Below, one piece after another: positions 1 through 64,000 of a DNA stretch of 64,000 nt. The notes under the pieces were generated by a model. It ran no database searches. It saw only the letters and a list, made by a program, of their open reading frames with translations, and was not told the DNA's origin. The position numbers and the translations under genes are program-made. Source of the stretch: Lytechinus pictus (Eukaryota); the NCBI RefSeq assembly GCF_037042905.1, contig NC_087250.1, positions 20,152,001 to 20,216,000 on the forward strand, read 5' to 3'. Numbering within the stretch: position 1 is the first letter of the stretch; each line of letters opens with the position of its first letter.

Positions 1-837
1 CTACCGGGATCACTACTTTTGATGTCAGGTTATTCACGAACTTAGCGAAGTACCCTTAATATTTGTGACGTATTTACCTTGCAGTCGCGCACGCGCACAT
101 ACACTTAACACGTAGAAATCATGCACTTGGGTTTAATTTTATATATGCACTTGCCGGGTCGTGCATTATCTACAATGCGTTGGTTCATAAACTGGTTCCA
201 GTAAGTTTTCTCAAACACTGAAATTAGCGATCAAAATCGGTTGCTACTGCGCAATGCATTAGCAGAGATATGGCCAATATTGCCCTCTGTTTGTAGAGGA
301 TTTTTATGGGCAAAGCCCGAGGAGGGCAACATGGAAAATGTGTACCTCGTTGGTCTCGGATTGAAAGTAGCGAGCGAAATATGACTTTTAATTATCTACT
401 AAAATCCATTGTATTGTTATAAAAAGAGTGCTGTGGCCTCTGTAATAATTGCATCGATAACCTCTATAGTTTAATTCAAGCATTGTTATAATTTTATTTA
501 TTTTTAAAACTCGTCACCAAGAATTTTGAGTTTTTATATGACATATTTAAATTCATTTGTTGACATTTTAAAATTTAGATGAACAAGTAAGCAAGCATTC
601 TTTAAAAAGAAAATATATAATATTCACTAGGATAATTATTTTTAAAGTTATTATTTAATATGATATGGGATCGCATCCCAATGTTATTAGTGTTTTGTCA
701 GTGGATTGCGTATACTTTACTACGTTCACTATTTCTAGGGTAGATAGGAACACAAAGGCTTGACGGACTTCAAACTTCTGTAATCAAGGACCAATGTCTT
801 TCTCTTTCTTGTTTTCCGGGCACGGGGATGGATTTTC

Positions 838-1185
838 TTTAATAATCCGCTTTTATATAGCGCTTAATACATCGGAACGACGTGTCTAAGCGCTTTACAG
901 ATATATTATTACCCCGGTCATCGGATTCAATCAGTCATTCCCGCACATATTGTGTGCACATTCACAATTCTCTGGGGAGTATTTCAGTCAGTCGCCTGTG
1001 AGGCGGACACAGTACTGGACAAGCTACATTGACTTTTACATCCTACCGGCCCGGGTACCCATTTAGCACCTGGGTCGAGAGAGGCAAAGTGTGGATTAAC
1101 GCCTTGCCGCCAGACCGCGGTGGGATTCGAACACACGACCCTCTGTTTAAAAGGCGAGAGTCAGAACCACTACAACACGGCTCCA
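838..1185 (-). mobile_element. tRNA-derived SINE (family A)
   Basis: The minus strand has a tRNA-like head (GTAGTGG...GTTCGAATCCC boxes) and an (ATT)n-like tail. It is close to the + copy at 37903..38262. Confidence 0.8.
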
Positions 1186-1416
1186 TCTTTATTACTATAG
1201 TTGTATACCATGAATTAAAGATAACACCATTCTTAGTTCAAATACCACGATGTTAACATTCACTCCATAGCTTTGATGAAAAATATTTTAAAAAAAGACC
1301 CAGGAAAAAATCGCTATACCCTTTCAGGAAATCTGACAATAGCTACAATAGCTTACAATAAAATATTCGTATTCTTACAATAGCTTCACAGTGTATCAAC
1401 GTCACCCAAACAAACC

Positions 1417-1727
1417 GGCCCGTATTCTGATAGCAGGTTTAACTTAAACTCAGGTTTAAAGTTGTGGTTTAAGTATGGGAAGCCAAAAGTTTCAACATTT
1501 TTATTAAGTTTTATGTTTCTTATGTTTACTGTGCTCCTTCCTGATTAATCGATGGTGAAGACAATCATCTATTTATACTTCCTAGACAATTATGAATGAT
1601 TTGAGAGCCAAATGAGCTGAAGTATGATATCTCTACTGCTAGTGATTTATGTAACAATTGGCTATTCATACTTAAACCACAACTTTTCAGCCGAGTTTAA
1701 GTTAAATCTGCTATCAGAATACGGGCC
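1417..1727. mobile_element. MITE with GGCCCGTATTCTGA TIRs
   Basis: GGCCCGTATTCTGA ... TCAGAATACGGGCC; related copy at 19864..20168. Confidence 0.8.
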
Positions 1728-1867
1728 ATTCTGTTTACGAACAATGATCCATATTGCACCCTATCCCCCTCTCCCCCTCTCTCCTATTTGGGTTAAAAAA
1801 ATCATTATTAGTACTATTATTATCATTATCATGATTATATTAATTATTATCTTGATTTTTTATTATT

Positions 1868-4121
1868 TTTTCTTTCAATAATTTTATTCATCAAAATATC
1901 AACATATATACAATATTTACATACACTCAGTACATGTAATATTCATACCATGTATTCAGTAAAATACTACACTCCAAAACGCTTATAAATTACAGAAAAC
2001 TTTAACTAAGAACATCAACAAAAGTAAACAGTCAAGTGTAAAACCACCACGGTAACAAGTTAGCACCTTTGTACAAAGCCTAATTCAACGAAAACCCCCC
2101 CCCCCCCACACCGTTACTCTAAGCCATGCGATCTACTCCCTCCCTTTAAAATACCCGCTTATGAATCAAGGCTTGCACACTTGCCATTCTCTAAAATTTA
2201 TTACTTTCCCTTTAAACCCAAAGCCCCGGCCAGGACTGCCAAGGATAATGGGCCATTCAGCCAATTATGTGACATTCTTGCAATTTCTGAGATGCCATAA
2301 AAACATATTGTGAGGTCATGATAACTCACACAAAGTATATTCTAACTTTACCCCCTTCTATTGAACATAATCTTGACCCTTTTACCCACAGCTTTTCAAA
2401 CTGTCTCCTAGTTACTCTGCTAAAATCTATCTCTATTCTTACTCTTATCTCATTTTTTATTCTCAAAATTAACCCGTCATCTGTTATTCTTTCCTTCGAA
2501 AACAAAAACCCGCATCGCTTAGCCCAAATAGCATTTTTTACAACGGTAAAAACAAACCAGGTTCGAGGCCAAGTGACCACATTCAAATTTGAATTAGGGA
2601 ATCCATAAACAAACAATGATTTAACTAATGCGTGATCAAAACCTAAATGACGATTTGCAAAATCGTCGACCCAGTCAAGAATTTTACTCAAAGACTTACA
2701 TTCCCAGAACACATGAGATATATTTTCTAGTTTCCTACAAAATGGGCATTTCCCATTTGTCACTCCCCATTTGAGAAGTTTCTCACCAACTCCCAACGCC
2801 CCATGGGACACCTTCCAACAAAATGATCTTAATTTATTGCATAGCTGACGATTATTACTCATTTTCCAAACACTGTCCCATTCCCAACTTGGATCCTTAA
2901 ACCTACATTTTGGAACAAAATCTATTGTTATCAAAGAAATAACATCCTTTAGTGTTTTACAAGTGGTAACAAAATCATGCTTACGACTGTATAAATACGA
3001 TATCAGTTCATACCCCTTGCTGTAAGACCGTGAAATCTTGTCGCAAGAAGGAACTAAATTGGAATGAAACTGTGGAAACATGATTCGTAACTTACACGAC
3101 AAAAAGTAGCGCAGAAACTTATAGTTACATGACTCCGTATCTTCACCTGATAAGTGAGGGATCAAAAAAAGAACAAACGAAGCCTTTGTCTTCAGAATAA
3201 AATCATCCAAGCCAAGACCCCCTTTAGTTTTTGGTAACATTAATGTTTTTCTCGATACTAGTTCTGTCTTCCCATCCCATAAAAATGAGAAAACGACTTT
3301 TTGCAGATCCGTACATAAAATTTCACTTAGGAAATAAACCCGTGACAGGTAATAAAACAATGAATATATACATGAATTGACAATGGAAACCTTTCCAACT
3401 AAAGTCAGATGGCGCGATGACCACCATCGGATTTTCCTTTTTGCCTTTTCATACAAATCTTTTAAATAATCATTAATACTATTCTGCGAACCGAAGGGGA
3501 TTCCATTAATGATAAGTTTATCTTCCCTCCAGTCGATATTTCCCTTTAACTTCCTGCCTAAAAAACCACCTAGCTTCAGACCTTGTGTCTTGTTTAAATT
3601 TAACGAAGCACCAGTAGCTCTTTCAAAAAGGGAAAACGATCTAAAGAAATGCTCGACGTCGGTCTGTGACGTAGCAATACACGTGGCATCGTCCGCATAC
3701 TGTAAAAACTTGACTGATCTACCACTCCCTCCAGGAACATGATATCCAATTATACTTTTATTTAATCTCATGAATCGTCCAAGTGGTTCAATAAATAACA
3801 CATAGAGTAGAGGAGATAAAGGGCAACCTTGCCTTACTCCCCTATAAATTAACACATCTTTACTAAACACATTATTGATAAAAAGACGACTTTTGATATC
3901 CGTGTATAGGATTCGTACCCACTGAATAACATAAGGGCCGAAATTTAACTTTTCCAAGACCCTTAGCATAAAATCCCAATTTACCTTATCAAAAGCTTTG
4001 TGCTGATCCATGGAAATTAAAGCACAGCAGTTGTTACGAAGTTTAGAACAATCTATAATATCTCTTAACAAACATAAATTAGAGTGAATAGAACGCCCAG
4101 GAACAGAACAAGTCTGGTGCA
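1868..4121 (-). mobile_element. 5'-truncated non-LTR retrotransposon (L1/Tx1-like)
   Basis: RT ORF plus 3' UTR with AATAAA and an A-rich tail on the minus strand. Flanked by the direct repeat TTGATTTTTTATTATT (1852..1867 and 4122..4137). Confidence 0.9.
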
Positions 4122-4122
4122 T
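2326..4122 (-). CDS. LINE ORF2 fragment: reverse transcriptase plus C-terminal zf-RVT; endonuclease missing
   Basis: Motifs D..KAFDKV, GVRQGCPLSP, QYADD and C-terminal CPFC...E...HVFWEC; 598 codons uninterrupted. Confidence 0.92.
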   Translation of the reverse strand: MHQTCSVPGRSIHSNLCLLRDIIDCSKLRNNCCALISMDQHKAFDKVNWDFMLRVLEKLNFGPYVIQWVRILYTDIKSRLFINNVFSKDVLIYRGVRQGCPLSPLLYVLFIEPLGRFMRLNKSIIGYHVPGGSGRSVKFLQYADDATCIATSQTDVEHFFRSFSLFERATGASLNLNKTQGLKLGGFLGRKLKGNIDWREDKLIINGIPFGSQNSINDYLKDLYEKAKRKIRWWSSRHLTLVGKVSIVNSCIYSLFYYLSRVYFLSEILCTDLQKVVFSFLWDGKTELVSRKTLMLPKTKGGLGLDDFILKTKASFVLFLIPHLSGEDTESCNYKFLRYFLSCKLRIMFPQFHSNLVPSCDKISRSYSKGYELISYLYSRKHDFVTTCKTLKDVISLITIDFVPKCRFKDPSWEWDSVWKMSNNRQLCNKLRSFCWKVSHGALGVGEKLLKWGVTNGKCPFCRKLENISHVFWECKSLSKILDWVDDFANRHLGFDHALVKSLFVYGFPNSNLNVVTWPRTWFVFTVVKNAIWAKRCGFLFSKERITDDGLILRIKNEIRVRIEIDFSRVTRRQFEKLWVKGSRLCSIEGGKVRIYFV

Positions 4123-5228
4123 TGATTTTTTATTATTAGTATAGTTGCTTTAGCTTTGTCATTTTTCCCTGCCAAATTATTTATCTCTTCTTTCTTTTCT
4201 TTTAATTACAAGTATAAACCATAGAACACAGTGAGCATAGAAACACCAGTAGTAAGCGCCTTATAAATGTTATATATTATTATTATTGTTATCATTACTC
4301 GATGGAAATGCATTGCAGTGAAAATATATATGCATTAAAATTTGTTCGTTGTAAAATCTTATTTATCCTGGATTGTTGAAGCAGGTAGTTATCTCTGGGA
4401 TTATTTGTGTTAACACACTACACAAAAATAAAGATAGCAAATATCATGTGATCGATTATATAGTATTTCATGAACCTTTTTCATGGAAAAATATGCAAAC
4501 GCCAATTTTTTAGAGAATTGTTTTAAATGAATTGCAGTGTTTTTCCATTCCAGTACCCTCAAATTTAATAAAAAAAGTCTGCATTTAAGAAATTTCACCC
4601 TATAAAATATTATGAATAAAGATTAATAGGCGGACAATTTTAAAGTAGAATATATTTTGTATATGAAAGAAACTCAATAACCCCTGCCCAACGATCGACA
4701 TACCTAAATATCAGATTTTTAAAAATTAACTTTGGCAGACCAGAAATGTTTTACTTTGGTCTAATGACTTTCTCTTGTTGCCTTTCCTATGGATACCGCA
4801 ATATGTTCTCACTCGACTTTATTTTTATTTTTACAGGAAAGGCTCGGGAAAAGAAAAAAAAATCCAGGATATCAGAAAATTACAATCAAACAGCAGATAA
4901 ACATAGCAACTTTTCATATTCAAGTTATATTTAAAGATTTTTGTTTACCTCGATACGGAGTTTAAAATTTTCCGCTCGCATTTCTCAATTTTGTTCCAAT
5001 TTCATAAGAGGGCGTGAACAAATAATGCTAATTTCCTTGATTCGAAGTATTATTGCCCGATTATGTTCAAAATCAAACTTGAAAATTTCAGGAAATCTCT
5101 ATGAATTTGGGAAAAGATTTTAATCAGTTTCGGGAAATTTATTTTTATCTGTGGAAACACTGTGATATCGGAACGGGCGTTAATCCCCATGAATTGAAGG
5201 TTACACAGCCATTCACTCTGCTGTGATG

Positions 5229-5532
5229 TAATAATAATAATAATAATAATAATAAAAGTAAGTTCTTGTACAGCGCATAACACATTATGAATAACGTCTC
5301 TATGCGCTTCCAAAGGACTTGGATACTATTACCCCGGCTGTAGCTCAAGCAGCTAGCTTCCATCGCACGGCATTTGAAGGAATAAATTCCTGCCAGGTAC
5401 CCATTCACCTCACCTGGGTTGAGTGCAGCACAATGTGGATAAATTTCTCGCTGAAGGAAACTACGCCATGGCTGGAATTTGAACCCACGACCCTCTGTAT
5501 CAAAGTTCAGAGACTAATCCTCTGGGCCACAT
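5229..5532 (-). mobile_element. tRNA-derived SINE (family B)
   Basis: The reverse complement matches 21938..22212 and 54887..55162 (CCCAGGTGAGGTGAATGGGTACC core, (ATT)n tail). Confidence 0.8.
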
Positions 5533-5584
5533 GTGGAAATCTGAACATTTCTTCAGATCACTCACGATGTTTCAACTTCACCTG

Positions 5585-5741
5585 GGGAGCGTTTCATGAA
5601 AGGACTTGTCGGACGTTTTATCCGACAAGTACTGTTTTATCCGACAGCTACTATGGTAACAGTGACTCTCAGCCAATCATTATCAAGGAAAGTTGTCAGA
5701 TCTGACAACTTGTCGGACGAAAATGTTGATGAAACGCTCCC
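5585..5741. mobile_element. Harbinger-like MITE (GGGAGCGTTTCAT TIR, CWG target)
   Basis: TIR GGGAGCGTTTCAT/ATGAAACGCTCCC; further copies at 8907..9063 and 11160..11316. Confidence 0.8.
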
Positions 5742-7654
5742 CAGTAAAAACATTCTTGCGAATAATGATCACTATTTGCTCTCTCTCTCGCTCTCTCTCT
5801 TTCAAGTTTTCTCTCTTATGTTAGTTAGAAATCATCATGACTTTTATTATTATTTATCATTTGATAGAAATTCATGGCAGTGAAAAATATATGCCTTGCA
5901 ATTTGTTTGAGGTAAACCTTATTTTCCTGTAGCATAGAAACTTCGGTTATTTATGATTAAACACAACGCACAAGACAGGGACCTTTTATGTAATCGATTA
6001 TATAATTTCTATTGACTTATTCTTTTAATAAATACCCACACAATTTTTAGAATAAAGTTTTAACGCAATACATTTCTTTAGATTTTAAAAAAATCACGAA
6101 ATATTGCACTATGACATATACTTAAATAAGATTTATAGGCAACAATATCTTTAACCAGAATAATGTGTACAAAATAAATTATATATTAAACATGTGTCTT
6201 CCTATTAATTAATACATTAAAAAATTAAAACATCAAATTTTGGCGGACCAGAAATTATGATTTACATGGTCTGAAGTCAATTTCTTAAGAACTTCCTCCA
6301 ATCACTCGACGGACACATGGGGATGGAAAGAGTATATTGATTCTTTCACCATGAACTAAAGAAAACACCATTCTTGCTTCAAATACCACATGCTACCGTT
6401 CACTTCATGTCTTTGATGTGAGATCAAATTTAAGAAAATGAAGAAAATTGTTTTATCATTCCCATGATTCCAGGAAACCTGAAAATTATTTAGATCACCC
6501 ACGCTGTTGCAACGTCACCCAAACAAACTCTGTTTACGAATAAGGATCTTTATTTGTACCCTCCTTTACTCTTCTTTCTCCCCTTCCCCTCTCTCATATT
6601 ACTTAAAAACCACAGTTACATTTTCCATAGCATTTAAAATTTATCAGCTTTATTTTCGTTTTCTTATAGAATCTTTGGGCCGATGTCATTTATTGATTTC
6701 CCATGTTTATTTTTTGTTTATTTTGTTTGTGACCATAATCGTTATTATTGTTGTTGTTGTTATTGAATCTCATTGCAGTGAACAAATAGTTTGTTTGAGG
6801 TAAAACCTTATTTCCTGCATACTAAGAAATTCGGGTTCAATTTTCCACCCCTGGGGGTGCACAGGCTTGTCCCTTTACGAGTTCCCCTTGCGGTGCACAC
6901 GTACACCCCGAATAGGGGTGTACAGTGTGCACCCCTATTAGAGGTGTCCATCTGCACCTTAGAGGGCGTACACGTATACCCCTTAGGGTGCATCAAAAAA
7001 AATAATGTACCCCCACCTAAAATAACAAAAGATTGTCGAGACTTCCGGCCCATTCACTTTCAGTAAATTGAGTGATGCCAATTTTAGGTGGATTTTTTTT
7101 TAAAATTATTGTTAATGAAATATCGATGTACAATGTTATCTGCCTTATCTACTTCAAAAATAAATGCAATGAAATCAAATGATAAAAAAAAATTGTAGTT
7201 CGTTATTGTGTATTCACATGCCTTGTATGAGGAATGTCTATTTGAAAATTATTTAGGGGTATTCATACTGTGGTTTATTCGGGGTAGGCTTATGCCTTTC
7301 TAGAGTTATTTCTCTAAAACACAAGGCCTACTTGATGATCTGCTTACCCTATTTATGAATTGAAATCAGAATACCATGGGGGGGGGGTCGTGGTCTAGGT
7401 TACGGTTCTCGTCTTCAATCAGAGGGACGTGGGTTCAAATCTCAACCATGACGTATTTTCTTTCAGCAAATGTATTATTTACCTGTTGCACTTGACGCGG
7501 GTGAGGTAAATGGTTAACCGGTCCACACTTAAAATGTTGGGCAACACACTGTCCACGGTAATGTATGTTGGTATAAATATATATATATATATTGGCGAAG
7601 AAGCTCAAAAAGCATTGAAGCTAGAGACGTAGCCTGGATTTCATCAACTTTTAT

Positions 7655-7700
7655 TGGTACAAGCTTTCGGCCATTTAGTTGGGCCTTCTTCAGGTATCTG
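7655..7700 (-). ncRNA. Minimal hammerhead-ribozyme-like motif of a Penelope-type repeat end
   Basis: The minus strand reads UAC-CUGAAGA-A-GGCC-loop-GGCC-GAAAGCUU-GUA, followed by AATAAA. Confidence 0.55.
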
Positions 7701-7958
7701 ATGATGTAAAAGACATAATGGCTTTACAATTACCATGCATATATTTGGATTAATTTACTAAATATAGGTATATCTTAAAAGAAAATGTTTTACATCGGTA
7801 ATGTTTAATTAGGATTATCCAATAGCTATCAAAATCAATTAAGTTTACGCAGATTTTTATTACAAACATTTTTTTGAAAGTATGTAGACATATTGTGTTA
7901 TGTGTGCTGTATAATACATATATCCCAAAATGTATAATAATACATTATTATACATTTT

Positions 7959-7961
<3 letters not shown>

Positions 7962-8029
<68 letters not shown>

Positions 8030-8062
8030 TTATATATAGAAATATATGTATATATATATATA
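7962..8062. repeat. (TA)n microsatellite
   Basis: Directly visible. Confidence 0.95.
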
Positions 8063-8906
8063 TTCTGGGCAATTATTATCCAATTGAGTAAAATTATTAC
8101 CCAATTATTTTTTACAACCCAATTTGGGAGATTTTAACCAAAAGTTGCGTGGACATGTTGCGTGGGTATGTTGCCAGGGTTGGTTAAAAGTTGGGCATTT
8201 TTTTGCCCAACTGTTTTAAGAGTGTAGGATTTATATCTTGAATGCTTTAGCGCCTATATGTGGCGGCTCAGCTAAAGCCAGGGTAATGATTCCAATTATC
8301 AAGCGCAGTAGACTAGAGTAACTGCGCTATAAAAATGGACCACAACACTTATTATAAAATGTTAAAAATCCTGTGTCCATTTTGTACTGATTAACCTCGT
8401 ATTTTTATGTCTATTTTCCTCTGGCTGAGAAATTGATACCCAGAGAGAGTGTATGCGCGAATTAATTTTACTTCTTGGTCACATTATTTTTAAAAAGGGC
8501 ATATATCATAGGTCAATGCCCTGTATCTATCTGACTAATAAATACCTAATTACCCATAATCCTCATTAAATAAGTTTACTGGACCAAACAAGATTATGTA
8601 TCCCATCTTACGCAAACATCAAAGCAATATTGACTGGCCTCGGGGCGATACGACATATATCGCCCAAACTAGATTTATATCGCCCGAGACGTAGATGAGG
8701 GTGATATCAATTTAGTGAGGGCGATATATGTCCTTTCGCCCCCAGGCCAGTCAATATTGCTATTATTACCAAATCAGACATCAAGAGCAAAAATCGTTAA
8801 ATTTTAGATATTTTAGAGTTTAAGAATGGGAATCTATTTTGTCATGTTGAGCAGACTGGGTCTCTGAATTTTACCATTGTGACGTAATTGACATGACGCG
8901 TCCCTG

Positions 8907-9063
8907 GGGAGCGTTTCATCAAGATTTTTGTCCGACAAGTTGTCAGATCTGACATCTTTCCTTGATTTTGATTGGCTGTGAGGCACTGTTACTATGGTAA
9001 CTGTCGGATAAAACAGGACTTGTCGGATAAAACGTCTGACAAGTCCTTCCATGAAACGCTCCC
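8907..9063. mobile_element. Harbinger-like MITE
   Basis: Same TIR as 5585..5741; perfect CTG TSD. Confidence 0.85.
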
Positions 9064-9574
9064 CTGGCCTAGGGACGCAGGATCCAGCGTTATCCCAACT
9101 TGATTAGCATTGTGACGTATAGCACTGCGCGGTCCAAGGCCGCGTACAAAAGCGCGTAGGCTACCCGGATGTTAGCTCTGCCTTATTGCCCGCTACATTT
9201 CCACGCATTTTCTCATTGACTTTCCTGAGCGGGAAATAAATTTGTCCGTGGTTAAACAAATGGAAATTTATTGACCGACAACTTGATCCCAGTCTTAAGC
9301 AGGCAATAATGTAATACATTTGCCTTGCTCAGATGTCTGATACGGTTAATAATTATATAATATTGACTGGCATAGAATGAGATACAAACCTATATTGCCC
9401 GATGTGAATCCAATATTGCCCAAGCCGAAGGCGCGGGCAATATTGGATGCAGAGAGGGAGATATAGGTTTGTGTCTCATTCTATGCCAGTTAATATTATT
9501 ATTATTACCTATATAGTAAATTGATTAAAAAGATTTCCCCAAAATCTGTGTTGATAAATTCCCCTAAAATCTGA

Positions 9575-9740
9575 CACATAAAATTTCCCCAAAATCTTTC
9601 CAAGGGTCTCTTTATCCAGTGTCTCGAAATCGCCCAGAAGAGATTTTTCAAGCAGATATTCACGGATAACAGCAACGACCTGTTTCGTAGACTTTTTAGC
9701 ATTTTCAGCATCTTTGTTTGTCACTACTATTTTCAAAATC
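9575..9740 (-). pseudogene. Crypton/DUF3504-associated N-terminal remnant inside a probable non-autonomous Crypton-like element (about 8620..10110)
   Basis: DAENAKKSTKQVVAVIREYLLEK...DFETLDKETLGKILGKFY resembles the N(T)KKST..AV..F..YL...DF....L...L..FY segment of Crypton tyrosine recombinases. CAATATTGACTGGC palindromes flank it. Confidence 0.55.
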
Positions 9741-10476
9741 GTCAGCACCATAACTAGCGAATCTCTTAGAAGTAGCCATTTTCTCACGTCACATACCGGT
9801 ACACACTGCGCATACACATAGTTATTGGTCTATGTGCATGGCATGCATCGCACTATGCGCTGCGCTGTATATAGAGCCGCGCTGCGCTACAACTGCGGTC
9901 TCTTCACAAACTGGTTCCAGCCGGATGTCGCGAATATTGCCCGATGTTAAACTTACACACAAAGTCAATGGGAAAACCCGAAAGAGAGAAAATACGGCAC
10001 GATATTGACCGCTGCGAAATCAGAGAAAGCAAAATATGGATAATGATTGCCACGGAGAAACACTTCGTATAGGTAATAATATACAACATTGCCCTGCCAT
10101 ACAATCATATCGGTTCTGATCTCCGTAAATAGAATTATGTTACAAAGCATGCCATTAAATAATAACAGGTATATTTTTTATGCTGCACTAAAAAAAACCA
10201 TGGCATTTTAAGTAAAAAAAAAGAATCAATGATGCAGAGGAAATGAATTTTAAAGGTAAAGGAGGATATAAAGGTTTTCAGAACTACCACCACTATATCG
10301 TTCTAAAAAAGCCTGTATAATTTTTTTTCATAATAAAAAACGCATCAGAATTTAGATGGAGATCACTCCACTGGCGTAAATCCGTGTTGATGGGTGGGGG
10401 GGATGACTGAAATATTTTGGCATTTTTTTGCAATCATGTTTTTAGATATGCAAGGAATTGTCATTGATATGTCCAC

Positions 10477-11600
10477 AGTGGCGTATCGTGGGTCACGGCA
10501 TTGGGGGGGCACCATCAAAATTGTTGAATCACCGAGTGAGTGCGCTAATGAGCGCGCGAAGCGCGCTAAGTTGCCTGTGATACTGACCTAATAGAGACAT
10601 TTTAAGGACAACGTCATTAAACGGGTATATATCTCACTGATCAAATAATGCGAGCGCGAAGCGCGAGCTGAATTTTTTTCATATTCACACCTAAAAAGGG
10701 ACATTATAATCAAATTTGTGTAATCATGATATGTACCTGTCTAGCTAAACAATGCGAGCGCGATGTGCGAGCTGAAAATTTAGATAATTCAGACCTGAAG
10801 TGGGGCATTCTAAGGTTTCTTTGTAGGAATTAACTAGGACCATACGTATTTCATTAAACAAATGATGCGAGCGCGAAGCGCGAGCTCAAAATTTTTGATA
10901 TATTCAGTTCAGAAGAAGGGACATTTTAAGGACTGATTTTAGGAATTCATTAAGAGCAGACATATCTCACCAATCCACTAATGCGAACGTAATCACGGAA
11001 AGGAAATGTTTCATATATACGAAGACCTTAACATGGAGCAATCACTTTTTTAGTCATGAAAAAGAAGCATATGTCACTACATAAAACAATGATAACTCAA
11101 GTGCTAGGAAATATATTTGGTTTATATTGACTTGAAAACGGGATGTTTTAGTACAACAGGGGAGTGTTTCATCAATATTTTCATCCGACAAGTTGTCAGA
11201 TCTGACATCTTTCTCTGATGTTGATTGGCTGAGAGGTACTGTTACTATGGTAACTGTCGGATAAAATGGGACTTGTCGGATAAAACGTCCGACAAGTCCT
11301 TTCATGAAACGCTCCCCTGCATGATTATATATCTCGTTAAACAGACAATGCGAGCACCAGGAACAATGAAGACGTATGCCCTGGGCAAATTATGTTTCAT
11401 AAAATTATGATAAAAATGTTTCTTATGTATAATGTAACATAACATAATTATAATATAATATAACATTATAATGAATAATATTTTCTTCTTTCCCACTACG
11501 TTTCTCTTCCTTTCTCCCTCTTTTCTCCTTTTCCCCCTTTCCCCGTTTTTTTTTGGTCAGCCGTTTCGAGGAGGGGGGATGGCCTGTACAAACATCCCCC
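10477..11600. repeat. CAGTGGCG-terminal interspersed repeat with a degenerate internal tandem (GCGAGCGCGAAGCGCGAGC)
   Basis: The motif recurs about every 100-120 bp; related arrays at 36425..37020 and 59940..60860. Confidence 0.55.
11160..11316. mobile_element. Harbinger-like MITE
   Basis: Third copy of the GGGAGCGTTTCAT family, with CAG/CTG flanks. Confidence 0.8.
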
Positions 11601-12479
11601 CCCCCCCACTTTTTACGAAATAAATTGAAAAAAAATCACAAGAGATAATTGTTTTATTGGTGAAAATTCTTCCCAAAATACCGCTTAACAAATAAAACAA
11701 TATTATTGAATTATAAAATGCAAATAAAGACCCAGTTCACCATTTCCAAACGAAATACTTATGTCCTTATTATAACATTGAAGAGAAACCTCCGTTTCTT
11801 CCAATTCATCAATGTTGGGGTCTTTGGGAAGGGAATAAGATGGAATGTCAATTTTTTTTTTATGTAATCTATAATAAAACCATTAAACCATCATGGGGTA
11901 AAACAGATAATAATATTGGAGGGGTATTTGCCATATGGACATACAGTGGCGTAACTACGGGGGGCATGGGGGCACACCCCCCCCCCCCATCGGCTGACCA
12001 AAAAAAAACGGGGAAAGGGGGAAAAGAAGCGGGCCGAAGCCCAGGACTCGCCCGTGTATTAGTTACTTAGGCAGAGCCAGAGGTAACCCAGAGAGCTCCC
12101 GCCCGCGCAGCGGGCGGGAGCCCAGAAGCTTACCGTGTATTTTACCATTGTCACCGGACTAGGGTGATTTATGGTCTAAATATTTCTCCAAATGAATTGT
12201 GAAAACGGAAAGTATACAATTACCACGATTATATGGATGAAGGTCTAACGAGTGGCAGATTCCTGACATCTGGGCACAGTCTGGAACCTCAAAAAAACGA
12301 AAAGTTCTCTCCTTCTACCCAGTCTCGATCGGCCATGTCTGCGCACCCGTTCACTTTGCTCACGATTCTGATATTTTTATGAGAAAGGCTGCATTTTGAG
12401 GCCTTCACATCATCACATGAAATGCCCAAATTCATTATTTTTCTAACATTTTGAGTCAGATTTTTTAATGAATATCTGT

Positions 12480-13525
12480 CAGAGTTGTTTGATTTAAATC
12501 ATGTCGATTTAAATCATGATTAAAATCGCGATTTAAATCACTTGATTTTTTTCAAAAAAATCACTGAATTAAATCAACTTTTATGAAAAAAAATAGTTTT
12601 CTCTATTTTCTCTTCTTAACAGATACTTTCAATGTAATCATTTTCATTTCTGTTCCACATGCTTTAGAGATACTTTAAAAGAATGATGCACCCTCATGGA
12701 GTCTGATTTAACACCACTGTTTTATTTTCAAATTGTAAAACAAGCAAAACTGATGAAAACAACAAGTTTCTAACGAAGTAATGATAAATAACTCTCTGTA
12801 TCTACACCAAACTGTTAAATCTTCAATAAAATAATATATAAAATCTACAAAGGTGCTCAAAGTCCACAACTTGGATACTTTTACAAAACAGCTGAACTAC
12901 TTGTATGTACCTCCTTCTTGTTACTATTAATACCCATTCTTTCAATTACTTAAGTTGCAAAACCCTTTGTTTATTAGCTATTACCAGCTGTTAGTTGGGA
13001 AGTCCCCCATGTGATAGTTCTAGGAAATATTCCTAGCTAAAATCCCCCATGTGATAATTCTAGGAAATATTCCCAGCTAGAATTCCCAAGGGCAGTATGA
13101 GAACCCTAACAGGCCTTTAATAATGTCAATTTTGTTGGAAATTCTCAAGTTCTTTGAGTACTTCATGCATTGGAGTAACACTTCGGATGTTTTGAACTGA
13201 CTGATATAAAAATTTCAAGAGTTTAAATGTATACATAATACATAACATTACTTGGGCTTCCATAAAATGTCCCTCTCTATAATGCAAAAAAAAAAAAAAA
13301 AAAAAAAAAAAAATTACCTGTATATAAGTGGATTATTGTGTCAAATAGTACAATACACAATGTTCAAAAGACTACCGGTACTTGACCACTATTATTGGTG
13401 TAAAACAGTTTAAATATAGTTTAAAACTTGTTAAGTGTGACCATTATTTTTCGTTGGAAAAAAATAAAAAAAATCTGATTTAAATCATAAAAATCCGATT
13501 TAAATAAAAAAAATCAACAACCCTG
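12480..13525. mobile_element. Non-autonomous hAT-like element in the PRDM9 upstream region
   Basis: CAGAGTTGTTTGATTT ... AAATCAACAACCCTG termini, subterminal GATTTAAATC repeats, near-TSD ATATCTGT / A-ATCTGT. Confidence 0.7.
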
Positions 13526-13589
13526 AATCTGTCTATATGTTGCATGTGTAAAGTTTGTGTTAGTTGCATATCTTCTTTTATTTTATTAG

Positions 13590-13677
13590 AATCGCGCAGA
13601 TAGGCGTGTGCGCAGACAAGGGGGACTGCGCAGACTTAGGGGAACTTGCCATATTCATTGTTTTTAGAGCAGCTGAG
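13590..13677 (+). other. PRDM9: Probable non-coding first exon of PRDM9
   Basis: GC-richer patch with GCGCAG repeats ending in a strong donor GAG|GTAAGG, about 510 bp before the KRAB exon acceptor. The 5' end is uncertain. Confidence 0.5.
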
Positions 13678-14202
13678 GTAAGGTATGCATCATCTGGTCG
13701 TTCTTTCTGGGATTGTTGGCTTTCCCTGAACTGCTCGCCAGAAAACACCAATGTTGGCATATAGATTAATAGATTATAATATAGATTATAGTAGGAAAGT
13801 TATTTATGACTTGTGGCTTCGGTTGAACAAGCTGACAGTCTTTGAACCTTTCTAAGATTTTTCTACATTGGAGATACCTGTCTTTTCTTTTCAAAATCTC
13901 ACACAGGGATATTCATGATCTTGCCAGCAACTGATAATTATTCAACTGTACAGGCTATCTTTACAGCCAATAAATGATCTAGTTATAGTTTAATATCCCT
14001 CTTACTAAGATACCTGTCTTTTCTTTTTATAATTTAATCGCACAGAGTTATTCATCTTGCCACTACCACCATTAACCAACTAATGATTGTTCGAGAGCCT
14101 AGGCTTCTCAGCCAATCAATTGGCAGAACCCTGCTGTATAGATATCCCTCTTTGTAAGATTCACATCTTTCCTTTTTACAATCTCCCGTAGAGTTACCAG
14201 CC

Positions 14203-24441
<10,239 letters not shown>

Positions 24442-24688
24442 ATTTTGATTCATGACGATGAACTCTTAAAGTAATGAATTCTCTGAAATAGTCACTAAAT
24501 TTCTGAAATGTATATTGATGTTCATATATATTGTTTTATAGAGTTTTAACTTTATTTGAAGTTTCTAATTTGTATTACATAGATGTATATCTATACTTCT
24601 GAATCATTACTAGTAAGTTACACTATCCACAAGAAATAGTTCCTCTTCTTTCTTGACTATCATAATGCATTTCCATTTTCATGTACTA

Positions 24689-27600
24689 CCCAGGTAACAA
24701 TACAGCGTTGGACCAACGTTGGATCAACGTTGGGAAATTTTTTCCCAACGTTGCCTCAACGTTGGCAGGCCAACGTTGCATCATCGATAGAAGTGCACGC
24801 GCATACATCGTCAGACCAACAACATTTCCAACGTTAGTTCAACGTTGTCCAGCAACAATGTTTCAACGTTGTCTGGCAACGTTGATCCAATGTTGGCTAA
24901 ATAGTCAAATACAACATTGCTACAACGTTGGTAAGCAACGTTGTATCATCGATAGAAGTGCACGTCCATACATCGTCAGACCAACAACATTTCCAACGTC
25001 AGTTCAACGTTGTCCACCATCAATGCTCCAACGTTGGTATAATGTCGGCTGAGTCATCAATAACAGCGTTGCTGCAACGTTGATGGGCAACGTTGAAGCA
25101 GCGATGGACGTGCACTTGCATACATCGTCAGTCCAACTATGTTTACAACGTTGGTTCAACGCTGTCCAGCAACAATGCTCCAACGTTGTCTGGCAACATT
25201 GCTCCAACATTGTTACAACGTTGTCACAACGTTGCTCCAACATTGCTCCAACGTTATTCCAACGTATGGCAGTAATTAACAAAACATTAATTGGTTTCAA
25301 GGTGAAGTCCACCATTACAACTCTACACTCAAATCTTTATCATCATATGTCTTATCCTATCCTAAAATCCTACATCCTAATCCTATATCCTATTCCTATC
25401 ATCCTACACCTATCCACTGTATCCTGTCATTGACTCCTATATATAGAGCAACTTTGCTATACTTGGCAGAATACAGTTAGTATCATTTTCCACACTTAAC
25501 CTTGAATATTTCACTTAGAATAATATGTTTTGATTATATATGATATGGTAATGGAGCCACATACTTTTCTGAAACTTTTCATGGTGGAAATATTGAATAA
25601 ACATAAATACTCTAATTATTATAGCAATATTACCTAAAATTTTGGTCATTTACTGATGTAATGAATATTCATGAGTGCATAATCATTGTCCAGATGAGGC
25701 AGGTATGGCAGCGTTGGTCCAATGTTGGTCCAACGTTGGGTGACGTTGATCCAACGTTGGTATAATGTTGGTCCAATGTTGATGGAAAGTTGATTCAACT
25801 TTAGTCCAATGTTAGTCCAACGTTGGCGTAAACGTTGATTCAATGTTTGTCTAATATCGGTTAAATGTTGTTGTAACGTTGATTCTTTGTTGGTCTAATT
25901 CTAAACAAATCCAACGATGCGCCATCTCCATCAAACAGTTTTCAACACTGTGCCATCATCATCTGTAATCTGTTCATGATTCTATCAAAAAACATTACAA
26001 CTATTATTACAGCTATTCATTTCTTTTCATTCTTTCTGTTACAAGTCTCTTCACATAATTAAGAGAAATCAAGATAATTACGTGTGATATTTATTGAGGC
26101 CTTTGTAGCATTCAAACTTTTTTGACATCCTATTTTTCTCAAACAAGACTAATACCAAAAAAACATATGCATATGTAATAAAAATTAAGATGTATTACAT
26201 TTTCTTGCGAGTTGCAATCTCTGTTTCTGTCTACAATTGTTTAATGACTCGGTATGCAATGCCAATTGCAACGTCAGTAATCATCACAAAAACTCACATG
26301 TGTAATTGCAGTCTCTCAGTATTTACAAAATCAAAAAAGGAGGTCGCGTAACTTGGCCTCACTCAGAGTAACGTAGCTACTGCCTACTGTAACTAAAGAG
26401 TGCCTCTTTTTGATTAAGATAGAAGTCAACTGATATCTCAATATGCATGGCCATGGCCTAGTCTCGCTCGTGCCATAACTATTAAATGATATTTCAGCGT
26501 CAAGTGTAGCATGCCTCACATAGCAACTACAGGTTTGACTGCAGTTGGAAAACACTCGGTCCAGGCTAGGCCAGGCAGGACCGACCAAGTCAATTCAAGG
26601 CAGCGTATAATAAATAAGGCAGGAATGCCAGGTAGCAAGTCATTTGGGTGATTTCAAGTACGGTGTACGGTGTTGAGAGCGTGAAAGGGCTGCTGAACTG
26701 AGCTCCAACACCAAGCGTAATATTATTTTTCATTGAAATGTATTAAAACTCTAATGATTTGCTCTCATCTTAAATGTAAAAGATAATTTTACGGAGATGG
26801 TTCGTCGTGTTCGCCCCCTGTTCGTAATTAAGCTACAGTTCATCAACACCAACACTGAACTTTAAATCACGATTCTCCCAATCCCTGGGGTACGTCGGTG
26901 TTGCTGAATGGGGAAATTGCTTGTAGATCATCAACACCATGCAGCCACAGTGCAGTGTTGGGTTCAGCAGATGACAATCAACACCAGCCTTCAACACAAA
27001 CTGCCGGAAATACACCATATTTTCCGAGGTCAATCTTAACACCAGCCTGATTCAAGTACGGTGTTGTCACAACACCAACACTAACCCAGGGAGCTCCGGC
27101 CCGCTCAGCGGGCCGGAGCCCAGGGGCTTACCGTGTAATTCACCATACCCACGGTAGTAGCGTGAAGTATGGTCTAAATAATTATCCGAATAAATAGTTA
27201 AAACAGAAATTAAGCACTTACCACGATTATATGGATGAAGGTCTAACGATTGGCAGCTTCCTGACATCGAGGCACAGACTGGAACCTCAAAAAACGAAAA
27301 AGTTATGTCGCGGTAGCTCTCCTTCTTTCAGAATTCATAGCAAAATGGCCGTTCGAGACCGGTACCGAGGGTGTAGGGCGCATGCGCGAATTTGACAAAG
27401 TCTATATCATAGAGATGTATACTAATGCACTAGTGCTATTAGTCTCGGTCTCAATCGGCCATTTTGTTTTGAATTCTGAAAGATGAGAGCTACCGCGACA
27501 GAACTTTTCGTTTTTTTAGGTTCCAGTCTGTGCCTCGATGTCAGGAAGCTGCCACTCGTTAGACCTTCATCCATATAATCGTGGTAAGTGCTTAATTTCT

Positions 27601-30330
27601 GTTTTAACTATTTATTCGGATAATTATTTAGACCATACTTCACGCTACTACCGTGGGTATGGTGAATTACACGGTAAGCCCCTGGGCTCCGGCCCGCGCA
27701 GCGGGTCGGAGCTCCCTGGGTTACACTCACACGTATTGCCAGGTTAGTATTAGTATACTAACCTCGCACCACGAACCGCGTTTGGCAGTGGATTTCTTAC
27801 TAGTGGGTCGCACGTGCTGGGATCTCACTTCTTGGGTCCACAACACACGACTTCTATGGCTTGATTTTTCTGTGCGCGGCGGCATGTAATGAACCCTTGG
27901 GTGCCTGGGTTACACCAACACCAGATTTCAACACTGTACTTGAATTTTGAAAATCATCCAATGACTGTTGCCTTGCCATTGGTATCGCATACTCGTTCCC
28001 ACTCACACGTATTGCGAGGTTAGTATTAGTCACTCACACAAGCTAATTACGAGGTTAGTTAGTATGTTATACTGTGCAGTGACTGGTGTTAAGTACTACT
28101 TTACTACTACTTACGGTACACGAATATACTAGCGTCGGACTGTACGCACACAGAAGCTGACTCCGTGATCTTTCGGAGGGGATCAATGGTTGCAGTTACC
28201 GATTATCTGCAAGTGCAAAGAAAATTCAACTGTAGATTGTAGGTCCTAAATATACAGCTTATAAGTACTGTTCCAGATCACTAGATATTCTGGAATTTAC
28301 TTATCTATATCCACTATCCAGTCCAAATTCTGCCAGATTCTTCAAGTTCAAAATTGAAGGAAGCAGACTACACAGACATGACAGAAGGAGTCCGACGTCG
28401 CGACTAATTCTGCGCATCAGAATAGTATGGTATTTTTAAATAGGCACATATTTGATGCTTGTATTTCCTTCTTCAATTTCTTCTAGTTATGTGACGGTAG
28501 GCCTATGACATATCTCGTACTTACTGTGAAAGGCCTTGCCAGCTGCAAAGGATCGACGAGGGCGTTTCTGGAAATTCTGGTCTTGAACTACATTTTTTTT
28601 CTTGTTTTTCTTCTTTATTTTCTATATTAATCGACACATTTGCATCCCCAGGTGCATGCAGCCTCTCTATTCTACCCCATCTTTATTTTTGTTTTCCCCT
28701 TAGACTTAGTTTTAGTTCCTCTTTCCCTTCCCATTATTTTCCTTCTCTCTCGATTTCTTTTCCCCTTATTGCTGGGGAATCCAAGGGTGACATGGATAGA
28801 CAAGCAAACTTACTTGATCGACCCCCCCCCCTTGGCCGCGCCCATTGGAAATTATGCCAGTAGTCTTGTATTGTCTTGGGTTAAGTCGGCATATGCAGAC
28901 TTGCTGTACTCCGCCAACTTTATCAATTATCAATTCTCCAATGAACCAGTTTCTAACGTTCTCAACACTGTGTATATTATGCCGGGATATTATGTTGACT
29001 GTCAAACAAATATCCAACAAACTATAGTTTCCAACATTGTGTCAATGTTAACTGTCCAATAAACTATTCCAATTACGCTGTCCACGTTGTGCCATTGTCC
29101 GTTGTTCAACAACTCTCCATCAAACTAGTTTCCAACTTTGTCAACGTTGTGCCATTGTCGACTGTCCAACAAATCTCCAAGAAAATAGTTTCCAACGTTG
29201 TTCCTTTGTCGGTTGTTCAGCAACTCTCCATCGAACTAGTTTCCGACGTAGTCAACGCTGTTTTGTTGGCTGTTCAACACCTATCCAATCAAACACGCGT
29301 TTCCAACGTTGTGACGTTGTTGGCTGTCCAACAAATCTCCAACACACTAGTTTCCAATGTTGTGCCATTGTCTGTTGTTCAACAACTTTCCAACGTTGCC
29401 AACGTTGTGTCATCGTCGACTATCCTACTGATCTCCAATCTACCAGTTTCCAACGTTGTGCCAGTGTCAGTTGTTCAACAACTTTCCATCTAACTAGTTT
29501 CCAGCTTTATCAACGTTGTGTCATTGTATACTATCTAACTAATCTCCAATCTACCAGTTTCCAACGTTGTGCCATCGTCGACTATCCAACAAATCTCCAT
29601 CGAACTAGTTTCTAGCTTTGACAACGTTGTGCCATAGTTGGTTGTTCAACAACTTTCCATCGAACTAGTTTCCAACGTTGCCAACCTTGTGTCATCGTTG
29701 ACTATCCAACTAATCTCCAACCTACTAATTTCCATCGTTGTGCCATTGTCGACTGTCCAACAACTCTCCAACTAACAAGTTTCCAACGTTGCCAACGTCG
29801 TGTCATTGTTGATTGTTCAACAACTTTCCAGCGAACTAGTTTCCAACGTTGCCAACGTTGTGTCTTTGCTGGCTGTCAACAACTATCCAATCAAACGTGT
29901 CTCCAACGTTGTGACATTGTCGACTGTCCAACAACTCTCCAACTTACTAGTCTCCAACGTTGTGCCATTGTCGACCGTCCAACAAATCTCCAACAAACTA
30001 GTTTCCAACTTTGTCAACGTTGTGCCATTGTCGGTTGTTCAACAAGTTTCCAGCGAACTAGTTTCCAACGTTGCCAACGTTGTGCCTTTGCTGGCTGTTC
30101 AACAACTATCCAATCAAACGTGTTTCCAACGTTGTGACATTGTCGACTGTCCAACAACTCTCCGACTAACAAGTTTCCAACGTTGCCAACGTCGTGTCAT
30201 TGTTGATTGTCCATCATCTTTCCATCAAACTAGTTTCCAACGTCGATTCAACGTTAATCCATCAAGTTTTCCCAACGTCCAACGACTTTCAAGTTTCCAA
30301 CGTGGAGCCAACGTTGGCTTGTTACCTGGG
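24689..30330. mobile_element. Non-autonomous CCCAG-terminal element (EnSpm/CMC-like) with AACGTT subterminal arrays
   Basis: CCCAGGTAACAA ... TTGTTACCTGGG, TA on both flanks. Dense CAACGTTG arrays at 24700..25270, 25700..25890 and 28910..30320. No transposase ORF. Confidence 0.8.
27084..27724. repeat. Internal inverted repeat with arms of about 280 bp
   Basis: 27084..27360 is the near-exact reverse complement of 27445..27724; a diverged third copy lies at 12080..12340. Confidence 0.9.
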
Positions 30331-33300
30331 TAGTAATCTGAATAGGATAAAGAAGTTGCTTCTTGTCTGATCCACACCTGTTTAATCAAGGTGTCTTTTT
30401 ACCTCTATGGATTATTGGACCAATAAAAATAGCACTTGAATACATGTACATGAGTACACTCTTTACCAATTTGTTTTTGTTTTTTGTTTCTTTTTTCTCT
30501 TAAAGATGGAATACCACTTTTACAGATGAAAATTCAAAACATTTGTAAATTTCAGGTACATTTCAGCTGAAATTTACATCCTGTTGTAGTTTACATGATG
30601 TTAGAGGTAAATTTCACTAGAACAATGTCCAACTGATATGCACTGTATCCTTCCTAGGTTACATTGAAAACACTGCATTACTTATTACATTCAATACAGT
30701 GCTTCATTGACGTGTAGTTTAATTGTAATGCAATGTGTGATAGAAAACTAAGAATGTGCTAGCATTGATTGGCCAAAAGAAAACACACAAAATGAGGTAC
30801 ATGTATTCATATTTACAATTTAAAACTGTTATCTTCAATTCGTTTGAAACGATGGAGATCATTCTTTTTTTTTAAAGAAAACATTAATTGATTGATATCA
30901 GATGAGTGTTGCATGTTGATAGAAGTGCTCTAAATTATTGACAAGATTAGGCTTTTGCCAGACATTTGTAAATGTGTTCAAAATCGTGTTGACAGCTTTT
31001 TAAAAAATGTGTGTTATTACGGTAGAATATAATGCATAATCTAATATTTTGAGCTTTCTTAAATGATAAATGTATTTTGTACTTAAGTTGTGTATTATTG
31101 GTACATGTACGCTAGATTTCAATTTGGAAAAAAATTAGGAGCAGTGTAGTACATTTATTTAAATTTGATTTTTAACTCATCAGATAAAGCATGTTTGAAT
31201 ATTTTGTTTAATAGCATTTTTAATGGATCGACTTTTCCTTCAAAATATGTACAGATTTTCACAAGTCAAAAAATTTATCAACCAATTCTATGTTTAAATG
31301 GTGTCTATATTATTGAGTAGAAAATTGAGTGATTGAGCTTTGATGTCTAACATCAATACAGTGTGATTTTTGCTTAAGACATCTTTGACTGCCATCTAGC
31401 AATGCTGTCTGATTTTTTGTGGCCATTCTCTGCAAGCAGTTTGCTTTTTATGGTCCTAGCCATATTTTGTACTAGTTATTGCATAATTATGTATAATTTG
31501 TATACACATATTTTTATGCTTGAATCCTATGGGGCGCCAAGTGTCCGCCAGTGTTTTCCGTCCAAATCACGGCATTCCGTACACAAAATGTGTTTTTATT
31601 CAGACGAAAATCATTTCGTCATGACGCTTTTTTATTTCGTACACAAAATTTATTTTTTGTCACACAAAATCAATTTCGTCTCGACGAAATGCACGAAATC
31701 AATTTCGTCTAGACGAAATGTAATTGCGTCCACAAAGTTTATTTGGCGTGCCATACGAAATGAATTTTTATCAAACGAAATGGCGCACCAAATGTCCGAT
31801 GGTAAATTCCGTCCAATTCACGCCATTCCGTACACAAAATGTGTTTTTGTTCATATAAAAATCATTTCGTCATGACGCAGTTTTATTTCGTATACGAAAT
31901 TATTTTTTGTCACACAAAATCAATTTTCGTCGAGACTAAGTGTAATTGCATCCACAAAATTTATTTCGTTGCGATGCGAAAATCTATTCCGTCGACGAAA
32001 TCATTTTGTGTCAAAACCACAAAAAAATTCCGTCAACGAAATGATTTTGTGTCAAAACACAAAAAAATTTCGTCGACGAAATGATTTTGTGTCATAACAC
32101 AAAAAAATTTCGTCGACGAAATGATTTTGTGTCAAAAGACAAACAAATTTCGTCGACGAAATGATTTTGTGTTTTGAGTCTTTTTGACATAAAATCATTT
32201 CGTCTCCTCTGTCTCGAAGGGGACATAAGAAGGTCGCTGATTGGCTGCACCTTAATATAATTGCTCAAGCTGTTTTCGCTCGTGATCGATCGTCCCATAG
32301 AGATGTATACATCTCTATGGGACGATCACACTTTTTCACAGCTCAGATTGGCATGTTGGTGAACTTATTAGCTTAGATTTCACGTTATTCATGCCTACAT
32401 GAGCTGCATACAACTGCTCTAATCGGTAGGATGTGGACGGACATTGCATTCGTAAGTTCAGCTATGTTTTCGACTTCAAAATTACGTTGAAAAAAAAATG
32501 GGAATTCGTTAGTCGTTACCAAACTTGCAATTGAATTGCATTTGCAAAAAGCTGTGTAACAATACCCGGTACTAACTTTAGTCCCGTGTATTGAAGTTTA
32601 TGTACTGTAGTCAGCAGACCATTGGGGGGGGGGGGGGGGTGGTCTTTTCTGCACACCTAAAAAGTAAAATGGTTATGAATTATACAGATTGAAGATATTT
32701 AGGCCTTGATCTTAATAAATAATGTAAAATTCATTTCGAGCAAAATGCTGAAAATTTCATTGAAATTGGATGACAACAAAAGTTATTGATGCCTGGCCGT
32801 ACATGCCGTATGAAACTCTAACGTTAGGCTACTCCACTCAGTGACTCACGCGTATTGCGAGGTTAGTATTAGTATACTAACCTCGCACCATTAACCACGT
32901 TTGGCAATGGATTTCTAACTAGTGGGTCACGCGTGCTGTGATCCCACTTCTGGTGTCCACAACTCACAACTTCTATTGCTTGATTTTTCTGTGCACGGCG
33001 GCATGTAATGAACCCTTGAGTGACTAGGCCTAAAAAACTCAGGCGATGGTTCGTATAGCCAGCCATTAAACACTCCACTATAGCCTATAGGTGAAGCGGA
33101 GGTTAGCAATGCAGTAGTGAAGTGTAGTGGAGCTTACACGAACCATCGCCTGCTGTACTACTAGTATAGTTGTGGTACTGCCTGGCCCTGGCCCCACTCA
33201 TTACTAGTTCGAGGTTAGTTGCTACATATAGTTGCTACAGTACATGTATAGATTTATAGTACTAACCTCGTACACCGAACTGCATTTGGCCCTGGATTTC

Positions 33301-33576
33301 TGTGAAGTTGGCAAACATCGCTTCATTACAATACAGAATTAATATTTGCCGAAACTCCTCGCTACTCACCGGGGCGCTTTGCGGTGAGTAGCCATAATAC
33401 AAAAAGTCAATAGTATATTTTTAATTAAATCAAAATCATATTTAAAAAAAAGCAAATTTGATTACTTTGGAGTTTGGACTAGAAAGTGACTTCGCGTGTC
33501 TCTTGTTTTTACGCAAATAAAAGGAAGCCAGATGGTGGCGCTAATAAATTTCACAGCCTTGATTCAGACTCGCTTC

Positions 33577-35972
33577 AAATGCAGCTCCTTGGTAATTATG
33601 CCCCCGCAGACAAAGTCCGGAGGGGGCATTAAGCGTTGCCCCTGTCCGTTGATTCGCCCGCCCCCCCCCCCACTTTCCGTGCAATAAATCGAAATATATT
33701 TCGATTTATATATATTGATTAAAATTTTTTTTGGTGTGTAGGTACATGACACCATAGTACAGGCTAACTTTGAATTCGGAGTCTGCAGGTCCAAGGTCAC
33801 AGCTCATGAAATATCCGAGTTGGTTTCCACATGATGACTTATGAAATATTCTACATATTTAAACGAATTTGAGTGTGTAGGTAGATGACACCAAAATACA
33901 GGTTAAGTTCGAATTCGTAGTCGGCAGGTCAAAGGTCACGGCTCATTAAATATGCAATTTAGTTTCCGCATGATTACTTCAAAAAAATATTCTACATATT
34001 TAAACAAATTAGAGTGTGTAGGTAGATGATACCAATACAGGCTAAGTTCGAATTCGGAGTATGCAGGTCAAAGATCACAGCTCCTTAAAGATATCTTATG
34101 AAATATTCAACAGATTTTTTAAAAATGTGGGTGTGTAGGTAGATGATGATGATGATGCACAGCATTTTTACAGCGGCGTAACAGGGTTCAGTGGCCAGGG
34201 GGGGGGGGGGGGGCAAGAGCCAAAAATTTCCCGGTCATATCATGGTATGAATAGGCGTAATGGTGTAATAAGGCGACTATTTTGAGAAATGCAGCTCCTT
34301 GGTAATTATGCCCCCGCAGACAAAGTCCGGAGGGGGCATTAAGCGTTGCCCCTGTCCGTTGATTCGCCCGCCCCCCCCCCCCCACTTGGTTTCCGCGCAA
34401 TAAATCGAAATATATTTCGATTTATATATATTGATTAAAAAAATTGTTGGTGTGTAGGTACATGACACCATATAGTACAGGCTAACTTTGAATTCGGAGT
34501 CTGCAGGTCCAAGGTCACAGCTCATGAAATATCCGAGTTGGTTTCCGCATGATGACTTATGAAATATTCAACAGATTTATAAAAATTATGGTGTGTAGGT
34601 AAATGACACCAAATACAGGCTAAGTTCGGAGTCGGCAGGTCAAAGGTCACGGCTCATTAAATATGCAATTTAGTTTCCGCATGATTACTTATGAAATATT
34701 CTAAATATTTAAACGAATTTGAGTGTGTAGGTAGATGACACCAAAATACAGGTTAAGTTCGAATTCGTAGTCGGCAGGTCAAAGGTCACGGCTCATTAAA
34801 TATGCAATTTAGTTTCCGCATGATTACTTATAAAATATTCTACATATTTAAACAAATTTGAGTGTGTAGGTAGATGATACCAATATTGGCTAAGTTCGAA
34901 TTCGGAGTATGCAGGTCAAAGATCACAGCTCCTTAAAGATATCTTATGAAATATTCAACAGATTTAAAAAAAATTTGGGTGTGTAGGTAGATGATGATGA
35001 TGATGCACAGCATTTTTACAGCGGCGTAACAGGGTTCGGTGGCCAGGGGGGGGGGGGGCAAGAGCCAAAAATTTACCGGTCATATCATGGTATGAATAGG
35101 CGTAATGGTGTAATAAGGCGACTATTTTGAGAAATGCAGCTCCTCGGTAATTATGCCCCCGCAGACAAAGTCCGGAGGGGGCATTAAGCGTTGCCCCTGT
35201 CCGTTGATTCGCCCGCCCCCCCCCCACTTGGTTTCCGCGCAATAAATCGAAATATATTTCGATTTATATATATTGATTAAAATTTTTTTTGGTGTGTAGG
35301 TACATGACACCATAGTACAGGCTAACTTTGAATTCGGAGTCTGCAGGTCCAAGGTCACAGCTCATGAAATATCCGAGTTGGTTTTCGCATGATGACTTAT
35401 GAAATATTCAACAGATTTATAAAAATTATGGTGTGTAGGTAGATGACACCAAATACAGGCTAAGTTCGGAGTCGGCAGGTCAGAGGTCACGGCTCATTAA
35501 ATATGCAATTTAGTTTCCGCATGATTACTTATGAAATATTCTAAATATTTTAACGAATTTGAGTGTGTAGGTAGATGACACCAAAATACAGGTTAAGTTC
35601 GAATTCGTAGTCGGCAGGTCAAAGGTCACGGCTCATTAAATATGCAATTTAGTTTCCGCATGATTACTTATAAAATATTCTACATATTTAAACAACTTTG
35701 AGTGTGTAGGTAGATGATACCAATACAGGCTAAGTTCGAATTCGGAGTATGCAGGTCAAAGATCACAGCTCCTTAAAGATATCTTATGAAATATTCAACA
35801 GATTTTTAAAAAATGTGGGTGTGTAGGTAGATGATGATGATGCACAGCATTTTTACAGCGGCGTAACAGGGTTCGGTGGCCAGGGGGGGGGGGGGCAAGA
35901 GCCAAAAATTTCCCGGTCATATCATGGTATGAATAGGCGTAATGGTGTAGTAAGGCGACTATTTTGAGAAAG
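33577..35972 (+). repeat. Three head-to-tail copies (0.7-0.85 kb) of a truncated HINE/Helentron-like element plus adjacent DNA
   Basis: Units start with AAATGCAGCTCC at about 33577, 34287 and 35132. There is a single inverted counterpart at about 54228..55316. Confidence 0.85.
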
Positions 35973-37075
35973 CCAGAACTCATCTTTAAAAAAAGTTGCG
36001 AGCGAGCGAAGTGAGCGAGCAAATTTTTTTTAACCTTTTTAATACAAAAATCCAATTTTGTGATAGATTTTGACATGATATCCAGATAATAAATTTATTT
36101 AATTCTTCTCTCTTTAGATTCCTTTTTTGTCACGGTGGTCTGTACGCGCCACTGTGAAGAGGATTCTTTGCGGCAGTAGCGTGAAGAGTAAAAAACAAAA
36201 CAAAAAAACAACGAGGGGCGCAGTATAGAACATGTGCCAAAAGGCTGCTTTATATATTTATAAAAAATGCTGAAATAAAATCAAATCAAATCCAACACCT
36301 ATAGTGTCCTACTAGGCCCTGCCAGAGGCAAGACTTCCAGATTGCTCTTTCTAGAATTGATTTACATCCTGGATAGAAATAAGCTTGTCTTGTATAAGTG
36401 GTTTGGGGATAAAGGAATCAATCCAGTGGCGTAGCTAGGATTATTTCTCTGGGGAGGGGGGCACCGGGGGGTCCTTGCTTTTTCAGGGGGGGGCACTATT
36501 TTTTTCTCTGTGTGTGTATGTGTCACAAGGGTGTATCAGACTTTCGCCAATAGGGGATGGGGCCCAAAATTATCTTCACCTATATTTTCCCCGATCAGTC
36601 ATTTCTTAGCCTTATTCTTATAAAACAACATCAATATGAAATAATCTCATAGGCCTTATATAAAAAGTGCGAGCGCGAAGCGCAGGCGAATATTTTTTCT
36701 TTCTTTTTTTGAACTTTCATGTATTTATTTTGTCCTGAAAATTTAACATTCTGGGCACTGTTTGTGATCCTGAACAAGATGCGTATGTAACGAGATAATT
36801 ACTGAGAATGCCAAGCATGAACAGAATATTTAACAAGTGTTCTAGCATGATCGAAAAGGGACCTATTAAGGACTGTTTACCCATGAAGACGGTACATATT
36901 TCAATAATGGGGACACGAAGCGCGAGCTAAAAATTCTGACCTAAAAAAATTGTCATTCTAAGCACTTTTTGTAATTATAAATGGGAAAGGTATGTAACTA
37001 AACAATTGATGCAAGCGCAAATTGGGAATTTGAGTGTGGCAAACTGATTCTGTTTGGTTCTGCTTGTGTAGACTG

Positions 37076-38455
37076 GGGCCCGTTTCTCAACACCGTCCTA
37101 AGTCTTCTAACTTCTTAACTAAATTGGAGATAGTGAGCTACTTGTCTACTAACTGTTTCACGAATCCCCCTTTGCCAAGATCGGGGACAACTTGACGAAA
37201 TAGTTATGACATCTCCGAACCTGTCATAACTTCTTTCTTAATGACGTAGTGATATCATGTGGGTAGACTATGACATTCAAATGAACCTCGAAATTCGAAA
37301 ATTATAATATTACGTAATAATTCATAGAAAATGAATTTTATTGCAAACAAGTGGGATAAATCATTCAATAGTAATTGTAATGCACAGAAATTATAACAAG
37401 TGTTGGTAAAAAATCACAAAACCATTCATTTTAAAGTAGTAAAATAATTGAATTGACAAAGATTCTACCACTTCAGGCCATCCATAATTGGACTTGTACT
37501 CGTTGCTTTCAGACCCTTATCAAGATTTTGATAAATTCTCTCTCTAATATATGCATAGAATTTATAAAATTGTGTGTTTTGGTATCTAAAGAGTTGAACA
37601 ATTCATGATGATAATATTTTGATGGTGTTTGGAATCCTAAAAGCCTGTATAATTATCATCATTTTAGGAAGAAAGCCTGCATGGTTTACTTACGTAAACT
37701 ATTCAAATTTTATATCTGGGGGTACCCATCTCAACGTCCACATGTGATTTTTATTTGGTCATGAAATGAATTAGTGATAATTTCATTTCCTCGGCAATTT
37801 AATGCCCATGTCTGCATGTTTGAGTATTTTTTATGCATATTTTGCCTCTGCTATTATTTTGATAGGATGTATTTCCAAATTCATCACAATAATTGTAAGT
37901 TTGGAGGAGCTGTGATGTAGTGGTTCTCACTCTCGCCTTGTAATCAGAGGGACGTGTGTTCGAATCCCACCGCGGTCTGGCGTCCTTTGGCAAGGCGTAA
38001 ATCCACACTTTGCCACTCTCGACCCAGGTGCTAAATTGGTACCCGGTAGGATGTGAAAGTCATTGTAGCTTGTCCAGTACAGTGTGCGCCTCACCGGCGA
38101 CGGACTGGAATACTCCCGAAGGAGTGGAGGATGTGCACACGTTGTGTGCGGGAATGACTGATTGAGTCCGATCACCGGGGTAATAATATATCTGTAAAGC
38201 GCTTAGACACGTCATTCCGATGTATTAAGTGCTATATAAAAGCGGATTATTATTATTATTATTAGGTTTTATCATAATTTTACTTTTTGAAAATTATGCT
38301 ATTTTGTGACTAAGGCTACGTCTCATGTACTTTCCACCAATAGTATACGATATCAATGGATTCTAGTTAATCCTTTTGGGTAAGATTGGAACTAACTCTG
38401 TGTTTGGTAGATAAAGTTATATGACTAACTTGTCCAAGTGTTGAGAAACGGGCCC
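37076..38455. mobile_element. Non-autonomous Harbinger-like element
   Basis: GGGCCCGTTTCTCAACAC TIRs, CTG TSD; contains a SINE. Partial inverted copy at about 51681..52470. Confidence 0.8.
37903..38262 (+). mobile_element. tRNA-derived SINE (family A)
   Basis: Matches 838..1185. Absent from the mirrored position in the right arm (about 51857). Confidence 0.85.
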
Positions 38456-38480
38456 CTGCTGAGTACATGTAGGCCTAGAG

Positions 38481-38830
38481 TTTTTATGCCCCCACAGACG
38501 AAGCCCAGAGGGGGCATTAAGCGTTGCCCCTGTCCGCCCCCCCCCCCACTTGGTTTCCGCGCAATAACTAAAAAAATATTTAATGGATTAAATAAAAAAT
38601 TCGTGTGTAGGTAGATGACCACGAAATACAGGTTAAGTTCGAATTCGGAGTCCGCAGGTCAAAGGTCACATCTCATTATATATGTAAGTCGGTTCAAAGG
38701 TCTAAATTTGTTAATTATATATATATGCATATTGGTTTCTGCATGATATTAAGTTCAATCATATTGAATGGATTTCTGATCGCGTTAAGCGGGGGCATCT
38801 GTGTCCTTTGGACACGTCAAATTTTCTTAA
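38481..38830 (+). mobile_element. HINE/DINE-1-like non-autonomous Helentron (further copies at about 40444..40795 + and 51318..51662 -)
   Basis: T-run start, subTIR ATGCCCCC / GGGGGCAT, 3' hairpin GTGTCCTTTGGACAC, no TSD. Confidence 0.7.
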
Positions 38831-38874
38831 TTATGTGTAATTGATTTTATGACATGTGTTTACATTTGCTGCAG

Positions 38875-39080
38875 ATTCCCATTCAGCCGTTGGACTGAAC
38901 CGGTACTGTAACACAGTATGGATGGTCAATATGAAGCGAGCTTCATTGAATTCCTCCAAGAGCTCTGTACTCCGTTTTGCTCATTTTGAAGATGGTTGCT
39001 TTGACAGGACTGGGCAAGTGACTCGTCTTAGACAGGATGCTTTCCCAACCATATTTGATTTCCTGCCTCGTCTTCAGAAG
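38875..39080 (+). pseudogene. THAP-domain exon, decayed (copy 1)
   Basis: CAG|A TTC CCA (FP), a frameshift, then W.VNMKR...SVLRFAHFEDGCFDRTGQVTRLRQDAFPTIFDF. The THAP LCSxHF Cys is replaced by Arg. Confidence 0.8.
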
Positions 39081-40839
39081 GTAGAGTAGATCTATATCAT
39101 ACATGTGTTCTAAAGAAATATTTTCTCTGTATTATCTACCTTTGGTTTGATAGAACATTGCTTTAAATATTCCATTTTCAGTAGCCAAATAGAGATGAAA
39201 ATTATCCTATTTGGGAGGGTAACCATGGACCTGGGCCTTTACTGTGTATTTACAGTAAACTCTTACTAAATGAACAAATATATTAAAAATTTGGTATACC
39301 CTACATAATAATCCTGGGCTACTTTTAGATTGCATAGCCCGGGGGGGGGGGCTGCTTTTTGGTCCCCCTCTTCAGATCTCCGTCGATCGCAACGAAAACC
39401 AATGCACACGTCACCATCAATGTAATCTGCAAGCATGGAGCTAAGGGTGTATCGCTGATTTTACAGAATTTAAATTTATTTTTAATAAATTAATAATGCT
39501 AATTTATGCCTAAATATAGAATTCTCTGTTTTAAAGGTAAATCTCTAAATAATTCCCCAAATTCTATGATTTCTAAACAAATGTGCTCCTGAAAAAAATG
39601 GTAAATCAAATTTCTAATCTAATGTATTTTATTGGTTTTATAATTCCATACGTATTTCTTAGTTTTGGGGCCTTATGTATTTTATTGGTTTTTTTCAATG
39701 GGATCACTTCGTGGTACTATTCCAATTATAAAAAGCACAGATTTGATTATTTTCAACCAATCAGTGCAAGAATAATGATGCATTTGTCAATTATGACTGA
39801 AAACAGAATTTCCATTGGATTAAATATGTATACAAAATAATATTTTTTAGCAATTTTTGGTCCAACATAAACTCATAAAATGTTGGGTAACTGCGTATCC
39901 GGGCGTCTCAAATTTGGTCTCAAAAGCTCTGTGAGAATTGAACGAAAAAAAAATAATGGTACCTCGTTTCTCATTGTGGACTTATCGTGAAATATGTGGA
40001 TGGGGGGGGGGGCTTATTAAGCCCCCCCCCCCGGGGCTAGATAGGGTTAATATATCATCATTAATATTTTTTTTAAAAAATCATTTTGTTGCAAGTCACT
40101 GGAAAAGGTTTGATTCCTAAATAAATATTATTCTTCATGTATTATCGAATATTTAATTGAAAAATTTAAAGCTATCTTTTTATTCGATGTATTAAGCGCT
40201 ATATAAAAGCGGATTATTATTATTATTAGGTTTTATCATAATTTTACTTTTTGAAAATTATGCTATTTTGTGACTAAGGCTACGTCTCATGTACTTTCCA
40301 CCAATAGTATACGATATCAATGGATTCTAGTTCATCCTTTTGGGTAAGATTGGAACTAACTCTGTGTTTGGTAGATAAAGTTATATGACTAACTTGTCCA
40401 AGTGTTGAGAAACGGGCCCCTGCTGAGTACATGTAGGCCTAGAGTTTTTATGCCCCCACAGACGAAGCCCAGAAAGGGCATTAAGCGTTGCCCCTGTCCG
40501 TCCCCCCCCCCCTTGGGTTTCCGCGCAATAACTCAAAAAATATTTAATGGATTAAAAAAAAATTTTGGTGTGTAGGTAGATGACCACAAAATACAGGCTA
40601 AGTTCGAATTCGGAGTCCGCAGGTCAAAGGTCACATCTCATTATATATGCAAGTCGGTTCAAAGGTCTGAATTTGTTAATTATATATATATGCATATTGG
40701 TTTCTGCATGATATTAAGTTCAATCATATTGAATGGATTTCTGATCGCGTTAAGCGGGGGCATCTGTGTCCTTTGGACACGTCAAATTTTCTTAATTATG
40801 TGTAATTGATTTTATGACATGTGTTTACATTTGCTGCAG

Positions 40840-41045
40840 ATTCCCATTCAGCCGTTGGACTGAACCGGTACTGTAACACAGTATGGATGGTCAATATGAA
40901 GCGAGCTTCATTGAATTCCTCCAAGAGCTCTGTACTCCGTTTTGCTCATTTTGAAGATGGTAGCTTTGACAGGACTGGGCAAGTGACTCGTCTTAGACAG
41001 GATGCTGTCCCAACCATATTTGATTTCCTGCCTCGTCTTCAGAAG
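40840..41045 (+). pseudogene. THAP-domain exon, decayed (copy 2)
   Basis: Tandem duplicate of copy 1; retains the AVPTIF box. Confidence 0.8.
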
Positions 41046-41655
41046 GTAGAGTAGATCTATATCATACATGTGTTCTAAAGAAATATTTTCTCTGTATTAT
41101 CTACCTTTGGTTTGATAGAACATTGCTTTAAATATTCCATTTTCAGTAGCCAAATAGAGATGAAAATTATCCTATTTGGGGGGCTAACCATGGACCTGGG
41201 CCTTTACTGTGTATTTACAGTAAACTCTTACTAAATGAACAAATATATTAAAAATTTGGTATACCCTACATAATAATCCTGGGCTACTTTTAGATTGCAT
41301 AGCCCGAGGGGGGGGGGGAGGCTTTTTGGTCCCCCTCTTCAGATCTCCGTCGATCGCAACGAAAACCAATACACACGTCACCATCAATGTAATCTGCAAG
41401 CATGGAGCTAAGGGTGTATCGCTGATTTTACAGAATTTAAATTTATTTTTAATAAATTAATAATGCTAATTTATGCCTAAATATAGAATTCTCTGCTTTA
41501 AAGGTAAATCTCTAAATAATTCCCCAAATTCTATGATTTCTAAACAAATGTGCTCCTGAAAAAAATGGTAAATCAAATTTCTAATCTTATGTATTTTATT
41601 GGTTCTATAATTCCATATGTATTTCTTAGTTTTGGGGCCTTATGTATTTTATTGG

Positions 41656-43021
41656 TTTTTGTCTCGCCTGCATAGCAGAGGAGGCGCGATAGCTCAGTCG
41701 GTAGAGCGGGGGACTCGTATTCCGGTGACCCGGGTTCGATTCTCACTTGGTGCGCTAGTGCCCTTTGGTAAGGCATTAATCCTCAGTACCAGGTCCTTCG
41801 GAGAGGACCTTAAGCCGTCGGTCCTCTGGTTGCTTGCTTACAAGCATTCATGCTTTCTTAGCAATCAGGTAAAAAATCACCACCAATACCAATACCAGAC
41901 TATAGGCGCCGCTTTTCCGACGGTGGCGGCGGCGTCAACATCAAATCTTAACCCAAGGTTAAGTTTTTGAAATGACATCATAACATGGAAAGTATATGGA
42001 CCTAGTTCATGAAACTTAGGAATAAGGTTAATCAAGTATTAGTGAACATCCTGCTCAAGTTTCAGGTCACGTGACCAAGATCAAAGGTCATTTAGGGTCA
42101 ATGAACTTTGATCAAGTTGGGGGTATTTGTTGAATTACTATCATAACTTTGAAAATTTATGGATATAGTCCATGAAACTTGGACATAAGGTTAATCAAGT
42201 ATTAGTGAACATCCTGCCTGAGTTTCAGGTCACATGACCAAGGTCAAAGGTCATTTAGGGTCAATGAACTTTGGCCAAGTTGGGGGTATTTGTTGAATTA
42301 CCATCATAACTTTGACAATTTATGGATTTAGTTCATGAAACTTGGACATTAGGTTAATCAAGTACCACTGAATATCCTGTGCGAGTTTCAGGTCACATGA
42401 CCATGGTGAATGGTCATTTAAGGTCAATGAACTTTGGCCGTGTTGGGGGTATATGTTAAATTACCATCCTAGCTCTGAAAGTTTATGGATCTAGTTCATA
42501 AAACTTGGACATAAGAGTAATCAAGTATCACTGAACATCCTGTACGAGTTTCAGGTCACATGACCATGGTCAAAGGTCATTAAAGGTCAATGAACTTTGG
42601 CTGTGTTGGGGGTATTTGTTGAATTACCATCCTAACTATGAAAGTTTATGGATCTAGTTCATAAAACTTGGGATATAAGAGTAATCAAGCATCACTGAAC
42701 ATCCCCTGTGAGTTTCAGGTCACAAAACCAAGTCAAAGGTCAGTTAAGGTCAATAAACTTAGGCCATGTTGGGGTAATTGTTGAAGTGCCATCATAACTT
42801 TGAAAGTTTATGGATAGAGTGAATGAAATGTGGACATGGGTGTAGCTGACAGTCTTAAGTCTCCGTTCAAATGTCATTTATGGTCAATGAACGTGGTATT
42901 ATGTCATTATATGAATGATGTTTTTGTGAATGATTATTTTATAGTAGTTTTCAAAGTTAGCACTGCTGCTATATTAAATTGCGTAATGCAGGCGAGACTG
43001 CCAGAGGCGTTCCACTTGTTT
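41656..43021 (+). mobile_element. HINE/Helentron-like element with a 120-bp internal tandem array
   Basis: TTTTTGTCTCGCCTGCA ... TGCAGGCGAGAC subTIR, CTTGTT end, inserted in a T run (empty site at about 39690). Array at about 41970..42840. Confidence 0.75.
41682..41875 (+). mobile_element. tRNA-derived SINE (family C) nested in the HINE
   Basis: TAGCTCAGTCGGTAGAGC A box and GGTTCGATTC B box, followed by a non-tRNA body. Confidence 0.7.
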
Positions 43022-43547
43022 TTCAATGAGATCACTTCGTGGTACTATTCCAATTATAAAAAGCAAAGATTTGATTATTTTCAACCAATCAGTGCAAGAA
43101 TAATGATGCCTTTGTCAATTATGACTGAAAATAGAATTTCCATTGGATTACATATGTATACAAAATAATATTTTTTAGCAATTTTTGGTCCAACATAAAC
43201 TCATAAAATGTTGCGTAACTGCGTATCTAGGCGTCTCAAATTTGGTCTCAAAAGCTCTGCGAGAATTGAACGGGAAAAAAAATGGTACCTCGTTTCTCAT
43301 TGTGGACTTATCGTGAAATATGTGGAAGGGGGGGCTAGATAGGGTTAATATATCATCATGAATATTTTAAAAAAAAAACATTTTTTTGCAAGTCACTGGA
43401 AAAGGTTTGATTCCTAAATAAATATTATTCTTCATGTATTATCGAATATTTAATTGAAAAATTTAAAGCTATCTTTTCATTCTTCTATCTGTTTTTGTTC
43501 AATATTTCTTATATGTTTCTTTTTTTTAATTCATTCATCTCGTACAG

Positions 43548-43775
43548 AATTTACCCAAGCCAAGGAATTCCCCAAAAGAAAGACGTTTTGATTCAGCAAA
43601 CAACCTCCCAGATACTGCAAAGTCTTCAGCACCTTCATTTCTCGAGGACCACTCCTACTCAATATCAGAAAGTCCAAGAGGGGTAAAGTGGAAGATAACA
43701 GCAATAATGGACTATTAAAAACTTGGAGAAGAGGCTGAAACCACACAGCAGAAGTCCCGCCGTGTACATTACTTG
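43548..43775 (+). pseudogene. Downstream exon of the THAP gene: DHSY motif and basic coiled-coil remnant
   Basis: In phase with the THAP exon: NLPKPRNSPKERR...LEDHSYSISESPRGVKWK...*...TTQQKSRR. Confidence 0.7.
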
Positions 43776-45497
43776 CTCTTAAGTTTGGACAAACATGACT
43801 CGCAAAACTTTACAACAAATAATTTACGCTATGTGCATTCTGATTATTTAAAATAGCTCAATGAAAAAGTTTACCACTGGGCATGTAACAAAAGTGCATT
43901 CATTAAATTTGAACGTGTTGCAAAAATGATGTCTTATAGTATATTCATTCTGACTTAGAATGTCAGAAGAGAAAAAAGGTTGTGAAAAGTAGGAATGACA
44001 GCAAGCTGACAGAAGAATAGAACAGGATAGAACAAGGCGATAGTTATGAATGAGCTGTTGGATAGAGACAAAAAGATGAATTAAGAATGGGGGTGATAGA
44101 GAAAGAGAGACGGGTGTTGGGGGAGCCTGTGATCAATGCCTGAGAAAGCGAAGATTACCATAATTTTTTAAAGGATTTGAACAGTCAGGAAGAATCTGGG
44201 TTTTTTTTTCTGTTGGTATTTCTCAAAATACTTGTATGTTTTATGTAACGAAACGGGTATAATCCTTTGGAAGTTTCACTCACACAGAAAATATTAACTA
44301 AACAAAAGAAAAAAAAGCCAAATAATTCACTGATTTTCAATTGTTCAGTAACTCTCATATCCAAAGTGCCTCCCCCCCCATCATTTCAATGTATTGGAGA
44401 GAGAGTATGAACGGGACATGGCTGTCTGCAGAAAAGAAAATACGGGGGGGGGGGCAAAACATTTTTTGGGATATGTGCAAGGGAGAAAAGCGACAGCAGA
44501 AAATTATTTTGCAATATATGCGAGAGAGCGAAATGACAGAAGAAAAATGCAAGGGACAAGAGATTTGGGGAATATGTGAGAGGGAGCGAAGTGACCAAGC
44601 AGAAGAAATGTAGAGGACATAAAATTGTTGGGGTATGTGAGGGAGCAAAGCAACCGATAAAAAAAAACAGGTTAAAATATTTTCGAATATGTGTGAGGAA
44701 GCGACTCGTTCACTCTTGAGCAGTAGGGACTTGTTTAAAAATAGCTTAAGAAATATGCGTTTTCTAAGCATGGTAAACACATATTGTAGGCCTACGGTAG
44801 AATTTAGGTGCTCTAAGAGTTAGATTCTGAATGAGCTGCATTTGCTGGTAAGACATGCGCAGAGGAGCTTTGTCTTTCATCCATTTTCCACACTTTTCTT
44901 TTGATTTCAGTTTCCAGGCAGAAAGGCCCACCCTCCTGTGGATGCCAATGGGGCAGGGGATTATATGCTTAAAATGCCAATTTTTCTGGTTGGAATATCA
45001 AACATTATCCTGAGCTTCGCGCTCATTTTAAAAATTATGTATAAACTATTAATGCTGATAAATACATTTAGATGTGCAGTGCTCTCTTGTAAAGCAGTTT
45101 TGTACTGAAGAGGCTACCCTGGGTAAATAAAACAATAAATGAATAAAGAAATAAATAAAAATGATGTTTCTAATCTCAGACTTTCTTATGCCCCTCGAAA
45201 GCTCACCCGCTCTCTCTTTATCTTTGTTTTCATTATTACAATTCTTTGTTTCTCTTTTGATATCTAAAGTTCCGGTTTTTCCCTTTCTATCGCGCACTAT
45301 TCTAAGCCCCAGCCCCACTGGCTTCCACAGGAGGGGGGGGGGGGGGGCTTCCCCTGAAAACTGAAATCAAACAAAAGAAATGTGAAAAATAAAAATGGAT
45401 AAGAGACACAGATCCTTGCCGCATGTCTTACCAGCCAATACAGTTCATTCAGAATTTGACTCGTAAAACACCTAACTTCTACCGTAGGTCTATAATA

Positions 45498-46912
45498 GGT
45501 TTATTGCCATTTCGTCTACTGCCATTTTGTCCACTCACCAAATGGTATGTCATTTCATCTACCATCAGTTGTTCCTTTTCCACATCTTCCAATTACCATT
45601 TTGTCCAATAGCTAGTTCGTCTAATAACCAATTTGTCTACTTTCATTTGGTCTAATTGCATTTTTGGCCAATTTGTCCAATAGCCACTTTGTCCATTTTC
45701 ATTATGTCTATTACCATTTAGTCCAATAGCCAATTGGTCTAAGGGCAAATGGCCACTGACCACTTAGTCTACTTACATTTTGTCTATGTTCCATTTTGTC
45801 CAACTGCAGTTGATCCACTGTCACTTAGTCTAAACCCATTTCATCTAACAATCATTTGGTCTAATCATCAATGGGTCCAATTGCCATCCCGGTCAATATT
45901 CGTTTCGTCTACAATCAAATAGGAATAGTCTACTACTAGCAGTCCTTCTAGTTTGGTGCCTGTGTATTGCTACCTCAACTCCTGTTGCTCTTGTGATTTG
46001 TTATTAATGTACACCTGTCGTTTGATTAATCTTTTATTAGTGTTTTTTTAAGCTCCATTGTAATACATTTTATGTTTTTATGTAATGTTCTCCCCATCCT
46101 TTCCCACTTTTCTCTCTTTTTTATTTTTTTTGTACCGTCCAAGGCTGTTATCGTTATTATTATAGTACATTTCTTGTTTATTAGTACTATCATTAATTAC
46201 TATTATTACAATTATTATCATTGTTATATGATGAGTGATGATTATCATTTTTAGGTGTGAATTTGTTAAAAAAAAGAAATGAGGGTAAATTCCAAATCAA
46301 AGGACCCTATTTCAATTTTATCATTTTTAACCACTCCAATTCCCCCTTTTGTGTGCGTGATGTGGTAGAGAGAGAGCGGGGGGGGGGGGGGGGGGGTAGG
46401 AGGCTGCATGCTGTACCGCATCATTCCATTCCTGATAGCAGGCCTAGTTATATATTTTTTTATCTTCAGGAATTTCAAGGTATATTTAAGAAGTCATTTC
46501 GTCCCCCCCCCCCCGATGATGCATTATATTTGTATTGGACAACATGGCTATTGGACCAATTGGCTATTAGACTAAATGACTATTGGACGATTTGAGAATT
46601 GGACGAACTGGGCGATTTGGTTGTTAGACAAACTGATTATTGGACCTAATGGGTGGTGGACGAAATGATAGACGAAATGACAATTATCCGGTAGATAATT
46701 TGGATATTGGACCAACTGATATTAGCCAACATGGCTTGGACTAAATGAACATTGGACGAACTGATTAATGGAGATGGCATTAGCCTTAATAGAATTAGAC
46801 TAAATGGGTGGTAAACGAAATTGCTATTGGACGAAATGGCATTTATAGATAAAATGAAGGTAGACCATGTGGTGAGTGGACTGTATGGCAGTAGACGAAT
46901 TGGCAATTTACC
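45498..46912. mobile_element. Fold-back type non-autonomous element (GG..CC termini; MULE- or Merlin-like)
   Basis: GGTTTATTGCCATTTCGTCTACTGCCAT ... ATGGCAGTAGACGAATTGGCAATTTACC, modular subterminal repeats, degenerate 8-bp TSD CTATAATA/TTAAAATA. Confidence 0.7.
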
Positions 46913-48176
46913 TTAAAATATGCGTTTACCATTCTTAGAAAACGCATGTTTCCTAAAACAAGTCCCTACCGCTCGGGAGTGAATGTGTCGCTCCCTCGCA
47001 CATATTCCAAAATATTTTGACTGACCCTGGGTAAATAAAATAAACAATTACAAAAACAAAAATGTTGTTTTTAATCTGAGACTATTTAATGCCCCTCGAA
47101 AGTTCACCTGCTTTCTCACTCTCCCCCTCTCTATCTTTGTTTTTATTCATTTTCATTTTACAATTCTTTCTTTCTCTTTTGATATCTATAAAGTTCAGAT
47201 TCACCCTCTCTAACTTGCACTATTCCAAGCCCCCGCCCCATTGGTATCCACAGGAACGGGGGAGGGGGGGGGGCTTACCCCCTGGAAAATAAAATCAAAC
47301 AAAAGAAAAATGTGAAAATAAAAATGGATAAAGACAAATAATCCTCTGCGCATGTCTAACCAGCCAATACAGTTCATTCAGAATTTAACTCTTACAACAC
47401 CTAAATTCTACCATATTATCAGTTTACCATGATTATAGAAAACGCATATTTCCTATGCCATTTTAAACAAGTCCCTATCGCTCGGGAGTGAACGTGTCGC
47501 GCACCAGCACAAATTCGAAAAATATTTTGATTGACCTGCTTTCTGGTTTTTTTTATCCGATGCTTTGCTCCCTCACACATACCACAATTTTTGTCCCTCT
47601 TTCCTTTTACTTCTGCTTGGTCACTTTGCTCCCTCTCACCGTATTCTCGAAATATTTTGGCCCCTGCATTTGTTCTTCTCGTCACTTTGCTCTCTCACAT
47701 ATATCCCCAGAATAATTTTTCTGCTCGGTCGCTTCGCTTCCTTGAACATATCCTAAAAATGTTTTGCTCCCCCTGCATTTTTTTCTGCAGACAGCCAATC
47801 CATTTCTCATCCAACCTCTCTCTCTCTCCAATACCTTGAAATGAGGGGGGGGGTACTTTTGATATGAGAGTGTCTGAACAATTGAAAATAAGTAAAATAT
47901 AATTTGGCTTTTTTTTGGTTTAGTTAATATTTTCTGAATGAGTGTATCTTACAAAAGGATTATACCCATTTCATTACATACAACATACACATATTTTGAG
48001 AAATACCAACAGAAAAAACATGTACTATTCATTACTGTCCAAATCCTCAAAAAAAAATTATGGTAATGTTCGCTTTCTCAGGCATTCATCAAAGGCTCCC
48101 CCACACCTGTCTCTCTTTCTCTATCACCCTCAATCTCAATTCATCTTTTTGTCTCTATCCAACAGCTCATTAGTAA

Positions 48177-48767
48177 AGGTCAAGTCTACCCAAGAAAATT
48201 GTTGGTTCAGTTAAATTGAGAAAAATCAAACTAGCATAACGCTGAAAATTTCATCAAAATCGGATGTAAACTAAGAAAGTTATGGCATTTTAAATTTTCA
48301 CTTATTTTTCACAAAACAAAAATATTCACAACTCAGTGACATGCAAATGAGACAGTCGATAATGTCCCTCACTCACTGTTTATTTTGTTTTTTATTGTTT
48401 GAATTATACAATATTTCATTTTTACAGATTTTACCATAAGGACTGAACCCAAAAAGTATTGAATAATGCTAATTCCACATGATCAGGGAGGAATAAAATT
48501 TCGTTTAACATGACAAGGAGAAAATTAGAATATACCTTATTCTATATATCAAATGAAATAGTGAGTGGATGACGTCATCAGTCTCCTCATTTGCATACCG
48601 ACTGTGTACAGAATGTGCATATAACTCTTTTGTAAAAATTTAGCAAAATTTTTAAATGTCATAACTTTCTTATTTTACATCCGATTTTTTATCAAATTTT
48701 CAGTGTTATGCTTGTTGGATTTTTCTCTTTTTATTCATATCAACAATTTTTGGGGTGGACTTGTCCT
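48177..48767. mobile_element. Kolobok-like non-autonomous element (right arm only)
   Basis: AGGTCAAGTCTACCC ... GGGTGGACTTGTCCT with long imperfect TIRs. Absent from the mirrored site at about 44040. Confidence 0.65.
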
Positions 48768-49034
48768 TTATCTGTCCCCCTTGCTCTATCCTGTTCTATT
48801 CTTCTGTCATCTTGCCGTTATTCCTACTTTTCACAAACTTTTTTCTCTTCTGACATTCTAAGTCAGGATGAATATACTGTAAGACATCATTTTTGCAACA
48901 CGTTCAAATTTAATGAATTCACTTTTGTTACATGCCCACTGATAAGCTATTTTAAATAATCAGAATGCACATTGGGGTAATTATTTGTTGTAAAGTTTTG
49001 CAAGTTATGTTTGTCCAAACTTAAGAGCAAGTAA

Positions 49035-49272
49035 TGTACACGGCGGGACTTCTCGTGTGTGGTTTTCAGCCTCTTCTCCAAGTTCTTAATACAGTCCATT
49101 ATTGCTGTTAACTTCCACTTTACCCCTCTTGGACTTTCTGATATTGAGTAGGAGTGGTCCTTGAGAAATAAAGGTGCTGAAGACTTTGGTACAGGTGTCT
49201 TTGCAGTATCTGGGAGGTTGTTTGCTGAATCAAAACATCTTTCTTTCGGGGAATTCCTTGGTTTGGTGAATT
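49035..49272 (-). pseudogene. Mirror copy of the DHSY exon
   Basis: Reverse complement of 43548..43775 with indels. Confidence 0.7.
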
Positions 49273-51063
49273 CTGTACGAGACGAATGAATTTAAAAAAA
49301 AGAAATATTGAACAAAAACGAAACAAGAATGAAAAGATAACTTTAAATTTTTCAATTAAATATTCGATAATGCATGAAGAATAATATTTATTTAGAAATC
49401 AAACCTTTTCCAGTGACTTGCAACAAAATAAATGTTTTTTAAAATATTCATGATGATATATTAACCCTATCTAGCCCCTGGGGGGGGGGCTGAATAAGCC
49501 CCCCCATCCACATTTTTCACGATAAGTACACAATGAGAAACGAGGTACCACAATTTTTTTTTTCGTTCAATTCTCGCAGAGCTTTTAGACAAAATTTGAG
49601 ACGCCCAGATACGCAGTTATGCAACATTTTATGAGTTCATGTTGGACCGAAAATTGCTCAAAAATATTATTTTGTATACATATTTAATCCAATGGAAATT
49701 CTATTTTCAGTCATAATTGACAAATGCATCATTATTCTTGCACTAATTGGTTGAAAATAATCAAATCTTGCTTTTTATAATTGGAATAGTGCCACGAAGT
49801 GATCCAATTGAAAAAAAACTATAAAATACATAAGGCCCCAAAACAAAGAAATACGTATGGAATTATATAGAACCAATAAAATACATAAAAGTAGAAATTT
49901 GATTTACCATTTCTTCAGGAGCACATTTGTTTAGAAATCATAGAATTTGGGGAATTATTTAGGGATTTATCTTTAACCCTAAATAGACTGGGCTATTTCG
50001 ACGCCTAAGAAGACGGGGGGGGGGGGGGGGGGGCTGATTCAGCCCCCCTTATGATCTCGGCCGTTGATCTCCCAATCGCGACGAAAATTGGCACGCGCGT
50101 TACCCATGGCATTATCTACAATACCATAATATCAAAATCTGCGAAAAATCTCATTGCTCATTATGTTAATTAATGCGTAAAATCACAAGTTTGCTCTAAT
50201 TAACAAAATAATGCCCCTAAAATGCTCATTTTTGTTTCACTTACTCTTTATAGGCATCTGATTAAATTAATTTTTAAAAAAGTTGTCAACATCACATTCA
50301 TTTTTTATGTATTTTATTGTTTTCTAAATTTCTTATGTATTTCTGTGTTTTTCGACTTTTTGTTTTTTATTGTTTTTTCAATGGAAATTGTCGGAGACGT
50401 TTTTTTTACCATAAACAAGATAAAATTAATTGATTTTGAGAAGTAAAAGGAAAAATATGATACATTTTATAAATTTTGGCTAAAAACACTACTTGCATTG
50501 GATTTGTACACAAATACACGTTTTTGAGCAATTTTGGTTCTGCATGCAGTTACGAAATGTTGCGTAATTTCGGAACCCTGTACCTGGGGGTCACAATTTT
50601 GGTCTCAAAAGTTGCGCAAGACTTGAAAGTAAAAAGTCAACGAGTGACGCGGTCAAAAAAATTCGCGCGACGGATTTATGGCGAAAAATGTCGAGCTCCA
50701 TGCTTGCAGATTACATTGATGGTGACGTGTGCATCGGTTTTCGTTGCGATCGACAGTGCATGGAGATCTGAAGAGGAGGACCAAGAAGGCCCCCCCCCCC
50801 CCCGGGCTATGCAATCTCAAAGTAGCCCAGGATTATTATGTAGGGTAAACCAAATTTTTAATATATTTGTTCATTTAGTAAGAGTTTACTGTAAATACAC
50901 AGTATAGGCCCAGGTCCATGGTTACCCTCCCAAATAGGATAATTTTCATCTCTATTTGGCTACTGAAAATGGAATATTTAAAGCAATGTTCTATCAAACC
51001 AAAGGTAGATAATACAGAGAAAATATTTCTTTAGAACACATGTATGATATAGATCTACTGTAC

Positions 51064-51273
51064 CTTCTGAAGACGAGGCAGGAAATCAAACATGGTTGGG
51101 ACAGCATCTTGTCTAAGACGAGTCACTTGCCCAGTCCTGTCAAAGCAACCATCTTCAAAATTATCAGAACGGAGTACAGAGCTCTTGGAGGAATTCAATG
51201 AAGCTCGCTTCATATTGACCATCCATACTGTGTTACAGACAGTACCGGTTCAGTCCAACGGCTGAATGGGAAT
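51064..51273 (-). pseudogene. THAP-domain exon, decayed (copy 3, right arm)
   Basis: Reverse complement of 38875..39080 with a 4-bp insertion; reads LRSDNF in place of LCSxHF. Confidence 0.78.
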
Positions 51274-54200
51274 CTGCAGCAAATGTAAACACATGTCATA
51301 AAATCAATTACACATAATTAAGAAAATTTGACGTGTCCAAAGGACACAGATGCCCCCGCTTAACGCGATCAGAAATCCATTCAATATGATTGAACTTATC
51401 ATGCAGAAACCAATATGCATATATATAATTAATTAACAAATTTAGACCTTTGAACCGACTTGCATATATAATGAGATGTGACCTTTGACCTGCGTACACC
51501 GAATTCGAACTTAGCCTGTATTTTGTGGTCATCTACCTACACACCAAAATTTTTTTAAATCCATTAAATATTTTTCGAGTTATTGCGCAGAAACCAAGTG
51601 GGGGGACGGACAGGGGCAACGCTTAATGCCCCTTCCGGGCTTCGTCTGCGGGGGCATAAAAACTCTAGGCCTACTCAGCAGGGGCCCATTTCTCATTACC
51701 TGGACAAGTTAGTCGTATATCTTTATCTATTAAACACAGAGTTAGTTCCAATCTTACCCAAAAGGATTAACTAGAATCCATTGATATCGTCATATTGATA
51801 CTATTGGTGGAACAAAAATAGCATAATTTTCAAAAAGTAAAATTATGATAAAACTTACAATTATTGTGATGAATTTGGAAATACATCCTATCAAAATAAT
51901 AGCAGAGGCGAAATATGCATAAAACATACTCAAACATGCAGACATGGACATTAAATTGCTGAGGAAATGAAATTATCAGTAATTCATTTCATGACAAAAA
52001 AAATCACATGTATGTGGACATTGAGATGGGTATCCCCAGATATAAAATTTGAATAGTTTAAGTAAACCATACAGGCTTTCTTCCTAAAATGATGATAATT
52101 ATACAGGTTTTTAGGATTCCAAACACCATCAAAATATTATCATCATGAATAAACTCTTTAGATACCGAAACACACGATTTTATAAATTCTATGCATATAT
52201 TAGAGAGAGAATTTATCAAAATCTTGATAAGGGTCTGAAAGCGACGAGTACGAGTCCAATTATGGATGGCCTGAAGTGGTAGAATCTTTGTCAATTCAAT
52301 TATTTTACTATTTTAAAATGAATGGTTTTGTGATGTTTTACCAACACTTGTTATAATTCTGTGCATTACAATTACTATTGAATGATTTATCCCACTTGTG
52401 TGCAATATAATTCATTTTCTATAAATTATTATGTAATATTATAATTTTCGAATTTCGAGGCTCATTTGCATGTATTATGGTGTCATCTATCTAAACACCC
52501 AATTTTAAAAAAATCTGTTGAAATTTTATAAGTTATTATGAGGATACCAACTCGCATATTTAATGACCCTGTGTAGTGGTCCACCTGCATTCCCCCAACC
52601 AGTTATCGGGAGGAGAGACCTGCGGGTCACAGTTCTGTGTGCGCGCCCTTGTAGGCGACCCAGATTGGCTGGCTCCTCCAATATGCCTTTGAATGTCTTT
52701 GACAGATATATGGTGCTATAAAAATGCAGTGGCGTAACAGGCGGGGGGGCAGGGGGGGCAAGTTGCCCCCCCCCTGGCGGATTTCACCGGGAAAATAAAA
52801 AAAAAACGGGAAAAAGAAAAAAAGGAGGGAGAAAGAAAGGGAAAGGGGAAGGAAAGGGGAAAAGGAAAGGAGGAAAGGGAAATGGAAAGAGAAAAGGAAA
52901 AAGACAACGAAGAAAAAACTGTTTTTAGTAGAAAAGGGAGGAAAGCGGGAAAATGTACGATAGAATTAACATTTGAAAAAGAACAAATCATTGAGAAAAG
53001 GGCCTATGTAATGCAATAGCACGGTGGGAAATAAATTAAAAGATGACAAAATGGCAAACAATAGCGGGAAACAAAGGTAGAATGTAATTAGTCAAGAGCT
53101 AAATTAGAAAACAAAGAAAAGGAACAAGAAAAAAAATAACACGACCGGGCTGCTGATGATTGAAATTAAAGAGCGAGAAGAAAGATGGACTGCATTGTGC
53201 TATAAGTTTTCTAAATTTTATGCAAATAAGCTACCGGGGCTTTGCCCCAGACCCCACAAAGTAGGGGCTCTTCATTTATAATCTTCAAATGGCTCTATAA
53301 CGCCCCCGTTCAATCACGTTCAATCACTGCCATACAGGCGGGGGGGGGGGGGGTCGTGGTTCCACACCCAAGAGGATATAAAAGAAATTTTATAGGAGAC
53401 AACGTACATGACGTATAATGAAATGAATGGAAACAATGAAATGTGTTATTTGCTGAATATAATGGAAAAATCTATCACATAATTAGATTTTAATTTCAAT
53501 AGGCAATTTTTTCCAGCTCGCTTTGCACACTGGCGACTTTTTACAAATTTTCCCACATTTCTATGTTTTGCCCCCTCAAAATATTTGGTTCATTATGCAA
53601 CTGGGTTGAATAAATGTGTTGTGTAAAAGCTATATTATGCCCGCGATTTGATTAAAATTGGGGAAATCTGCAAGGTTTAAATGGCTTTGATATCAAGAAG
53701 TTCCTGGGGCTCTGCCCTGGACCCCAAACGCACAGCACTGCGTATGGAAGGGTTGGGCCATGGCCCCAAAAAGTTCTACAGCCAAGAACAAAAAAAGGAG
53801 GAATTACCTCCTTTTTTGTTGGAAAAGTATTGTAGGATATGATTTTAATGACTGAATATGTTAAAAAATAGCTCAAAGTTAGATTCTCATGAAAAGATGA
53901 TTTTTTTTTCTCGCTCGCTTCGCTCGCTCAGGACATATATATATAAAGCAGCCTTTTGGCACATGTTCTATACTGCGCTCCTCGTTGTTTTTTTGTTTTG
54001 TTTTTTACTCTTCACGCTACTGCCGCAAAGAATCCTCTTCACAGTGGCGTACAGACCACCGTGACAAAAAAGGAATCTAAAGAGAGAAGAATTAAATAAA
54101 TTTATTATCTGGATATCATGTCAAAATCTATCACAAAATTGGATTTTTGTATTAAAAAGGTTTAAAAAAAATTGCTCGCTCGCTTCGCTCGCTCGCAACT

Positions 54201-54886
54201 TTTTTTTAAAGATAAATTCTGGCCTTCTCAAAATAGTCGCCTTATTACACCGTTACGCCTATTCATACCATGATATGACCGGTAAATTTTTGGCTCTTGC
54301 CCCCCCCCCCCTGGCCACCGAACCCTGTTACGCCGCTGTAAAAATGCTGTGCATCATCATCATCATCATCTACCTACACACCCAAATTTTTTAAAAATCT
54401 GTTGAATATTTCATAAGATATCTTTAAGGAGCTGTGATCTTTGACCTGCATACTCCGAATTCGAACTTAGCCTGTATTGGTATCATCTACCTACACACTC
54501 AAATTTGTTTAAATATGTAGAATATTTTATAAGTAATCATGCGGAAACTAAATTGCATATTTAATGACCCGTGACCTTTGACCTGCCGACTACGAATTCG
54601 AACTTGACCTGTAGTTTGGTGTCGTCTACCTACACACTCAAATTCGTTTAAATATGTAGAATATTTCATAAGTAATCATGCGGAAACTAAATTGCATATT
54701 TAATGAGCCGTGACCTTTGACCTGCCGACTCCGAACTTAGCCTGTATATGGTGTCATCTACCTACACACCCTAATTTTTATAAATCTGTTGAATATTTAA
54801 TAAGTCATCATGCGGAAACCAACTCGGATATTTCATGAGCTGTGACCTTGGACCTGCAGACTCCGAATTCAAAGTTAGCCTGTACT

Positions 54887-55162
54887 GTCGTGGTCTAGTG
54901 GTTCTGACTCTCGCCTTTGAGACAGAGGGTCGTGTGTTCGAATCGTAGCCATGGCGTATTTTCCTTCAGCAAGAAATTTATCCACACTGTGCTGCACTCG
55001 ACCCAGGTGAGGTGAATGGGTACCCGGCAGGAGTAATTCCTTGCATGCACTGAGCGCCGGTGATGGTAGCTCGAGCTAAAGCCGGGGTAATAATAGCAGC
55101 GCTTTGTATCCTCTGGCAAAAAGCGCTTTATAAATCCAACTATTATTATTATTATTATTATT
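54887..55162 (+). mobile_element. tRNA-derived SINE (family B), right arm only
   Basis: Matches 21938..22212; interrupts the HINE-like unit. Confidence 0.85.
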
Positions 55163-57685
55163 ACTATGGTGTCATGTACCTACACACCGAAATATATTTC
55201 GATTTATTGCGCGGAAACCAAGTGGGGGGGGGCGGGCGAATCAACGGACAGGGGCAACGCTTAATGCCCCCTCTGGACTTTGTCTGCAGGGGCATAATTA
55301 CCAAGGAGCTGCATTTGAAGCGAGCCTGAATCAAGGCTGTGAAATTTATTAGCGCCACCATCAGGCTTCCTTTTATTTGCGTAAAAAGAAGAGACACGCG
55401 AAGTCACTTTCTAGTCCAAACTCTAAAGTAATCAAATTTGCTTTTTTTTTAATATGATTTTGATTTAATTAAAAATATACTATTGACTTTTTGTATTATG
55501 GCTAATCACCGCAAAGCGCCCCGGTGAGTAGCGAGGAGTTTCGGCAAATATTAATTCTGTATTGTAATGAAGCGATGTTTGCCAACTTCACAGAAATCCA
55601 GGGCCAAATGCAGTTCGGTGTACGAGGTTATACTATAGATCTATACATGTACTGTAGCAACTATATGTACTGTAGCAACTAACCTCGAACTAGTAATGAG
55701 TGGGCATGGTGGGGCCAGGGCCAAGGCTACCACAACTATACTAGTACAGCAGGCGATGGTTCGTGTAAGCTCCACTACACTTCACTACTGCTAACCTCCG
55801 CTTCACCTATAGGCTATAGTGGAGTGTTTAATGGCTGGCTATACGAACCATTGCCTGAGTTTTTTAGGGCCTATAGTCACTCAAGGGTTCATTACATGCC
55901 GCCGCGCACAGAAAAATCAAGCAATAGAAGTTGTGTGTTGTGGACACCAGAAGTGGGATCACGTACAGCACGCATGACCCACTAGTTAGAAATCCATTGC
56001 CAAACGTGGTTAATGGTGCGAGGTTAGTATACTAATACTATAACCTCGCAATACGCGTGAGTCACTGAGTGGAGTAGCCTAACGTTAGTTAGAGTTTCAT
56101 ACGGCATGTACGGCCAGGCATCAATCTGTCAATAACTTTTGTTCATTGTTGTCATCCAATTTCAATGAAATTTTCAGCATTTTGCTCGGAATGAATTTTA
56201 CATTATTTATTAAGATCAAGGCCTAAATATCTTCAACCTGTATAATTCATAACCATTTTACTTTTTTGGTGTGCAGAAAAGACCCCCCCCCCCCAATGGT
56301 CTGCTGACTACAGTACATAAACTTAAATACACGGGACTAGTATTGTTACACAGCTTTTTGCAAATGCAAGTTTGGTAACGACTAACGAATTCCCATTTTT
56401 TTTTCAACGTAATTTTGAAGTCGAAAACATAGCTGAACTTACGAATGCAATGTCCGTCCACATCCTACCGATTAGAGCAGTTGTATGCAGCTCATGTAGG
56501 CATGAATAACGTGAAATCTAAGCTAATAAGTTCACCAACATGCCAATCTGAGCTGTGAAACAGTGTGATCGATCGTCCCGGAGCGAAAACAGCTTGAGCA
56601 AGGTGCAGCCAATCAGCGACCTTCTTATGTCCCCTTCGAGACAGAGGAGACGAAATGATTTTATGTCAAAAAGACTCAAAACACAAAATCATTTCGTCGA
56701 CGAAATTTTTTTGTCTTTTGACACAAAATCATTTCGTCGACGAAATTTTTTTGTGTTTTGACACAAAATCATTTCGTCGACGAAATTTTTTTGTGTTTTG
56801 ACACAAAATCATTTCGTCAACGAATTTTTTTTGTGGTTTTGACACAAAATGATTTCGTCGACGGAATAGATTTTCACATCGCAACGAAATAAATTTTGTG
56901 GACGCAATTACATTTAGTCTCAACGAAAATTGATTTTGTGTGACAAAAACTAATTTCGTATACGAAATAAAACTGCGTCATGACGAAATGATTTTCATAT
57001 GAACAAAAACACATTTTGTGTACGGAATTGCGTGAATTGGACGGAATTTACCATCGGACATTTGGTTCGCCATTTCGTTTGATAAAAAATCATTTCGTAT
57101 GGCACGCCAAATAAACTTTGTGGACGCAATTACATTTCGTCTAGACGAAATTGATTTCGTGCATTTCGTCGAGACGAAATTGATTTTGTGTGACAAAAAA
57201 TAAATTTTGTGTACGAAATAAAAAAGCGTCATGACGAAATGATTTTCGTCTGAATAAAAACACATTTTGTGTACGGAATGCCGTGATTTGGACGGAAATC
57301 ACTGCCGGACACTTGGCGCCCCATAGAATCCTGGGGGTTGAATGAATTGAATTGAATTTCACCTAACAAAGTTAGTCACACAGAATTAGACAACATAAGC
57401 CAAACTGAATTTTGAACATGGCCAAAGTATTTGAAACATTTAGCATGTTTAGTAATGCATGTATATAATCTACTTTCGTCTAGAAAATAACGGCAAAAAA
57501 ACATAACCCTAAATGCCTTGTTCCGGGCCTTGTTTCCCAACCATACATATATATGCAAATAGACCTTTACTATTATACCCCAGGGCCCCGTTGCATAAGT
57601 GTAACTATTATGTTAACTTTGCTATCCAATGGTAACTACATACCATGAAATCCTTGATATTGATTGGCTGTTGGGCCATGTTACC

Positions 57686-60600
57686 TATGAGGCGCCAAGT
57701 GTACGCCCGTATTTTCCGTCCAAATCACGCCATTCCGTACACAAAATAATTTTTTATTCAGACGAAAATCATTTCGTCATGACGCTGTTTTATTTCGTAT
57801 ACGAAATCTATTTTTGTCACACGAAATCAATTTCGTCGAGACGAAATGTAATTGCGCCCACAACATTTATTTCGTACCGTACGAAATTAATTTCGTCGAG
57901 ACGAAATGTAATTGCGTCCACAAAATTCATTTCGTACTATACGAAATTAATTTCGTCGAGACGAAATGTAATTGCGTCCACAAAATTTATTTCGTACCAT
58001 ACGAAATTAATTTCGTCGAGACGAAATGTAATTGCGTCCACAAAAATTTATTTCGTACTAACGAAATAAATTTTGATCAAACGAAATGGCACACTAAGTA
58101 TCCGACGGTAAATTCCGTCCAATTCACGCCATTCCGTACACAAAAAAAGTTGTTATTCAGACAAAAATCATTTCGTCAAAACGCAGTTTTATTTCGTATA
58201 CGAAATCTATTTTTTGTCACACGAAATTAATTTCGTCGAGACGAAATTCATTTCGTACAATACGACATAAATTTTTGCTATAACGAAATGGATTGCGCCG
58301 ACGAAATGAACTTCTTGTGGTACGAAAAGTTTGTCGTTGCGATGCAAAGATCTATTCTGTAAACGAAATGAATTTTCCACCGGATGGAAAATTCATTTCG
58401 TTTACAGAATCGGACACTTGGCGCGCTAAGTCCGCCAAGTGTAAAAAAAATTAGTTTCGTGTCCGAAACACGGAAATAAAAGGAAGGAAGTGGTCCGAAA
58501 CGGCATTTACGCCCGCTCTGTCAAGTATAGGGGGGGGGGGTATAAGAAGGGTGCTGATTGGCTGCCTTGCTCAAGCCGTTATGATAGTGTCATTTTGTGG
58601 GACAGGCTAACCGATGAGACATAATGTAGTGAAATATTCAATATCGCTTTGAAATGTACTTTCATGTTTCCTTTTTTTTTTAAAGACCTTTTTGTCCCTT
58701 TCTTTCCTTTGTGGTTCTTTAATCATCCCCTTTCTCTGTCTCTATTTATCACTTCTTTTTATCTCTATTTCTTTTTAATCTTACCCTCTTCTATTTACAT
58801 TTCGTTGTGTTGTTTATTTCTTGCCTCTCTTTCTCATCTCCCCCTCGATCTCTCCCCCCTGAAATTTCAGTATAGTATATGGTCGCTCTTCTTTGATACA
58901 GTTGTACATGTATAGCCACAAATAACTCAAATGTGAAATTGTTAAAATGTTTAAGTTATAGTTTTACTGCGGGGGGGGGGGGGGGCAAGGGATATCAATG
59001 CTCTCTCATGACAAAAATATTAAATGTGTATCTGTCTAGTAGGGGATATAAGAAAGTCGCTGCATTGCTCAAGCCGTTTTTGTCCCCTTCAACTTACTTT
59101 GATTGATTGAATTCATTGTCATGCACAAACAAAAGTTGCATAAGAATCGTCTTGTGGCTCCCATTTCATAATACAGAACATATAACAAAAATACAAAGTA
59201 ATCACAAAAGTAAATACAAATTGAAAACATGACAATACACATTTCATATTTCTGTTGAGAGCCAGAGGAGAGCAAACTTACTAGTTTATTTTATGTCCCC
59301 TGCCCCCCCCCCCGCGAAACTAACTGAAATGACAAGTCCACCCCAACAAAAAGTTGATTTGAATAAAAAGAGAAAATTCCAACAAGTATAACAGGCGCGT
59401 ATCCAGGATTTTGCACCCAGGGGGAGGGGAACCTAATTTTTGTGCTCCGGTGAACTTTTAGAAAATGGCGCCCCCACCTTCCGCCTGGCACACATAGGTG
59501 CCTTAAATGCATGTTGAATTATCTTATTTCATAATCACGTGAAAAAGGACAACCGAATACCACTTTTTTTTAATATGTTCATTAAAAAGATATTCATGAT
59601 TATGTTGTCTTGCCACTTTTTCAAAAGAATAAATGCGAATGGGTGGGTGTTTCATACAGCTCTTCGTAAGTTAAGAGCGACTTTTAGAACGACCGGTAAA
59701 CCTTTTTACGCTCTAAATAATCACCAATGAACATTAAATATTCAATATCATTTACCACAAGAAAGGATCACCAGTCGTTCTTAAAGTCACGCTGTTAATG
59801 TACAAGCACTTCGGGGTTTAACTCCTCATCAGAGTAGGTCCTACTGAAATTATGTGAGAGCGGACATTTCTTTTCCAGGGGCCGATCCAGCTTTCGCTAA
59901 TAGGGGGGGGGGGAGTAGTGCCATCTAATGTTCTCCGATCGGAAATTCTAAGCACTTTTTGAAATCTGAACATGATTGGTATTATTGATGCAAAATTACG
60001 AAATTTGAATTTGAATTTGAAAAAAAATTGATACGCGATCGGAAAATTGTTGATATTCTGATCTCAAATATGGAATTTCTGTAAGCACTTTTGGTAATCC
60101 AGAACTGGATGGGTATCTATCTCAACATTAATGCAAGCGAAAATCGCGAGCTGATAATTTCCGAATTTACGACGTAAAACTGAACATTCTATGCACTTAG
60201 CCTGGGTTAATTTAGCTTTATCAAATATATTGATGCGAGCGTGAAGCGCGAGCAGAAAATTTATGTTATTTTACCTAACATTTGGACATTCCAAGCACTA
60301 TTGGTAATGACAGGATCGATAGGTATCTAACAAAATCATTTGCGCTCGCATTAGAATTTTTGATATTCCGACTCAAAACTAGACATTCTAAGCGCATATT
60401 GTAACTATGAATGGTATGGTATCTATTAACAATTGATAAAAATGTTTGATATTCTAACCTATAATTTTGACGTTCTAAGCACTCTTGGTAATCATGAACA
60501 GAATGGGCATCTAATTGTATGCGAACGCGTAGCGCGGGCTTAAAATTCTATCCTAGCTGGACATTCTAAGCAAATTTATTAACCATGAACAGGATGCGTA

Positions 60601-62955
60601 TCTATCTAAACAATATTGTAAGAGCGCGAAGCGTGAGCTAAAAACTGTGATATTCTGACCAAACATTTGGACATTCGAAGCACTTATCTAACCATGAACA
60701 TGATCGATCTTCACCTTACTAAACAATTGATGCGAACGCGAAGAGCGAGCAGAAAATTTTTTATATTCTGACCTAAAATATGGACTTTCTGAACTCTTTT
60801 GGTAATCATGAACAGGATGGCATCTTAACGATGCATTAATTTGATGCAAGTGCGAGCACCAAACTAATGTGTAACATGAGGCTGAACATCAATTCGGCGC
60901 CCCCCCCATGTTGAGGATCAATTTGAAGCCCTTAGGACGAACTTTTATTCGGCGCCCCCCTAGTGCGAACATCAATTCGGCGCCCCTCTTCCCTCTTATT
61001 TATCTTTCTTTCCCCTTTTCTCTTCTTCTTTCTCTCCTTTTTTTCTTCCCCTTTATCTTTTCCTCTCTTTTCTTCTTTTTTCGCCCCCTTTTCGTCTACC
61101 GGGGGCTCCGGGCCCCGAAAGCCCCACACCCGAATACACGCATGCATAATACTGAAAATTTTATCAAAATTGGATGTGAAATAAGAAAGATATGATATTT
61201 TAAAGTTTCGTTTAATTTTACGGAACAGTTATATGCGCATCCTGGTCTGTATACGAGGAGACTGATGACGTCATTCGCTCGCTATTTCTTGTGTATATTA
61301 TTACATGAAATATTTTAATTTTCTTCTCATTGTCAAGTGAAACAAAGTCTAATTCCTCCCTGAACACGTGGAATTAGCATATTGTTTTAATACTATATGA
61401 TTTGAACAGTCAGGTTAATCCTTATTGTCAAATCTGTAAAAATGGAATATTGTATAATTCAAACAATAAAAAAAAAGAAATAGTGAGTGAGGGACACCAT
61501 CGAATGTCTCATTTCCATCTCACAGAGTTGTGCATATAACTGTTTTGTGAAAATTGAGTGAAACTTGAAAATGTCATAATTTTCTTATTTTACATCTGAT
61601 TTGATGGAATTTTCAACGTTTTGCTAGTCTGATTTGTTTCTATTCATTCAAATCAACATTTTTCTGGGGTGGACGTGACCTTGAAATACTTGAACAATTT
61701 AATACATAGTCGAAAAGTCATTGACAACATTATGTACATGTATGTATAAATCGGTTTATGGAAATAACTATGTGGAAAGACAGAAAAAGAGTGACCATAT
61801 ACTACACTGAAACGTCAGGGGGGATAGAAAGAGGGGGGGGGGGAGAGGCAAGAAAGAAACAACACAAACGAAATGGAAATATAAGTGGGGAAGATTAAAA
61901 AGAAAGAGAAATAAAAAGTGATCAAGAGAGACAGAGAAAAAGGACGATTAAAGAACCACAAAATAAAGATAAGGATAAAAAGTATAAAAATGAAACATGA
62001 AATGAAATATCAAAGCGATATTAAATATTTCACTACATGTGCCTCATCGCTTTGCCTGTCCCACAAAATAATGACATACTACCATAGCGGCTTGAGCAAG
62101 GCAGCCAATCAGCGGCCTTCTAATACCCCACTCGACAGTAAATGCCGTTTCTTACACGAAATGATTTTTTTGGACACTTGGCGGACCTATCGCGCAAAGT
62201 GTCCGATTCTGTAAACGAAATGAATTTTCCATCGGACACTATCTTGGCGTGCCAGGTGTCTGATGGAAAATTCATTTTGTTTACAGAATAGATCTTCGCA
62301 TCGCAACGAAAACTTTTCTTTGCCACAGGAAGTTCATTTCGTCGGCGCAATCTATTTCGTTATAGAAAAAATCATGTCGTATGGTACGAAATGAATTTCG
62401 TCTCGACGAAATTGATTTCGTGTGACAAAAAATAGATTTCGTAACGAAATAAAACTGCCTTTTGACGAAATGATTTTTGTCTGAATAACAACTTTTTTGT
62501 GTACGGAATGGCGTGAATTGGACGGAATTTACTGTCGGATACTTGGTGTGCCATTTCGTTTGATCTAAATTTATTTCGTTAGTACGAAATAAATTTTTGT
62601 GGACGCAATTACATTTCGTCTCGACGGAATTAATTTCGTATGTAACGAAATAAATTTTTGTGGACGCAATTACATTTCGTCTCGACGAAATTAATTTCGT
62701 ATGGTACGAAATAAATTTTGTGGACGCAATTACATTTCGTCTCGACGATATTAATTTCGTATGGTACGAAATAAATTTTGTGGACGCAATTACATTTCGA
62801 CTCGACGAAATTGATTTCGTGTGACAAAAATAGATTTCGTATACGAAATAAAACAGCGTCATGACGAAATGATTTTCGTCTGAATAAAAACATATTTTGT
62901 GTACGGAATGGCGTGATTTGGACGGAAAATACTGGCGTACACTTGGCGCCTCATA
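57686..62955. mobile_element. 5.3-kb non-autonomous element of the same IS3EU-like family, TIRs about 1.2 kb
   Basis: TATGAGGCGCCAAGTGTACGCC ... GGCGTACACTTGGCGCCTCATA, TSD GTTACC, 60-bp tandem repeats inside both TIRs. Confidence 0.85.
59327..61682. mobile_element. Kolobok-like element (related to 48177..48767) interrupted by a CAGGCGCGTATCC-terminal insertion at 59392..61144
   Basis: 59327..59391 and 61145..61682 rejoin into the 48177 family sequence. Confidence 0.6.
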
Positions 62956-64000
62956 GTTACCATGGTAGTTACCATTGGAAGGCAAAGTTACCATGAAACT
63001 AATATAACTTTTATGCAATGGGCTCCCGTTAGTGAAGAATAAAGTGCAGAGAAATGAAAGAGGAAATGATTACAATTCTGGTTGTTGGTAGCAGACTATG
63101 AACAATTCTTTCAGGATACGGTAGCCATGGTAGCCGCGCTATGCATATACCGTACATACTGTACTGTGCTTTGGTTACTCCTATAGCTTATCCTACACAT
63201 TAAGAATAAATTCAATACTTCAATGCATGCTTAGCTTAATCAAAAATTGTAGTTGACTCTAAAAGTCTAATATGTGGTATTAATCTCATTTATTTTTTTA
63301 TATTTTTTTATTGTATCTCTTGAATGCCATGTAGCACTGTAACTGTGTCTTCATTTTGTGTGGCGCCACCATGTGTTGACTTCTATAAAGGTTTGGAGTT
63401 ACTAAATGAGGTTATCTGTAAATATTGTGTTTAAGCGTTTAGTGTTAAGTGTTATTCTTATTAAAAAAGTTATATCTATATTAATCATTCAAACTTAAGT
63501 ATCATTACAGCATTATTGAAATTATAATATAAAGTTATTTTTATCTGAGCAATATAATATTTGAAATGTACATAGAATTATGTATTTATGTTATTTGCAC
63601 TCAGTAATAATGCAATTGCCATTGTTTTGTGAAAATTGCCTTTTATTCATAAAGAGCTCCTAAATCTCATTGTAGGTGAATACTGTTCACTTGTGCAAAA
63701 AAAAAATCATATTCACATTTGATTGAGTTTCAATATTTATATATATATATATATATGCGTTACAGCTAGAGAGAAAAAAAGTTGGTGTTCCATACATATG
63801 GCTCGTTTACAAAAATTACAATTTCTAGCCTGTTTACAAAATTGTTGGAGACTTGTTAGGAAACTTCCGAAACAATTAAATGGTTTTAACAAGAGTTGAG
63901 ATACCAATTATATCATATATCTGCGTTGTCTAATGATTTAGCTGTGCAACATCAGGGTGGGGTAGACTTATGGAGAAAGTGCGAGAGAGTGATGATTTGG

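What the first reader, a model, noticed from the sequence alone, without database searches (positions are those of the whole stretch)
31528..57325. A 25.8-kb transposon-bounded giant palindrome: nearly the whole element is terminal inverted repeat
Seen: 31528..about 44965 is mirrored by about 45300..57325, leaving a non-mirrored centre of only about 0.3 kb plus arm-specific patches. A perfect GAATCC duplication flanks the whole unit. The arms differ by SNPs and private events: a SINE at 37903, a triplication at 33577 and a 2-kb duplication in the left arm; a Kolobok-like element at 48177 and a SINE at 54887 in the right arm. This argues against a simple read fold-back artefact. Inference: a cut-and-paste element whose TIRs grew to more than 10 kb by copying one arm onto the other, reminiscent of Galileo/fold-back elements but much larger. 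It may be an undescribed giant fold-back family.
Basis: partly seen in the sequence, partly recalled or inferred. Interest (0 to 1): 0.85.

Follow-up and report, generated by a model that had tools for sequence, protein, structure and literature searches.

The report
Giant palindromic transposon family in urchin
A 25.8-kb mobile DNA element that is almost wholly a mirror image of itself is one of about thirty similar copies in a sea-urchin genome: an unusually large relative of fold-back transposons with no transposase gene of its own.

Summary
Window 31528..57325 is a 25,798-bp element flanked by a perfect GAATCC duplication, and its arms mirror each other. It is not an assembly artefact. The same termini (TATGGGGCGCC...) occur at 91 places in the 812-Mb genome and form 32 convergent pairs, 25 of them 22-29 kb apart. 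All 7 copies read in full are palindromes. 10 of 11 elements checked have perfect 6-bp duplications.

The palindrome is much older than the copies. Arms show 0 fixed differences in the outer ~2 kb, 1-2% mid-arm and 15.6% near the centre, while copies differ by about 1%. This does not fit TIRs that grew inwards.

No copy encodes a transposase. Each arm holds only a decayed 5' piece (THAP exon plus linker) of a THAP9/P-like gene, pointing inwards.

6-bp duplications with TA...TA ends are the published hallmarks of IS3EU/GingerRoot. This is my best assignment (about 50%), but no autonomous partner was found.

Verdict: a real, non-autonomous, giant fold-back-like family. It is a new variant of a known kind.

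The parts
31522..31527 (.). Left target-site duplication, GAATCC
   Evidence: Read directly. It matches 57326-57331.
31528..57325 (.). The whole element: 25,798 bp with TA...TA termini (TATGGGGCGCCAAGTGTCCG... at both ends, inverted)
   Evidence: It is G000:C6:20183528-20209325.
31528..32253 (+). Left tip domain. It holds the terminal motif, a 251-bp sub-repeat (31529-31680 is about equal to 31780-31931), a 40-bp tandem array at 31986-32172 carrying the palindromic ATTTCGTC/GACGAAAT motif, and 14 exact ATTTCGTC sites.
   Evidence: 97.7% to 57326-56600. for the tandem repeats; 58 ATTTCGTC sites in the window against 1.95 expected.
33577..35971 (+). Left-arm array of repeats of about 857 bp, themselves built of 139-bp units. 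The mirrored single unit is at 54225-54886.
   Evidence: Copy number differs between copies.
37903..38265 (+). SINE-like insert with a tRNA-like head and an (ATT)n tail, private to this copy
   Evidence: found in 0 of 6 other copies. A relative lies at window 840-1184.
38214..41660 (+). Tandem duplication of about 2 kb (38214-39693 and 40182-41660, 97.8% alike)
   Evidence: In one search the THAP segment inside the duplicated unit appears twice in the left arms of W and E and once in the other five copies. In one search a 650-bp stretch of the unit appears three times in E's left arm.
38853..39086 (+). THAP-domain exon relic, left arm copy 1, pointing to the centre
   Evidence: PF05485, E = 3.2e-5.
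40818..41051 (+). THAP-domain exon relic, left arm copy 2 (protein P0001)
   Evidence: PF05485, E = 6.3e-6, 27.3 bits against a cut-off of 23.9. Also.
41681..41896 (+). 216-bp SINE-like insert private to this copy
   Evidence: found in 0 of 6 others; gap in the chains; reads and contigs join 41680 to 41897.
41976..42837 (+). 163-bp satellite (5.3 units). It is specific to the left arm and shared by the other copies.
43644..43766 (+). Relic of the second exon (DHSY motif and start of a coiled coil) of the THAP9/P-like gene, left arm
   Evidence: tblastn to residues 49-90 of the 817-aa ORF of L040, E = 7e-5.
44044..44962 (+). Innermost, most diverged part of the left arm. It pairs with 48176-47227.
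   Evidence: 78.9% with gaps. L-R 81.8% against L-L 98.8% and R-R 99.4%; 94 fixed differences in 603 sites.
45451..45950 (+). Central array, left half: 8 copies of ATTTNGTCYA, all on the + strand
   Evidence: It pairs weakly (64%) with 46913-46533.
45951..46480 (.). Unpaired core around the axis of symmetry, with a poly-G run at 46376-46397
46481..46950 (-). Central array, right half: 6 copies of the same motif, all on the - strand
47227..48176 (-). Innermost, most diverged part of the right arm
48174..48770 (.). It is in the right arm only, in all 7 copies, at the step from about 2% to about 16% arm divergence.
   Evidence: self-inverted at 68%; present in 7 of 7 copies at 97%.
48950..49291 (-). 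Second-exon relic, right arm. It is 91% identical to residues 57-156 of P0004.
51058..51249 (-). THAP-domain exon relic, right arm, pointing to the centre. It is 98% identical to residues 1-53 of P0004.
   Evidence: PF05485, E = 8.9e-5. Also.
54887..55187 (+). SINE-like insert private to this copy
   Evidence: 301 bp here against 52 bp in all 6 other copies. Also.
56600..57325 (-). Right tip domain: 40-bp array at 56681-56867 and 15 ATTTCGTC sites
57326..57331 (.). Right target-site duplication, GAATCC

Best explanation
This is one insertion of a multi-copy family of giant, non-autonomous, cut-and-paste DNA transposons in a sea urchin. The closest annotated protein is from Lytechinus pictus.

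Structure. Each element is a diverged palindrome of 22-29 kb. It has two tip domains of about 0.7 kb ending in TA and packed with ATTTCGTC/GACGAAAT repeats. It has two arms of about 10-14 kb. Each arm carries the decayed 5' end of a THAP9/P-like gene pointing inwards. The small centre is flanked by inverted arrays of a related motif.

How it moves (inferred). A transposase supplied in trans binds the tip repeats, cuts at the TA ends and inserts with a 6-bp staggered cut. From the 6-bp duplication plus TA...TA ends, the enzyme is most likely of the IS3EU/GingerRoot (integrase-like DDE) type. The THAP9-like piece would then be a captured gene fragment.

Origin (inferred). An old inverted duplication, or an inverted dimer, of a smaller element.

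History (part shown, part inferred). It is shown that both arms are copied faithfully at each transposition, so left and right arms persist as distinct lineages. It is inferred that the outer few kb have been re-homogenised between arms, most simply by conversion tracts that start at the tips during break repair.

My sub-confidences:
- real mobile palindromic family: 0.95
- non-autonomous: 0.85
- IS3EU/GingerRoot type: about 0.5
- tip-inward homogenisation: about 0.4
For: Mobility
- Perfect 6-bp flanking repeats in 10 of 11 elements checked (W, A-F, T_C3, X_W, X_C15). S_C3 is imperfect.
- The 20-mer terminus has 91 exact sites, against 0 for the reversed control.
- Pairing those sites by hand, together, gives 32 convergent pairs of 16 kb or more. 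25 of them are 22-29 kb apart.
- The element splits one copy of a dispersed repeat. In 3 of 3 paralogues fetched, the left-flank and right-flank homologues abut.

The palindrome is family-wide
- 7 of 7 copies read in full are 64-67% covered by inverted matches.
- 29 of 32 pairs hold convergent THAP exons of a 'long' and a 'short' type (with coordinates).

Age
- Substitution-only identity between copies is 98.6-99.4%. L-R identity is 98.7-98.8% (tip, outer), 96.9%, 96.6% and 81.8% going inwards.
- Fixed L/R differences: 0/565, 0/310, 7/627, 12/650 and 94/603.

Independence of the arms in situ
- This copy carries three private SINE-like inserts.

No transposase
- No ORF longer than 165 aa in any of the 7 copies.
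- The only Pfam matches above the curated threshold among 112 ORFs are THAP (two above it, a third THAP hit just below); the other listed matches are weak and below threshold.
- tblastn with the 817-aa P-like ORF finds only residues 38-90.

Superfamily
- PMC6839031 (passages read): GingerRoot has 5'-TA...TA-3' ends, mostly 6-bp TSDs, and often carries gene fragments.

Binding-site-like repeats
- ATTTCGTC occurs 58 times in the window against 1.95 expected. 52 of the 58 lie in the four tip domains.
Against: - No autonomous element with these termini was found. Searches with IS3 and IS481 models returned mostly long ORFs of 1100-1580 aa. Of the two hits read, one is a Gypsy-type retrotransposon and one carries an HHCC zinc domain.
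- One HHCC-less rve ORF was found but could not be linked to the termini.
- The only protein relic inside the element is P/THAP9-like. That would also fit a P-superfamily origin.
- Reported GingerRoot TIRs are 100-150 bp and the elements 3.9-12.9 kb. This family is far outside the described range.
- Evidence for ongoing arm-to-arm homogenisation is weak. Variants shared by both arms of one copy amount to one site (E) and one clustered stretch (A), against 6 doubletons shared between different copies in the tip segment.
- This copy's own tips differ by 2.4%.
- BLAST finds no similarity between the centre and the tips, so the 'relic inner ends' idea rests on a short motif only.
- Only 7 of the 32 pairs were read in full. 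Some small contigs may be alternative haplotypes.
Confidence: 0.6

Rival explanations
1. It is a P-superfamily fold-back element, a giant analogue of Galileo. It descends from a P/THAP9-like transposon by inverted duplication of its 5' half and is moved by a THAP9-like transposase of the host genome.
For: - Both arms carry, pointing inwards, a THAP exon (PF05485) and the next exon's DHSY/coiled-coil stretch. That stretch matches residues 38-90 of an intact 817-aa ORF holding Tnp_P_element (PF12017) at G000:C12:261277-263727.
- The exon ends at the same ...LQK position in both.
- The terminus starts YATG, like CATG of the P element (recalled).
- Galileo has long, internally repetitive TIRs (abstract of PMC3573991 as listed).
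Against: - The duplication is 6 bp in 10 of 11 elements. P, Galileo and 1360 make 7-8 bp (recalled).
- No catalytic part of the transposase is present in 7 of 7 copies.
- The THAP relic is only 52-55% identical to the genomic P-like genes. It also has R where the third zinc ligand (C) should be.
- No terminal motif lies within 10 kb of the C12, C18, C7 or C21/C4 P-like loci. At the C4:23.08 Mb partial copy only the extent of homology was checked.
Confidence: 0.15
2. It is a gutted Polinton/Maverick derivative. These are large elements with long TIRs and 6-bp duplications. It would be moved in trans by a Polinton integrase.
For: - 6-bp duplication.
- Size of 22-29 kb and long TIRs.
- PMC10045372 gives 6 bp as the TSD length for Polinton.
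Against: - None of the 112 ORFs of 60 aa or more matches a polymerase, integrase, capsid or ATPase family.
- The ends are TA...TA. Polintons are recalled to end AG...CT.
- Polintons are not palindromic beyond their TIRs.
Confidence: 0.07
3. It is an assembly artefact: a fold-back chimeric read, or two haplotypes joined head to head.
For: Long palindromes are a known product of chimeric long reads. No spanning long read could be examined here: the only DNA-type runs on offer were short contigs.
Against: - The same architecture occurs at 32 loci on 17 contigs.
- Left and right arms are distinct and identically differentiated in all 7 copies read.
- Each locus has its own 6-bp duplication.
- This copy has three arm-private SINE inserts.
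- The inner arms differ by 18%.
Confidence: 0.01

Closest known systems
IS3EU/GingerRoot superfamily of DNA transposons (Repbase IS3EU; GingerRoot of Selaginella; PMC10045372 and PMC6839031, passages read)
   Same: - TA...TA termini.
- 6-bp target duplications.
- TIR-bounded.
- A tendency to carry fragments of host genes.
- IS3EU-classed repeats are listed in automated annotations of two other sea-urchin genomes (tables in PMC11316814 and PMC13745590).
   Different: - Described TIRs are 100-150 bp and elements 3.9-12.9 kb. Here the inverted arms are 10-14 kb and the elements 22-29 kb.
- No integrase-like transposase has been tied to this family.
Fold-back elements: Drosophila FB, Tetris and Galileo, and the TU elements of the sea urchin Strongylocentrotus purpuratus
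   Same: - Long TIRs built of tandem sub-repeats.
- Little or no coding capacity.
- Internally deleted mini forms.
- Occurrence in sea urchins. The TU elements are only cited in PMC4079207. The TU papers themselves were not available.
   Different: - Published TIRs are about 1-2 kb: Tetris reaches 1,735 bp. Galileo at about 1.2 kb is recalled.
- Duplication lengths of 7-9 bp for these families are recalled, against 6 bp here.
- No sequence comparison with TU was possible.
Bacterial composite transposons with inverted IS arms (Tn5, Tn10), as a model of origin
   Same: Two inverted copies of one unit move as a whole by their outer ends. The inner ends are disused. Here that would correspond to the inverted ATTTNGTCYA arrays at the centre.
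   Different: - No cargo lies between the arms.
- The arms encode no transposase.
- The dimer origin is an inference.
Large arm-to-arm converting palindromes of sex chromosomes
   Same: Inverted arms of about 10 kb or more with regions kept nearly identical.
   Different: Those are fixed chromosomal structures, not mobile ones. Here identity is highest at the outer tips and decays towards the centre.

Membership tests
IS3EU/GingerRoot | Target-site duplication usually of 6 bp | tested here: met
   10 of 11 elements have perfect 6-bp direct repeats and one (S_C3) is imperfect. The criterion comes from PMC10045372 and PMC6839031.
IS3EU/GingerRoot | 5'-TA...TA-3' termini | tested here: met
   All 11 elements begin TATG(G/A)GG at both ends. 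There are 91 exact terminal sites.
IS3EU/GingerRoot | An autonomous member with the same ends encodes an IS3/IS481-like DDE transposase without an HHCC zinc domain | tested here: inconclusive
   - There is none inside the 7 copies.
- Genome searches with NF033516 and NF033577 gave mostly long retrotransposon-sized ORFs. L047, read, is a Gypsy-type element.
- L051 has an HHCC domain.
- P0007 lacks HHCC but is low-copy and unlinked to any terminus.
Fold-back class (structural) | Very long TIRs with internal tandem sub-repeats that make up most of the element; no transposase | tested here: met
P superfamily (P, Galileo, 1360) | 7-8-bp target duplication (recalled) | tested here: not met
   The duplication is 6 bp in 10 of 11 elements.
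P superfamily (P, Galileo, 1360) | THAP-domain transposase with a P-type catalytic domain | tested here: not met
   Only the C-terminal half of a THAP domain plus about 50 residues of linker are present. Residues 91-817 of the P-like ORF have no match in 7 of 7 copies.
Polinton/Maverick | Protein-primed polymerase B, rve integrase and capsid genes | tested here: not met
   Pfam scan of 112 ORFs.
Polinton/Maverick | 6-bp target duplication | tested here: met
.
TU elements of S. purpuratus | Sequence or repeat-unit identity with the published TU inverted repeats | not testable with these tools
   No TU sequence or paper is held.

The most novel reading that the evidence does not exclude
A cut-and-paste transposon can persist and multiply as a 25-kb near-complete palindrome. 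Its two arms are inherited as separate lineages over a span about fifteen times longer than the recent burst of copies. The outer kilobases are repeatedly rewritten from one arm to the other by repair that starts at the ends. The palindrome itself, by folding back, would bring the two distant ends together, so that length no longer limits transposition. If so, this would be the largest fold-back transposon described. It would also be a natural design for moving very large DNA with a simple DDE enzyme.
Probability: 0.25. Interest if true: 0.8.

Novelty: new variant of a known kind. Interest (0 to 1): 0.62.

Why it matters
- Fold-back transposons are known, but with inverted arms of about 1-2 kb. 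Here a family with 10-14-kb arms has made about thirty recent copies.
- Very large, hairpin-prone DNA can therefore be mobilised efficiently in an animal germ line.
- The family offers a natural experiment on how long palindromes survive, how the two arms exchange sequence, and whether folding back helps a transposase to pair distant ends.
- It probably extends the little-studied IS3EU/GingerRoot superfamily to a new structural extreme.
- It shows that a 'THAP domain-containing protein 2-like' gene model in a sea-urchin annotation (P0004) matches a decayed relic inside this transposon.
- Such elements are also likely hot spots for rearrangement and for assembly errors.

Tried and rejected
Search for the partner transposase
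- P/THAP9-like loci at C12, C4, C18, C7 and C21/C4 were fetched. None carries the terminal motif or TIRs. The C18 copy is an internal-deletion duplicate, and the C4 copy at 23.08 Mb is a partial duplicate, of the C12 gene. The C21 and C4:26.17 Mb loci are 99.5% duplicates of each other.
- The THAP hit at C5:48.08 Mb is only an older fragment of the element.
- IS3 and IS481 models mostly found long ORFs of 1100-1580 aa. The one top hit read (L047) is a Gypsy-type retrotransposon.
- L051 has an HHCC domain.
- P0007 is unlinked to any terminus.
- A looser terminal pattern gave 111 sites, adding only a few small derivatives.
- The 1,498 sites found with up to 3 mismatches (control 28) could not be listed.

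Other searches that gave nothing
- Rfam found nothing in 31000-63500.
- BLAST finds no similarity between the centre and the tips.

Test for homogenisation within a copy
- There are no clean shared-private sites when gapped columns are excluded.
- With them included there is one site plus one cluster.
- So I do not claim ongoing conversion in situ.

RNA
- No RNA holder is listed.
- In two raw RNA-seq runs, of which about 6% was read, element-specific bins have depth 0-7. Only nested SINE, satellite and poly-G parts are deep. No spliced joint links the THAP exons.
- This is weak evidence of silence in those samples only.

Sources that were empty or not held
- Earlier findings of this scan: none.
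- The TU-element paper is not held.
- Literature searches for giant or palindromic DNA transposons gave no precedent in the held library. Repbase could not be consulted, so 'not described' is unproven.

Full report
**Observation**

The window is G000:C6:20152001-20216000 of an 812-Mb, 368-contig genome.

- A self-comparison confirms a large inverted structure between 31528 and 57325.
- The outermost 727 bp of the two arms are 97.7% alike. Identity with gaps is 92-97% further in, 88% at 43019-44037 / 49815-48779, and about 80% at 44044-44962 / 48176-47227.
- The element starts TATGGGGCGCC at 31528 and ends with the reverse complement at 57325. GAATCC lies at 31522-31527 and at 57326-57331.
The pair 44770-44963 / 45510-45303 is a local inverted repeat, produced because a piece of the right arm's inner end (47024-47415) has a direct copy at 45116-45486.
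- The true axis is near 46.15 kb. Beyond the BLAST-visible arms there are two weakly matching (64%) arrays, 45497-45898 and 46913-46533, around a core of about 0.5 kb.

**A family, not an artefact**

- The first 173 bp of the element have 40 near-identical (99-100%) matches in the genome.
- The 20-mer TATGRGGCGCCAAGTGTNCG has 91 exact sites, 49 forward and 42 reverse, against 0 for the reversed control.
- Pairing forward and reverse sites by hand, with two extra sites, gives 32 convergent pairs of 16 kb or more. 25 are 22-29 kb apart. Seven are 16.6-64 kb, and one of these looks like a copy nested in another, at C15:3389991-3439132.
- Small contigs may be alternative haplotypes, so 32 is an upper bound on loci.
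- I fetched six other full copies. All are palindromes, with 64-67% of their length in inverted matches of 300 bp or more, and all show the same decline of arm identity towards the centre.
- All seven large copies have perfect, different 6-bp flanking repeats: GAATCC, CCCCCT, CCCCCC, AACGTG, GGGGGC, CATATT and CGGGCG.
- So do a 758-bp derivative (TGCACC) and two copies of a related 5.27-kb family (GTTACC, GATTAC). A 1.17-kb derivative has imperfect flanks. The total is 10 of 11.
- In 29 of the 32 pairs, one search finds a 'long' THAP exon (97-99% to P0001) and a 'short' one (about 87-90%) facing each other. The differentiated two-arm plan therefore holds across the family.
- The last 125 bp of the left flank belong to a dispersed repeat (38 other matches). 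In 3 of 3 paralogues fetched, the homologues of the left and right flanks abut, overlapping by 8 bp. The 25.8 kb therefore interrupts one repeat copy. The paralogues differ around the duplicated hexamer, so this is not an exact empty site.

**Anatomy**

- Tips: about 0.7 kb with a 251-bp sub-repeat and a 40-bp tandem array whose unit holds the palindrome ATTTCGTC/GACGAAAT.
- The 8-mer ATTTCGTC occurs 58 times in the window against 1.95 expected. 14 and 15 sites lie in the two tips, 13 and 10 in the TIRs of the neighbouring 5.27-kb element, and 5 near the centre.
- The centre carries 8 copies of ATTTNGTCYA on the + strand (45451-45950) and 6 on the - strand (46481-46950). There are 5 in the remaining 63 kb.
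- Arms: repeats of about 857 bp made of 139-bp units, a 163-bp satellite (left arm only, shared by other copies), and a copy-number-variable duplication of about 2 kb. A palindromic MITE at 48174-48770 is present in the right arm of all 7 copies.
- This copy also has three private SINE-like inserts, at 37903-38265, 41681-41896 and 54887-55187. Each is in 0 of the 6 other copies.
- RNA and DNA records that join 41680 to 41897 show the uninterrupted form elsewhere.

**Coding content**

- No ORF exceeds 165 aa in any of the seven copies.
- Of 112 ORFs of 60 aa or more, only three hit a Pfam family convincingly, all THAP (PF05485): 38853-39086 (+), 40818-41051 (+) and 51058-51249 (-). The match covers profile positions 32-87 only.
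- The closest database proteins are 'THAP domain-containing protein 2-like [Lytechinus pictus]' (92%) and L. variegatus proteins (74-78%). This is how I place the genome among sea urchins.
- That L. pictus model (P0004) matches the right arm's two exon relics: residues 1-53 at 98% to 51058-51249 (-), and residues 57-156 at 91% to 48950-49291 (-).
- The second relic (DHSY motif and the start of a coiled coil) matches residues 38-90 of an intact 817-aa ORF at G000:C12:261277-263727 that contains Tnp_P_element (PF12017). The THAP exon of that gene ends at the same ...LQK.
- Nothing beyond residue 90 is present in any copy.
- The third zinc ligand of the THAP finger is R in the element.
- So each arm carries a decayed 5' piece of a THAP9/P-like gene, directed towards the centre.

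**History of the arms**

For five homologous segments I aligned both arms of all seven copies. The 'outer' segment could be recovered for only 12 of the 14 arms, because the left arms of B and D were missing. Identities are substitution-only.

| Segment | L-L | R-R | L-R | Fixed L/R differences |
|---|---|---|---|---|
| tip | 98.9 | 98.8 | 98.8 | 0/565 |
| outer (32330-33560) | 98.9 | 98.8 | 98.7 | 0/310 |
| THAP region | 98.7 | 99.2 | 96.9 | 7/627 |
| 43350-44030 | 99.4 | 98.6 | 96.6 | 12/650 |
| 44060-44880 | 98.8 | 99.4 | 81.8 | 94/603 |

- In the three inner segments the trees split cleanly into a left and a right clade (support 0.99-1.0).
- The mirror therefore existed long before the present copies diverged by about 1%, and each transposition copies both arms faithfully.
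- The innermost part is the oldest. This is the reverse of what inward growth of the TIRs predicts.
- The jump from about 2% to about 16% coincides with the MITE that sits in the right arm only.
- The simplest reading is an old inverted duplication or inverted dimer, whose outer parts were later overwritten arm-to-arm in tracts that begin at the tips and tend to stop at heterologies. This is inference.
- Direct signs of recent exchange are few. Copy E has arms 100% identical over the 1.2-kb outer segment. In the tip segment only one site and one cluster are shared by both arms of a single copy.
- In this copy the arms have drifted apart since insertion: tips 97.6%, three private SINEs, and 20 private substitutions in 650 sites of one segment, most of them on the right-arm branch in the tree. 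In-situ conversion is therefore not evident.

**Which transposase**

Duplication length and terminal dinucleotides are the usual superfamily markers.

- PMC10045372 states that complete IS3EU families always have TA..TA termini and usually 6-bp TSDs, and that GingerRoot has 6-bp TSDs and mostly TA..TA ends.
- PMC6839031 adds TIRs of 100-150 bp, sizes of 3.9-12.9 kb and frequent captured gene fragments.
- Both markers are met here, and a captured THAP9-like fragment fits.
- The defining enzyme was not found. IS3 and IS481 models hit mainly long ORFs of 1100-1580 aa, and the one top hit I read (L047) is a Gypsy-type retrotransposon. One shorter hit has the HHCC domain that IS3EU lacks. One HHCC-less rve ORF (P0007, a 799-aa frame at C14:1133106-1133903) is low-copy and not near any terminus.
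- The P-like loci carry no terminal motif.
- I put IS3EU/GingerRoot at about 0.5, P-type at 0.15 and Polinton-derived at 0.07.

**Expression**

Two raw RNA-seq runs of the same species label, with about 6% of each read, give depth 0-7 over element-specific bins. Depth is high only over nested SINEs, satellites and poly-G runs, and no joint links the THAP relics. This is weak evidence that the element is not appreciably transcribed in those samples.

**Comparison and novelty**

- Structurally this is a fold-back-type transposon, a class first seen outside Drosophila in a sea urchin (cited in PMC4079207).
- Published arms are about 1-2 kb (Tetris up to 1,735 bp).
- I found no report of TIR-bounded elements with 10-kb arms in the held library.
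- I could not consult Repbase, nor the TU papers.
- I therefore rate it a new variant of a known kind: real, mobile, recently amplified, and extreme in size. Its transposase is still to be identified.

Noticed in passing
window 57686-62955 (TSD GTTACC at 57680-57685 and 62956-62961): A second, 5.27-kb element lies 360 bp to the right of the giant one. It has related ends (TATGAGGCGCCAAGTGTACG), 700-bp TIRs (95%) built of 60-bp repeats with the same ATTTCGTC motif, and no long ORF. A 97.9% identical copy lies at G000:C15:6878179-6883425 with TSD GATTAC.
   Followed up: partly
G000:C3:35918275-35919032 and C3:75227283-75228456 (L028, L027): Miniature derivatives of the giant element made of tip sequence only: 758 bp with a perfect TGCACC duplication, and 1,174 bp with imperfect flanks. 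Other short pairs at C7:10893024-10893848, C7:35015847-35016010 and C12:8959244-8960471 were not read.
   Followed up: partly
G000:C15:3389991-3439132: Four termini in the order + + - - suggest one copy of the family inserted into another.
   Followed up: no
G000:C4:25185327-25225165, C8:27757336-27776821, C30:354955-412765: More diverged relatives also hold facing THAP exons (THAP exon 76-92% identical to P0001). The palindromic plan therefore seems older than the young subfamily.
   Followed up: no
G000:C12:261277-263727 (L040:4778-7231): An intact 817-aa P-element/THAP9-like ORF preceded by a THAP exon. There is an internal-deletion copy at C18:12870106-12872527 (98.5%) and a partial copy at C4:23082190-23084225 (93%). 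No TIRs are seen. It may be a host gene or a low-copy transposon.
   Followed up: partly
G000:C14:1133106-1133903 (L052, P0007): An integrase-core (rve) ORF of 799 aa without an HHCC zinc domain in the 113 residues upstream. It is a candidate DNA-transposon-type integrase but is not linked to any terminus.
   Followed up: partly
window 31400-31525 and 57336-57360: The insertion site lies in the tail of a dispersed repeat, with 38 other matches at 81-92%, that ends in TTGAAT-type short repeats.
   Followed up: partly
window 2326-4149 (-): A 607-aa open frame that looks, by eye, like a non-LTR retrotransposon reverse transcriptase.
   Followed up: no
window 22801-24441 (+): A 546-aa open frame with a long run of C2H2 zinc fingers (TGEKPY linkers, 84-bp periodicity in the DNA). 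It is probably an exon of a zinc-finger gene.
   Followed up: no
window 15706-16108, 16887-17905 and 28993-30243: Minisatellite arrays: periods of about 56-64 bp in the first two and about 110 bp in the third.
   Followed up: no
window 46376-46397 and 50015-50034: Poly-G runs collect thousands of RNA-seq reads with poly-G loose ends and false 'joints' between the two sites. This is a sequencing artefact, not splicing.
   Followed up: yes
protein P0004: A public gene model named 'THAP domain-containing protein 2-like' of Lytechinus pictus matches the two exon relics in the right arm of this transposon family at 91-98%.
   Followed up: yes
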